Below are positions 1-64,000 of a stretch of DNA of 64,000 bases, piece by piece. The notes under the pieces are model-generated. The model did not search any database. It was given only the letters and a program-made list of their open reading frames with translations, and was not told where the DNA came from. The translations under genes were made by a program, and so were the position numbers. How positions within the stretch are numbered: position 1 is the stretch's first letter; each line of letters opens with the position of its first letter. The stretch comes from Psammoneis japonica (taxonomy: Eukaryota), in contig QPGO01000052.1 of the NCBI GenBank assembly GCA_008632985.1, positions 310,001 to 374,000 on the forward strand, in the 5' to 3' direction.

Positions 1-1075
1 TGTCACCAAGAGAGCTGTTCTGCAGAGGAAGAGGGAAACAGGCAACAACATTTTGCAAGAACTGTTTTGTGTCAATGGCCGGGTGGGATGGGGCAGCATC
101 TGGACTTTGACGGAGCATTTGGTGGACAAAGCTTGAGCACAGAGAGCTGTCCACTCAAGCTCCACAAGTGGCACATTTCAAAGGTGACACCAATGTGTTC
201 ATGCATCAACATGCCTCAAGCTGCAAGTCACACAAAAAACCACCACCAACCTTTCTCAACCAACCACGATCACAGACAGAACAGGTCAAGAGGTTCGAAA
301 CAAGAGTGATTACTTCATTGACTCTCTTCTTGTTTCATGCATTCAAGAGCTTGTTCTTGTCCTTCTCAAACGTTTGTTGTGCATTGTTGTCTCTTTTAAT
401 TCAAGTGCAAAGAGGAGCCACTTTTCTTGTTTCTGTCTCTTGAGATGTTGTTGGTTGTTGAGTGATGCAATTTTTGTTGCTTGTCACATTTTTGGAAATG
501 TTGGCAAACCCGATCACTGCTTGATTGTCGACCCATTTGCTGTTTTGAGTCTCCGTGGCATAAAATGCCACAATTCCAGAGCCCTCAATTGTTTCATCAA
601 ACGCAGTGCTTTGAAACACGTCCAACATCAACTCGACTCAGTTGAAATCCCAGTTTGTGGGCGATGAAAAATCACGAATGTCAAACAAATGACTGCTTTC
701 GACATCAAGATCCCCGAGTTCAATCCAAATGTGACGGCGCGCCTCACAGCTTGTGGCCATGACACACACAAGCATGCCTCATTGTTGTCATCGCGTGCAC
801 TCGCATCGAAAATGCTGATGGATCAAAGTTCAGGAAAAGGATGGAGTGCAAATTCATTTGTGCACTCACCAGAGTGGCATTGGCGCAATGACACCCACGG
901 CAGAAGCGATCAAAAATCCTTGTTCATCATTGACATTTCTGCATTGCTCAGAATTTGAAATCTGACCACCACCGTTGAGCATTTAGCTTTCTTTGTGTCG
1001 AAGTGGAAACGACACTTGACGATTTGCACCAACCATTTAGCTTTCTTTGTGTCGAAGTGGAAATGACACTCAACG
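1..1075. mobile_element. Decayed repeat/transposon-like DNA, TpA-depleted block 1 (runs off the left edge)
   Basis: Almost no TA (the few left are TTA/TAA) and excess TG/CA. Composition matches the copia-containing blocks. No recognisable intact ORF; family not identified. Confidence 0.5.
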
Positions 1076-1112
1076 ATTTACACTAACCATTTAGCTTACT
1101 TTGGCTCGAAGT
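980..1112 (+). repeat. 54-bp tandem repeat, ~2.5 copies
   Basis: Unit catttagctttctttgtgtcgaagtggaaa... starts at 980, 1034 and 1088. Confidence 0.9.
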
Positions 1113-1448
1113 CAGACAATGAGATTGGGTTATGGGCTTGTCGTTAACCAGCCACGAGCATGAAATCTTTACCAAAAATCTGATTCAGCGTTCTCCCCCA
1201 ATAAATTTTCTGGAGCGTTACATTTTTCTACGCGCGGTTCTACGGGGCGTGAGCACTCCCAACTGGGAGGTCTGTATGTGGTACGGAAGAGAGGAGTGGG
1301 GCGTGAGACTCCTCCTGCAGTGGGCCGGCGCGAAAAGAAATGGAGAATTCGGGTCGGTGGACAGACGACCCACGACTAACGGAAGTAAATAAATGAAAAC
1401 CAAAAACATCGTCGAGAGTTGTAGAGTTGTTGCATCTCGAAGCGCAAC

Positions 1449-2514
1449 ATGTCAGCTTCGGGTGCTGTCGTAGAACCAAATGCCGGTGCTGCTGTCGTGC
1501 CAGCTGCCGGAACGGTAGTCGAGCCCGCTGACGCTGCTGTTGCACCATCACCGGCCGAAAACATGTTTGCGGCCATTGTGCCCACTCTGCCGGTGAACCA
1601 TCAAACTGCCATTGCTTGGTTGGCTAAGCAGAACCAACTTGATTTCGAAATTTACCAAACCGAGCTAGCCCGCATCAAGGACCAAGCAAAGGACCAAGCA
1701 AAGGACCTCGCAAAAGAAGCGTTTGCTGAGATGAGGCAGAGCAAGGCTGATCTCAGTCGTCGACTGAAAATCGCACCAAGGAGATCATTGCGCTTCTTAC
1801 ATCCTCGAAAGGAGAAGAGGAGACGGTGCCTCACCTGGCGGACGATACGGAGGAAGAGGCACAAGAGGCAATGGAAACTCCGAGGAGTAAGTAAATGAAA
1901 AGGCACATCAAATACATGGCATATACTTCTTTTCATCATGTAACTCACATATGTATATCGTGTGTCATTCCTACATCACAGAATCTTTTCTCTCTCGCGT
2001 TTCGGGTGCCGTCTCTTATGTTTTCACTCCTTGCAAGAAGGAGACTGATTCTCTAGGGTCTGATATTTCTTCGGACGGTAGCGAGTATTCGGTTGATGAA
2101 CTCGATTCTATCACGGACTCCGATGCAGCATCCTATGTTTTCACTCCTTGTAAAAGGAAGGCTGATTCTCTAGGGTCTGGTATTTCTTCGGACGGTAGCG
2201 AGTATTCGGTTGATGAACTCGATTCTATCACGGACTCCGATGCAGCATCCTATGTTTTCACTCCTTGTAAAAGGAAGGCTGATTCTCTAGGGTCTGATAT
2301 TTCTTCGGACGGTAGCGAGTATTCGGTTGATGAACTCGATTCTATCACGGACTCCGATGCAGCATCCTATGTTTTCACTCCTTGTAAAAGGAAGGCTGAT
2401 TCTCTAGGGTCTGAAATTTCTTCGGACGGTAGCGAGTATTCGGTTGATGACCTCGATTCTATCACGGACTCCGATGCAGCGGGTGACGATTCTGCCAACA
2501 ATTCGAATCTTTAG
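1449..2514 (+). CDS. Putative orphan gene (Ala/Pro-rich N-terminus, coiled segment, acidic Ser-rich repeat C-terminus), possibly frameshifted near 1760
   Basis: ORF 1449-1898 plus ORF 1951-2514. Candidate intron gtaagt ~1887 to cacag ~1981. After ~1760 the +1 frame (STENRTKEIIALLTSSKGEEETV) looks more protein-like. Confidence 0.35.
2014..2480 (+). repeat. 117-bp (39-aa) tandem repeat x4, near-identical
   Basis: Units start at 2014, 2131, 2248 and 2365, encoding SYVFTPCKRKADSLGSDISSDGSEYSVDELDSITDSDAA. Confidence 0.95.
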
Positions 2515-4622
2515 TATTTGTTGTCATATGGAGTGGTGATTCATTCGCAGAGAAACATGTCGCTGCACTCATCGCAAGCAGCCCTGAAACTTCATTTTCT
2601 GTACTCACTTGGTGCCGTACTTTTTCAACTTGTCGATGGTCCTCGCACCGTCAACATGGTCGGTCCGCCAGTAGTAGTGTAGGGTAGAAAAAGTTGCTAT
2701 TCTAGTAACCAGATTGTATCAGGGAAAAACAGTGTTGCTTACATAGGATACATTGTGATAGCACTGTGCCGGTACATTAGATTAAGATGGAATAGTTCAT
2801 TCCGCGGTTTTTGTTCGGAAACCCACACGGTAAGTTGCGTTGCGCTTCACAGGATGAAAAACGCTACGCTTGAATTGCTGCACAGGCTTCCACATAGATC
2901 ATTCACAAAATTAAGTGTATTCCATACAGCGAACTGAATTGACCTTACTCACTCGATACTCGCTACAGATAACGCCACATCGTCGTCCTTATCCCAGAGA
3001 AAGAAAAGCGGCGTCGATAGAGCTCTGCTTTTTCCACTTACTCCTCATGGCAGAGAATATATCATTGTGATATAGTTGAAATAATACGCAACACTCAATG
3101 GGTCTGCAGATTTCACATGCTCTGCAGCATTTGCTTCCTCGAGAGCCAAACCCTTCCATTCTCGACTCTTGGCGAAGTTTACCAATAATGTTGGCGTCAG
3201 CAGTCACAATGTATTGACGTCAAAGTCTTTCGGGTCGGAGCATACAGACACGGTCAATGCTGAACATCCCTGCTTGCAAGCGGGAGCAAGCGTACCGATT
3301 CGAACTATCTATAGAAATCGAGTATAGCTACAACTTTCCGACTTTCCGCTGCCTTTCAACAACAACGGACCTTCTCTGCTGCAGCACATTCTTCTTCTTA
3401 CCACCGTGGAAGAGTATTATCTCCCGCCATACTACAGGAAAATTGAACATCCAGAGCCTTGTCAAAAAAAGGCTTGCTCTTCCTTTCAATCGATTCGGTG
3501 TGCTCGGACATCGTTCTGACACCTGCATTAGTCAACCCTTGCTTACTGATTCGAGACATGTTGCGCAGAAGAGTGCAATGAGTTGGCACAGAAGTCTCTC
3601 ACCATCTCAGTGCTCGACCCAACACAGAAACTCTAAATCTGATGACGTCGGGAGGGTCGTTTAGGTCATGGTGCTGTAGACAGCGGGAAATCCAGCCCAA
3701 TGATCGCTGGGCCTCCCCTGAATTGTGCCATCCGCGCCCACGGTTCCCATCTCATTTCGAAAAATGCCACACGTCTATCTTGTAACGACAACAAGCGTAG
3801 GTTGGAAGCAATCGTCAAGGGAAATAGCTTTTCACGAGCGCTCTTGTTGATGTGCCAACACTGCCCCTTCTCCCGTAAGAGGCTTTCTTGTTTCACGCCG
3901 TCATCTGACCAAGTCAACTTGCACTGTAGTCTCACTTTTGCAATGTGCACCAAGCTTGGCTGCGCAGACCCGGCGATAACAATTCGAAACATAGGACAGC
4001 AATTGCACCGTTGTTTGTTCAACTTTGCCTTGCAACATGCCGCACACGGTGGGTCATCAACTGCATGTCCTCCAAGCGGCGATTTCCACTGGCTGGAGAT
4101 TTTATCTTTTCGCTCCAGAGCAACCGACTCGTCTCTTCTTAAAAATGTGCTGTCTGCTGTCTAGCTAGAAGAATCCGTAATGGGCACTGAAGCTCCCGCA
4201 TCATTTTCTTTTAAAGACCTTTGTGCGAACTGCCTCATTTAAGACCAGATGTTTCGAATGTCGACACAAACGCTGCTCGGTGGTGGTGTGATGCGTGATT
4301 GTCGGAGGGATTGAGCTCGAATTATCGCAAAAGCACGATCAACGTTCATTCCGCGCTTTTTCTGCTGTTTCACCAGACGCCAACTGGCCCAGCTCTGAGC
4401 AACAGTTTCTTTTGCAGCCGAACGACGAATTTGTAAGATCGAAGAATCGGCAGGTGCGTGTGCAGTGTGTTGTCGGAGACAGCTGGCTTGAAACGAATAA
4501 GACGTCATGGTCGATTTTCGGGCTGGGGGTGATGCGATGTGATGTGCGGCCTTCGAGCGTCCGTCAGGCGGCGTGGAGCGTCCGACCTGCCTCCGTAAAA
4601 TCCGGGTGTCTTTCTGCTGAGG

Positions 4623-4663
4623 TGTGCGCATTTTGTGCGCATTCTGTGCGCATTTTGTGCGCA
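4623..4663 (+). repeat. 11-bp tandem repeat (tgtgcgcatty) x~4
   Basis: Read directly; sits at the left edge of TpA-depleted block 2. Confidence 0.85.
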
Positions 4664-5590
4664 GGCCTTGCACGCGGCATTTTGATGTGTTTCAGGACAA
4701 ACCTGTTGTCATGCGTGGGACTCCTTCTTCAGCTGGAAGACAACAGTTCTTAAATGCAGACAATTTGTGACAGACACACTCATTTGTTCAGCTTGTTGCG
4801 ATCAGCAGCTGGCTGGGCTTGGCCTCGCAGCCTTGCTGCCTGGGTGGCCGCAGCTGGCAGCTGTGCACTTCCCCCTGGGTGTCTCTTGCCTTGAAGCTCT
4901 TCACAAGCTTTTTTTTGACCAAGCTCTTCACAATGTTTCCTGCTTTTGGTGCTCATCTTCTGTGCTGCAGAGTGCGGTGCTGCCGTGCTCTTCACCTTTC
5001 AGAGGGCGACGGGCTCCAGTCCCAGGCGGGACTTTTTGTGACATTTGGCCAGCAGAATTCTACGTGCGAGCTCCGCATTACAAGAATTCAATTGATGGAC
5101 ATTTTTGTCTTCAACATCAAATGAATGACCAAGTTTGTGGCGCAATTGTGGCCATTGCCGCTTGATGTTTTCGGCAATCTGCCTGCCCTGCGCCACTCTC
5201 AAGACATTTGCAAATGGCGCAGAAGAAAAAAATGTCAAAAGTTGTTGGACGGATCGCTCAATGAGTGCACCACAAAATGACACAAAATTTCAGAAAAGTC
5301 ACGTGCCTTTCCACGTGCACAAAATGCGGTGCGATCCAAAGAACCATCGATGTCACAGCTCAGCAGCACGAGGCCCCACCTGGAGCTGGAGCACGTCGGG
5401 CTGCCGGCAGCCCTCGTGCAGTTGGGGGCTGGAGACGCAGAGACCAGCCTCACGCTGAAGAGCAGCACAGCCAAGCTTGTGGGGCCAATGCTTTCTGTCT
5501 TTGTTCAGTCTCATGTGGCACCTCTTTCCCAAATGCCGTGCTTGGTGACGTCCTTGGCAAGTGCAAATTTTTTGGCACCTGGGTTGCCAG

Positions 5591-5783
5591 TGACAGAATG
5601 CCAAAGGTGAGAGGTGACAGAGGCACAAAGACTCCCTAAAGTGCCAGGACTGTGACAACATGAGTGCTGGCAGATGAGGGAGTGAGAAGCAGATCTCAGA
5701 GAGATCTGCTCGTCCATCTGGATGGTCCGGTCATCATCCATGTGCAGTCTGTCCATCACACGATGTGTGTGGGCAGGCTGACA
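5591..5783 (-). mobile_element. 193-bp LTR (3' LTR of a copia-family element), copy A
   Basis: TG...CA ends (tgacag...ctgaca). On the minus strand it is preceded by the polypurine tract aggggatgg. Homologous to 10434-10626. Confidence 0.85.
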
Positions 5784-8270
5784 CCATCCCCTGATCTGCA
5801 ACATCTCAACACAGAGAGTGGTGCAGATCAAAACAAAGAACAGGGATGATGCAAACAGACTGGACAACAAAACACAAAGTGTCCAGGCTCAACTCGTAAT
5901 TGCAAAGGAACCACACAGCACAGGGCAATGGCATCTCCAAAAAGTCTCCAAAGGCAGCTGGGCACATGTGCTGATCCAACGGAGTCTTCGACAAAAAACA
6001 TCAAAGGCAGTTTCCAACAAATCTTGAAGACAAATTGAGTCTTGCACCAAAGAAATGAATTTGTCAATCAACAAGCAATCGATTGCAGAAAGACATTCTG
6101 GCGAGTCACACTGTCGCCAAATCTCATCGGAAGGGATGGGGCCAGAAAATGCAAACCCACCATGGCGGACAGTGCGGCAATGAAGAAGCAACAGCAATCC
6201 ACCTGACAAAACAACACTTCTGCCACCGGATGTGTTGCCCCTGAAGAACATGTTGGACAAACAAAATGCATCGTGTGGTCGCTCAACATCGGAAGAACAG
6301 TGACGCATCGCAGGTGAGCATCGCAAGGCCTTCAAATGATGGTCGTCAAGTGAGGTTTCTTGATTGAATGTGACATTCTCAACAGCCTGATGTGCTTCCT
6401 CTGTGCCATGGGAATCCCTCCCCTGATCTAAAAATGTGGGGTCATTGTCGGGGACAGTCGACAGGTCAGGACCACCAGGAAAAACACCACTCGACACCAC
6501 AGCGGTCTTGACAGCGAAGGAAGAAGGCAACATGCTGGAAGAGTTGGTGTGATTGTCAATCGTGCACAGTTCTTCTGCACAATGTTGCTCCCTCCTTTGA
6601 CAAGAAAATGAAGGATCATCATCAGCGATGGTGGACAGGTCCGGAGTGCCATGAAAAGCACAAATGGACGCGACAACGGTCCTGACAACGGAAGAAAGAG
6701 ACGGCACAGCAGAAGGTGGTGAGACTCGGTGGCCCTCTTTCACAACAACCCCGCTTCTGTTGGTCTTGTTCGGACAATGGAAGGAATGGCGGCGTCGCAC
6801 ATCCAAAATTAACAACGGCCGAGCCAAAAATCTGAGGACGAAGTAACCTGACAACCACCAACAGAGCTCTGGCTGCGTCCACAGGTGTCACTCGCATCAT
6901 GTGACGGTGCCACAGAGGCAGCAAACAGCTCATGGGTGACCTTGGTGACACAGCATGATCCATCCAATGGATTCAAGCAAGCCCCATTGTGTGAAACAAC
7001 AGGATTGCCAGACACAAAAAACTTTGGGGTCTTGAGCAGGCAAGCGTGGAGGTCGGCGGGAAATGCCACCAATCCGGCAGACAATGCAAGTGAACCGGTG
7101 CCAACAATTGCAGATGGCTCACTCGCAGGAACCACAACAGACACAGGAGACTTGACATCTGGCGCAGTGGCATTCATGGGATCAATCCGAGCACCCGTTG
7201 AGATTGCACCTTCATCTTGAGTCACATCTGCATCATCTTGGCTGGAGGACTTGGTGGCGGCGTCCATCTTGGAATCTTCAAATGCATGATTAGTCAAAGA
7301 CAAGGCCAGAGGTGAGGAAAATGGCAAAGAGGCTTTCTCACATCCGTCATGGTCACCGGAAGGTGAAGGGTCTGGATGGCGTTGATCCTTTGCATGAGGA
7401 GGTCCGTCCATGCCCTCATCGAAGTGTGCACTCGTGTCCACCTTGATCTGAGAGTTTTCAGGATCCTGCCACAGGACGTGCTTGTTGGCATCAGATGAAC
7501 AACCAAGGAAAATGCCCTTCTTGGGGACGGGGCGCAACTTGGAGTGACGGGAACCGGGTTCTCAAACCCAAACACGAGAACCAATTTCAATCTCCCCAGT
7601 GGCCTTGATGTCAGGAGTCATGTCCTGATCCACAGACACAACAGGTGCAGTGGACTCTCCAGAAGACAATTTGGCAGGCGCAATGGATGATGCAGACCCC
7701 GATGAGGAGCCACACGACACATCAACAAGATCATGAATGCTTGCAGAGGGAAGAGGTGCACTCATTGTTGGAAGAGGCACAAGAGCTCCTTGTTTTGCAT
7801 GTGGCACACAATTGGATGGAAGATGCATGTCAGCACCTCCAGGATGCATGGTTGCATTCGCATGGAGTGGCGCAGTTGCTGATGAAGGACCACGCCCAGC
7901 CGTGACGGAATTAGAGACGCCAATCAACAAGGAATTCATGCTCGTCGCTGGATGAGGTAGATGTTCTTGTGGAGGTTGACACTGGGGTGACGCGTTCCAG
8001 CCCCAGGTGGGAGCTCGTAGCACTGACGTGTGACACCAACAATTTTTGTCATCCGTCGCATGTTTCGCACGCAGATTTCTGCATGTGACATTTAAAAAAA
8101 ATTGTCCAGACTCGCTGTTTTGCGAAGCCCCAGATGTTTTACATGACGAATTTATAGAAACAACAATGCGCCAGTTGCATTCTTCAATGTCTGAAGAATG
8201 TAACTGGCCAAGTAAAAAATGATGTGCTTCAATCATGGGCAAGTTTGTGCGTTCGCAAAATTGCTTCATT
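5591..8270 (-). mobile_element. Degenerate, internally deleted Ty1/copia derivative with an integrase C-terminal fragment (~7410-7585)
   Basis: GSRVWV*EPGSRHSKLRPVPKKGIFLGCSS...VLWQDPENSQIKV..AHFDEGM resembles the copia post-integrase motif (GCRVWVR..KL....KGIFLGY...YDP....K....FDEG). Has 3' LTR and PPT. The upstream boundary is approximate. Confidence 0.65.
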
Positions 8271-10433
8271 TTCTGTTGGCGATCATTGACATTTTAACAA
8301 CCGCATGATTTTGCTGCGGAGCTTGCACGCAGAAGTCTGCGGGCCCAATGTCACACGGATTCCCACCTGCGTCTGGAACGCGTCGGGTGCATCACATGTG
8401 GGAGTGCCTCCACAATGCTTTGCAGTTGTTGAGCCCAGTTTGGTTTTGCCCATTTGAGGATTCCCCAAAATGGCCAGGGTGAGGGGGAGTTGCCTTGCCC
8501 TTTTGGGGGAATCCCGGGAAATGAGGGTAATTTTGCGGGAAGGAACGCCTGAAAGGGCTCAGGGGAGGGGAACAAAAACGAATGGAATGCGGCAATGTAC
8601 GGCAAACACAGTTAGGCGGGTGTGCTTTTATCACCATGACGACCGAGCGAGCGAGCGCTCGAGCGAGCGACGCGACACGATGCAACGACAATGATTGCAT
8701 CGACACATCGACACAAAGCAGCCCCTTGTGGAAGAGTGAGGAAAGAAGAAACTTTACCATCAGATCAGCCACATTAATGTTGCTTGTGCGAGGTTCCATT
8801 TTTGCCTTGTCCTTTGCTCTGGAGCCCTTGTGGTTTGCATTTGTGACCACGCGACACAAGAAGGAATGCATGGCACACTGTGCTCTGCAAACAAGATAGT
8901 TCAAAGGAAAGAATGAGCATGAACACTCAATCTGACATGTTTTTTATCAGCCCAGCGAGGCTCCACTTTTGCCTGAGCCTTCACTTTGGATGCCTCATGG
9001 TTTGCATTTGCAGCTGGACAACAACAGTGATTCTAAACGATCCGCTTCATTCTGAACATGAGATGTGTCGACTGGAAAAACAAGCAAGACCATTCAATCC
9101 ACCACATTTTTGTTCGCCACAGACAGCTCTGCTTTTGCCTTGGACTTTGCCACAGATGCCGCATGGCTTGCATGTTTGTGACCGCACGACAAAAGAACAA
9201 GTGCAACGATCTGTCAATGCACCATTTTTTTCCAAACACAATCTGTCAAGCTTCCACTCATTTTGTGTTTTATGCTGTCGATCGTAATGTTGTTCACTGG
9301 ATTGACTGGTGTCATCATTGTTTGACAAAAGCTGTCACAAAGGGGACGCGAGCCGCTCCATGGCGTGTTGCCCACCCTTGTTGCGATTGGTTGATTTCAA
9401 TTCTGATGTGTGGTTCCGCACGTGCCGGCATGCAGAACACGTGGAAATGTACGAGAGGGGAAGCATGGGGAATTGCCGATGCATGGTTTTTTATTTGTGC
9501 ATTGAGCACATGCATGATGAAGGGCAATTTGTGTCGATTCCCCGGGAATTCACCCTTTCCGTAGAAAAACAGGGTAAAAGGTGGCAATCCCGGGGAATTT
9601 TGTTCAAAAACACGGCAAAACCAAACCAAGTTGTTGAACATGGCTGTGTGTGACATGACGTGATGTCATGCTACGTCATTGCGAAATGGTCCATGCACAT
9701 CAACGAAGGATTCATGCTCGATGACTGTGGAGCCGTGTGAGCTTGTTTGGATGCATGTGGGGAAAGAGAAAACTCTTTCCAATCTCCATAATTCCATGTC
9801 ATGTCAGGATTGAAGTGCACATGGTGCGCTGACACAAGAACACAGAGAAATTGCTCGTGTTGCTGAAGATTCAACTTGATCATGGTTGAGAGACCTTCAG
9901 GCATCAAACAAATCGCGTGAGACTTGGCAGGGTCCACAACGCAAAAACAAGCTTCATCCACAATTGTCTTGATGGACTGCACGTCCACAGGATCCACCGT
10001 GTAAGGTGGAACAGCTTGATTTGTGAGAAACTCACGGAGCAAGTCAACAAAATTCTTCTCAGGCCAAGTGTGTTCTGGATCGTCGAAGAACGGATCCAGA
10101 TCCAATGTGGCATCCGCATGCAGCCCATTCAGGGACATGTGGATGTGCGGCAGAGTGACATGTGCTTGGAACTCACAACAGATCTCTGTGTGACAGACTT
10201 GGGAGTGGCCTTTGTGAGGTCGGGAGACGCCATGGTTTTACTTCGTGAAAACATTTTTGGTCATGCACGAGTGGAAATCTCGTGTGTTTCTACGAGCGTG
10301 AAAAATGCCGGGAAAGCGAGACAAAATCCTTCCGGGAACAAGAGATGAGGCTTGCTCGATCGGCTCACAAAACAAATGAGTCAAAACGGAAAGCTTGGCG
10401 CAGAGGTCTGTGGCACAGCGCAAGGCCACAACC

Positions 10434-10626
10434 TGACAGAACACCAAAGGTGAGAGGTGACAGAGGCACAAAGACTCCTCAAAGCACCAGGACTGTGATG
10501 ACACGAGTGCTGGTAGATGAGAAAGTGAGAAGCAGATCTCAGAGAGATCTGCTCGTCTGTCTAGATGGTCCGGTCATCATCCGTGTGCAGTCTGTCCATC
10601 ATGCAACATGTGTGGGTGGGCTGACA
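10434..10626 (-). mobile_element. 193-bp LTR (3' LTR), copy B
   Basis: tgacag...ctgaca; PPT aggggaggg at 10627-10635 (minus strand); lies 180 bp downstream of the copia RNase H end. Confidence 0.9.
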
Positions 10627-10805
10627 CCCTCCCCTGATCTGTGATGTCTCAACACAGAGAGCAGTGCAGATCAAACCAAAGAACAGGGATGATGTGAGGA
10701 AAAAGCAGAGAGACCAGACACAGGACACGAGAAGTGTCCATGCCCAATGCGCAATCAAACAAAGGGGCAATGCGCAGCAGGAAGGCCACCGCAGAAGAAA
10801 AAGTC

Positions 10806-11744
10806 TCAACAGCAGTGTCCCATCATGCGTCGAGCGTGGCGGGCGTGCAGCACCCAGCCAAGAGCCTTGGCAAGGTCATCGCCAGGGTTGATGATGCCAG
10901 GGACATGTCTTGTGACAATCTTGCCCACTTCCTTCCATTCTTGGATCACAAAAAACTGGATCTCAATGTGACGGGAGCGCTTGGTTGGAATCGAATGATT
11001 GATGATCTTGATCGCCGATTCGTTGTCAATGTGCAACGGGGTTGGCTTTGTCTGAGGAAAGCCTGGGTCTTGCAGGACGTGACAAAGGCAAAGAACATGC
11101 TTGGCAGTGGTGCCAGCAGCCCAAAATTTAGCTTCCGTAGAACTCGCAGCGGTCACAGATTGGGTCTTGCACCGAAAGGACACAGCAGCACCGGCTGACA
11201 TGCAAGCACAGCCGGTCGCAGAGCGACGGTTGCGGAGGTCATTGCCATGCGCAGTGTCCAAGAAAGCGATGAGTTGATGGTCACACTCAGGACAAGGGAA
11301 CGGTGGTAAGGTCGGGTCAGGAGTGAGACGTTCGAAGGGGCACGCGGGCAGTTTTGGGTCTCGGGTGGGCTTCTTGCAGTTCAATTCCCAATGCTTGGTG
11401 CGTCTAAGGTGCTTGCAGACTCCTTTGAGCGCATCACAGTGAACCATGGCGGGACAGGTGGAGAACTTGGAGAGGGCAGTGACAGCACACCCAATGTCCA
11501 AACGGCACACAACGTGCGCACACAACAATTCACCAAGTGGAGTGCGGCACCCGAGTCCAGTGGCTTGTTGCAACTCTGCATGTTCCGGAGTTCCTTCAGC
11601 TGGACCAACAGCAGTGTAGAGTTTGCGAACAGAGTCGACCGTCAGTGGAGCAGGGGGGGGCAGGTGAGGCAACCTGCCACTGGTTGCGATGTGTGCAGTG
11701 TGTCCTTTGCCGCATGTGCTTCTTTGCACCCTCACCCTCACCAC
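10806..11744 (-). pseudogene. Ty1/copia (CoDi-like) pol fragment: RT C-terminus plus RNase H, 5'-truncated and hypermutated
   Basis: LGELL..VCRLDIG.AV..LSKFS, DTAHGNDLRNRRS.TG, SSTEA, IDNESAI, RSRHIEIQFF, VPGIINPGDDL.KALGWVLHARHARRMMGH. Confidence 0.93.
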
Positions 11745-12704
11745 TGAAACGCAAAATTTGCGAATCGCAAATTAATTTATAAAAACAAATAGCTCGACTT
11801 TTTTCACGATGAAAGCACGTGCGAGGTCTCTGAGTGCTTCATTTTTCGCTTCAAATGAGCAAATGCTACTGTTTCGACAACCGAAGGTCTGTAAGTGACA
11901 TGAAATAACAAACCAATCAGATTATTATCATTATGAAGAGCTATATGACGTTTTTTTTTGTGAGGAAAGGCGGTGTAATCATCCAAAAAGGTCATTTTTT
12001 GTTGAAATCTTGCGATGCGTCGGCATGAGTTGCTGTCACGAGAAGGCAGTTTCCTTTGAAAATAAGGATTTCTTGTCATTTCTCGTGCATCATATCTTTT
12101 CTTAATCGAAGTAGAAAGAACGCCTGCACCTTGAATTGCACCAGAGGATGTTGGCCGCGTCGCAAAGACGATCTTGGAGGGTGACAAGGGTCGTTTCTCG
12201 ACTCGCCGCGCGATGATTGTGCGGGGATTCGGAATTTGTCGCAAATTTTTCGATTCGGTAGCTCATTCCTCAGGGCCAGGAAACTGATTTGATGGGATTG
12301 TTCACTTCCTGTGGGCAGACATTGGGTTGGCTGCCTCTGATTGTTTATGCTGTGCTGAATCAGCATGGAGTCAGCATGCATTGGCCTGGTCTACTAGCAG
12401 CAATCAGTGTCATGTGCGTGCTAGTACACTCCCCATCAGGGTCTCGTATTAAAAGGCTGTGCCTGTGGAGGCGGGGTGCTTAAGTGAAGCGGGAAAGTAT
12501 GATTTAGAGACGACTGGTGAAACAGTTGCCGAGGAAGAGGAGAGTAGCAGACACCCGTCTACGTGAAGCAACTCTTTGTCCAGTGTAACGGTGGGTAATC
12601 ACACCGCTGCGTTAAGGTTCGACCAATTGTCTTCGATGGTCAACGCCCAGCAATTTAATTTTCATTTAGCTGTCTACTTTTTCTTCTTGATAGAAATATT
12701 GCGT

Positions 12705-15086
12705 TCATGTGATGACCGTAGGAGCGCTTCTTCCAGTGAGCTTCTCCATTTGAACCAAATTTAGAGCTCTGTCGGCTAGTTGCTTTAGGGCGACGGGCGC
12801 AGCCTCGCCGTGCTTTGAAATATCCTTCTCAAACTTTTCTAAATACATTCGTATGGTCGCACCTGCCGAGCCTGTCCCACTTAGCCGGAACACAGCCCTA
12901 CAGGGGTCGCCATTGGGATACTCAAAGCTCAGAATCAAGCCTTGATTCGAAGTTTCTGACCCGTCGACGGGGTCAGTGTACCTGGACAATTCACAAGGCA
13001 AGGGAAAAAACATCTAAATGAGTACTCCATCGCTGTAGCAGAAACCCGTGTCGCATCAGTTTAAAATTACAGAACTTACGAAAATTCGACTGCATCAATG
13101 ACCTTGATGCCCGAACCATCATCTTTGACTGATTTAATGTCGCCGTTGACAAAGGAATCTCGAATGAGGTCCATCACCTTGTTGGCAGCTCCAGAGTCAA
13201 CGCCTCAAATAAGAAAGTCAAGAAGCAAAATGAGTTAGGTGAAAATTGGTGCTTGTCTGCAAAAACAAATTGTCATTGATCAGCTACGAGTATGATCTAC
13301 CTTCGTAGTCATATCGGCAATAGAAGTGACGTCCATATTTGCTCCAGTGCCTCGAAACTATCTCTTGAACCCCGATTAACGGCTCTCCCTCGGCCACACC
13401 CTCATTGGCATTCATAAGAATTGACATCCAGGCAAGAACCGCCCATAAGCCGTCCTTCTCTCGAATGTGGTCACTTCCAGTCCCAAACGACTCCTCACCA
13501 CAGAGGAACGGTGTGTAATCTCTCTTCCCAAAGAGCTCTTTCGAACTCATGAGGTTACCAAAGAACTTCCACCCAGTTGGAGTGCTGAAGCAAGGGATGT
13601 CTCTAGCTGCGGCAACTACATCGAGTGCAGCTGACGACGGCATGGAACGAGCAACGCCACGGGGACCACCAGCTTTGGAGAAGTGCGGAATGGCCTCCCA
13701 GTTATCGCATATCAGAGCCAAACTATCAGAAGGTGTTACAAAGCACCCAGCGCCTGCAATGAGATTCCTGTCGCCGTCTCCATCATTCGCTGCGCCCAGT
13801 GTTGGCAAAGACGATAGATCTGCATCAGAATTGGTGCTTCCGTCGGGGTTCAGACCCATTTTCTTCACCAAATCAGCGGCATACGTCAAATTTGGATCCG
13901 GGTGGCACTTCCCAAAGTCGACACGAGGATCACACCTCATAAGGGATTTCTTCACAATATTGACATGGGAGTCAACAGAATGAGATTTACTATGTTTCCA
14001 ACCTAAAGACTGACAAAATAGAGCACATGGACTCACCTCCGGCAAGCCCAGCTCTTCAATTAACACACGACGAGCAAATGGCCCACCTGCGCCGTGCATT
14101 CCGTCAAAGAGAATTGAAAAGTTTGGGCGCCGACAAAAGTTTCTGAGTGCGTCAAAGTCGAAACAGTTCTTGAGACAATTAATATACTCTTCAAACGGAT
14201 CGATCACCGAGACAGTAGAGGCGCTCGTCAAGGCAAAGGTGCTGCCCACATCGGAATCTAAGTCGACATGTACGCTGCCGTCAAGCGTCTTGAAAGAAGC
14301 TATTTTCAAGCTGCGTTCGTATAACTTTTGAAATCATCCAACGAGTTAGAAACGGAAAGACGAAAGATGATGCAAGTGAAAGATACCGGGTAGTCTAGTT
14401 TTTGCGTACCTTGTCAGTGAACTCTTCTCCGGCCGGCTGACCGAATGCTTCGTTGTACTTGATACCAAAGTCTTGGCCAGGCCCACCAGGGTTGTGACTT
14501 GCAGTCAGGACAATCCCCCCTTGACAAACACCGCCTTCTCGGGTGCGAATAACTGCTGAAACTGCTGGTGTCGACATGATACCACCCCTCGGTACCCATA
14601 TGTTGGAAACACCATTCGCTGCCAAGACACGGAAGATCCGTTGCATGGCCTCCAGATTGAAAAATCTACCATCTCCAGCAACCACCACTCTAAGTCATAT
14701 TCAACAACGATAGCGCAAAAGAGACTGTAAGAATACAAGCGATGTTCAATATCCCCTTCCAAAAAATTGTAAACGTACGTGTTCAGCATCTCGCCTCCGT
14801 TTGATGCAACGGCGGTGTCTATCAGACTTTGGATGAAGTTCTCGACGTAGTACTTGTTGGACTCCTCCTTTCCTTGCCACACTTCAACCTTTTTGCGTAG
14901 TCCCGACGTACCGGGTTTCATCCCTTCTATAGGTTTAGTAGGGATTTCGGACAACGTAGCAGCGCTGAGCCTGACACCTCGAAGGTCGTTGCTCATGGGC
15001 TTTGGGACGAAAGCATCAATGGAACTCGTTGGTGAGCAAGACAACAGCACGAACGCTGCAGCTGCGCAGAAGGAAGACAGTCTCAT
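12705..15086 (-). CDS. PGM: Phosphoglucomutase, probably plastid-targeted; multi-exon (~6 exons)
   Basis: GMKPGTSGLRKK, TASHNPGGP, DGDGDRN, GEESFGTGSDHIREKDG, FRLSGTGSAGATIRMY. Signal peptide plus DAFVP (ASAFAP-like). GT-AG introns, e.g. 14690-14778. Confidence 0.96.
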
Positions 15087-15651
15087 TTTCTACTCCACTG
15101 CATATACTCTACCATATGCTAAAGTCAACTGTTTACAGCTCGGCACCACTTTGAGTTGTGAAAGACAAGACACCGGCAGTAGGCTGAAAGTTCAAGTGTG
15201 TGATTGTGTGATGTTGTGCGTTGACATGACACGTTTGGATTGCAGATCAACGAATATCATCAACGCATATCATATTATCATCAACGCGCGCTTTATTCGC
15301 TTTCGCGCGAGGTCAGAGGGAACACAAAAAAAGTCACAGACGTTCAATAGACAATACCTATGCTGAACAAGCTACAATTTGGTGGTTGGATCATGCAGGC
15401 TCCTTTTCATTCCATCTAGTAAGGCAAAAGGAGGCACTGTTCGAGCTGCGCGCGCAAAGTCTGGAAGAATAGATCGACCAGCTGAAACAGCGGCATGGTA
15501 TGGTATTTCTATTGTGATTTGCGGTAGGAAAATTGGTCAGTTCATCATATGGCTCTGGTCCTTGGCTATGATCCAAAATGAAAGTCTCGGTTTGATTTGC
15601 ATGCGGCCACAAAACAACACTCGGCACAAGGCTGACTACCGTGTGGCGCTA

Positions 15652-17084
15652 TCAGCTTTGAGACGGGAATGCCCGTTCTACGTCAGGGGACACCACCACC
15701 GTCTTCTTCACATCGCCAAGCGGAACATAGGTCCCTTCCTCGGTGTCAATAGAAACTGCCTGCTGCACAAAGCCACAGGATAGACCTTCTGAAACATCCA
15801 TTCGAATCTGATGATAAACACGATATTGTAAGGAATGAGTCAGCGAGCACCAAAAAACATCAACGAGCTAACAAGAAGCCTCACCTCTGGAAATCCGTCC
15901 CTTCCACCCATTACTAACACAGCTTTACCACTCTTAAAGACAACGATTCTTCCCAATTTTCCAGCCTTTGCAGTATTCAAAGAGTCATCGTATGCCTTCA
16001 ACTCGGAAGCGAACGCGGATAAGGATGAAGCGGTCGGCGCGGCGGCAGGGGTGCTTGTTACAGGATCCACTATGATTGGCTGCTCTGCGCTGTTGGAATT
16101 GCTCGCTATGATATCCGGGGTTGGTGTCGCTGTCGTTTCAGATGCCAGGTTGCTGTCGTTGAATGCAAGGGATGGCAGTCGCGTTGGAAACTGCCACAAG
16201 GTCCATTCATCTTGTCGCGGCTGCGCCGTAAAGATTGAACCGCTAGACCTACTTGGTTTCTTCTGTAATTGTTGATCCTTGGCTTCGATTCCATTTCCTG
16301 CCATTTGGCAAGCATACATTGCCTGACCTTGCTTCGGTCCTCCTTGTATGGGAAAGGGTAGCTGCGTTGGTGGTGGCACATTTAAAGAAGAAACAGCTCG
16401 ACGACTTTGTTCGTGCGATTCTTCCAAACTAGAATCCGAGTCATATGTATCAATAATAGATAAGAGGGTTGAGGACATTTTGGGTGCATCCCGTTCCGCG
16501 TCAGAATTTGTTGCAGCACGTGTCGGCGAACCCGCTTCTTGCTGCACCTTTGAAGCAATTGCAGAGGCTGGTGCCTTGGAGCCAATGGCCACATCAAGCT
16601 CTCCGACAATGATTTCCACTTGACCTCGCTGTGCTCCTCCTTTTGATTTCATCGACACACCTGCTGATACGACTGTATCCGCAGTGGAGGCGCTCCTGGC
16701 CCCAGCACTCTGGCTCGCTTGTGCCTTTCTACTTGCTGCTTGCTTGGTTGTCGCCTGCTCAGGCTGATTTCCTGTGAAGTAAACTGCACCGCGCGGTAAA
16801 GAAACGGGAGGTCGTCTTCCACCTCGTCCCCTCCCTCTTGCGCTTCCAGATGCTTGTGCCTTTCCTCGGTTGCCTGTACCGCGACCACCACTGCCTCGTC
16901 TGCCTCCCCTACCTCGAGAAGGCCCTCGAGAAGGCCCTCGAGTCTCAGAAGACGCTGACGAAGTCGACGCGACATTTGATCCTGCAACAGCTGAAGCCTT
17001 CGATTCTGTAGTGACTCCTGCCTTGATCTTTTTCGGTGGTTTACGAGGCTTGAACTTGCCCGCTTGAGATGGAGGAGGCACCAT
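15652..17084 (-). CDS. POLR3D: RNA polymerase III subunit RPC4-like (2 exons)
   Basis: N-terminal KFKPRKP. C-terminal LWQFPTRLP...GKLGRIVVFKSGKAVLVMG, intron, then RMDVSEGLSCGFVQQAVSID...LGDVKKTVVVSPDVE. Confidence 0.85.
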
Positions 17085-20000
17085 GGTCGGTGTTACCGGT
17101 ATTTACACAGGCGCGCCTGGTGTTGGTTGCCCGTGTTCTGGGTTCTGTGTCAAACGCACAGGTGCACAGACGTAGATTGGACGCTTCGCTGCTGGTAGCT
17201 GCGCTGAACGGCTGTGTCCCTCGTTTTGTCCACAGCAGACACAAGTGCACGTGAACAAAGAGTGAAGATAGAACATTAAATGCCACAATCATTGACAATG
17301 TCATGTTTGTCAATCTTATGGAGAAGGACATCCACATTGCTCTTGGGCTTCATTTGGTGGATGTTCATCACCGGCAAACCAGCACAACTTGGTGACATCC
17401 ATGCAAGTGTCGCAAAATGTCTCGCTGGCATCATCTTCGTCGCACGCCTCTCTGATCAACTTGACGACGGTGCTTGCAGCCCACAAGTGGTCAGGTGCAA
17501 CAGATGGAGAGTGCACGGTGTCCATCATAATCAGCAGCAACACACTTTGTCTTGCACTTGCTGCCTTGTTTGTGCTTTGTCGCCCAGCTCTTGACAAGCT
17601 GTTGAAGCTGAGGATGTGGCTTGGCAGTGTTTTGCTTCATCCATTGTGGTCACATGAGCCCTGGCTGGCCAGCCATTTTCCTCCAGATCTTCGTCATTGT
17701 CAAAATTGAAGAACTCCAAGAATCAGTCAGAGGATGCAGATGAGACCCCCAGCTCCCAGCTTTGTGCAACAACGCAACAGCTGCGCACACAAGCTCCAGG
17801 GCAGGAGGACAGTTGAGAGCCTGGTCGTCAACAACTTTGACCACAGAGACAAATGGGTTCATTTGGTTCTGCCCAGAGTGACAACAAGAAAGGGACCTTG
17901 TCTCAGGAAGAAGCTTGACAGCAAGAAAACAAAGGGCGTGTCATTGGCAATGAATGAGCTCCTTTGTTGCTTCAGGCACACACAAAAGAGGGCTCTAAGA
18001 AGGCTCTCTGGCTGCTCCTGGTGCTGCAAATGACTGTGCAAGGCACTGCAACTAAAGACCACAATCAGCAAACATGTGTTTTCAACAATGTGGTGACAAC
18101 CTGGGTTCTCATCATGTGACAGTCCTTGTCAGGCACAAAAACAAAGGGGTTGAGTTGTTTTTGCACACAGCTCCTGGTTTGAAGGCAAGCGATCATTTGC
18201 ACAAAAAGCACAAGATCCAAAAATCATCTCTCAACAGAAAAGAAGTGACACATCATGTTTGCAGATGAAGGCAAACAATTGAAAGACAAAAGTGACAATC
18301 GTCAAAATGTTTAAAAACAGCGACCTTGAAGCAGAAAAATGGCAAGTCAATTGGCCAGGAGTCAATGGCATCTCAAACCAAAAATGACCAACCCAGTGCA
18401 AAATTGGCATGTTTTGTTTTTGTTGTCAGAGCAAATTTTATGAAGCCCCAAAGCCTTTGAATGTCATTGGGTGCCATTTTGCACACAAAGACCACTTGCA
18501 AATTTGGTCATGTTGAAAGTGGTCAACCCCAACCCCCTGACTTCATCTCACTCATCTGTCTCCAGTCTGGTTGGGGGATGCATCAGGGCAGGGGGAGACA
18601 CAGACAGATGGAAGTTTTGTTGCAATTGGTCCATCCATTGGCTGGCATTGGCTTGGTGCAACAGGTCCTTGATGGCAGACCTTGCTCACCAGGATCAGGA
18701 GGACCATCTGAAGAAGCCACAGTTGTCTCTTTGTTTCAAGTGCCATGCTGAACTTTCACATGATGAGCCATGCTGCAAAAATTTGGGCTTTTCCACAGAA
18801 AAAAAAGCCACCAACGCACACTCTCATGGCTGTCCATCTCATGGCTGTCAAAACAGCTCTGACAGCAAAAGAGCAGCTTTGTGCAGTGCCGCGGGGGAGG
18901 TGAGGGATGAGAGTGAATTCACACACCAGCAAAACTTTCTGGAGCATTGGAGAAAAGCTTGCAGCACCCAACTGGGACATTTCATTGTTGTTCCATTGCT
19001 TCACAGAAGGTGCTGCAGACTTTCCCTGCATCTGAAAGAGAGAGGGGCTGGGGTGGCAGAAGGTGCTTCTCTGCATGTGCAAATCTCCAGATGGTGCATT
19101 TGCTTGTGCTGCTGCTCTTGGTTGTGTGGACAAGCCAAAAAACTGTGAGAGCATGCTTGCTCCTTGTTTTCAAACCAAAACAGCACACACACAACAGCAC
19201 AGATGGGGTGTGTGCCCCTGTTCTTGCTCATTGGTTGTCATGGCTGTTGCAGCAATGAGCAGAGCTTGCTCCTCTCCCACAGCCCAAGATTGTGGCTGCT
19301 GCTGTGGCAATGAAGTGAACAATGGAGAGGACCTTGTGTGGTTTCTGCCAGCGGCACAGTGCTGGAGCCATTGGCAGTCATTGCAAGGCTGCAGCTGCCC
19401 TGTCAATGCCAGCCTCACACCCACCTCAGCATGCCAGAGCCCCTGCAGCAAAACAAAAACTCAGACACAATTTGCAGCCCTGTTGCACCTTTTCCCAGCA
19501 ACACCAGTGCTGAAACAAGAAAGAACAGTTGCACTCAGGAGAGGGCACAAAAGCAGCAGCACAAGACCTGGGAGAGAAAGTTGGCTTCCTGGGAACGGTC
19601 TTGCATTCCTTGCAAAAGACAGACTGGGCTTCACAGCTTTGGGCGCTGGAATGAAAAGAAAGAGTTTGCCACTTAGCATGGTGAGCTTGACATGCTGGCA
19701 ACAAAAAAAGGGATGTTTGAGCAGCACATGTTTGCCACAAGGTGTCAGTGTGCCAGTTGTTTTCACTGAAATTTGTTTGTCACAATGAAATGAGGGCACG
19801 CCATCAGCAGAAATTGTCAAATTGGTCTTGTGGGACCCAGCAAAACACTGTCTGAGAAGAGGGGCATCATCACAAGGAGGCACGCAGAAACACAGGTGGG
19901 GCTGAGGGTGAGCAGCTGATGTTGAACAAGCAGAAACCTTGTTGCACTTTCTCCCACAATGGCAAGATTGCTCTGATTGAAAACTTGACACTCACCTTGA

Positions 20001-22139
20001 AAACCCCCAGCTCACAGAGAGGCCAGAGCAGAAAGAGCAAGCAACACAAACAGGCAAGATGCTGGGGGCTCAGCAAGAGGAGTTGGTCTTGCAGCAAGAT
20101 GTCAGGAAGAAAGAAACAATCAGTGCACCCAATGGCTTGCTGATTTGATGATTGCTGTCAACCTTTCACTGTGACACCAACCCAAAGCCAAGCTCAGAGG
20201 ATGACTTGCAAAAAGCAACAATGCCAGAGCACACATGTTGAGCATGGCATGGCAAACATGAGCAACAATGTTGAAGGAGTGTCTTTCCACTGCTGTGCTC
20301 TGAGTTGAGCCATTGGGGACCAGCACAATGAGAGGCTGAGCAATCTTTTTGCAAATCTGTCTGTGATCACTCACCTTGGCCACAAAAAGGCCCCTGTAAG
20401 ACAAGCAGAGACATCACAGCAGCACTGCTTCCCAGGTCCATCACATTTGAATCCTTTGCAGCAATCTTGTGGACACAAAATGGTGCAAGGAGTTAGAGGC
20501 AAAAGTGCCAGTCATCTGAGGAACAGGGCTTGGTGTCTCGTTGGCTGCTGGCTGTGGCTGGGAGGGGTTGGTTCCACCCAAAACACAGCCACTCACCTTG
20601 TCTCTCAAACTTTTCATCTGCTGGTCATGTGTTTGCACTGCAGGGTGTGAGAGAGAGAACACAGTGGGTTGGTGTGACACTCATTGGCTGTTTTCCAGTC
20701 TTGCCCCCCCCATTTGGTGCTGCCAAGCTGAGCTGGCTCACCCCTCTGCAGGCCTCTTGTTTTCCTCTGTTGTTGGTGTGGGCTTCAATCAGCAGCAGCT
20801 GCTCCTGCATGGAGCAAATGTGTGGTGCCTTTGTCATTGAAATGCCAAACTGAGAAAAGCAGAAAAGAGCAGTTGTCAAAGAGCTTGCTGCTCAATGACT
20901 TGATTTTGCACTTTTTTGAATGTGGGAATGCAAAAACATTTGGAGCATTGGAAAATTTCATGATGTCTACAAAAACTCTGATGCAATGAACTGCAGCCAC
21001 ACAAATTTGTGTTTGCTGCACTGCAGATTGCACAGAACTTGAGAATGTGCAGCCACAAATCATTCAGCAGCATTCTGCATGCTTTCTGCCTGCAGCACAA
21101 AGATGTGCACATGCCTGCACTGTCCATCTGTCTGCTTCTGGCAACCATGCACAAAAACAATCACTTCAATTGTCCAGCTGCACAGGCAGCTCCTCTCCAC
21201 AAACTGTGTGGGCCATGCACCAGCAGGGTTTGTGCAGAATTTGACAATGACAGCATTCCATTTTAACAGTGACAACAAGTGGAAATGTGCATGGATTTCC
21301 AGCACAAATTTGATGGCAAGTCAAAGATGGAATCCATCCATCAACATGTCAGTTGCTGCAAGAAGAACAAGCACTCATCTTTCATCTCAACCAACTGGCG
21401 TGTGCTGCAACACACAGCATCAACAATGGCAATGTCAGAAGCAACTGATTCTTCAGCATTGCATCCACCAATGCAGGAGCACATCTCAAATGAAGAGACA
21501 TGCCACCATCACCTCAGCTGGGCCAAGTGCAGCAGCAATGAATCAGGAGAGTGTCAGCCTGCACATTTGCCACTGGCAAGCACAAGCAGACCAGCTTGAG
21601 GTGCAGCTGTGTTGAAATCAGCAGCCAACAGCAAGTGACATGTCCAAGCATCAGATCCTGCACCAGATCCTCCACCAAATCAAGAAAGCAGGAAAAGAAA
21701 AGCTTCCTCTGTTCAGCAGGTGCAGCGCTGTCTTTGTTGTGGTTTGAGCTGCAAAGATTTGCACCAAGAAAACCACAGGGCAAAACCCAAAACAAGGGGA
21801 GCACTGCACTGTGCCAGCTGAGGACAGGGTGCCACACTGGGAAGTGTCAAATGGCTGCAGCACTGGAGACAATCTCAGAGCAGCAGACTCCAATGCTGCT
21901 GCTGCAAAGCAAAAATGGAAGAGGGTCCAATCAGACAACAACTTGTTGGCACCAACCCTGAGTTTCCAACTTTGCAATGGTGGGTGAGGACTCAGCAAGG
22001 ATGAAACAAGAAACCCACAGTTTTTAGAAACTCATGCTGTCAGCATCATCAGCCATTGTCTCTCACTGTGGTTGGAGCAGATTGCAGTCATCACTGCTGA
22101 TGCTGAGTGCACCATGGCTCCAATGCCACTCTCAATTGC

Positions 22140-23130
22140 CACATGCTTCAATGTCAACAACCAATCACAGCCTGCATCAATGCTGCAAATCATGACACCA
22201 CCAGCCAGAACACCACCTGCCACAGCAATGCTGCCAGCCACAATGCCACCAAACACAATGCTGCAAACTGTGAGGCTGACAGCCACTCTGCCTGCAATGA
22301 TGTTCCAGTGCTGCCAACTGAAGTGCAGCCCATGTGAGCATGGTTGATCACAGAGCCACCAGCTGCAACATCAGCACCAGCCACCCACAAAGCTGCCAGC
22401 CACAATGCCACAAAACATGACTCCGCCAACTGCGAGGCTGCCTGCACTCACCAGCACACTGATGGTGGTGCCACCTGCAATGCTTTGATGCCACCAACCA
22501 AAACACAGCCTGTGCCAACACCGCCAACCACAGTGCCACCAGCCACAATGCCACAAAACATGACACCACCAGCTGCAAGAAGGCTGCCTGCACTTGCTGC
22601 AAATTGTGGCACCACCTGCCATGATGTTTTCCAATGCCACACCAGCCAAAATGAAGCCTGCGCCAATGCCGCTGGTCATGGCACCACACACACAGCACCA
22701 CCAACCACAATGCTGCTGAACACTTGACATGATGCCGCCAATCTCAAGGCTGCCTGCACTTGCTGCTGACCACACCCCACCAGCACTGATGCTCCAACAC
22801 TGCCAACTGAAACACAGATTGCACCAATGCCGCCGATGGTGGCGCCACAGATCACAGTGCCGCATGACAGAGACAGAGGGTCTGCCAGCACAATCTGACA
22901 TGCTGGGACATGATGACAACGTGGCACTGGTTGGAAAGGAACTGAGCAATGGATCTCAGGGAGATCTGCTCAGCTGTCCAGGTCTGGCCATCATCCACAG
23001 ATCCAGTGTGCCAACTCCGCCAACTGCAACGTTGCCAGCCATGACACTGCAAGCTGCAATGCTGCCAAATGCTGGACATGGCACCACTGGCTGCAAGGCC
23101 ATGCATGCTTGCTGCTGACCACAGCACCAC
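22140..23130. repeat. Degenerate low-complexity tandem repeats (ccagccacaatgccac.../ggctgcctgcact...)
   Basis: Motifs recur near 22233, 22396, 22539 and 22746. Confidence 0.7.
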
Positions 23131-26100
23131 CTGTGCCATCTGCATCAACATCAGTTTGGCAGAGTGTGGCAGCAGTGGCAAAACGAAACAACGGCACTGC
23201 AAAGGGTGCTTTTTTCCTCTGTCAGAAAGAGTTGGAGCCATTGCTTTCCTGCAACCAGGGGCTCCATGCTCTCAATCTGTCAAGCATGAGCCAAAATTGA
23301 AATGCGTGCATTGTGAGAATGGAGTGCAGGTGCCAGCAAAATCCAGGGGAGGGGCTTTTGTCCATTTTTCTAGATGTTCTCTTGCCTCTCTCTTTTGGTG
23401 GACACACTTTTCAGAGAAAAACGCAGCATGTGACACATTGGCATTTTTTTGGGAAAAGGTTTGTCAACAACACCTGGTGTTGGTTGTTGCTGCCACCACT
23501 GTTGTGCCTTGTTGCAGCCAACTGAATCATGGCATGTGAGTCATGTGTGCCGATGACTCACCTCAGTTGTGTCACAGACATGCACCCAGTGAACAGACAT
23601 TGGGACACCCAGACAGCAGAGGACATCCTCTGCTCACTTTGTTCTTTCCAACTGGCACCATGTCATCATCACTCTCCTGGCAAACACATTGGGTCCTTGT
23701 CTGCCAGGTTGTGAATGCCATCACACCATTTCTCTGTCATCGGTGAGTGCCCGTGTGAGCCGGAGTCTGTGCCACGGAGCCCCACTTTTGTCAAGAAAAC
23801 ACCCTGTCTCCATCTCACTGATTTTTCCCACCATCTGTGCCAACAGGACCATTGCAGAGCACATGCCAGCACTCCATTGAGCATTTCTCTAACCATGATC
23901 AAATTGCCACCCAAAGCTGTCAAGCTGAAAATGACAGAGCACATTGTCCTCAAATTTGAGCCCAGTGCCAAACACAAAGATGCCCACAGCACTCACCTGA
24001 AAACAGCATTCATTCTGATGCTGTTCTGGATCCATTGGTCATTCTGGACGTTGCACACACCCCAATCTTGATGAAGACGCAATCACAACCTTGTGATGCC
24101 AGCTCATTGAAGAGGTCATCTCATGCCCCAGGCATCAAGAACTGCAGCAAACCTTCTGAGCACGGCACCTGTCATTGATCAAGCTGCCCTCCAAGTTCAT
24201 GCCAAAGGATGACATGAGACCTGAATGAATCAACCAACACTTCTGAGAAAAATGACCAAAGCCATCAATGCTGTCCAAGACACTGTCTTGTTCATCAAGG
24301 TTGGTGCCTGCCATCTGCCTCCACATCCGCCCAGTGGAGGACAGGCTCAGGCATGAAAACTGGGACCATGTCAATGCTGCTCCCTCCAAGGCAGCCACCA
24401 TCAAGACCCCATCTGTTGACGCCAATCCACCTGCCAACAACACACCTGCAGGAACAGCTGAAAAATTTGTCAGGGCACTTGCCAGCACACCCCAGGCCCC
24501 AAACTCTGTGAAAAAGCCAAGTGCCAGCATTGATTGTGCCTTCAAGAAGATGCTGACAAGGGCAAAACTGCCTCCACATCCAAATCCAGAAGATCCACCC
24601 TTGTGTTCATGTTCAATCCCACTGTGGTTTGCCACCTGACATCAAAACCAGATCTGAAAATGCAAACAAAAAGGACTGGCCACTTGCTCAAGTGCCCCCC
24701 AGTGCCCCACAGCACTGGCCACATGCACCACATTGATGGCAGTGACAGCATCATTCTGACAGATGGTGTCCTGTGTGTGAACACCATTGAATGGGATGCA
24801 AAAGCTTTTGTGTGCCAATCCATTGTCTGCATGATGATGCGTCATTTCAAGGAATCCACTCATGGCAAACTGTGCTCACTGAAGTCACCATGGCCCATGG
24901 AGCACACATCCATCCACTGTGGTGCTTTGTCAAAGACCATGATGACTGGGGAATTTGCCACTTGCAATGAGATGACCAATGATCTGCCACTTTGCATGCT
25001 CACCCAGCTCAACCAAATAAAAACTGCAGTCTGCCAGTGCTTGAAGGAAAAAGAAACATTTCCTCTCCCACTCGAAGTTCCCAGACACAAGCACCCAACA
25101 ATGCTCTGCAGATGGACACTTGGCACTGAAGATGACCATCTTTGATTGCCAGCTGACATGGCAAAAACACCCTGTGAGATGATCAAATGCACCTGAAGAA
25201 GAACAACCTGATGCTCTTGAGCCACCATTTGGAATTCCAAGATTTTCCACAGCCAAACATGTTGTTGAGGAGGATGCAAATGCCACTTTGGACAATCCTG
25301 GCATCTCAGACATTGCTCAATGTCATTCACCTCCAATGAGTTGTGAGCAAGAAGGTGCACCCTTCCCTGCAGAACCAGAGAAGCAACTGCACAGTGCCAC
25401 AGTTTCACTCCACATGTGCTGACACATTTGCTGCTGTGATTGCATGCACTGTAAAATGCTGTCCCAGCAATTGGACCTGAGTGTGCATCTCCAGTGTCAA
25501 ACCAAAATCCCCTGGTGCAGCCACCCTCTTCTCCACACTCCACACCATGAGAAACAAGCTCATGCACTGGGCACATGCATCACATCTGTCAACAAGCACA
25601 AAGAATTTGCCATTGAAGACACCAAGAAAGCACTGTTGCAACAAGTCTTTCAGGAAGAAATTCAAACTTTTGAGACAACCTTTGCCCCTGAATGCCATCT
25701 GGGCTCCAGACAGCTGCAATGTGTGATGGATGAACACCAATGCTTTGCACCCGAGGCCAACTCACTGGATGAACACATGCCAGAGATCTCCCCAGTTGAG
25801 GCACACAAGACAGCATCTGTCATCTGCCCTGATGATGACTTCTTGGAAGCAGCAATCCCTGCTGATGTCTTCTGTGAACACCCCAATGCAATGTCATGCA
25901 AAGACATGGCTGACAAAGAAGCAGAGCTTGACCATTTTTTTCATCCACAACAGGGTCACAACAGCTCTCCACTTGGCTGGAATGGGAGGCAGGTGAACAT
26001 GAACAACTCAACCAGCTCAACACTCTCAGCATGTGTGTCCCCCCTCAACCTCATCCCAAAGGTGCCACCACAATGCAACCCCGCTGGCACTGTCAAATGA

Positions 26101-26317
26101 AGACAACCAGAGAATGGTGTTCAAGGCAATGTGGCAACAGATCCCAAAAAACAGCACCCATCCTCTGTGAACATGCCTCAATGTGCACTCATCCTGTGTG
26201 GAACAGGCAATGCAATGCATGCTGATCACCCTCAGCACTGGCATGTGCTGTTGGATCTGTGGCTGTGATGCACAAGACACTGCAAGCACCTGTTCCCCAC
26301 ATCCAAATCACCCAGGT

Positions 26318-26672
26318 TTTGTTGTGGCTGCATGCCATGAATGCCATCAGAAACTTTTTGGAAAGACTCCAGACCCAACCCGCATCCTGCCACTCCTCCA
26401 TGCTCTCCAAGGACACCCTGAAAGCAGCATGCTGTGGGAAAAGCACACCAGCTTGATGCTTGCTGATGCCAAGCTCAAGCGCCAGTGCATGTGCTCCATT
26501 GTCTGCAAGGGAACCAAAGTGCTGCTGCTTCAACAAGTTGGCAATTTTGCACTTGCAACCCCAAAGAAGACATTGCCATTGAGATCTGTGATCACATTGG
26601 AAAATGCCTCCAAATGGAGAATGAATCAACCCCACCATTCAAGCACCTTGGCCCATGCACCAGTTTTGATGG
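26318..26672 (+). pseudogene. Ty1/copia reverse transcriptase fragment, possibly preceded by a gag/zinc-knuckle remnant
   Basis: KLFGKTPDPTRILPLLHALQGHPESSMLWEKH...KGTKVLLLQQVGNFALA...EDIAIEICDHIGK.LQ..NESTPPFKHLG matches diatom copia RT (HALQGHPESG.LWE; LLRQVDDFA). Confidence 0.85.
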
Positions 26673-27486
26673 ACTGGGCGCAGCTTGCGATGTCGTGTGC
26701 TTGCATGCCCAAAAGGTGTGCACCAGCTGTCTGGCCACCACAAGTGTGCATTGCGTGTAGACCTCTTGTTTGCTCTCTTCCCTGCCTCCTCCTTTTCCTG
26801 CTCCTTTTGTCATTGAGAGGGGTTGCTGCTGCATTTGTCCCGAAACTGCCGGCGCGGCGCTTTGAACAAGGCTTTTTGCTGCTGCGCTCATTTTTGAGTG
26901 CAAAAGAAGCTGGTTGTGTTCACAACAGGGCTTGTTTGCAAAAGCAAGAACATCAGGTGAACATCCACAGGTGCCACAATCTGGGCAGCATGACAGATGA
27001 TGCAATCATTGACACCCCTCCAAAGCGCAGCAGGGCACTCGCAAACTTCTGTGATGTGTGCCGGACCTCTTTGGCACACAAGGAGTGCAAAGTGAGCAAG
27101 AGTTTGTGTGCAAGCCTCCTCTGACAAGTCTGTCAAAACACAATTTTCAAACAGTGGTCAAAGCCGTGTTTTACTTCATCCTCTGCTTCAGGCACCGTAC
27201 AGCACTGCTGTGGCCTGTGGTTGTTACAAGAATGACCGTCGTCCGTCGTGCGTGTCTGGCGGTCGCGCGTTCTTCGGCGATCGAGCGAGCGCGAGCGGAG
27301 CGAGCGAGCGAGGTCAGTGAAAAACTTGTCTGGCTGTCGTCCGTAATCTTGAAATGCGAGTTTCGCGAGGTTGGAGGTGTCCGTTTTTTTTTTTGCTTTC
27401 CTTTTTCAAAACACAGTTGTTCATCGTTACGGCACTCCAAATAACATCAACAAGCCATCCGTTGATACAAACACACAAATAGCAAT

Positions 27487-28998
27487 ATGGATGAAGAACA
27501 AGCATACAGTAATTTGACATGTAAATACAAGACCCATCCTGTTATCCTGAAGATCATTCAGACGCGAGGAGAGCGTGACTTCGGTCAGGTCACCAAAAAC
27601 AGTGTTTGCGTGCCCTTCCTCGCAGGAATTCGTCCTCGTCGAGTTTCTGACCTTGGTGAATACAAAGTGGACACAGATGACCGGAAATATTTGAAATTAC
27701 AGCGAAAAATAGACGGTCACATAAAACATTGTTTGGCATTTCTGCATCCCAAATCCTACATGATCCTGTACGATGAGGGACGCAAGTACGCTAAGGCCAA
27801 GGGCATCGTACAGCGCAAGGGAATTCAGAAATACCTTGGTACTAAGCTTGATTGTGCTGTTACCAAAATGTGCCGCAATGTCAATTGGCGAGCTCCTAAT
27901 CTTCTCGACAACCCTGGCGTCTTTGGACTCATGGCTCTCATCGATGCTTCCAAGTATGCCGGTGGATCGTCGGCAATCGGAAAGTTTGCACCGGCCGACC
28001 TTGATGGAAAGCTCTACAATCGTCGAGACGAGTTAAAGACGAATTGCATGCCCCTCATCAATTATTTTGATTCGAAACTCAGTGAATTGGAAAAGCATTT
28101 GACTGAGAAATTGTACGTGAAAGCTGACAAGGCGGACGTGGAGAATTTGGTGAAGGAAGTTGATAGCAATGCCGACAATGCCGATGTGGAGTCGAAGTTG
28201 GCCTTGAAAGCGGATGCCAAGGACATGGATGCAATACTTGACGCTTCCCTCGAAGCCAAGACGCCAACCACCGACGGATTGAAGGGCGCTGCTACCAAGA
28301 TGCCTCCCTCTTTTGACAACAACGATTCGCCTCTACAAGGTACGGCCAAATTGCACGTCAAGCTCTTTGACGAGCGTTGCACGTTGCAGTTTGGGGCAAC
28401 CGATGGAAAATTGAAAACGCTTGCGGAGGTAAAAGGGTTGGCTAAACTCGTGAAAGCCGTGTTGGACTCTCAAGCCGATTGTTCCGTTTATCTTGTGGGG
28501 ACTCACGTGGAGTCGCCAGACGCATTTGTTCGACTGCCTGCAGTGGATTTGATTTTGGTTCGAGAACCGCATCGTCTTGAAAATTGTCTCACGGAGATGG
28601 TCAGCGCGGAGTCTCTCTCGTTTGAAAGCATGGACATCGAATGGCATGATGCCAAAACCACCTTGGAGGAATACCAAGGACGCATCAAAATTTTGCGTGC
28701 GTCGGTGAAATTGGAGGAGTTGCCCATAAATCTCGTACCAAAATGGAGTCACAGCAACAGCAATTTCATGCTGGCACCCAGCGTGAATCCAGTGGACATT
28801 GTGCACGTTGTTCGTGTTATTCAAACGCACGACATTTTTGTCGACAGCCAGAAACTTCTGGAATCCCTCCAGAATGGCATAAATCAACATTTGTATCCAG
28901 TGGTTGGTGTGTTTTTGGACGGTGTCTATCATAATAATGGAGAGCCCCCTGTTGTAAGCCACACGAGGACGTCCAAGAAGCGCAAGGAGCGGTCTTAG
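27487..28998 (+). CDS. Uncharacterised 503-aa protein, intronless, central coiled-coil with KADK/KADA-like repeats
   Basis: Long ATG-initiated ORF with normal composition, including Tyr. No family recognised. Confidence 0.7.
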   Translation: MDEEQAYSNLTCKYKTHPVILKIIQTRGERDFGQVTKNSVCVPFLAGIRPRRVSDLGEYKVDTDDRKYLKLQRKIDGHIKHCLAFLHPKSYMILYDEGRKYAKAKGIVQRKGIQKYLGTKLDCAVTKMCRNVNWRAPNLLDNPGVFGLMALIDASKYAGGSSAIGKFAPADLDGKLYNRRDELKTNCMPLINYFDSKLSELEKHLTEKLYVKADKADVENLVKEVDSNADNADVESKLALKADAKDMDAILDASLEAKTPTTDGLKGAATKMPPSFDNNDSPLQGTAKLHVKLFDERCTLQFGATDGKLKTLAEVKGLAKLVKAVLDSQADCSVYLVGTHVESPDAFVRLPAVDLILVREPHRLENCLTEMVSAESLSFESMDIEWHDAKTTLEEYQGRIKILRASVKLEELPINLVPKWSHSNSNFMLAPSVNPVDIVHVVRVIQTHDIFVDSQKLLESLQNGINQHLYPVVGVFLDGVYHNNGEPPVVSHTRTSKKRKERS

Positions 28999-29239
28999 GT
29001 TGCTATTATGACTGTTGGCTATTGGGAAGTAGTACATGTCATCCTCACTGTAGAACAGAGCAGTTTAGTATTACAGTACAATAAAAAGCGGTGTGTCTGG
29101 GAAATATAGCAACAATTGGAGAGACTCGCGGGTCTATATCTAATACCTTTCTTTGCAGCAACTCCAAGGAAGCGAAGAAAAGCGCTCACCTTGGCACTGC
29201 GTTCGTCCTGATACGACCAATAATTGTTTTTTAAAACGC

Positions 29240-31070
29240 CATCAAAATTTCGCGTGCATTGCGCCCGGCGGACAATAAAATTGGGCAGTAAACTGGTCAT
29301 CTTTGGACCTGTCATCCCAGTATTCCCTCTTCAAAGGACTTCCAACAATATTTAGGTGACAGGGCAAGTAGTTAGGCGAATCTAGCAACTGACGAACGGT
29401 ATCCTGCATTACACGTTTGTGAATGAACTGATCAGGGCTCTTGCGCTCTTCACGTCGACGTCGCTTGAGTGCAGACTGGTACGGCGGGTCATACTGCTCC
29501 AGCGACTGACTTCTTGGTACAAATGTAACAGGTTGCGTGGGGTCAACGTGCCTCCCATCCCCTCCAAACCTCCAAACAGCTAAACGTTTCGCAATGCGCC
29601 CAATGCATTCGTTCACGCAGGATACCAGTAGATTCCTTGTCTGCACAGAGAGGAGTTACTACCTCGTTCTACATAATAGATACAAATGTCAGTTGGATCC
29701 TGGTATGCAGCCGTCATCCAGAGTCTTGCCCGACTATGCTCCATGCGTTCCAGACGGACGCCCCCATCACGGAGATTTACACTTGGATACGTGCTCCATT
29801 GGGGGACGAGAACTCGTGGAAGACGATGACACTTCAGGTCCATATAATTTCAACGATTCTGAAGCCATCCTTCCTCTGTGTGATGATTTATTATTTGGAA
29901 CATCAGTTCCATTCAGGTGATTCCATACTGTCACTACTCTTGTCAGTGCTTCCGTAGCAACTGCCTCGTTTGGATACCAAAACACACCTTGATCACTCCG
30001 GCGGGATCTCCCGCCACCCTCGGCATACAGGAGAAAATTGTTTTTTCTCCTGGGTCTTCATAACCTGCCTAAAGCATTTTCCTCCACAATATGCCAATTC
30101 CTTTCCGGTTGAAGCATGCTGGATTGCCGGAAATTGAATTTCCTTCGCGGTCAGGGCGGAACTAAGAAGAAATCTGACGTGTCGGTTACGACATTCATGT
30201 CGATGCCAGCACCCAAGCGATCGATTGAAAAAGATGCATGTCTTCATCTTATTCGTTGGCACCATCCAATCTTTGTCCGCAAGAAGAGGGAGCTCGGGTG
30301 AATCATTGGGGTCATGGCTGTGATTGGAAGCTGCTGCTACTGACGACGAAGTATCACAGGCCAAAGCCTCCGGACGAGCTGGCGAAGCCTTCGAATCGAC
30401 CCGCGGCGGCACAGGACTGACTATTCCACCAGAGCCTAGTTGGGAGCTCACTTTACCTTGGACTTCGGCACCTCGAACATCCAGAGAGTCTGAGTCGTTT
30501 GCGTGCTCCTCGATACCATGTATATAGCGGATCCAGATCCACCGTTTGCTTTCGGGTCCGCACCGAGCTTAAGCAGCCTCTCCACTAAGCTCGCATCTGC
30601 AACAGCCACTGCGGCATGCAGAAGAGAAAACCCAGCTCCATCTGATGCCTTGATACTGCCGACCATGTGTTTCACGGTCTCGTCTTCTTCCGTTTCAGAG
30701 CAGAACTGTTCGAGATGAACGTTCCAGGCTGAAGCCAAGTAGTAGCTGTGTCACTTCATGGCCGTACCCGAGCCACCTTGGACGCGCTTCACATGTCTCC
30801 TGAAAGACGAATGAAGTTGGACGCGCCAAACTTCCGGCTGCATGCTAAGTGCAGTTAGGCCGCGGAAAGCACAGCCCTTTTCACTATGGATTCCATAACC
30901 ATAATATTGAGTCGATCCTGCTGCAACCAAATCGATAGATTTTAAAATGGCCTAGCGCTGTCGTCGACATTGCGCAGTTGGCAACTCAGCCACTTCCACA
31001 TCTTAAGCAGAATCCAGTGATGTTGATATCAGCCACTTCCCTAACACATCCTCCAGAGAACAACGTTAAT
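29240..31070 (-). pseudogene. Fragmented ankyrin-repeat / CCCH zinc-finger protein gene
   Basis: GFSLLHAAVAVADASLVERLLKLGADP (ankyrin) and CIFFNRSLGCWHRHECRNRH (CCCH), split across frames with stops. Boundaries approximate. Confidence 0.55.
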
Positions 31071-31396
31071 GCTTCATCAATCTATCTTCCAAAAGTTTAA
31101 GTCTGCTCCCTCTCTTTGTGACAACCTTGTCGGGATATCAGGTGCCGGTATTCTCTAGAGGACGAGCATCGTGATCGAGTGAAGGGGTCAAACGCAGCCA
31201 TCGGCAGCACTCCTAGTTCGATAAGCAAGCGAATGCCGACAGCAGTCAGTAGATAACGGTAAAGTAAACAAACAAGCAGTGCTAAGTGCTTCAAAATGCT
31301 GCACGTTCGCAGCCACCCTTTCATGCAAAACAACAACAGACCAACGAACAGGCGTGGATAAACTCTATCACAAATATTTCAAGAGTCCAAGACTCT

Positions 31397-32356
31397 TCAA
31401 TCGCCTTCGTCCTCTGAACCGGCGTTTGCTAGGTTGCCAAAGTTGAACATGTCCTTCATAGGGGGCAGAGGAGGAGCAGTCAAGGGGTCAATGCCATGCA
31501 ACCTTGCAGCAACCAGCATTTGCTCAGGAAGTTCATCGTTTTCGCGAGCCTCAACGACAAAGCCCAAATCAATAGTCAAGTCCTTGGCGGCGCTCCTGCT
31601 CACGGACAGAATTCCACGGGCAGCGGAAGAAGCGACAATGTCCAGATCCTAGTACGAGAAAAACAAAATGTAGCAAATGTAGTGAGAAAACGATAACACA
31701 AATGCCAACAAGACGCCTATACGGCTTCTTACCGCCTCAAGATAAGCAGCCTTTTCCCTTCGGCAGGCTGGTAAATGTAGTTGACGGGCATTTTGTTGCC
31801 GATAAGGGCAGGCTTGCCACCTACAACAGACTTGACTACCCATGGCCCCTTGACGACGACTGGCACGATTTTCAAATGATCGTTCTTGTAATCATCGTCG
31901 CCCAAAAGGAAACGACACACAGTGCGATCAGCATGTGTCATTTTGTCAATGGAGGGGAGCTTGGACTGATCCTTTGCAGGATCATACCGCGCTTCCAGGA
32001 ACGGGAGAAACCTTTCGGGGATCTCAAAGTACAGCAGCAAGACACCCCAAGGCATTCGAAAATTGACAATGAACGTGGGCTTGTCGCGCAAGCTTCCACC
32101 CATGACACCCGAGTTGCTGCAAAGACGAGAGAAACACACTGTGAGTTTCAATGAAATGAAAGAATCGACACCTAAGCGTTATACCACACACCTTCCGCAA
32201 TTCTCCGGGCAAAGGTCCGTAAGGAAAAGATCCACGCCACGAACTGGGAAAACAAACGGACCGGACGGCGTCTTTACTTTGTCTACGAGATATTTGGGAC
32301 CGCGAACCTTGAAATTTTTACAGTCAGGCTCACCCCAACAGTTGTGAACAGAAGCC
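31397..32356 (-). pseudogene. DUF1336 / EDR2 C-terminal-like domain, 3' part of a gene with introns and no 5' end of its own
   Basis: CWGEPDCKNFKVRGPKYLVDKVK, FIVNFRMPW, LKIVPVVVKGPWVVKSVVGGKPALIG, IDLGFVVEARENDELPEQML. Confidence 0.75.
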
Positions 32357-35300
32357 GCGTTCGGCATCAACAAAAAACGTTTCATCGTAGGAATCATCGC
32401 AGCTGTCAATAAGCTGTTCCTGATCATCCGGAATCGTCGTGGGTGCGACTGTGGGAGCAATAGTTGGAGGTGTCGATGGGGTCACATGTGGTGCGAGGCA
32501 GTTGTCGCAAGTCTCTCGGCAAAGCTCGTACGCCTCGTGGCCCTCATAGCAAAGTTCAACCCGCCAGCCAGGACTCACAGCCAACCACGAACAATTCTTG
32601 TACCGCTGTACGTTATTCACCCAGAAATCCTGGTCTTCGGTATCATGGCATGAGTCGGTACACTTCCCACAGGTCTCGGCGCAAACACTATAAGCATCAT
32701 GCTCAGGAACACAAAGAACAGCTTGCCACTCAGGTTTCTTGGTGAGCCAAATGCAACCCCGCTCGCCCCAGTCTTCGTCGACGAAAAACGTTTCTTCAAA
32801 TGAGTCATCACATGGATCAATATATTCAGGAGCAACTGAAGGCGCCCCAGTCGGCAATCCGGATGGAGACAAAGAGGGAAATAAAAACTCGGGTGGAAGG
32901 CAATTGTTACAAGTCTCGCGGCAAATTTCGTACGCTTCGCGCTCATCGTGACACAGCTCGAGCTGAAAACCGGGCGAAACCGCCAACCAGGAACAGTTCT
33001 GATAACGCTGCACATTGTTTACCCAGAACTCCTGATCAACTATATCATGACAAGAATCTGTGCACTTCCCACAGGTCTCGGCACAAACATCATAAGCGTC
33101 ATGACCAGGAATACAAAGACTTGATTGCCATTCAGGTTCTTTGTTCAGCCATACACATCCCCGATGCCCCCTTTGTTCATCCACGAAGAATGTACCATTC
33201 ACCGAATCGTCACAAGGGTCGACGTAGAAAGGAGCTTGCGTTGGTGAGAATGATGGAGACTGACTAGGAAACTTCGAAGGTGAAGCGGAAGGAGGGAACG
33301 AGGGCGTATCAGAAGGCTCAGAAGTAGGCACCGGTGGAAGACAGTTGTTGCATGTCTCGCGACAAAGTTCGTACGCCTCGTGTTCGCTGTGACAGAGCTC
33401 GATCTGAAAACCGGGCGAAACCGCCAACCACGAACAATCCTTATACCGTTGAACGTAGTTTACACAAAACTCCTCACCATCGGTGTCGTGACAAGAGTCG
33501 CTACACTTGCCGCAAGTTTCAGCACAAACATCATATGCATCGTGGCCTGGGTTGCAGAGGGAGGCTTGCCACTCAGGCTTCTTGTTAAGCCAGATGCATC
33601 CGCGGTGCCCACGTTGATCGTCAACAAAAAACGTTCCGTTGGTAGAGTCATCGCACGGATCAACATAAACTGTAGGATGCGACGGTGACAAAGAAGGAAA
33701 CATCGATGGAAAGCTGGACGGAATTCGGAATGGATGTACACTCGGCGATGTGGAAGGGACGACTGATGGCGTCTTCGTTGGGGTGCTCGAGGGTGTGTCA
33801 CTCGGAGCTTAGCTCGGCGTCCCGGAAGGGATAACACTGGGAGTATTCGTTGGCATGCTACTTGGATTCGTGGAGGGTGACAACGAGGGAGCGATGCTCG
33901 GTGCATTCGACGGGGCGTCACTCGGTGCAGAAGAGGGAGACACTGACGGAGCACGGTTGGGGCACCACTCGGAGTCAAGGTGGGTGTGTCACTCGGCACG
34001 CTGCTTGGCAATACCGATGGCAGCCGCGAGGGAATTACTGAGGGTAAGTACCTCGGGGATGTGGTTCGTCTTTCACTTGGTACCTCGGAGGGTGCTGACG
34101 ATGGGATCATGACGGGTCGGCAGATGGCATGGCACTCGGTACGGAAGACGGAGAAGCTGATGGAACATCACTCGGGACGGCACTTGAAGTGGAGGGTAGA
34201 CGGCTGCTGGGCATTTAGCTGGGTTTCGCAGAAGGCAGGGTCGAGGGAACGGCCGATGGCACATCACTCGGCAAAGTAGTTGGATGCTCACTCGGCGCGG
34301 TGGAAAGAGCAGACGACGGCGCTGACGATGGTTGTGTGGTTGGGAATTCACTCGGTGACACTGACGAAACATCACTCGGGACGGCGCTAGGTACATTGCA
34401 GGTTGACGCGGATGGCAGCGTCGATGGAATAGCAGATGGCTTCTCACTCGGTGATTTCGAAGGCGCTACTGACGGTTCGGTGGTAGGCCCTCCACTCGGT
34501 GATCCTGATGGAACTGCACTGGGGACGGCACTAGGCACATTGCTGGGTGACGCGGATGGCAGCGTCGATGGAACAGCCGATGATTTCTTACTCGGTGACT
34601 TTAAAGGCGCTACTGACGGTTCGGTGGTTGGCATTCCACTGGGTGATCCTGACGGAACATAACTTGGGACGGCACTAGGCACATTGCTTGGTGACGCGGA
34701 TGGCAGCGTCGATGGAATAGCTGTTGGATTCTCACTCGGCAACTCTGAAGGCGCTACTGACGGTTCGGTGGTAGGCACTCCACTCGTTGATCCTGAGGGA
34801 ACTGTACTGGGGACGGCACTAGGCACATTGCTGGGTGACGGGGATGCCAGCGTCGATGGAATAGCCGATGATTTCTCACTCGGTGACTTCGAAGGCGCTA
34901 CTGACGGTTCGGTGGTTGGCATTCCACTCGGTGATCCTGACGGAACATCACTTGGGACGGCACTAGGCACATTGCTTGGTGACGCGGATGGCAGCGTCGA
35001 TGGAATAGCTGTTGGATTCTCACTGCAACTCCGAAGGCGCTACTGACGGTGCGGTGGTTGGCACTCCACTCTGTGACCCCGACGGAGCACCACTCGGTAC
35101 GTCACATGGAGCGTTGCTGGGTGATGCGGATGGTAGTGCCGATGGAAAAGTCGAAGGTTCATCACTTGGTGATCGCGATGGATCTTCGCTCGGTTGGTCT
35201 GAACGAGCTGAAGATGGCATCGTCGAAGGTGCTCGAGATGGAACGTCGCTGGGCTGCTCTGTCGGCTCCATGCTTGGAGCAAAAGAAGGCGAAAATGGTG

Positions 35301-36882
35301 GCACCTTGCTAGGCATCAAAGAAGGTATGTCGGAGGGAACGCCACTGGGGTGAGCAGAAGGAACGTCTCCAGGGGCATCTGACGGAGTAGTTGATGGCAT
35401 GAACGACGGCCCCGGTGATGAACAAGTCGATTGATGGCCCGCCCCATGAATGCTCACCAATGCGTAGTTGAAGCTGCCGCTCACGTGGTCACACACTTCA
35501 ATGGTGAATTGGAAATTGAATCTTGCGTCTCAAAACTGAAAGGGACGCCCGAAATACCAGCAGCGATCCTGCCAACAGCTCGGGTGCCGAATTGTCGTCA
35601 CGCGCCTGCGTAACGGTTACTCGGTCTGCAAATTCTTGAGTCCCAACGTTGAAGTCCTTGGCCCTGTTGTACTCCAGCTAGAGGTCACCCACCTTGACAG
35701 CGGAACACCCGTCTATTCCAGTTTCGTTGCCAAATCAAGCTCCATTTCTTCATGCAAACCAAGTGGCCAATTCTTGTGGCCATTGTAACACATGGACGGC
35801 CTACCCATTGTCGCAAAGGTCGATCCCATGCATCCAGTGTTGTCTCCAAAAGTTGTGGCACCCTGATTGGAGTTCCTCAGACCAATGTTGTGGCCAATCT
35901 GGCGCATCTAGGTACTGACGTAGCCACACTGCTCATCGTTGAAGACACTTCGATTGTAGTTTACAAATCCATAAGCTGTCCAGTCCGTGGATCCACCAAA
36001 AACAGATGCAGGTGGGAGGCAGTGCATGACATGGTCAAAAGTTGCCTTCCAGAATACCAAACTGAGCGTCCGCTGCAGCTGTGACACTGTCGTCCAGGTC
36101 CAACGGAGAAGCGCCTGTAGCATTGGAACCAATCACGACATCGGCAACGCCATTGGTAATCCCCGACAGGGCATTGTTGGACGCGGGTTCCAATGTCAAT
36201 TTTCCAAACGATCAGGAATCCATCTGACTCTTGAGATTGACGGAAGGAGCACCTGCCCCAATTCCAAAGACTCGGGCGCTCAGTTCGTCCTTGGTCAAGG
36301 TGGGGTTTGAGTCAGGGGCGGAAAATCCTCAAGACAAGAACCGAGCTTGTTCCTTCCCTCTGGGACTCAAGGCGACGATGGTCGGGATCTTCAATAAAGG
36401 TAATGGTGGCTCCATCCGAAATTAGAACATGCGGATGCACTGCTTCGCCAGGGTGGAACATCGTGGCATTCGAAATCGACATAAAAGAATGTCCAGCGAA
36501 AAGGTTCTCTTGCCAGGCCGTGGTTAAATCCGCAGGCAAAGTTAGAATGACGGTTCCTGCCGGGCTCTCCTCGTCAAGAATAAATTGGTAGAGGTATATT
36601 GATCTTCGTTCTGCTGTGCAGAGATTCCCTCCGCTTCAAAAGCCGCAACGACGACTCGGCATGAAGGGATGTTCTTGTGAGCAACAAAAGCAATCAAGAT
36701 GGAATCACAAGTTAGTTAGTACCTAAACGATAAGGAGAGAAAAACATCCATACTGCAACTCGTTCCATCCATGTGTAACTCACCACTTGTTCTAGGAATC
36801 TCTCCCCGTTGGCATCGCCCGTCGCTCCGGGTGGCCCCACCGAAAGCATTCCAGCCGCTAATCCAAGGCAGGGTAAACGCAT
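32357..36882 (-). pseudogene. Secreted M11 (gametolysin-like) metallopeptidase with Pro/Ser mucin-like stalk and Cys-rich repeats; multiply disrupted
   Basis: Signal-like start at 36882. FDHVMHCLPP..W.AYGFVN...SVFND..C, then the degenerate zinc motif RQIGHNIGL (expected HEIGHNLGL) and MCYNGHKNW.LG. PSxxPS repeats and 3+ copies of a ~110-aa Cys-rich unit. In-frame stops and frameshifts at ~35908, 35020, 34215, 34110 and 33950. Confidence 0.8.
34330..35140 (-). repeat. 144-bp (48-aa) Pro/Ser tandem repeat, ~5-6 copies
   Basis: gacgcggatggcagcgtcgatggaa-like motif at 34405, 34549, 34693, 34837 and 34981. Confidence 0.9.
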
Positions 36883-37495
36883 ACTTGATGTGTTCAAGCT
36901 CTCAATATGCTGTTTTGTGTGATCGAGAAAGTTTTTTTCATCCATCCTGAGATCACTCGGAGCGTGAGAAAGCCTCACGCTGATTATTTACTACCGCGCT
37001 GTCGATTTCTTTCAGGAACGTGCCGGCAGTGTTGGGAAAGGACGTTGAGTTGGTCCGATCGTCAGTTCTTTCGGATTGTTTTGCCAATCAGAAGTCTATA
37101 CCCTTCATCTTGCTGATCATTATGAAATCTTATGAATAATTGCAGGTTACGACATCGGTGCATTTCGGTCCATACAAACTCTTTCATGCAAAGCCGCACG
37201 CATGGCGACTCGTGAGTTGGGACAAAAGTGTTGAAAAGCATTCGATGCACTGGGACGTCTTGCACAACGTCATGATCCTTTCTCACAGGGCTGAATGTGC
37301 GATTATGTTTGCAAGAACGACAGTGCAAGCAGATATCGACCGCCATCGCATCGTCATCAGAACGGTCGCGCGCGAAACGAAAAAACATGAAAACACGGTA
37401 AACCGGTTCACACTCAAAACAGGGGGCAGCTGCAAATGCATTTTGCCCTGATAGAAGAAGATGAAGAGAGCATCAGTAGAGGAATCTCAAGAAAG

Positions 37496-38881
37496 ATGGT
37501 CGTATCTGGAAAAAAGGGCAAAAAAACTTCGTCAAGGCGGTCGGCCGCCGCAACTACGAGCTGTGACGCGTTTGATTGTTCAGACTTGATAGTTCCCTCC
37601 AACAAAGATTTGGTTGACGGGGTTTTGGAAGATTATGCACAAGAGTGGAAGGAGTTAGATGAGCGTAAGGTACTCGTACAGGACCAGAGACAAGTCAGAA
37701 AAGCAAAAGCCGACAACAAAAATAACGACGAGGGCGAGAAACAGGCCCAGCAGCATCGCTTGCCCTCCTGGGGATGGCACGCCAATCGATTACGTCTCCC
37801 AGAGAAATTTGATTATGCGTCTCGTGGGTCATCCCCTCCAGTTTCAAACGTTGATGGCGACATGGTTGTGTCTCTGGAAAATCCCTTGCAGCATGTTTCT
37901 TATGATGCAGAGTTGTGGAGCTTGTTTCAGTCCGTCCCGACTGCTCAACAGGTAGAGCAGCAAGCTATGGAGGGCGCCACTTGTCACCGTATGCTAAAGC
38001 TCACGCGTGAAATGACGGATACTCTGAAAGGAAACGCTCGGTCGGACGGTCACGCATTGTCCCGTATGAGACTCAGAGATAGACATGGACTCCCAACAGC
38101 GAAAACGGATGCCCGTCTTCCGTTCGTTTCAACCGTACGTATCGAATGCTGGAGAAGGCAACTGAAACGAGGTTCTTCGCCAGAAGCCCATCGAATGGAA
38201 ATGGAATTTTTAGGTTCGCAAACGCTTCTGGATGTACACGAGGCTATTGTTGAATTAAGTCAAGATGATCTTTGGGCAGGCTACAACGAAGAAGGGAGGA
38301 CTGAAAAATCGTCTGGTTTATTTTTCGTAGAAGACACGTTTTATACTACCGGACCTGTCGACTATGTCACTCCGATCATGAAATGGCTTAACGAGGATCC
38401 ACCCGATGTGGCGAAGGAACAAGTATCCTTGTCACGGCGGTACTTTCTGGGAATTGCGCCTCAAGACTTAATCACGACAACGTCCATGGATTCGGCGCGG
38501 TTGGATAGATTGAAACTTCGTCTGGGAGTACGATATCATCATGTCTTCAACGGTGATATTGAATGTTCTGTCTTTGTTACGGACATTCGGTGCACGCATG
38601 GACGTGCACAGAAGTATCCCCTTGTTCACGATATCTTGACGCCGACTTACCCCTTGGTAGAATGTGAAGCCTGTCGAAGGCTTGTGGCGTATTTTGTCGT
38701 TCCTCCTGGAAATGCCATGACTCATGGCGGTGCAACAGCATTATGTCGCTCGTGTTGCAAGCAGTTGTTCCATGACGGGGACCCAGGGAGTGTTCCAAAA
38801 ATAACTCCATACAATGTGTATCGCGAGCAGACCGATCTGTCTGTCGGACACGAAGATACCACAACTAGAACACCATTCTAG
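37496..38881 (+). CDS. SNAPC3: snRNA-activating protein complex subunit 3 (SNAP50)-like
   Basis: EFLGSQTLLDVHEAI, SGLFFVEDTFY, MDSARLDRLKLRLGVRYHHVFNGDIECSVFVTDIR, YPL, CEAC...LCRSCCKQLFH. Confidence 0.8.
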   Translation: MVVSGKKGKKTSSRRSAAATTSCDAFDCSDLIVPSNKDLVDGVLEDYAQEWKELDERKVLVQDQRQVRKAKADNKNNDEGEKQAQQHRLPSWGWHANRLRLPEKFDYASRGSSPPVSNVDGDMVVSLENPLQHVSYDAELWSLFQSVPTAQQVEQQAMEGATCHRMLKLTREMTDTLKGNARSDGHALSRMRLRDRHGLPTAKTDARLPFVSTVRIECWRRQLKRGSSPEAHRMEMEFLGSQTLLDVHEAIVELSQDDLWAGYNEEGRTEKSSGLFFVEDTFYTTGPVDYVTPIMKWLNEDPPDVAKEQVSLSRRYFLGIAPQDLITTTSMDSARLDRLKLRLGVRYHHVFNGDIECSVFVTDIRCTHGRAQKYPLVHDILTPTYPLVECEACRRLVAYFVVPPGNAMTHGGATALCRSCCKQLFHDGDPGSVPKITPYNVYREQTDLSVGHEDTTTRTPF

Positions 38882-40230
38882 ATCGGAAGGTGTTGAAAAA
38901 TTGTTATGGAACAGGTTTGTATCTTTCCTAATAGCGACAAGGCGATCACACCTGCAACGACCAATGCGGCGCCAAAATGAACTTCTGCAACGAGGCTGTT
39001 CCTTTTGAATGAGCCATACAAGCGGCAATGCGTAAAGCGGCCAAACCGAACCCGGGATGAATGCCAACGCCCGTGCAATTTGGAACGGTGCATATTTGCT
39101 CAGGGCAGGGCACAAAAGCGTCGCAAACAAAACTCCCTGAGACAAGGTAACATATTCTTTTCGCACGAATGATTGACGCTTCCACATTCAGCGTAGTTTC
39201 TTCATCTTCATAGTTACCGAGTATGTCTCTCTTGTTTCCGAGACAGTTTTATTCTTTATTCGAAGGATGGCAGACAAGGACACTATGGAGACACCCGTCA
39301 ATCCAGAACGCTATGAGATGGACAAGGAAACGGGAAATTAGCGAAGCTCAGAGTAACAAAAACTCCATCTGAACCCTCTACTTTTATCACAAATAAACTG
39401 ATTTCCAATGTAGCCATGCTCTGTCCATATTCTTTAGTGAATAGTGAAGCAAACGTGCCAAGTAGCACGTTGAGAAAGGCCATGCTGCAGCCCAGCAGTC
39501 CGTATCGTCGACGCGATTTCTTTTGACCGTCGCCGACGTTGTCCTAACCTGTATTGCGCTGGTCCAACTCACAGGTTTCGTTTACCGACTGGGATACATT
39601 TGTGAGAGACGAGGAACTCGGAAAACATTGTGCCTTTTTCTTTATTAACGCGAGAGCAGACTAGGTACCATCGTCACCCTGAAACCTGTTCAATACGCAA
39701 GTCACTGTCATTCCCTTTTTCCTTTCTGTATAACCTTTTGAATCCTTTCTTTTCATTTGCATTACGCCTGTCAGTGATAGATTCTTCATTTCGTTTTTCT
39801 TTCTCCAACTGACACCAAGACATGAATTAGCGTGAGCGCCATGCCTCCGAAAGCTTCCGGTGGCAAGGCATCTCTCAGAATTGTCCAACCAAACAACGCT
39901 GCGAGGAATGGCTTGCAATCGCACGGTTTGTGCTCGTCAACCTTAATCCCTCTAACCAGGTCCCGTCTCTATCAAGGATGCCACTGGTACTATGATAGAG
40001 AGGATAACGCCGCAAAAATGTCTGAGGCTAGTTACGAGCGACTCGTGCCAATATACTAAACAGCAGCAGACCAAATGACACCACATTACACTTGTACGTA
40101 CTGAGAGCACATGCGCTGCCTTTCCAGAAGCTATCCCAATTGACAAACCCCAACGTCATGGCAAGAGGCGCGGCCAATGCCGAAGTTTGCCGAATTTTCC
40201 TTGACGGGCAGAGACACTATAATAACTAAA
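38878..40230 (-). pseudogene. Possible frameshifted membrane-protein (DMT/EamA-like) remnant
   Basis: Hydrophobic segments scattered over several frames (e.g. GAALVVAGVIALSLLG); no continuous ORF. Confidence 0.25.
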
Positions 40231-41472
40231 ATAGGTATGCTTTTAGGTTCTGAGTTTCATTGCTCCGTGGAACGATGAGCCTTTGTCAATGGATCTCGTG
40301 TTAATGTGTTGAATGTTTTCTCGCTCTCCGTCTTCGTTGCATGAAGAATGAAGACGGACGAAAATACCGCGACCACGATGAGCAAATCCGCGACCAATGA
40401 TATGAAAAGCGCAACCAAAAATACGACTAAAACAAAGACGGCGAGGACAACGGCGAAGGAAAACCGGTGATATTCTCAATGCAATCAAAAAGGGAGACTC
40501 GAACAAGCTGACGACTGGATCTAGAGAGACTCTCCAATCATGGATCATTCAGCCAGCGCTCGTGGAAACCAAGTTTATGAGTCGGAAGAAGTCGGCGCGG
40601 CAGAAAGAACAAGGAGGTCGAAAGTCAAACAACACCACAAAAAGCCAACACATTATCACTATCACCAAGTAAATCAACATATTCCCAAAGCAGCGATGTA
40701 CGCGCCGCTCTGACAATGCGTCCGTTTCTTTTTCAATTGTATTCGTCAGCTCCACTGTAAACGAACAACGGTTTCGGTAATGGATTGCGGTTTTCAACGC
40801 CAATGAGAAGCACTGAGATCAAAAGAAACATCGTCGCATGTCTTTCCTCGCGTTTAACACCCGGCGCATCGCCAAACGCCAACAATGATGCCATTGAAAT
40901 CATTTGCATGGGGCGAAGTGAACACTTTTCTTTCCATGCTGTGCGATTTTCACGTAAATATCGTTCGCCCCTCTTCGAATCATCGTATCTCGGCTATTTA
41001 CTTTGCGGCTACAACGCAAGCTGCAATGGCACTGCAGTGAGCATGCCAGAAAATACTCGCTTGCGATGCTTCGTTAGGACGGCAACCAGCCCATATGTCC
41101 CTTACCGTATGCAAAGCAGAACAGCCACACTTCTTGCGGATGAGATGCTTTCTGAACCCAAAACATAGGTATTTATTCCAGTAAGTCGAGAGGCACTTCT
41201 CTACACGTGCTTTTGGAACTCACAACCGAAGGAAACAATACCAGTGCGTTGAAGGTAACTAACACAAATGCCCTCCACTGTGTTGTGTGGGCGAGTTCCC
41301 CGTAATTCATCGCGCCACTGACAGATTTTGGTGTGCCTTCTATCTAGCGAGCCGAAAAACAAGACAACGTCAGTCTCTCTTCTTTCAACATTTTATCCTT
41401 TGCTAGCAAAGTAGTTGCTTTCGAAAGCACTCGGCGCATCCGTTTTTTCATCCATGCTCTGTCGTCCGGCAG

Positions 41473-42262
41473 TCACCGTTGAGGCGAATTGTTTTCTGTG
41501 GAGGCTTTGATGGCAAGGACAAGAGCTTCGGCTGCACTCATGTCGGGTATGCCAAATACTAAGTCCATCGGATGGCTTTCCATCATATGCATTGAATTTT
41601 GCCACCTTACGCTTTCGCTAGCGGCGATTTGAATCGCCTTCTCTAGCGGAAACCCACGACCGCCAGCCCCCAATAAGGGGCAGGCAATTCTTCTGGTAGA
41701 TGATGATTTATCTAGAGACGATGACAGTGACAATGCGCTCCGATAGCTCGTGGCGAGATACTTTTCCGGATTCTCGTGGTACTTGAAAAAGGGCGGCACC
41801 GTGTGCACTATATGGTCGAAATCCGCCATAGTCCACCCGGACCGGTAGCAACAGCTTCCCCTACAGAGCATTTTTCTTTCCCGCCTTTCAACATCATACA
41901 ACTTATTCGCAGCTTCATCCACCAAGCTCATGGACAAGCCCATCAACGACGTTTTCCCGAAAAAGCATTCCATCCTTCAAGTCCATATCCCCCCACTTGG
42001 ACACGTAGCCCATGATGTGATGGGAGTCTTTCGTCGGTTGACGATGTGGTTCAGGCCCACCACGAGGAAAGTATGGCAACTTATTCACCCCCAGCAGAGA
42101 TGGACTCGAAGGATTGATCAAAACAGAGCATTTTGGTACCTTTCTCTTTCCGGAATTTCGCACAATACAAGTTGTATTCCAGACTTCGATTTGATGATGG
42201 CCACGTTTAAAGAAGTAAACGGGCTTGGGAATAGATCTTGGCTTGTACCACACCGTCGCCAT
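41473..42262 (-). pseudogene. Macro-domain (ADP-ribose-binding/hydrolase) protein with two apparent frameshifts
   Basis: LINPS.P.L.G, VDGLVHELGG, C.VGEAVATGPG (middle frame), HIVHTVPP, LATSYRSAL, IACPLLGAGGRGFP. Frame breaks near 41915 and 41830. Confidence 0.75.
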
Positions 42263-42735
42263 GCTAATCGAGTTGATAAGCCATAGGGCCTAGAGTTGGT
42301 TTTGGTGAAGGGTGTTGACGTGTTCGTGTTGGCTATGTCTGAAAAATAAAAAAATAAGAAAATGTGAGGTGGTGTGAAGTTTTAAAAAATAAGGTGGCGT
42401 TGTGCATGCGTGGATCGGACGGATGAGCGAATGAACTTCATCAATCAGCGATCAACGACGAATGATTAAATTAATGTATGTATAAAAAATATTTAAGTAA
42501 TTGTATTTAGAAACACATATTTGAATAACCCGACTTTCGGCGACACGCACGCGCCACCCACTGTTGCATTGTGCATTGTCACATTGACTGCGCGCGCAAG
42601 ATGATCAGCTGAAGATGATGGAGTAGGTCTAGAGAGAAGAGCGATAGAACTGATGAGGCATAGACGGGAGATGAATTGAGAGAGTTTACTTTCGCATCAA
42701 TTACTCGAATCTTTGCAAATAAGTACAGAAAAACA

Positions 42736-45213
42736 ATGGGGCGGCAAAGATCAAAACGTCGCCAGCTTCCTATTGCGAACAAGTCGGGAAGGGCACATCA
42801 TTCATTTATTCCATTGCTGCTTCTCGCTTCCACCTGTTTGGATTCAATCCGCATGTGCAACCTTGATGGACATGATATGATCACCTTAGCAGTTTTTCGA
42901 GGAGTAGTCGCGTTCTCTTCGTATTCCTTCCCCCCACCGAGAAGAAAACAAACGACGAGACCAAACGTTCAACAACGAAACTTAAATGCATTCTACCGAC
43001 GACCAAACCTGAGCAGCTTGCCGGTTGCTTACTTACAGTCGTTTGATAACGAAGGTGTCTCGAATGAAACACAAATGATTCCATACCTTAGAGACCGCGA
43101 AACTGATCACAACTCATTTCACAAAGAAGTCCAGAAAAAAGACAGGGACAAGACATCAAGAGCATCGCTTACAGCAGGCCTTTCCAAATTTCATCAACGC
43201 ATCTTGAGTTCGACCATTGAACGCCAGCGGTTCGTGACAGGTCGATATCCTTTGGTGGTGTCCATTCAAGAAAACCCAACACGGAAATGGCTTGGTTTGG
43301 GGCGCAAGCAGTCAACATCTCAAATTCTCGTCAACGGGACATCTGTAGACAGAAGTTTGGCGTCCTATGATCGGTTCCAGTGGCTCGACGATGACGAAAG
43401 ACAAGAGCTGCACGATCGATATGCGATGTTCAGCTTGGAGTTGTTAGCCGAGATTCGCTCCAAAAAGCCGGCCTACTTGAATGTGTTGCCTGCCTATGGT
43501 GCTGGGTCTACATCTGCTGCAAGACGTGCTGCGGATAAAGAGAGTCCCAAGTGGGACAGGTGGAAGAGAAACAGTGTCCTGTTTAGGAAGCTGGGTGAAT
43601 CCATCCGTTTAGAATCACGCCGAGATCGGCTCTGGACGACTGGGTTCTCGCTTACGAAACAAGGAGGAGACGTTCACAGTGTTGACGCTGAGTCGGGTCA
43701 CATTAGTTCTATCGACTCAACAACTCAGAACTCTATAGTGTGGCCAAACGAAGTCAACTCTGTTCCTGTTCAGAGGTATGTTTGCGGCTCAGAAGGAAAA
43801 ACTTTCGATGAAGTACAAACACGGACCGATGAGCTGGAGGACGCACTATTGATAAGCGATGGTTTTTTGGTGCCCGGGAGGGACAGCGGGGGCTTGCGCA
43901 TCGTGCGTAACCCAGGAAGTTCGGAGTCGGAATGGAGCGTGTCATTGACTGGTAGCGGAGAAACGGATGGCTGGTTTTACCATAGAGCAACGTGGGTTGA
44001 TTTGACTGGAGATGGTCGAAAGTCTATATTAGCTGCGCGAGCGAGACGCCCGTCCATGAGTTCTTCCCCAGCAATGACTCAGCTAGTGTGGCTCGAGAGA
44101 CCAGAGCCTTTCAAAGTAGATAAAGGAACTGGAACCCCGCTTGAAAGCGACGGGACAACTTTCGATCCATTTAGTAGGCTCCATACACCGTGGAAGATTC
44201 AGTAAGTGATTCATCTTGTACGTGTTTTCTCTGTGTCCTTCGTGCTCCTTCTCAAAGCAACATTGAATTCGACTGTGACAAATAGCGTATTAGACGAGGG
44301 GCCTGATGTGATGTTCAGCGTTGCAGATCTTGATACAACCGATGATACGGTGGAGGTGCTTGCTAGCCAATTCTTTAACCGGAAACTTTCGTTGCATTCA
44401 ATCAAACGAGGTCGACGACCCGAAATTGTGTTTCGACGCATAATTGATAGCAAATGTGGCGCGGCATTTAGTTCCATGTTGGCAAATCTTGACAACAGTG
44501 AGGCTACCAAAAATTCGAATAGGATGGTCGTTGATTCGGGTAGCACAGTGGCCACTCTTCAGCCTGGAGACAACTTTTCACATCTTCTAGTAACGAGCCA
44601 CGAGTGTCAAGTGTATGACAAAGAAGGTGGTGATTACTCAACCTCTTCCAGCAAGGAGGGTGGGATTGAAAGTATCAACGGTATGTCCGAAGAGCCGTCA
44701 GTTGAGGGTGGCTCTCTTTTTGCGTACCGTGTCCCCGTTGGAAAAGATGCTTGGAAAAGTGAACCGTGGGTGAGAACCGTCATTGCTTCGGGTTTCCGAG
44801 TGAAGCCGCAACTAAGCAATGCGATCAACCCTGGAGCCCCTGGATTTTGTTACACCTTCTATCCCACAAAGGATGGAGCAAAATCTCCCGGTGAACCAGA
44901 AAGTACATGGAGGCGACCCTTGATAGCTGTAGCTGGAGACTGCGCAGAATCAGCTTATCTCTTTCGACCAGTTAGCAGGACTTCAGCTGCTGCTAGTTCA
45001 GGATCCGATGCCAGCGCTGCCTATGCTCTAATGTGTGAGCTACAGTGCGGCGCCACCGTGGGTTCCATTGGCGTTGGGTACGACGACTTTTGCAGCGCTG
45101 AGCAGGAGAGTGGCTATGCAAAGATATACATCCCATGCTACGAAAAGGACAAAATATTCGTGTTCGCAATGGGGAGTGGCGAGGATGATTATGACACATA
45201 CTCTGATTGTTAG
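42736..45213 (+). CDS. Uncharacterised FG-GAP/VCBS-like beta-propeller protein (2 exons, intron ~44202-44285)
   Basis: SDGFLVPG, GWFYHRATWVDLTGDGRKSILAARA, LDEGPDVMF.VADLD, GAPGF, IAVAGD; gtaagt...atag intron. Confidence 0.75.
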
Positions 45214-45270
45214 AGATAGATAATGATTCTACACGACTATCGAACTCATGCTAGTTATGTCGAGGTCAAC

Positions 45271-46866
45271 TTAGGAGAAACGCGTCGCAATAGATCCATG
45301 GTATGGAACAGAAGCAATGTCGCCCACGGCAGCAATCGCAGGATTCGACTTCAACATGGCCGAAAGGGCAGCATTCACATCTTTTTCCGTGATTGCATCG
45401 TACGCCGCAGCCACGCCAGTAGCACTAAAGCTACCGGTCTCCAGGACAGATTCTGTCATGGATGCAGCAAGTGCCTGACTACCACTGTCAAGCGCGAAAA
45501 GTGCATCTGCTTTGGCAAGTGCCTTCGCCCGCTTCACGACATCCGAAGAAGCCTTTGTTGTCAAGGCAGCACTCAAGTTGTCAACAATGGCAGACGCACC
45601 AGCTGACGGAGCAGCAGCATAAACACCAACAAGACCTGATGATGCAAAACCAGAAACACCATCGCCACCCATCATCGACAGGCAGGTTCTAAGGACATTC
45701 AACAACGGAGTCGACGATGCGGGTCCTTCAAAGCCAAGAGCGACGTGCGCAAATTCAGCCGACGAAGCTACGCGAGCTTCTCCTCCAATATAGGAGGCAG
45801 GTGCAACGCCTCCCTCAGAACCAGCAGCAGCCCCCGAAAGACTTTCTTCCACAGCGGCAACAAAAGCGCCATGGTCGGGAATTCCTGTCGCAGTGAGGAC
45901 TGCTCCATTCAAACCGTAAGCCTTGCTGCGAAAAGATTTGATAGCATCCATAGTAGCGTCGTTCGAATAGTAAGGTCTTCCCATGGTAGATTGGGCACCA
46001 TAGGCGGCAGCAAAAAGCTGTTCAGTTAGCACAGCCTGTGTGGTTTGGGATTCAACCACGGGTAGCAAACAACAGCGATAAAAGAAAAAAAGTGATGAGT
46101 TGATACATGAAGCAAAAGACCTATCCATATTGCCTTTCACACAAACACACCTGAGAACTGGTGCTAGCTTCCTCGATTTCAATTCCCGCGCTTTTCTTGG
46201 CATCTCGAACATCCCACTTTTCAAAGCTACAATCCGTGGCAAGAAGGGGTACGAGCTCCGCGGCTGCATCCGGCGCCCCCGTGAAACCGACTGTTGCACC
46301 GCGGCGACCAGCTGTGGCAAAGGGTTCCGCACCATGATCTTGAATAATACGTAGAATCAGAGCCGACGAAGTATCGGATCCAGACTTGAAGGCGAGATAC
46401 TTGTTGATCAGAGCAGCTCCCGATTCCGACAAATCTTCGTCTGCAGACCCAGCTTTTGGAAAGGTTAAAGATACAGTTGATGACGAAGACGCATTTTCTG
46501 ACACAACCGTAAGTCCACTCGCAAGGGCAGATACTGAGGTTTCACTGGCTTTGGCCGGAGTGTCGATAACGGTGGGGATCCTAGAGAGAGGAAGAACAGA
46601 GAATGTGAGGAGCGCAAAAAAAAAGACTTCGAACCCTTCTCAAGTACGTAGAAATCCTGTAGAAAAGTACTGAGCGAGCAACCCTCGGACGGATACAAAC
46701 ATGCCGATTGGACGATCAGGAGCGAACGATTGGCGTGCCGGAAATATCGGCGTTCCACTCACCCAGGAAATTCCTCAGTAGGTGCAACAAGAGCAGAAAG
46801 CTCTCGTCGAGCCAAAATGGCAGTACCCCTACGGGCAAGCACGCTACGAACGGTCAAGCTCGCCAT
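45271..46866 (-). CDS. Mitochondrial M16 family protein (cytochrome bc1 core / MPP-alpha-like, non-catalytic), 3 exons
   Basis: Transit peptide MASLTVRSVLARR; GLTVVSE, AGS.DE...GAALINKYLAFKS, YIGGEARV, AHVALGFEG, PAIAAVGDIASVPY. Confidence 0.85.
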
Positions 46867-47107
46867 TGTTGGGCGGAGAATGATGAAAAAGCAGTGCGTG
46901 CGTGATGCGCAGATCCGTCATTCTGTAGAAGCCTACGCAGGTTTATACTGAGGTGATATCTCCCCGTGAAAGAAGTACGGGGAATGGGTTCAGCACTTTC
47001 TCTGAAAGGAGAATTCCTCATTCCTCCATGAAAATAACCGTTGGCTTTTCATTCAAAATCGAGGCAGATAGACACAAACAACAAACAACGCAACACGACG
47101 GTTCACC

Positions 47108-48051
47108 ATGACGTCCGTCGAAAGCCAAACTGTTATCTCGCTAAAAGGCAGCGTCGAAATCGTCTCTGAGTTCTTCTTTACAGCCATAAACTCGATTCTC
47201 TATCAAAGAGGTGAGAGCGAGTGTGGCGTGCAAACATACCTTCCATCCACCGTCTCCTGTTATTTCGCTCACAGCTGACGTTTTATTCATTGTTTGGTTC
47301 TACTCATAGGCATTTATCAGCCCGAGAACTTCAAGAGAGAGACCAAGTATGGTCTCACTGTACTGACATCTACCGACGATGGCCTACTCAACTACTTAAA
47401 CCAAGTTATGGGGCAGATGGAGTCTTGGCTACTGAATGGTGATGTGCAGCGTCTGGTAGTTGTTGTGTCCGGAATCGACACTCAAGAAACTCTTGAACGC
47501 TGGCAGTTCAACGTGGACGTCGACGAGCCTGAAAACCCTGCAACAGAGGGAGGCGGTGACGAGAATATGTCTCACAACAGCAACACTAGCGCCCCGTCTT
47601 CTTCCAAGAAGAGAGGCAAATCCATCAAGGAGATCCACAACGAGATTCAAGCCATTATTCGACAAATCACTGCAAGTGTAAGTCAGGCAAAACGGTATCG
47701 TGACTCGAATATCTTGATGCAGGTCTTTCTTATATGCTGTTTGCTTTTCTTGCGGTCTAGGTAACGTTTTTGCCGCTCCTGAATGAGCCCTGTTCATTCG
47801 ATTTGCTCATCTACACCAACAAGGACGCAGTCGTGCCACAGAAGTGGGCCGACTCGGACCCTCGCTTCATTATGAACTCCCAAGAGGTGAAACTTCGCAG
47901 CTTTACGACATCGGTAAGTTTGTTTCTGTTTGCTTTTCCTCGTGTTGGGGTACTTTTGTCCCCTTACAGTTTGAATAAAATGGTATGTCTTTAGGTGCAT
48001 AAGGTTGACTCGATGGTGACCTACAAGGAAGCCGATGAGTGGGAGCTTTAG
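47108..48051 (+). CDS. MAD2: Spindle checkpoint HORMA protein MAD2 (4 exons)
   Basis: ISLKGSVEIVSEFF..AINSILYQRGIY.PE.F, TLERWQF, IQAIIRQITASVTFLPLL, FDLLIYT, VKLRSFTTSVHKVDSMVTY. Confidence 0.96.
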
Positions 48052-48559
48052 GATTTTTCTGATGGGGACTTTCTAGTTCATTTTAGCAAACGACTGGATA
48101 TTCACGATCCGATGAAAACAAAATAGCATTGCTGTATGCATCATTCGTACAAAAATTGTATTTAGTCCGTTCTAAAAGATGCCAATGCTGGAGATATTAT
48201 ACTGTAGGTGTGTTAAAGACCTGTGATTTCGACGAATGACTGGACAACTAGACTAAGTACCGCATCATTTAATTCATAGGGACCCTACATGATGGTAATT
48301 TGTGACTGACTCTAATGCAGTAGATCTCTCTGGTGCACGAACCAAGCCAATAGTCAAGAAAACTTTTGACAACGTGTGTCCAAAGATCGAGCGAGGGATT
48401 CCCGGCGCCGGACAGTGCAGTAGAGCATGGCCTACAGTCGAGAGCATTATATAAACACGGATTCTAAGAGTAAAGGATCTACGAATTTCGGCCGTTAGCC
48501 CTCATAAATATCAACAGCTCTCGATGCAAGTACACACCACGGGTTCCGATGCGGAAAGT

Positions 48560-49490
48560 TTAAGCAGCCTCCGACTGCTGCTTTCCCTTTTTCTCCTTCC
48601 AGTCAGTTACAGCAGCTTTAATAGCATCTTCAGCAAGCATAGAGCAATGAAGTTTCACAGGAGGAAGCTTGAGATGGGCTGCAATATCGGTGTTCTTGAT
48701 GGAAAGAACTTCGTCCACATTCTTCCCTTTGATCCATTCCGTCGCTGGCAGCAGGAAAAGAACGACGTTGAGCATGAGCAACAACCGCAAGTCCGAGACT
48801 TTTCACAATACGAATGCAAGAATACATACCTACAGAACTAGAAGCAATGGCAGATCCACATCCAAACGTTTTAAACTTGGACTCCGTGATGTTCCCGTCG
48901 TCGTCCACTTTGATCTGAAGTTTCATGACATCTCCACAAGCGGGAGCACCGACAAGTCCCTGTCAGATAAACAATGGCGAGAAGAAGACAGTGTAACAAG
49001 AAATGTCAGCAAGTGGAAGAGATGAAAGAGCGAGCGGCGAGCACAAAGCAAAATCAAAGAGCATCCAACATCGAGAGACGAAAATGTGAGCGAAACAAAG
49101 TGCTGACGTCAGCAGAAGTAGGGGAACGCCGTAGAAATGTACGGAGATGCGATCTGGATTCTGAAGAATTTTCACGATGACATCCATCCTACGATGATGC
49201 TCTTTGCGGTCCATGAACTAAACAATCTACCAACAAAACGCATAAGAACAACCAAACATATACCAAAGCGCACCAAATCACCGGATTCTGCAATACAGAA
49301 AGGACGAATAACAGAAACATACCGTTCCAACATTCTCGTCATTCTTGTCGAGGGAACCAACGTTTCGGGGATTCTCGTAGTGTTCGACAATGTTTTCATG
49401 ATATAACCTTTGCTGCGAGAGAATAGGAGCCGAACGAGAGGAAAGAAGCGCTCTTCTCGAGGCAGCGGCAACTGTGGAAGCGAGCATCAT
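48560..49490 (-). CDS. ISCU: Mitochondrial Fe-S cluster scaffold ISCU/ISU1 (3 exons)
   Basis: YHENIVEHYENPRNVGSLD, GLVGAPACGDVMKLQI, KFKTFGCGSAIASSS, LPPVKLHCSMLAEDAIKAA. Confidence 0.97.
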
Positions 49491-49823
49491 CTTGGTGTTG
49501 ACTACTGTACGGATTGAAACAACGGTGGAAATAATGAGGAATGTTGAAGGCGCGCGAGATGGGGGCAAAAAGAGCTGAAAAGAAATCAACATCGGATTCC
49601 CTACAACGACAAATCTACGTGAACTTTCTCGATGAGAAAAGGCAAGAATGGAATTTTGAAATTCGTTTGACGCCGGCTCCTCGACGACTCCACGTCTCTC
49701 TCTCTATTCCTAGGGTACTCCTCGCCTTCCCACAGTTTCCTTTTATGTAAAGAGGCTCTCTAGCTAGAGGTGCACTCAACTCTTCTCCGTGCAACTCCAG
49801 AACTTGTTTTGGCAATTTTAAGA

Positions 49824-50270
49824 ATGAACTGGACGGATCTGTTGTCTATTGTATTCGTTGGTGCCTTCTGGGGATGCACAAACCCATTATTACGAAGGGG
49901 ATCGGCCGAAACTGAAGCCGACGAGGAGACACGAAAGGAAGACAAAGCATCGTTCTCCCTCCGACGTTCGCTTTCGAAATTTCGACGAATTCAAGTATGG
50001 CTCCCCTATATGCTCAATCAATGCGGTTCTTTATTATACTACAAGGTTTTGGCGACATCGGACTTGACGTTTGCCGTGCCGGTATGCAACGCCCTTTCTT
50101 TGGTGTTTAGTTTCTGCACCAGTCTTTTTTTGGGAGAGCGGGTGGACAAACCTTTTCGAGCCTTTGCCGGGGCGTCCTTGGTTATGACGGGCATTGCTAT
50201 CTGCATGTCATCAAGAGAGCTAGATCTTCAGTCACCTTGGACAGATACCATAGAAGAAGGAGAGCTATGA
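49824..50270 (+). CDS. TMEM234: Transmembrane protein 234 homologue
   Basis: VGAFWGCTNPLLRRGS, PYMLNQCGSLLYY..LA..DLTFAVPVCNAL..VF. Confidence 0.88.
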   Translation: MNWTDLLSIVFVGAFWGCTNPLLRRGSAETEADEETRKEDKASFSLRRSLSKFRRIQVWLPYMLNQCGSLLYYKVLATSDLTFAVPVCNALSLVFSFCTSLFLGERVDKPFRAFAGASLVMTGIAICMSSRELDLQSPWTDTIEEGEL

Positions 50271-50671
50271 CGAGGGACGGGAAAGGTGTTTGACTTTTGA
50301 CAGGCTCTTCTGTACGCTCTACGAATGGGACTTTTTGCCGCTGCGAAGAATGCGTACAGCGTCTTATTTCACAATGATGGCTTGAAAGCAGGTTGACAGC
50401 CAAATTGATATCGGGCGCTTCCAGAAGACGCCGGGCGATTTCTCTTTCGGGGTTGCAAACAACGTCATGTTTGTTGGTACCGGCGCTGGTGGGTCGGTTG
50501 TTTATCCTTTTGGTTCAATGAATAACCAGCAGTGCAGGCTCAATGTTCCGAAGACGCAACACACAACATTACCAAACACTCTCAGACTACACACAACGTG
50601 CTCTCTGTACCCATCAACCTCAACCGTTTGACATGCAACTCATTCGTCCACACCAATCGAAAAGAAACTCC

Positions 50672-51905
50672 ATGACTGACTTTGACGAAGCTTCTGTGGT
50701 CGTTGGAGCCCAGGTGATGCCTCCTGCGACAAAGCGCACCATCAGCTTTACGTTTCCAGATTTTGCCAATCTCCCACAGAAACGCGGAGAGTCTGTAATT
50801 TGTCCATCGCTTCCTTGCTTCGGAGCATCGTGGATTTTGCTTCTCTGCCACCGCGATTACTGATGAGAACACAGTCTTCATGTCATTGGATTTGTGCCGC
50901 GCCGCCGACATGGGGGGTGAGTCATTCAAGGCGAAACTCGCATTTAGGACCGGAGGAAGATGGAGTCCTATTTCCGCCCCGATCACGTGGCAGCCAACGG
51001 GAAATATAATGCATGGAATGTCGAATTTTGCAAAGCGAGAAAACGTCTTGGACCCAGCAAATGGATTCCTCGTGAACGGAGCTCTTATTGTCATGGTCGA
51101 TTTTGGAGGTTGTTCCAAATTCGACAACTAGGCGTCCCTCCAACACGCTCCAAAAGGACATTGCGGGCCTCTACACATCTTTGGAATACTCTGATGTTTC
51201 CTTCTCCGTTGGCGGTGAACTGTTTCCAGCGCACAAGACATTGTAGTGAAGAGAGCTCCAGGATTTGCCGATATGTTCGAGTGCGAATCTAACAAGGACA
51301 AGAAGGACGAGGCAATTGTGCTTGGCGAAACGATAGAGTCTTCGTTTTTTAAGCACTTCCTTCACTTTGTGTATCTGGACGAGATATCAAAGACCTTTGA
51401 TTGGTCTAAAGATGCCAATGCGCTACTCGAGCTTGCCGACAAGTTTGAGTGCACCCATCTCAAGCTCCAGTTGAAGCGACCATCGTGGAGTACGCCATCA
51501 CCAACCGCAACTTTGGCAAGTGGCTGGTCTATGCGGATACCGGTAGGAAGAATTGCGCTCAACTCAAGGAAGCTGTTATCAATCACTTTGTGGCTAGCCG
51601 TGAAGAGTTGTTGAACTTGGATGAACACGGTGGCGTGGGTGCCATTGAATCGACTGATTTGCTCATGGAATTGATGAGGGCTGCCTACTCCACTCGTAAT
51701 CAATTAAACCAAGAGAATGTGGAAAACATGAGTGTTTGTACGATGCGCAGAAAGCTCAGTGAAGTAGGAGGCGATGTTGACGGGCAAGGGACACCCTTGC
51801 AAAGCGTCTCTCAAGACGTTTGCCAATAGTGCGGAGGACGCGAGCAGGGGATCAAACCATGGATCGGGCGACGAACAGTTGGGCAATGATGAAGATGAGT
51901 AAGTA
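50672..51905 (+). pseudogene. MATH-BTB/POZ protein pseudogene
   Basis: FTFPDFANL, FAKRENVLDPANGFLVNGAL, SDVSFSVGGELFPAHK, FKHFLHFVY, LLELADKFECTHLK, LKEA, MSVCTMRRKL..G.DVDG. Several stops and frameshifts. Confidence 0.8.
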
Positions 51906-53365
51906 GGAAGTCTCTAGTTCTAATCTCTTCTGTCCTCCAGGGAGTGGGGAGGTTTTTGGATGTGATGGAGACGTAGGTTGCAGATATTGGAAGTACGGTA
52001 GTAGAAGTACAATAATGAGAATTAGAAGTACGATGATAATGAACAATTATCTATGTGCTCTGATCGGAAATACTTGTGGATAAAGCAGATGATGAATCAA
52101 AGCCAAAAAAATATTCAAATCCAGCTATTCTTGCCGAGAGTTGTCAACACTAAACAGCGAGGTATTATGATACAATGACAAAAATCATTACTTTATACAG
52201 TATCAACCACGAAAAGGCATTGGCTCCAGCGATTGAATCCGTATGTAGTCATTCATTACTCCAACAAAATTGTCATAGGGCGTTCCAGTTCAGCTCGGAA
52301 CAGCAGTGTTAGTTCCTCTTTTACCACTTGTCCTTTCCCTACGATGCTTTACACATTATTCTTTACGCTTTCGTCGTAATGCATGCACAGGATGTAGACG
52401 ATAAGGAATCCACTACTGGGGATCTGGCACTCGTAGCTGGGTTGGACACCTCTGACGAAGAAGCGGAAGCTAGTAATACCAATATGAGTATGCCGGAAGC
52501 TTGTTCTGGAGGCTTTGTTGATTGTCGATTCCCTTTGAATATGAAGGTATTATAGAGAAGTCGTGAAAGCAGCGAAAGCGACCGGTGGTGAATGGCGGTG
52601 ATGTGGGAGACGAAATCGACAAAGAGAGAAAGGAAAGGAGGAAAAGGACAAGGCGAGGCAAGAGGTAAAGCGTAACGAATACATTTAAGTGATACAGCAT
52701 CGACGATCCAAATTTTCTGTTGAATGTTTGTCTACACGAAGTCGCGGTGTTTAAGCCTTTCTAACAGGTGTTGAAAGATACAGAGAAGTCGTGTTACAAA
52801 CTGAACCTTCCCTCTTTCTGCATGAACTTGGGGTAGGGCGTACTTGACGCCCTGGTGTAGCAACAACACTTCATGTTCCCTTCGTTCTATCTCTTCTTCT
52901 TCTCGCATGTCCACCATCTCCTTTTCCATCACCGCAGCATTAAGAATTTGCCGCTCCCTTCATTTCAGAGTGCTCTCAAATGGTTCCTTAACCAAGAAGA
53001 GCATCGGTCCTAGTTCGGGAAGCCGCTCGCCTTTAACTGCCGTGACACGTTATTACTGTTGATAGTACCTACGTTCACGCAACAAAAGACAAAATCATGA
53101 GACTTTTCCTCTCGAAATCAAATGGCTTGACTTAGATCACACAATTACCTCTGACACACTCTTCCTAGAGTCACTACTCTCCCGTAGCACGCATGAAGTG
53201 GTGTCAAGCACGTTCACTTGTTTGCGCTCTCAAACGTGGCAACTACTGTGCGTCGGCCTTTTCCTGTGGCTAATAGATCGTTATGGTCCTGCAATATTTG
53301 AATTGTCTTTGTCACCGCATCGTCCATATTTCTAGCTTTGGCCCATAGATGCTGCCCCCCTCAAC

Positions 53366-56300
53366 TCAACCTCCCGTCGTATGCCAGCCGAGTTGAAAAT
53401 CGCTCGCTGAAGAGACCAAAATGGTAAGGCCTTCCGTACTTATGCTGCACTCGTGAAACGTAAAACTCGCGGCTTCACCACCAACATAACGACAGACCAA
53501 CTCGACATCGTTCATCGTGCGATCTTCCTGAAGAAGCAATACCATGAAACCTCCGCCACCTGCGCCACATAGCGACCCAGCAACAATGAGGTCTCGATCC
53601 AATAGCTCGGTTCGTACAGATCGAACCACAGAAGGCTCGCTACTCTGGCCAGCCATGACCTTTTTCTGCATCCAGTACAAGTTCAGGCAATCAGCAAGGC
53701 CATCCACGTGGCCAGTTGTCAAGCTGTCACGTGCTCGACATGCCGTTGTCACTAGTTCGTCAACAGTCTGTACAATTTCTTTACTCCGTCGAGCCCATCT
53801 TCGCAACACGTTTTGCAGAATGTCCTTAGCGAGACGCGTCTGACCAGTAAAGATCAAAACCAACCTGCGATTTATTTCTTCTTCCACAGTCGGAGAGAGC
53901 GGAATTGGTTCGACGGTGGTCTTCAACGGCAAACCGCGAACAGACTGTCCAAGCTTTGCACCACTATATAAGCCGCTCACTTGGTCCTGCCACCCTCCAC
54001 CTGTAGAGAGCATCTGCTCCAACATCGACACATGATGCACAAGCTCGTTTTCGTGAATTTCAAATCCAACGCATTTGGCTATGGAGGAAAGGATACAGCC
54101 GCCAAGTATAGAACTTGTTCCCATCCCTGATCCATGCGGAAGCAAGGAAGTTGAAATGATTTCGATACCAACGTTGTCATCGCGTCCACAGCCGCAAAAG
54201 TCATTGAGGTGATGCGAAATGTCACCTGTTTCGTCGGCGGATACAGCTTCTGCAGGTACCAAACCAAGGTAGATCAAAGCGCACTTCAGCAATGAGCAAC
54301 TAGCTCTTGGATCATCGTATCCGTTCAAATCGAAAAGATTGTGAATGGCAACTGTCCTTTCTTCCAGAAGGTTACCCGACTTCCAATCTCTAGCTTCCGC
54401 TCGTACGACAACACCACTGCTTCCAGTCACAATTCGGGAGCGACATGACAGTGGTTTTAAGCCATCGACATTGACAGCAATACCGCACACTGCTCCTCCG
54501 TGCTCCACACAAATAGGCGGGGTGTCACTCCACCCGCCCGACAAGTCTATTCTTGCTGGGGCAGTCGCAATCGTCCACGTGTCACGAGGAGCCGGAGCCG
54601 TACGCCGAGAATAAGTAGGGTAGAACGACGCGGGGCTAGACACACATAACTTGGTCATGGTCGATGCTTGCCTTTCAAAAAGTTCTACGAGAGCTACCAA
54701 AGCATAGCTCCGACCAGTGACGTTTCGTGAAAGGGAGCCAAGTACCCGGAACGCTTCACTGGCGAGGTAGTCGCTGCTGGATGGGTTCCTGGCCTTTAAA
54801 TCTTGTATTTCAGCGAGGTCATGTGAAACCTCGGTGGGTGTTGAAGAGTTTGATTCTGTAGCAACGCCAAGATGATGCAGAAATTCACTCAGTATCATGA
54901 AAGCCCGGCCTGCAATATCGTAACTCTTATTTGCAATCGAACTGTTGATGACTGCCTCAAACGATGCAGCGACTTGCTGTACACCTTCCCATGACTTATT
55001 GGCAACATAGGAAGCAACAAATGAATCAAGTTTACATTCTGCGTTCAGTCGCGTGGTAAGAACGTTTTGAAGCCGCTTCAGATAACGTGATGTATATTCA
55101 GGTACGACACGTGCCTCCAGATCCTTGCGGTACTGAAACTCCCGAGCAGCATCTGAAGATTGTCGAATCTCTGACAGCGACAGTCGCGGTAGAGATTTCC
55201 AGTACATTAAACTAGAACGCTGAGTCTTTAGAGATTCGCCACGCTTCAGAGCGGCAACAAAAGAAAACAGCTTGTCATGTTGACAAGCGCCGGGCTCGTC
55301 GACAACGGGATGGATTCGAGCATTCCACAGGTTCCAAAGCGTACGATCGGTATCGACTCCAAAAATGTCTTGAGGGTCCAATATACCGTCACAAAACAAC
55401 TTGTCGAACGAAACTCCCCAGCAAGTATTTGCGCTCTTGACACTGTCTTCCAAGCCAAGGTACATGTATATGATCGCCTGGCTATCCTTGAAAGGCAGCA
55501 TCTGAAAGACGATGTCATCGGGTACCCGCAAGGATTCACATGTACCGCGTATGCCACTAAGCAGGCACCGAGCTCCAATGTTAGGCTCCACGACAGATAC
55601 ATGAATATGTTCGAGTACAGTCCCTTTACCGATAGATGGAGCTTCATCCGTATCAAGCACGACATTTGTCAACACACAGCCATCTTGTGTGCCGTTTGCA
55701 AAGGCATTGGCCCGTTTTACTACTCCAATCTGCAGTGACAATTCATCTTGACCACAAAGAAACTCTATCAATTCTTTGCTGGTCCCAAGATGTCGAAAAC
55801 AGCCTTTCTCTAGAGCCAATGCAGAGAGTTTGATGGGAGAAAATGCGGTAAAGATCTTCTGCATGATAGAACTCGGGAGTCCATCGCCACAATTAGCTTG
55901 ATACGCCGAAAAAGAATCAATAGAAAATGTGAGCATAATGTGCGTGTATAAATCAATCTGAAGCGCGTTGTGTTGAGAGAAAGCTTCAAGAGACTCGGAC
56001 GAGGAGGACTTTCTATGTAATCGTCGCAAACCTTCGCATGTGCAATGATCAATGGTTTGAGCAAGTTTGCGGAGAACGGTCGCAGCTCCCGGTAGAAAAG
56101 CTACCACGCCCGTATCAACCCAAGCTCGGTCGCTGTTTTCGATGACGCAGTGCGGTGTTTTCTTCATGAGATCAACCGAGGGCTTCTGCAAGAATTGAAC
56201 TACGCGTGTCTCATTTATGCAGAAAACACCATGATTGCAAGCTGTCGAAAGTGGTGCCGGCACAGCCAGTCCCATGACAGATTCATCTGAATTGTAGTCT

Positions 56301-56728
56301 ACTTCTTCAACGGGCAAATGAAGCAAGCAGTCCGAGGCAGCAACGACAATACTGGATCGAGGTAGCTGCCTGAATACAGAGGACAATTGAGAGACCAATA
56401 ACTGGGTTGGATTGGCTATCGTTCCGTCTCGCAGTGGAAGACTAGTCCAAGCTTTGCCGGTAGCCATTTGTGTAGGGCACCGAGACGATTCACCTCCGGC
56501 GTGTACAATCAACACAGTCTTTTCGTGGACATTGTCGATGACTTCAAGAGCGGCCAAAGTACCGCCGCCGCTGCCACAGCGAGCTCCAAATGGATCGCTC
56601 GTGGAATAGAGAGAGACAGTCTCTGGGACAACAGCTTTGAGAGAACAGAGAGGAGCTGCGTCTGGGTCGGGACTCGTAACGACAATGGCGTCAAACGGAC
56701 AAGAGGACGCCATGGTCGATCTCATCAC
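53366..56728 (-). CDS. FKGP: Bifunctional L-fucokinase / fucose-1-phosphate guanylyltransferase-like protein, intronless
   Basis: DPFGARCGSGGGTLAAL, VHAGGESSRCP...GKAW, HGVF, HLGTSKE; GHMP kinase motifs APARIDLSGGWSDTPP, LPHGSGMGTSSIL, TGGGWQDQ, GAGGGGF. Confidence 0.92.
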   Translation of the reverse strand: MMRSTMASSCPFDAIVVTSPDPDAAPLCSLKAVVPETVSLYSTSDPFGARCGSGGGTLAALEVIDNVHEKTVLIVHAGGESSRCPTQMATGKAWTSLPLRDGTIANPTQLLVSQLSSVFRQLPRSSIVVAASDCLLHLPVEEVDYNSDESVMGLAVPAPLSTACNHGVFCINETRVVQFLQKPSVDLMKKTPHCVIENSDRAWVDTGVVAFLPGAATVLRKLAQTIDHCTCEGLRRLHRKSSSSESLEAFSQHNALQIDLYTHIMLTFSIDSFSAYQANCGDGLPSSIMQKIFTAFSPIKLSALALEKGCFRHLGTSKELIEFLCGQDELSLQIGVVKRANAFANGTQDGCVLTNVVLDTDEAPSIGKGTVLEHIHVSVVEPNIGARCLLSGIRGTCESLRVPDDIVFQMLPFKDSQAIIYMYLGLEDSVKSANTCWGVSFDKLFCDGILDPQDIFGVDTDRTLWNLWNARIHPVVDEPGACQHDKLFSFVAALKRGESLKTQRSSLMYWKSLPRLSLSEIRQSSDAAREFQYRKDLEARVVPEYTSRYLKRLQNVLTTRLNAECKLDSFVASYVANKSWEGVQQVAASFEAVINSSIANKSYDIAGRAFMILSEFLHHLGVATESNSSTPTEVSHDLAEIQDLKARNPSSSDYLASEAFRVLGSLSRNVTGRSYALVALVELFERQASTMTKLCVSSPASFYPTYSRRTAPAPRDTWTIATAPARIDLSGGWSDTPPICVEHGGAVCGIAVNVDGLKPLSCRSRIVTGSSGVVVRAEARDWKSGNLLEERTVAIHNLFDLNGYDDPRASCSLLKCALIYLGLVPAEAVSADETGDISHHLNDFCGCGRDDNVGIEIISTSLLPHGSGMGTSSILGGCILSSIAKCVGFEIHENELVHHVSMLEQMLSTGGGWQDQVSGLYSGAKLGQSVRGLPLKTTVEPIPLSPTVEEEINRRLVLIFTGQTRLAKDILQNVLRRWARRSKEIVQTVDELVTTACRARDSLTTGHVDGLADCLNLYWMQKKVMAGQSSEPSVVRSVRTELLDRDLIVAGSLCGAGGGGFMVLLLQEDRTMNDVELVCRYVGGEAASFTFHECSISTEGLTILVSSASDFQLGWHTTGG

Positions 56729-57090
56729 TGCCCGTTGAAGTGTTGAGGAGCGATCATATCAGATATGGCTTTATGTGCTTCCCGCGCTTTCACCTTCGCG
56801 CGCGCGGGCGCGCAGACGTGAATCTTGCGAACCTATCCGGGAGTCAGACGGAAACCGGTACTGACATTCCTACAGAAGAACTTAGTAGAATTTTACGTCA
56901 GAATCAACAAGCAGACACACCGACAAGCAATGCGCGATTCATTTCATTCCCGCCCTCTTGTTTTTCAGCGATCTCTCGCGAATGAATCCATCTGCATCAT
57001 CGCGAAGATCGCGAAGATGCCAGCGATGCTGTGCCACAACACGAAGTGAAGCAAGAACAAAGCAAGCAGCAAAGCAATCAAACATCGACC

Positions 57091-59269
57091 ATGAAAGTAG
57101 AATTGTCCATACACGCAACCAAGCTGAAGAACGTCGCGGGTGCGTTCAAAGGAACGTCTGATCCGTTCGCGGTCGTCACTCACGTTGCATCGACGAGTGG
57201 CACGAAACCTACGGTGATTGGAAAGACAGAAGTGTAAGTGGGACTTGATTGCCCGGTACCGCAACCTTCGTTTTCTTTCAAACTTACACGGCTGTTGTTG
57301 GATTTTTTTTTTGTGGCGGCTCAAACTACAGAATCAAAAACAGTTTAAGTCCTCATTGGGCTAAGGTTTTCGTGCTGGACTATGAGATGGGAACTCCGAT
57401 GAGGATCATTGTCAGTATCTTTGACGAAGTCCGCAAAGGAGAGAATAAGAGCATGGGGAGCGCTCTATTTGACATTGGCGAGCTTCTGGGTGCGAGAGGA
57501 AATACAAAGGCCAAGAAGATCAAGAACAGTGGAACGTAAGTAGTACAGAACGATTTTGTATGCCGTTCGAATTTAGTCTATCTAACCATTTATGTTTTTT
57601 TATCTGCCTCTGCTTCGTAAACAAAAAGCATCTTTGCGCACGTGCGAAAGAGTACGGGATCAGGAACCTTGCGATTGAGGATGAAGGGGACGAATCTTAA
57701 AAACACTGAAGGCTTTCTGAAGAAGAGTGACCCATTTTATGAATTGTCGCGAAGGGTCGATAGTGCAGGTGGTCTCACTTGGTATGTTTCTGATTTTCAA
57801 ATGATTCGACAGCACAATCGATGATCTTCAGTTGTGCTCAGTCTTTTGTTTTATTTTTGCTATTGAAAGGGATAACGTGTTTCGCTCTGATCAGGTCAGA
57901 GATAATCTTAATCCAGTGTGGCCAGAAAGCGTCTTGGATCTTAGCTTGTTGTGCGGCGGGGACATGGACATGCCTATCAAGGTGGACGTTTATGATTACG
58001 AAAGCAGCGGAAAGCACGTTTTGATGGGAACGTTTGAAACATCAGTGAATGGCTTACAGACGGCTGCTTCAAGCAACGCAACTCTTTCTCTTACAAAGAA
58101 GGGCAAAGGTACCGGCAAAATCACAGTGATGAAGGCCGACGTTGCTGGTGTGGAAGACCTCACAAAGAAGATGCAAGCGGCTAGCGTGTCGCCGACTCCC
58201 GCTGCGCCGACGAGTACGTTTGTTCCGACTGCAACAACGAAGGACGCAGGATTTGTAGACTACGTTGCCGGTGGATGTGAGCTTCAAGTTTCGGTTGCGA
58301 TTGACTTTACTGGTTCGAATGGTAAGTAACAGCATGCGATCCAGAGTATGAATTGAAAGTAGTAATGTGGCATATCTCAGTTGTTTGATTTCCCCCCTCT
58401 AGGTGACCCACGAAAGCCTGGAACACTTCATTACCTCCATCGGGACGGATCCAAGAATGATTACGAGAAAGCGATCTCGGCCATTGTCGGAATTCTCCAA
58501 AAGTACGATACCGATCAACAGTTCCCAGTGTGGGGATTTGGAGCCAAGTATGGTGGGCAAGTGCGCCACGCATTCCAATGCGGGCCTTCAGAAGAAGTCC
58601 ATGGAGCAGAAGGTGTGATCAGTGCTTATCGCCAGGTTTTCAAGTCTGGTTTGATCATGAGCGGCCCCACCGTGTTTGTGGAAGTCATGGAAACTGCAGC
58701 AGCAAAGGCCATAAGCTCACAGGTGCGTTGCGCTTTCATGTATATATTTCATCGGTTTGTCGTTGGAGCATTCAGACTTACCCGTTTGTCCATTGCCTAT
58801 CCTATTGCAGGAAGAAGCAGCCAAAAAAGGACAGCAGGCGTACACAATTTTGCTCATCCTAACGGACGGAAGCGTGAGTGATGTGAACGCAACGGCTGCT
58901 ACTCTGAACAAAATCAGCGACGCCCCTTTATCTGTGGTCATTGTTGGAGTGGGTAATGCGGACTTTAGTGCAATGAAGTTCTTGGATGACGCAAGCGCCC
59001 CGGGAAAGCGCGATATTGCTCAGTTCGTTGAATTCAACAAGCATTGCAGCAGCAGTGTTGCGTTGACTTCGGAGACCTTGCGCGAAATTCCGGATCAAGT
59101 CGTTAGTTACTTTACCGGCAAGGGAATCGCACCACTTCCACCAATTCAACGAGGCGATGATGAAATAGTGGTGGAGTCCGAGGACGAAGAGATCGATTTG
59201 TCCCTAGACTTCAACGAGGACGAAGAGATTGTCGTGACTGGTGGTGGGGATCGCTATGTGGAGTTTTGA
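57091..59269 (+). CDS. Copine (C2-C2-vWA), tandem copy A, 5 introns
   Basis: GTSDPFAVV, KKSDPFYEL, VAIDFTGSNGDPRKPGTLHY, WGFGAK, SGPTVF, ILTDG, PLSVVIVGVG.ADF, RDIAQFV, L.EIPDQ. Confidence 0.95.
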
Positions 59270-59940
59270 GAGACCACTTCATAGCTGGGTATGTTTGTTG
59301 TCGATTGGTGTTGTGCGTGTTTTTGTCCTCTCAGGTAGTGTAATGGTGTAAACACTTTTTGTGTGTATTTTCTTTACGATCATGACGCTTGCAAGTTGCC
59401 ATGACAATATGCTTCCGCGAATTCCTTTTGCGAGGCCACTTCTGCACGCACGTCCAATGCCAAAGTCACGGCCACATTTGTTGTCTCTACCAAAGATTGT
59501 TTTTTAATTCATAGCCTTGGTAGACCTCCTAGCTAGAGAGAGCGAAGCTACAAACAGAAGCATACTTGGACCCTCTTTCGATCTCCAAAGCCATCCTAAT
59601 AGGGCCCTACATCACTAAGACCAGAATTAGATTAACGTTTTAGTAGCGAGAGACTCTCTACTTTAATATAGAGGGCCTATCTCTGGAGTAGCTACTCTCT
59701 AAGCTAGCTCTACTCTAGCTAGTCTAGAGTAGAGGGTCCCACCGGCAGGCAGTTGCAGGTTGCGGCTACTACGGTACTCATAAATCCTAAAATAGGGTTC
59801 GCAAAACCGTTTGATCGCGCACGCAATCAGAATTCGCACATCCAAATCAATCGCCAATCGCCAAAGGCGAAGACGCGACAGAGATTGGCATCTATGGTAT
59901 CAACTTCAAACTTCATCAATCTCTATAAGCATAATTGACA

Positions 59941-62309
59941 ATGAAGATTGAGCTCTCGATCCACGCCACCAAGCTGAGGAATGTCGCTGGCGCGTTCAAA
60001 GGAACGTCTGATCCGTTTGCAGTCGTGACACATGTGGCGACGACGAGCGGCACAAAACCTTCTGTGATCGGAAAGACAGAAATGTACGCGACGGATTGAA
60101 CACCCCCAGCGACGATGTCTTCGATTTCTCTTCCTAACACTTGTTCTTGCTCACCTGCTCTGTTTAGAATCAAAAATACATTAAGCCCACATTGGACGAA
60201 AGTCTTCGTCGTGGACTATGAGATGGGAACCCCAATGAAGGTCGTCGTAAGTATCTTTGACGAAGTTCGAAAGGGCGAAAACAAGAGCATGGGATCTGCG
60301 ATCTTTGACATTGGTGAGCTGCTCGGCGCAAGAGGAAATACAAAGGCCAAGAAGATCAAAAAGGGTGGGACGTAAGTACCCTCTTCGTTGTTCGTAATCG
60401 GCTTCTAAGCAACCGGCGAGATGTGAGCACTTGTAGTGTTTCTAGAGCTGTTCATTCACACTCTTTATATTTTATGTTTCGTGCGTCGAAACAGTATTTT
60501 TGCTCACGTGCGCAAGAGCACGGGTTCGGGTATCTTGAGATTGAAGATGAAGGGAACAGATCTAAAGAACACGGAAGGCTTTCTCAAGAAGAGTGACCCC
60601 TTCGTCGAGTTGTCGAGAAGAGTGGATAGCGCAGGTGGATTGACATGGTGTGTATTCTTGTTTTTTATGATGAATTAGAGTGTGGGTATATCGCTGTGCT
60701 ATCCGTCCTCTTATTCTACTCGAATTCTCAAACAGGGACAACGTCTACCGATCCAATCCGGTGAAAAACAATTTGTCTCCTGAATGGGAAGACATTGTTG
60801 TAGAGCTTAGTATTCTGTGTGGCGGAGACCTTAATAGGCCGATCCAAGTATCTGTCTTTGACCATGAAAGCAGCGGAAAGCACGTTCTGATGGGGACTTT
60901 CGAGACCTCTGTACATGGGTTTAAGGAAGCTGCCGCAAATCGGACACAGATAGCGCTAAAGAAGAAGGGCAAAAAGACTGGCACAATCACAGTAGTGCGG
61001 GCCGACCTTTCTGGTGTCGAGGATATCACCACCAAAATGGAGAATACTTCCGTTTCACAACCCGCCTCTAGAGTAGCTGCTACGCCGGCTGCATTCGTCC
61101 CTTCCGTGGCGGCTCCTGCTGCCTACGTTCCCACTCCATCTGCTCCAACCTCCGTTGCTCCTACTCATTCTACTCCAGCCGGACAAGCAACTTTTGTGGA
61201 TTACATAAGTGGTGGCTGCCAGTTGCAGGTCTGTGTTGCCATTGACTTCACGGGGTCGAACGGTAAGATCTATCTACAGTTTTGCGTATATCTCGTCGAC
61301 TTTCGGTATTTAACTAACATCTATTCCAAACAACTACTGTACTGCCGAAATGGGAAATCTCGAAAACTGCAGGAGATCCAAGGAAACCCGGCACACTTCA
61401 CTATCTCCACAGAGACGGAAGAACGAACGATTACGAGAAAGCCATATCGTCAATTGTGCGGATTCTTGAGAAATATGACACAGGTAAGAAAGACAATATC
61501 GGTTGGTTGTAGAAAAGTAGAGTTCAGAATTGCTAACAAGCTGTGGTCTGTGTTGTCAAGATCAAAAGCTGCCAGTTTGGGGTTTCGGGGCAAAGTATGG
61601 GGGCATTGTCCGTCACCTGTTCCAGTGTGGACCGATACCAGAGGTACACGGTGTCGAGGGCGTCCTCACGGCATATCGTCAAGTCTTCAAGTCTGGCTTG
61701 ATCATGAGCGGCCCCACCGTGTTTACGGAGGTGATGAAAACAGCTGCTGCGCATGCTGAACGTGCTCAGGTAAGCTTGTCATGTTTGTCCTATCTATGCT
61801 TGATACTCAGAACTCAAGAAATGGTACTCGCAATCCTTTCTTCAACATAGGAGGAGGCAAAACGTAAGGGGGAACAAGCGTACACAATTTTGCTCATCTT
61901 GACGGACGGAAGCGTCAGCGACGTGAATTCGACTGCGGCCGTTCTCGACGAAATTAGTGATGCACCCCTGTCGGTTGTGATTGTCGGGGTTGGCAATGCA
62001 GACTTTAGTGCAATGCAGTTCCTCGACGATTGCAGCAATCCTGGAAAACGAGACATTGCTCAGTTTGTTGAATTCAACAAACACTCCAGCAACAGCGTTG
62101 CATTGACCTCTGAAACTCTGCACGAGATTCCGGATCAAGTTGTTGGTTACTTTTCTAGTAAGGGGATCCCGCCGCTTCCACCAATTCAACGAAGTGACGA
62201 TGAAATAATCGTGGAGTCCGAGGAGGAAGAGATCGATTTGTCCCTAGATTTCGGGGGTGGAGGAGTATTTGTGGCAGGGGGTGGCAATGATTTTCGGGAT
62301 GGTTTTTGA
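59941..62309 (+). CDS. Copine (C2-C2-vWA), tandem copy B, 6 introns
   Basis: Same motifs as copy A, a longer Pro/Ala/Thr linker and an extra intron at 61484-61560. Confidence 0.95.
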
Positions 62310-62490
62310 ATGAGTAAAGTTTGACGTCTCGTGGATGCGTGTGTTAAGTTGAGTAAAGAGATCTCTGAAAATTTTAATTAACTGGGTTTATTGTACGGTA
62401 GAGGTTCAATTTCGCGCAACATAAAGTTGTACGGTAGACCAGTTGAATTAATCGGTCTGCATTACTTCACCTTTCACGCGTCCCTCAAGC

Positions 62491-63642
62491 CTATTTATTG
62501 TAGGGTGGCGTACAAGAGTGCTCGCGACAAAGATGCTGTACACTGGTCGAAATGGCGTTGCTCCACTTCTTCTTTTTCTTGCCTTTGCTGCCGCTTCTCC
62601 TGTCGACCGATCCCTGACGTTGAGAGCCAGTGTCGTCGTCTAGCAAGAGTAGATGATCGCCATAACCAATGCGCTTCCTAGATGCACGCAGCAACATGTC
62701 AATGGCATCATTCGATGCCGCCTTCCATTCATCCGATGCCAAAGTTGGAAAGAAAGTTAGACCCGACACTGCTTCAAGATCCTTCCAGCACACCACATAA
62801 TCTCGGAGCGTTGGCCGATCACGGAGATCACTTGCGCTACAAGAACTATCATCGTTAGGGATCACGAAGCAAGCAAATTTAGCGATCCGCGCCCCACACT
62901 TCTCGTCTACTGGACTCTCGTTCTTCGATTCAACAACAACTACTACTTTGAAAAAGTGCGTGGGGACAGCCAACAACGACGGTGGCACCCCCAGGCCGCA
63001 AAAACTGTATTCGAATTTGCGATCCCCCAATTTCCGCTTGGGCAACCACAGAGGCCCCGAGACAACATAGGTTTCTTGCTGGCTTCTCTTTCCTTTTGAA
63101 CAAGAACGCGCCACATTTCTAGTCCATTCTTCCAACTGAGCCCATAACTTTCGGTTCAAGTCGGGATGTTGCGGTGCCACATTTATCAAATTGTACGAGT
63201 CCCTTGCATCAGCATGCTCTTCGTCGAGGAAATCAGCAGCAGCCGCCACATGACCACGGTCGAAACCAGAGAGGTGGTAGTGAGAGTTCCTCGAGCGGAA
63301 GTGCTCAGGAAGTGATGCCTCTTCGAAAAAATTATGGCGGCGACGTTTCTTTTGTTTGCCGTCACGGAGACTCAACCGCTGCAGAACATACAAGGGAGTT
63401 CGCGTGCGTACGTCGAAGGCGATTTCTACGTTAGAGTGGGGACGATAAAGTCGAATCGGAGGAAGTGGCGAGAATAACGGATCGTTCATCTTTGTAACCG
63501 CGGCCTTTGCTGTGTCGCCTGGTGTCGTCCCCGATTCCAAACGCCACGCTTCAGCTTTCGCAGTTTTGCTTCTCAATCCCAATGGGAGAAGCAGGGGAAA
63601 CACGGTGCTCCAAGATCGAGCCTGTGCAACAGAGAAGCTCAT
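62491..63642 (-). CDS. DNA/RNA non-specific endonuclease (EndoG/Nuc1-like)
   Basis: SGFDRGH, NVAPQHPDLNRKLWAQLE, YVVSGPLWLP, VPTHFFKVVV, LEAVSGLTFFP. Confidence 0.92.
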   Translation of the reverse strand: MSFSVAQARSWSTVFPLLLPLGLRSKTAKAEAWRLESGTTPGDTAKAAVTKMNDPLFSPLPPIRLYRPHSNVEIAFDVRTRTPLYVLQRLSLRDGKQKKRRRHNFFEEASLPEHFRSRNSHYHLSGFDRGHVAAAADFLDEEHADARDSYNLINVAPQHPDLNRKLWAQLEEWTRNVARSCSKGKRSQQETYVVSGPLWLPKRKLGDRKFEYSFCGLGVPPSLLAVPTHFFKVVVVVESKNESPVDEKCGARIAKFACFVIPNDDSSCSASDLRDRPTLRDYVVCWKDLEAVSGLTFFPTLASDEWKAASNDAIDMLLRASRKRIGYGDHLLLLDDDTGSQRQGSVDRRSGSKGKKKKKWSNAISTSVQHLCREHSCTPPYNK

Positions 63643-64000
63643 GATCAACACAATAAGATAGAGAAACTTCTAGTCCGTATTCGATGATTCATTGAGGTAG
63701 CTTGGGAGCTTCGTGGAACGCACGAATATCAAATCTTGATCGTGAGTTCAGCGCAGTGATGACAGTCCCCGTTCCTGCTCAAAATTTCTCCCTAGCGGGT
63801 TAAGGGGGTTCTCGAGAGGAAAGCTGTAGATAAATGGATTGTCAACCAAGCACCATGCGGGGTGCCAACACACAATACCGGTACATGTACTTACCGTAGA
63901 CGAACTATAACTGAAGCTGCCAAGGGCTGAGGGCCGAGGGCAACCAAGATAAAAGAGCCGATCGCCGATCTGATCAGCCGAGCGATCTGGTTATTGTTCC

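Follow-up and report, generated by a model that had tools for sequence, protein, structure and literature searches.

In a 64-kb stretch of the genome of the diatom Psammoneis japonica (contig QPGO01000052.1, positions 310,001 to 374,000), which is referred to here as the window, three blocks have lost nearly all of their TA dinucleotides, and the sequences found in their place point, with very high probability, to a directional mutation of TA to TG or CA in transposon DNA. An earlier note on this DNA had described these blocks as nearly free of TA, rich in TG and CA, and surrounded by DNA in which TA is used freely, and the counts bear out each of these statements. The three blocks, with their observed/expected (o/e) dinucleotide ratios, are as follows.

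Positions 1 to 1075, no strand assigned: TA-depleted block 1, with 5 TA (o/e 0.06); CG o/e 0.57, CA 1.76 and TG 1.61.
Positions 4650 to 11750, minus strand: TA-depleted block 2, with 46 TA (o/e 0.11); CG o/e 0.61, CA 1.63 and TG 1.59.
Positions 17280 to 27170, plus strand: TA- and CpG-depleted block 3, with 17 TA (o/e 0.03); CG o/e 0.13, CA 1.76 and TG 2.11.

At the ratio of the flanks (TA o/e 0.55-0.59 in the three stretches between and around the blocks), approximately 47, 243 and 354 TA dinucleotides would be expected in blocks 1, 2 and 3, respectively, against the 5, 46 and 17 observed (Poisson P for the deficit, 1e-14, 4e-54 and 9e-126); the count for block 3 is close to the approximately 20 previously estimated by eye. 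The o/e ratios of TG and CA in the blocks were 1.6-2.1, and the summed fraction of YR steps was steady at 0.242-0.250. An unchanged total with TG and CA increased is what conversion of TA, rather than its deletion, would be expected to give. Most edges of the blocks are abrupt, with the spacing of TA shifting within tens of bases at approximately 1040-1080, 11617-11773, 17277-17317 and 27172; block 2 begins less crisply on its left side, at approximately 4250-4750. Inspection of the edges revealed neither clear LTR termini nor target-site duplications. Loss of CpG was strong in block 3 and moderate in blocks 1 and 2. Block 1 continues past the left end of the window.

Remnants of copia elements lie inside blocks 2 and 3, as had been noted earlier, with integrase and RNase H in block 2 and reverse transcriptase (RT) in block 3. 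The following features were recognized.

Positions 7397 to 7669, minus strand: C-terminal remnant of a copia integrase (tblastn to P0003 residues 396-484, 42% identity).
Positions 10806 to 11771, minus strand: copia ORF of 321 amino acids with RNase H and the C-terminus of pol, the best-preserved remnant (RNase H match at 10815-11636).
Positions 25300 to 26703, plus strand: frameshifted remnant of a copia RT (tblastn to P0003 residues 479-964, 23-44% identity, in four pieces).
Positions 5591 to 5851, minus strand: copy 1 of an LTR-like repeat, which pairs with 10434-10694 over 261 bp at 88.1% identity.
Positions 10434 to 10694, minus strand: copy 2 of the LTR-like repeat, downstream of the RNase H ORF and approximately 120 bp from its end.

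At E<=0.001, the RNase H ORF matched 21,410 homologues, with identities of 53-57% for the best of them. Block 2 is a nest of degenerate pieces of copia-type LTR retrotransposons that is highly repeated in the genome; its summed contig depth in a second DNA run, X1, was as high as 72,568, compared with approximately 60 for unique DNA. When 128 ORFs from the blocks were scanned against Pfam, the sole notable match was that of the integrase remnant to SH3_retrovirus, which was weak (E 8e-5) and under the Pfam cut-off, and approximately 14 further ORFs gave scattered weak matches (E 0.0009-0.08), all below the cut-offs and taken as chance. The five ORFs of block 1 gave no Pfam match, with no recognizable coding remnant in this block, and most of block 3 was without a recognizable protein by Pfam on ORFs and by tblastn.

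The direction of the change is evident from the tyrosine codons (TAY) of these remnants. None of the 20 consensus Tyr residues in the integrase, RNase H and RT remnants was kept, whereas 229 of the 347 other consensus residues in the same remnants were (Fisher P=1.3e-9). Twelve of the Tyr codons had become TG-type (10 Cys and 2 Trp), six had become CA-type (5 His and 1 Gln), and two had become Phe. The loss was complete in each remnant: none of eight Tyr was retained in the RNase H ORF (5 Cys, 2 His, 1 Phe), which kept 121 of its 145 non-Tyr consensus residues, none of eight in the RT remnant (4 Cys, 3 His, 1 Phe), and none of four in the integrase remnant. With 18 of the 20 lost Tyr codons TG- or CA-type and the flanks spared, the earlier proposal is upheld, in which TA on either strand of transposon-derived DNA has mutated to TG and CA while neighbouring host DNA has escaped this loss. 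A purine preceded five of the six CA outcomes and five of the 12 TG outcomes, in keeping with the context preference described below, but these numbers are too small to count. In the LTR-like repeat pair, 20 of the 31 mismatched positions form ten doublets with TG in one copy and CA in the other, which are independent outcomes at the same sites. The remaining mismatches consist of three TA versus TG/CA, three CG versus TG/CA, three other transitions and two transversions.

The composition itself, and nothing more, would be accounted for if the elements had been natively free of TA or if the sequence were an artefact of assembly or consensus, an explanation that is refuted in practice. Tyr codons require TA, and no consensus Tyr is left in reading frames that are themselves broken. 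Intact relatives are not TA-poor: full-length copia homologues contain 2.5-4.5% Tyr, a normal content, and related DNA copies have TA o/e values of up to 0.9. X1 (depth approximately 60) also argues against an artefact; it was compared as contigs and may not be fully independent of the assembly of the window. The X1 contigs span 12237-28000 almost continuously and do not restore TA en masse; the individual contigs depart from the window at no more than 3, 8, 1, 3 and 1 letters. Since these contigs, as distinct from raw reads, match the window without TA, a consensus artefact is unlikely. Block 3 is single-copy in X1 (depth approximately 60-65), with 12 letters that differ from the window; among the 11 listed single-copy differences, ten are C>T or G>A in the direction from the window to X1, and eight are CpG transitions. 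Two differences between the window and X1 are of the TA/CA kind, at 23344 and 26994, and because ten of the 11 listed differences run C>T or G>A, both are most simply explained as C>T in the X1 lineage. No polarised TA>TG/CA event was found among the differences between the window and X1.

The nucleotide spectrum was obtained from a related copia family rather than from that of the window itself; 46 non-redundant metagenome copies of the related family were compared with their own majority consensus. The scan that retrieved them was seeded by a 5-sequence alignment, a 17-sequence alignment being too diverse as a seed; an earlier metagenome scan with the mutated protein of the window gave 123 pattern matches, none of which was confirmed. 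The loss of TA per copy ranged from 2 to 80%, with TG and CA outcomes about equal. In the nine most affected copies, A>G occurred at 225 of 688 TpA sites (0.327) compared with 0.016-0.056 after A, C or G, and T>C occurred at TpA at 0.246 compared with 0.041-0.068 elsewhere, these site counts being pooled over related copies and hence not independent. The 15 least affected copies showed no excess of A>G at TpA (0.037). The preference for a 5' T that had been predicted for A>G changes is thus strong in this family. At the 412 changed TA sites of the nine most affected copies, 385 outcomes were single transitions (220 TG and 165 CA), and 27 were classed as other.

Two rival explanations may be considered here. 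The first is that repair in silent chromatin involves error-prone synthesis of the Pol-eta type (WA>WG). The WA motif of Pol-eta covers A>G after T, and so includes the change seen here. However, A>G after A was 0.050 in heavily hit and 0.030 in spared copies, compared with 0.327 and 0.037 after T, and transversions at TA were rare, as judged from the 27 other outcomes against 385 single transitions. Therefore, this mechanism, which the earlier note had listed, fits poorly, and we consider it very improbable. The second is a species-wide, untargeted bias of TA>TG/CA, under which only dead transposons, being unconstrained, reach a TA-free equilibrium while selection keeps TA elsewhere. Flanking DNA may indeed be constrained in a compact genome, and the TA o/e of host DNA is already just 0.57. 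Against this bias, the RNase H remnant retains most of its other residues but none of its Tyr, and loss of TA in the related family is not clock-like: copies of equal background divergence (approximately 5-7%) span 4% to 61% TA loss, and the overall correlation of TA loss with background divergence was weak (rho 0.41). In addition, mutation accumulation in another diatom, P. tricornutum, identified CG, CC and TG as mutagenic contexts, with TA not mentioned in the available part of that text (PMC6604790). An untargeted bias is therefore improbable.

Neither CpG deamination nor RIP is able to account for the loss of TA, as the earlier note had argued. Deamination of 5-methylcytosine also makes TpG and CpA and is also at work here, as indicated by the CG o/e of 0.13 in block 3, but it is unable to remove TA. 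Furthermore, losses of TA and CpG were uncorrelated in the related family (rho 0.04), where CpG C>T was approximately 0.12 in the most and least affected groups alike. Methyl-CpG deamination was thus rejected as the cause of TA loss, although it accounts for the loss of CpG from block 3. RIP of fungi resembles the present case in its dense transitions confined to transposon DNA, its sharp edges and its copy-specific load. In contrast, RIP is a C>T process, mostly CpA>TpA, by which GC is lowered and both TA and stop codons arise, whereas the change in the blocks removes TA, is unable to generate stops and raises GC slightly (to 0.50-0.51). The density of TAA plus TAG is 2.6-8.2 per kb in the blocks compared with 33.5 per kb in host DNA, and RIP was rejected as the cause. 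RIP also depends on duplication and on a DNMT4/RID enzyme. Of the repeat-targeted mutator proposed in the earlier note, the mutator is supported, while its targeting of repeats would be a supposition, block 3 being single-copy in X1 today.

The TAs that survive in the blocks are not a random sample of contexts. The residual TAs comprise 2 RTAY, 26 YTAR, 24 RTAR and 16 YTAY, compared with 499, 313, 483 and 436, respectively, in the flanks (OR 20.7, P=4.7e-9), and the tetranucleotide classes most enriched in the blocks are NTGY and RCAN. In the related copia family, the values for the base following the changed A on the edited strand were 0.41 for C, 0.34 for T, 0.17 for G and 0.13 for A. On the edited strand, the preferred context is 5'-(W)TAY-3', although A>G at TAY and T>C at RTA on the opposite strand give the same resulting sequence. 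RTAY, which is a good context on both strands, is erased first, and YTAR survives longest.

The earlier note had regarded a process of this kind as undescribed, but integrated viral DNA of the chlorarachniophyte Bigelowiella natans has already been reported to undergo TpA>TpG/CpA hypermutation (bioRxiv 10.64898/2026.01.13.699255). As presented in the main text of that 2026 preprint, so far the only report, the hypermutation affects NCLDV and virophage inserts and occurs de novo: of the 302 new mutations in mutation-accumulation lines, two integrated viral regions received 231, among which all 230 A>G/T>C changes were on TpA. The same text gives a de novo rate approximately 1000 times background, with episodic rather than constitutive activity. 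It also describes a long-term footprint, namely clusters low in TpA and high in CpA+TpG in which RT and DDE domains are over-represented, and names an ADAT-like adenine deaminase as the proposed agent. In both cases the changes are nearly only A>G/T>C at TpA (here, in 18 of 20 lost Tyr and, for the related family, in 385 of 412 sites), TpA depletion with CpA/TpG enrichment is clustered (here, in three blocks of 1-10 kb), foreign or mobile DNA is hit and host DNA spared (here, as seen in one window), and activity is uneven, between mutation-accumulation lines in B. natans and, by analogy, between copies of the related family here (2-80% TA loss at similar background divergence). The likeness to B. 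natans is supported, and the diatom case would be the same kind of process; that a targeted process of this kind acted here is probable. There are differences as well. The host is a rhizarian in B. natans and, as the host genes of the window indicate, a diatom here; the viral inserts keep much TpA (Rho 0.45, in the main text of the preprint), whereas the copia DNA of the window is near zero (0.03-0.11); and events were seen de novo in B. natans, whereas the diatom process is known from its footprint alone. The main text of the preprint is silent on context beyond the dinucleotide, compared with the TAY preference and the RTAY>YTAR order found here, and does not discuss CpG, the loss of which was compared with that of TA here. 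Our literature searches, which included the accessible portions of PMC2806351, PMC8147415, PMC9998398 and PMC6604790, found no report of TA loss in diatom transposons.

It is also conceivable, though quite unlikely, that the RNA or cDNA of the retrotransposon was edited before integration, by an ADAR/ADAT- or APOBEC-like route, so that copies arrived already mutated. This would account for the sharp edges of the blocks, and the load does differ greatly between copies of similar background divergence. However, editing of sense RNA or of a single cDNA strand gives one kind of outcome, so that the presence of both kinds in each heavily hit copy, in similar numbers (220 versus 165) and randomly interspersed in all 11 copies tested, counts against it; strand-coordinated runs of TG or CA were sought in these 11 copies and none was found (P 0.09-0.91). 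ADAR acts on dsRNA, changes A to G on one strand and favours a 3' G. Here a 3' G was a poor context (0.17, compared with 0.41 for C), the opposite of this preference, and ADAR-type RNA hyper-editing was rejected on both grounds. APOBEC3 and ADAR do resemble the present process as deaminase-type hypermutation of mobile elements that becomes fixed in genomes, but APOBEC converts C to U on one cDNA strand, whereas both strands are changed here and a 3' pyrimidine is favoured. Moreover, in the account given by the preprint's main text, the B. natans mutations arose in culture, in long-integrated single-copy DNA (bioRxiv 10.64898/2026.01.13.699255). Action on integrated DNA is the more plausible reading for the diatom.

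As to the chemistry, deamination of adenine is our tentative choice, and the enzyme would most likely be an adenine deaminase that reads T-A-Y. A TadA-like deaminase, as suggested in the earlier note, is the best fit among the mechanisms proposed there, with the enzyme itself being our inference. TadA and ADAT2-ADAT3 carry out A-to-I chemistry, and in their natural tRNA target A34 follows U33, with C next in tRNA-Arg(ACG). This U33-A34-C35 would correspond to T-A-C, the best context here. In contrast, amphioxus BjADAT2, which according to the portion of the report consulted is the sole natural ADAT2 with demonstrated activity on A in DNA, prefers GAA rather than TA for adenine when expressed in E. 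coli, and also prefers hairpin loops (PMC10354150).

Alternatively, the T in 5'-RTA-3' could be modified, for instance if a JBP/TET-type enzyme oxidised it to 5-hydroxymethyl- or 5-formyl-uracil, and then read or repaired as C. This thymine chemistry, which we consider unlikely, predicts the same footprint, TA becoming CA on one strand and TG on the opposite one, and it draws some support from 5hmU in dinoflagellates and base J in kinetoplastids, both of which occur at T preceding A. With a footprint that is symmetric between the strands, and with TAY reading as RTA on the complement, the damaged base is not assignable from sequence alone. The nearly exclusive transitions (385 of 412), however, suit deamination at least as well, and the B. 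natans authors, in the main text of their preprint, put forward adenine deamination as their preferred proposal (bioRxiv 10.64898/2026.01.13.699255).

Returning to hypermutation of TpA in dead copia DNA, we hold with good confidence to the following description of the process. The three blocks would be dead retrotransposon DNA of the diatom genome, copia-type where recognizable, in which hypermutation at the DNA level would have changed TpA to TpG or CpA through A>G on either strand. The direction of the change, its specificity for TpA, the use of both strands, the confinement to transposon DNA and the context rule are established by the data. The process ends at the junction with host DNA and takes individual sites on the two strands, with no coordinated runs on either, while some copies are struck heavily and others spared. 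Restriction to transposons is what is seen in one 64-kb window and in environmental contigs such as L056. Decay of methyl-CpG is a separate process that additionally eroded block 3, and a role in genome defence may be envisaged. Among 80 loci, an LTR-like pair was sought in those of at least 4 kb and found in L001 only, which is not hypermutated (TA o/e 0.72).

The saturated footprint on diatom copia DNA and on related environmental elements suggests a process of wide occurrence among marine protists, one that acts on transposons as well as viruses and can run to completion. The TAY context, the action on both strands without runs and the independence from CpG narrow the mechanistic options. 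We further suggest, again tentatively, that diatoms and chlorarachniophytes may share an old, SAR-wide or wider, DNA-editing immune system, guided by chromatin or RNA, that targets the adenine of 5'-TAY-3' for deamination on either strand of mobile DNA once this is integrated, can run to saturation with practically every TA of a transposon lost, and leaves genomes full of long pseudo-ORFs, which are then annotated by gene callers. If this is true, the TAY rule and the pattern of all or little loss from copy to copy would provide a handle on the enzyme by phylogenetic profiling. Because TAA and TAG are removed and no stop is ever created, proteins are killed by missense (Tyr to Cys or His), and the affected DNA is full of long spurious ORFs in all frames, which are Tyr-poor and Cys/His-rich and contaminate gene catalogues. 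Among 150 cluster representatives of the homologues, five were Tyr-free and Cys/His-rich.

Composition, measured in sliding 500-bp windows and as block totals, confirmed the observation of the earlier note that the window contains blocks poor in TA and rich in TG and CA. The TA observed/expected (o/e) ratio was 0.55-0.59 in three stretches of host DNA, that is, the window DNA between and beside the blocks, and far fewer TA dinucleotides were present in each block than expected at the host ratio.

TA-depleted blocks of the window
1-1075, block 1: 5 TA (o/e 0.06), ~47 expected, Poisson P = 1e-14; CpG o/e 0.57
4650-11750, block 2: 46 TA (o/e 0.11), ~243 expected, P = 4e-54; CpG o/e 0.61
17280-27170, block 3: 17 TA (o/e 0.03), ~354 expected, P = 9e-126; CpG o/e 0.13

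Thus, CpG was strongly depleted in block 3 and moderately in blocks 1 and 2. TG and CA were found at o/e 1.6-2.1 in the blocks, and the pyrimidine-purine steps summed to 0.242-0.250, an unchanged total as predicted by conversion of TA (and CG) into TG/CA. The block boundaries were sharp to tens of bases, except for the left boundary of block 2. The right edge of block 1 (980-1100) contains a 54-bp tandem duplication, with surviving TAs in TTAG, which belongs to the resistant YTAR contexts. Block 3 contains an internal tandem repeat in degenerate form (22196-22766, ~67% identity, offset ~160 bp), and the TG/CA excess there is the highest of the window (o/e 2.4-2.5).

When the best ORF, 10806-11771 on the minus strand, was searched against 1.8 billion representative proteins, 21,410 homologues were found at E <= 0.001. 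These are Pol proteins of the copia type, and identity reached 53-57% for the best of them. The remnants were placed by tblastn with 11 full-length homologues, and the remainder of block 3 and the whole of block 1 had no Pfam match.

Copia remnants and repeat in the blocks
5591-5851 and 10434-10694: 261-bp LTR-like repeat, the second copy directly downstream of the RNase H remnant
7397-7669, minus strand: copia integrase C-terminus
10815-11636, minus strand: copia RNase H
25300-26703, plus strand: copia reverse transcriptase (RT)

Judged from protein matches, the host is a diatom: a phosphoglucomutase fragment in the host DNA has 65-75% identity to many named diatoms (P. tricornutum, 69%) and ~52% to other ochrophytes, and the named relatives of the host fucokinase gene are diatoms only (best-match identity, 75% for phosphoglucomutase and 52% for fucokinase). 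At these identities, the organism is neither B. natans nor P. tricornutum. Several repeats were also found outside the blocks. ORF 1891-2514, with a weak Doublecortin-domain match, contains a tandem repeat at 2014-2480 (117-bp period, 93-97% identity), and another at 34314-35172 (144-bp period, 80-87% identity) codes for a PT-repeat ORF on the minus strand (34215-35039). A host segment is present as a diverged tandem duplication (57084-59212 and 59934-62252, 68-73% identity), within which a C2-domain ORF is located (60674-61759).

Tyrosine is encoded by TAY codons only. At consensus positions, defined by agreement of half or more of the aligned homologues on one residue, non-tyrosine residues were kept at 121/145 positions in the RNase H remnant, 27/46 in the integrase remnant and 81/156 in the RT remnant (229/347 in all), whereas tyrosine was kept at 0/8, 0/4 and 0/8, respectively (0/20; Fisher P = 1.3e-9). 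The residues now present at these 20 positions are Cys (10), His (5), Trp (2), Phe (2) and Gln (1), giving 12 TG-type and six CA-type outcomes on the coding strand. The direction that the earlier note had proposed, TpA to TpG/CpA, was therefore borne out. When intact relatives were checked for TpA poverty, the full-length homologues were found to carry 2.5-4.5% tyrosine. These comparisons indicate that the elements in the blocks had TA-bearing ancestors and that TA loss took both of the routes open to it, to TG and to CA. Between the copies of the LTR-like repeat, 31 of 261 positions are mismatched: 20 of these form ten TG/CA doublets, three are TA versus TG/CA, three are CG versus TG/CA, and the remainder are three other transitions and two transversions. 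Such doublets are the pattern expected if the same ancestral TA (or CG) was resolved independently in each copy.

The depletion is unlikely to be an artefact of the window's assembly, judged from contigs of X1, a DNA run that may be related to the window's source: X1 contains 94% of sampled block 3 words, and its contigs across 12237-28000 differ from the window by 3, 8, 1, 3 and 1 letters. Ten of the 11 single-copy differences listed for block 3 are C>T or G>A in the direction from the window to X1; CpG is the site of seven of these ten, and one further CpG-related difference (19678) is in the opposite direction. Since the differences are mostly of this kind, versus two differences in the adjoining 5 kb of host DNA, methyl-CpG decay in block 3 is suggested to be fast and ongoing. 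Block 2 belongs to a high-copy family in X1 (summed depth up to 72,568; 4,317 contigs), in which 369 of 453 variable places are transitions. That depth was reached at 8001-8667, versus ~60 for unique DNA; TA (o/e ~0.25) and CpG (~0.8) are both higher there than in the rest of block 2, and this segment is possibly an element or LTR of younger age and very high abundance.

Related copia elements were examined in environmental metagenomes, in the best 80 of 441 confirmed loci from a second scan, for which whole-locus TA o/e ranged from 0.12 to 0.91. Fifty-two of the 80 matched a reference stretch from one locus (L015) at >=78% identity over >=700 bp; after exclusion of six near-identical duplicates (L028, L034, L041, L042, L056 and L071), 46 copies were aligned, with a majority consensus of 2,121 columns and 99 TA sites. 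Because the copies are related, sites pooled across them do not count as independent. Between 2 and 80% of the TA sites of a copy had become TG or CA, with TG and CA about equal and the reverse change rare. Nine heavily hit copies (TA loss >=0.40) were compared with 15 spared copies (<=0.13), leaving out the middle 22.

Frequencies of change in heavily hit and spared copies
A>G after T: 225/688 = 0.327 heavily hit; 0.037 spared
A>G after A, C and G: 0.050, 0.056 and 0.016 heavily hit; 0.030, 0.028 and 0.010 spared
T>C before A: 0.246 heavily hit; 0.043 spared
T>C before C, G and T: 0.041-0.068 heavily hit; 0.031-0.061 spared
C>T at CpG: 0.123 heavily hit; 0.115 spared
Transversions: 0.0235 heavily hit; 0.0187 spared

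The 5'-T preference of A>G was thus evident in the related family, and the conversion is directional and specific to TpA; at the TA sites of the heavily hit copies, a single transition was found in 385/688 and another change in 27. Pol-eta-type synthesis, which the earlier note had offered as an option, fits poorly, because AA was not raised and transversions were few. RNA-level editing or editing of one-strand cDNA also fits poorly, because every copy has both TG and CA outcomes. These outcomes were randomly interspersed in 11/11 copies tested, and therefore no long one-strand runs of either were found; the conversion acts site by site on both strands. Converted sites in the aligned part of one locus (L077) were clustered 3' (runs test P = 0.003), unlike in the other 10 copies tested, which might be explained by recombination in this copy or by targeting of only part of it.

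TA loss was unrelated to CpG loss in the related family (rho 0.04), the conversion being separate from CpG decay, and correlated only weakly with background divergence (rho 0.41). The load varies from copy to copy: L045 has a background of 0.051 and a TA loss of 0.52, and L012 has 0.069 and 0.04. Load does not accumulate in a clock-like way, which makes a general neutral TA>TG/CA bias a poor fit. Furthermore, the conversion is confined to mobile DNA in the window and in contig L056, in which the element is TA-depleted and the 4 kb downstream of it are spared. Downstream of another hypermutated environmental copia (L079, 1201-2553), TA (0.03-0.15) and CpG (0.07-0.24) are both low and TG/CA is ~1.8-2.1, the same double depletion as in block 3.

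The surviving TAs revealed a context rule.

TAs by context, surviving in blocks and present in flanks
RTAY: 2 in blocks; 499 in flanks
YTAR: 26 in blocks; 313 in flanks
RTAR: 24 in blocks; 483 in flanks
YTAY: 16 in blocks; 436 in flanks

For YTAR versus RTAY among the 68 survivors, compared with the flanks, the odds ratio was 20.7 (P = 4.7e-9), and NTGY and its complement RCAN were the most enriched product classes in the blocks. The related family reproduced this independently found rule, RTAY being lost first and YTAR last. On the edited strand, the strongest effect was that of the base after A (C 0.41, T 0.34, G 0.17, A 0.13), so that TAY is favoured, and the base two before A had a small effect (T 0.36, A 0.33, G 0.24, C 0.21); the top contexts were TTAC (0.55) and ATAC (0.51).

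We infer that an enzyme is responsible, the simplest candidate being an adenine deaminase, because inosine is read as G. TadA acts on the anticodon-loop context U33-A34-C35, which matches the T-A-C context of TA loss. However, according to the accessible part of PMC10354150, the only natural ADAT2 for which deamination of adenine in DNA has been demonstrated favours GAA and hairpin loops, which counts against a simple ADAT assignment. Alternatively, but less probably, the sequence context may reflect chemistry on the thymine of RTA instead of on adenine.

A process of this kind has very recently been described in mutation-accumulation lines of Bigelowiella natans (bioRxiv 10.64898/2026.01.13.699255), and the diatom case joins it. 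In that work, 302 new nuclear mutations were recorded, 231 of them within two integrated viral regions, one of NCLDV and one of virophage origin. A>G and T>C changes made up 230 of these 231, every one of them on TpA, at a rate of ~6e-7 and in some lines only. The genome contains 124 clusters depleted of TpA and enriched in CpA+TpG, RT and DDE domains are enriched among low-TpA ORFs, and the authors proposed an ADAT2-like deaminase. The mutator reading of the earlier note is therefore supported in kind, but its description as undescribed is not. Diatoms are a second host lineage for TpA>TpG/CpA hypermutation, with retrotransposon targets in contrast to the integrated viral targets of B. natans; the footprint is saturated, and the context rule is new. 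The main text of that preprint makes no mention of diatoms, CpG, copia or flanking context, and nothing on TA loss was found in the accessible portions of diatom transposon, methylation and mutation-rate papers searched by term, or of the wider literature.

The process destroys TAA and TAG and is unable to make a stop codon, which accounts for the abundance of long ORFs in every one of the six frames of the blocks; TAA+TAG on both strands amount to 2.6-8.2 per kb in the blocks versus 33.5 per kb in host DNA. Five of 150 homologue representatives were tyrosine-free and rich in Cys and His, sharing the Y>C/H pattern in the alignment. The predicted proteins P0028, P0037, P0088, P0090 and P0092, cluster representatives from environmental contigs, have 0-1 tyrosine and raised Cys and His. 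All five are gene calls on hypermutated copia DNA, and products of this sort probably pollute protein catalogues.

Follow-up and report, generated by a model that had tools for sequence, protein, structure and literature searches.

TpA has been almost erased from about 18 kb of the window, by which we mean the whole 64,000-nucleotide stretch of DNA analysed here, and the affected DNA includes a copia-type retrotransposon remnant. We consider it probable (about 0.72) that this dead remnant was hypermutated after its integration, as double-stranded DNA, by a mutational process directed at TpA and acting in the manner of a genome defence; action on integrated DNA is the step that we infer. The changes themselves, transitions that turn TpA into TpG or CpA, can be followed among related copies in metagenome contigs from no loss at all to almost complete loss.

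TpA-erased blocks and a copia-type remnant

The erased DNA lies in three blocks, which together hold 65 TA against about 1124 expected in a whole-window scan:

1-984 (no strand): block 1, running off the window start; 3 TA against 74 expected, four ORFs without a Pfam match
4597-11773 (no strand): block 2, a predicted mosaic of transposon fragments; 46 TA against 432 expected, rho(TA) 0.11
17318-27172 (no strand): block 3; 16 TA against 618 expected, rho(TA) 0.03

Outside the blocks, in 46 kb of host DNA, rho(TA) is 0.57 and rho(CG) is 0.99, and G+C content is alike within and beyond the blocks. Apart from the more gradual left edge of block 2, the borders are abrupt (984/1038, 11617/11773, 17317/17528 and 26758/27172); at the right border of block 2 TA occurs at 11617 and then at 11773, 11778, 11780 and onward, which coincides with the end of the copia-type frame described below. 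TG and CA are in excess across the blocks, with rho of 1.6-2.1 (1.58 and 1.63, respectively, in block 2; 2.11 and 1.76 in block 3), and CpG is depleted as well, with rho of 0.52, 0.62 and 0.13 in blocks 1, 2 and 3, being nearly gone from the last. An adjoining phosphoglucomutase exon has 70% identity to a protein of Fistulifera solaris, the sole match with an organism name among the 120 listed, and the best of the other listed matches reach 75%; on this basis we take the host, with moderate confidence, to be a probable diatom.

Non-coding parts of the blocks are affected equally. Stop triplets within the blocks are nearly all TGA (in block 3, counting both strands, 477 TGA, 15 TAA and 10 TAG), and for this reason long frames stand open on both strands; the ORFs contain much Cys and His and hardly any Tyr. 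This is the outcome to be expected of TpA changing to TpG or CpA, since TAA and TAG vanish without any new stop being made, so that long false ORFs arise in all six frames. A Pfam search with 60 of the 103 block-overlapping ORFs of at least 90 aa gave no match for 59 and a weak one, to SH3_retrovirus and below the cut-off, for the remaining one. Searching the blocks with a profile of the copia family recovered pol, integrase and RT fragments only, two of which lie apart from the main frame:

7403-7585 (-): predicted integrase C-terminal (SH3-like) fragment, copia-type, isolated in block 2; profile positions 539-599, E = 2e-15
25543-26682 (+): predicted RT fragments, frameshifted, of a second and more distant copia-type element, in block 3

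Against Pfam, the first of these matches PF25597 with E = 8e-5, under Pfam's own cut-off. The second keeps conserved Tyr in none of eight columns, which now read five Cys and three His. By homology, then, origin from transposons is shown for the copia fragments only, most block sequence being without recognisable homology. The TpA process is confined to mobile-element DNA and spares host DNA, with only part of the blocks recognisable as transposon.

The features of the main element and of its repeated end, all in block 2, are as follows:

10806-11771 (-): stop-free ORF of 321 aa, the predicted C-terminal part (hypermutated RT connection and RNase H) of a Ty1/copia-type pol
10806-10808 (-): stop codon of this ORF
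10434-10805 (-): 3' UTR and putative LTR-like segment of the same element, repeated at 5591-5960
5591-5960 (-): second partial copy of the element's 3' end, similar to 10434-10805

A protein database search with the ORF returned 33 long relatives, with E down to 2e-98, which carry RVT_2, gag-pre-integrase and SH3_retrovirus (integrase SH3-like) domains; identity among the first 30 of these is 44-58%, the best being 58%. A further 59 relatives are of a length similar to that of the ORF, two of them named at their source as ribonuclease HI or Ty1/Copia ribonuclease HI. Positions 10815-11657 are matched at positions 1107-1387 of a profile of 15 full-length relatives with E = 2e-131. On the strength of these database relatives and of the profile match we identify the frame, by homology, as the C-terminal region of a Ty1/copia-type pol, comprising RT connection and RNase H. 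The ORF has no Pfam family at E <= 0.01; it is a fragment lying beyond RVT_2, a domain itself lost by 5' truncation of the element. The sole Pfam match at E <= 10, Dermatopontin, is at chance level. A comparison by sequence with solved structures gave no match under E = 0.9. Homology and the open frame both stop at about 11771, from where ordinary TA-rich DNA continues, and the parts of the element that are present are the C-terminus of pol and the 3' non-coding end only; a complete element with two LTRs, primer-binding site, polypurine tract, gag, protease, integrase and RT was not found for this ORF. As far as its sequence can be read, it is the dead, 5'-truncated remnant of a copia-type retrotransposon. 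No relative of its family in the protein database exceeds 62% identity, and matches that close are partial.

Most of this frame (10806-11744) holds 5 TA, against 45.8 expected from base composition and 26 expected from the rho of the window's host DNA (Poisson p = 6e-7), together with 88 TG against 62 expected and 98 CA against 53 expected. A sequence-only reading had proposed that Tyr in copia motifs has here become Cys or His, with a single Tyr remaining, and that Thr has become Ala where the preceding codon ends in T. Exactly one Tyr does remain in the 321 aa. In columns conserved by agreement in at least 80% of 30 aligned relatives, Tyr is kept in 0 of 9, vs 105 of 125 for other residues (Fisher p = 3.4e-7). 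One of the nine sits in the non-homologous N-terminus of the ORF, and the eight in its homologous part now read five Cys, two His and one Phe. The proposal is thereby confirmed. Two of the motifs named in its support are weak: in VHCDAL relatives have a mixture of Tyr and Phe, and in PLHIDN His is already present in 4 of 31 relatives. Residues 40-321 contain 1 Tyr, where 31 relatives have 13.1 on average, together with 18 Cys (mean of the relatives 4.5) and 16 His (mean 11.9). Cys or His occupies 9 of 11 Tyr columns in the window's ORF; among 92 database relatives, 61 have neither residue at these 11 columns and eight have one or the other at 4-6 of them, and the closest intact relatives carry Tyr or Thr at the diagnostic columns, where Cys, His or Ala would have counted against the sequence-only reading. 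P0032 (eukprot name Psemu1) was considered as a further TpA case and rejected, since its Tyr residues are retained and the changes that it does show are Arg>Cys.

The conserved columns of the ORF contain 21 single-base changes. Seven are T[A>G], comprising five Tyr>Cys and two Thr>Ala with a preceding codon ending in T, and three are [T>C]A, comprising two Tyr>His and one change of Leu CTA to Pro CCA; the rest are three CpG transitions, four other transitions and four transversions. The sense strand therefore shows seven A>G to three T>C at TpA, not the strong one-strand bias that would have spoken against the sequence-only reading, and when 14 relatives are used there are three Thr>Ala changes, all three preceded by T as that reading had supposed. 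Lys, Asn, Asp, Glu, Gln and His, in whose codons A is preceded by A, G or C, are kept in 24 of 28 conserved columns. Such replacements are a direct consequence of TpA loss, Tyr codons becoming Cys or His and Thr codons in the setting T|ACN becoming Ala.

The sequence that the two 3' ends share stops at TGACAG on the plus strand, that is ...CTGTCA on the element strand, and no polypurine tract was recognised in the 3' non-coding end (10434-10805). Over a 265-bp core (5591-5855 against 10434-10698) the identity of the two is 88% by bases and rises to 99.2% in a purine/pyrimidine code. There are 19 substitution events. In ten of them two neighbouring bases differ together, so that TG in one copy faces CA in the other (a TG<->CA flip), and single differences of the kinds TA/TG, TA/CA, CG/TG and CG/CA are also present; past about 5960/10815 similarity is no better than that of shuffled sequence. 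The flips show that at a palindromic YpR step each copy took its own outcome, and, judged by the flips alone, that step may go back to either TA or CG. The possibility that the pair represents the two LTRs, 5' and 3', of a single element was rejected; these are two 3' ends of one family, and hence they provide no dating of the process relative to integration. No LTR pair was found for the copia element in the window, nor for any hypermutated element among metagenome loci of at least 5 kb, where L031, which is not hypermutated, and L076, with a match of 79%, were the only candidates.

Sequencing run X1 comes from one sample, probably the window's own source, and confirmation of the window by its reads is not independent. 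It contains 1070 contig pieces that lie on 10300-11900 at a likeness of at least 80%, and 112 that match the copia stretch at 99% or more. Of 209 variable places over 10300-11900, 172 are transitions, and X1 contigs read CA where the window reads TG at 10892/3 and at 11561/2. Both the number of contigs and their variation imply that the copia family is multi-copy and variable in this genome. The 40 of the 209 variable places that were listed are in mixed contexts. In a second run, X2, only two bins at the right edge are covered, with low cover over part of the stretch. The run entries listed for the window number three, all from the same sample and study, and no RNA run is among them.

TpA-specific transitions on both strands of related copies

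A scan of metagenome contigs, among them those of the Ga01631xx series of assemblies and of ORBV01 (possibly one campaign), identified 80 related loci, of which 64 have rho(TA) of at least 0.55 and seven fall below 0.3, the minimum being 0.07. One family of 55 loci, at more than 80% nucleotide identity and with 126 ancestral TA sites, shows that the process consists of TpA-specific A:T>G:C transitions, which are nearly equal on both strands, prefer TAY, fall on single sites, with each copy hit independently, and are separate from CpG decay. Across the copies, loss of TA runs from none (0 of 39) up to about 94% of sites. In the most affected copy, L049, A>G is seen at 33 of 52 positions after T, vs 2/53 after A, 7/81 after C and 2/67 after G, and T>C at 16 of 51 positions before A, vs 2/83 before T, 5/76 before C and 6/83 before G; changes are polarised here and throughout by column majority, so that states common to related copies may be mis-assigned. 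The same pattern holds in L080 (A>G at 59/104 after T, T>C at 31/101 before A) and in L035 (42/74 and 21/73), and L070, the copy with the least change, shows 0/39 for each of the two. The specificity for TA over other A- or T-containing contexts on which the sequence-only reading turned is thereby confirmed in the metagenome family. GC-biased gene conversion was also considered and is rejected, given that family copies hardly change at A or T outside TpA. Where an element and its flanks can be compared, in locus L076, rho(TA) is 0.21-0.37 within the element and 0.5-0.95 beyond it.

The products at ancestral TA sites are TG 39, CA 18, TA 4, CG 1 and other 1 in L049, and TG 69, CA 38, TA 9, CG 1 and other 7 in L080. 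The double product CG occurs 0-1 times per copy, and its near absence implies that the process requires an intact TpA. Comparing L080 with L049 at the same site gives 21 TG/TG, 3 CA/CA and 26 discordant, which is the expectation under independence. Of 17 copies, 15 show runs of TG or of CA whose length does not exceed chance; the other two, L035 (p = 0.005) and L023 (p = 0.016), have fewer strand runs than chance.

Eight hypermutated relatives provide 526 resolved sites, 315 TG and 211 CA. In a logistic model of these sites, a 3' neighbour of C favours change 2.2-fold relative to A (CI 1.5-3.2) and T does so 1.7-fold (CI 1.2-2.6), the factor of 1.2 for G not being significant. The excess of TG over CA is mostly due to this 3' neighbour, and a residual sense-strand bias of 1.25-fold is left (95% CI 1.00-1.49); in self-complementary tetranucleotides there are 39 TG vs 52 CA. 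The few TA that survive in the window's blocks independently confirm the context rule on both strands, RTAY being favoured by the process and YTAR disfavoured: RTAY accounts for 2 of 65 survivors vs 499 of 1734 TA in host DNA (p = 3e-7), and YTAR for 24 of 65 vs 315 of 1734 (p = 5e-4).

CpG transitions are found in all family copies, at about 2-25% of CpG sites, with no relation to how much TA a copy has lost; L059, for example, has 21/104 CpG changes vs 7/83 TA changes. CpG decay, which reaches the same TG and CA end state, co-occurs with TpA loss and is uncoupled from it.

Proposed mechanism and alternative explanations

On our reading, a palindromic TpA is converted to TpG or CpA when A:T becomes G:C on one strand or the other, after which the site, with one of its bases changed, is immune. 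The A is changed preferentially in the context T-A-Y, equivalent to R-T-A on the opposite strand, and single sites are struck independently of their neighbours, with the same ancestral site resolved differently among copies. The process is restricted to transposon-derived DNA, with sharp borders, and has come near completion in this window; its target would be integrated double-stranded DNA, as in a hypermutation resembling genome defence. The most likely chemistry, although this is a guess, may be an enzymatic deamination of adenine to hypoxanthine at TpA. A modification of thymine at TpA that miscodes as C would be formally equivalent, giving the same pattern because TpA is self-complementary.

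Editing before integration, whether by an ADAR- or ADAT-like enzyme on retrotransposon RNA or by a deaminase on reverse-transcription intermediates, is in our view unlikely, though the most probable of the alternatives. All recognised targets are retroelements, the independence of copies and the sharp element borders would fit it equally well, and the preference for a 5' U recalls RNA adenosine deaminases (a resemblance also raised by Mettrop et al.). However, editing of sense RNA yields A>G only, and cannot account for the roughly 40% of resolved sites (211/526) that are T>C on the sense strand and obey the same 3'-neighbour rule. Palindromic contexts, at 39 TG vs 52 CA, show no preference for the sense product, and strand-coordinated runs are absent from 15 of 17 copies. 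The graded series also continues up to about 94% loss in copies that have no conserved Tyr, and since heavily mutated copies have lost those residues, repeated autonomous cycles are ruled out for them. Finally, in Bigelowiella natans the same signature arose de novo in integrated, single-copy sequence of DNA-virus origin (Mettrop et al., bioRxiv 2026, doi 10.64898/2026.01.13.699255). It is because of these four lines (sense-strand T>C, missing strand coordination, the series among Tyr-less copies and the integrated DNA of B. natans) that we favour action on double-stranded DNA after integration. The sequence-only reading had preferred a double-stranded DNA process to RNA editing, from the presence of both kinds of change in one frame; the strand data, the spread into non-coding sequence and the B. 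natans lines all fit that preference.

The remaining explanations are far less probable. That heavy base modification at TpA in silenced DNA was miscalled as G or C, in sequencing or assembly, is very improbable. The window is found in runs of one sample only, probably its source, as an artefact might be, but the signature is also present in metagenome contigs of at least two assemblies (Ga01631xx and ORBV01, with the reservation as to a single campaign given above) and in predicted proteins of several sources; the 112 near-identical X1 contig pieces likewise stand against it, and the B. natans study was based on Illumina reads. Slightly less probable still is a native composition, in which the lineage would avoid TpA through selection or codon usage and no hypermutation would be needed. 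Host DNA is TpA-poor too (rho 0.57), yet conserved Tyr is kept in 0/8 and 0/8 columns in two elements, most related loci (64/80) have rho(TA) of 0.55 or above, non-coding parts are affected no less than coding ones, and loss spans 0 to 94% among copies of a single family. The least probable of all is methylation and deamination of CpG alone, with the excess of TG and CA descending from ancestral CG rather than TA. The depletion of CpG in all three blocks, the CpG transitions among the 21 changes of the ORF (three) and among the single differences of the repeat pair, and those in every family copy all show CpG decay to be a real second process. As the sole cause it is contradicted: it is unable to remove TA or to change TAY into TGY or CAY, in the family the sites concerned are TA by majority, and CpG loss varies separately from TA loss both in L059 and between blocks 2 and 3.

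Relation to known systems

Hypermutation at TpA is already known from B. natans, as described in the preprint by Mettrop et al. (doi 10.64898/2026.01.13.699255). In mutation-accumulation lines, 231 of 302 nuclear mutations fell in integrated NCLDV and virophage regions; 230 of these 231 de novo mutations were A>G or T>C, all of them at TpA according to the authors, and they arose during vegetative propagation. In 124 clusters of the genome TpA is scarce and CpA and TpG are enriched, and reverse-transcriptase and DDE domains are enriched among its TpA-poor genes. The authors hypothesize a deamination of adenine to hypoxanthine, with an ADAT2-like candidate. From two viral inserts in a single species they further propose that TpA hypermutation may be a conserved eukaryotic immune process.

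As in B. natans, TpA on either strand is here turned into TpG or CpA, almost exclusively by A>G and T>C changes, and in foreign or mobile DNA only. The two cases differ in host, a chlorarachniophyte (Rhizaria) there and a probable diatom here; in target, which there is a single-copy giant-virus insert and here comprises LTR retrotransposons of a multi-copy family; and in extent, rho(TA) being 0.45 in the NCLDV region of B. natans and 0.03-0.11, near saturation, in the window. The TAY rule, the independence of sites and copies and the near absence of CG are seen here and not in the sections of the B. natans preprint covered, whereas de novo origin in mutation-accumulation lines is a feature of B. 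natans, the window being known from its sequence. Both the range of hosts and that of targets are widened by the window, to LTR retrotransposons of a probable diatom with loss near saturation, and intermediate stages are all present among related elements of environmental assemblies. We found no report of TpA hypermutation in diatoms in the literature searched, outside which most subscription journals lay, and the B. natans preprint was the sole relevant paper; in the parts covered of the paper on CoDi, the copia lineages of diatoms (Maumus et al. 2009, PMC2806351), neither dinucleotides nor deamination are mentioned.

A signature common to the viral inserts of B. natans and to retrotransposons of a probable diatom suggests a wider genome-defence process. 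It is tempting to speculate further that diatoms and chlorarachniophytes, and perhaps a large part of the SAR supergroup, have in common an enzymatic defence that erases TpA from silenced mobile or viral double-stranded DNA, although we hold this tentatively and would not put it at even odds. If true, the shared signature would let the enzyme be sought by comparing both lineages, and any candidate must reproduce the preference for TAY on either strand, the near symmetry of strands and the lack of processivity. A practical warning also follows, in that such regions contain long six-frame ORFs, which are already in protein databases as predicted proteins.

Among better-known systems, hypermutation by ADAR or APOBEC3 is strand-exclusive and clustered, with RNA or minus-strand cDNA as substrate; ADAR is known from animals and favours a 5' U. 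The process described here resembles these as a deaminase-type restriction that leaves hypermutated copies behind, but it is nearly strand-symmetric and without strand coordination, and the ADAR-type combination of A>G on one strand in clusters is not what the family copies show. The decay of silenced transposons by CpG methylation and deamination has the same TG and CA end products and co-occurs here, most strongly in block 3; it differs in its starting dinucleotide, which in the present case is TpA, and in an extent that is uncoupled from TpA loss.

[quoted passage not shown] The two are alike in making context-specific transitions on both strands of transposon DNA, in leaving dead copies and in a function of defence, and opposite in direction, A:T>G:C at TpA erasing TpA together with TAA and TAG stops; accordingly the blocks have TpA rho of 0.03-0.11 and TG and CA rho of 1.6-2.1, the reverse of the C>T change at CpA and TpA excess left by RIP. 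If our hypothesis is correct, this would be the mirror image of fungal RIP, proceeding site by site with a preference for T-A-Y until no TpA remains, and killing Tyr codons, and by extension signals of the TATA and AATAAA types, without the creation of stops.

Residual TA sites and CpG decay

Among five hypermutated copies of the metagenome retrotransposon family (L080, L035, L049, L050 and L069), 43 of the 57 residual TA dinucleotides are CTA, that is, preceded 5' by C. Sorted by 5' base, TA survived at 43/199 sites after C, 1/83 after A, 4/75 after G and 9/93 after T. This survival after 5' C may be a -2 position effect, additional to the preference for A in a T-A-Y context found in the logistic model of the metagenome copies.

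CpG is almost gone from block 3 (17318-27172; observed/expected ratio, rho, 0.13), as is TpA, leaving TG and CA nearly alone as pyrimidine-purine steps, whereas block 2 (4597-11773) retains CpG at a rho of 0.62. CpG decay and TpA decay are thus uncoupled, and this uncoupling may reflect age or differing methylation.

Host DNA and repeats of the window

Features of the window considered here:
57084-59247 and 59934-62284, diverged tandem duplication of ~2.2 kb, 68-73% nucleotide identity
2014-2480, tandem-repeat array of ~117-bp units, 93-97% identity
32490-33701 and 34314-35172, periodic tandem arrays, roughly 400-bp and 144-bp
22143-22869, degenerate ~160-bp repeats within block 3
13284-15089, minus strand, phosphoglucomutase gene with several exons, 1.5 kb off a hypermutated block

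TpA content is ordinary in the phosphoglucomutase gene; among the matches listed, the best relative with a named source is 70% identical to it and belongs to the diatom Fistulifera solaris. TpA content is likewise normal in the ~2.2-kb duplication, and in this case TpA loss does not accompany duplication as such. The tandem-repeat arrays in the list above, counting the degenerate one within block 3, number four.

Across the ~46 kb of host DNA outside the blocks, TpA is already rather low (rho 0.57), with a slight excess of TG and CA (1.14 and 1.17). This combination might represent weak genome-wide action of the same TpA process, or else ordinary TpA avoidance.

Open reading frames and predicted proteins

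Changes from TA to TG or CA never create stop codons and remove TAA and TAG, and it is for this reason that the three TpA-erased blocks (1-984, 4597-11773 and 17318-27172) carry long, overlapping open reading frames that occupy all six frames. Public collections of predicted proteins already include dead hypermutated copies: four database relatives of the window's copia reading frame (P0022, P0178, P0188 and P0158) have Cys or His at 4-6 of 9-11 alignment columns with conserved Tyr. Listed as predicted proteins, such dead copies are an annotation trap.
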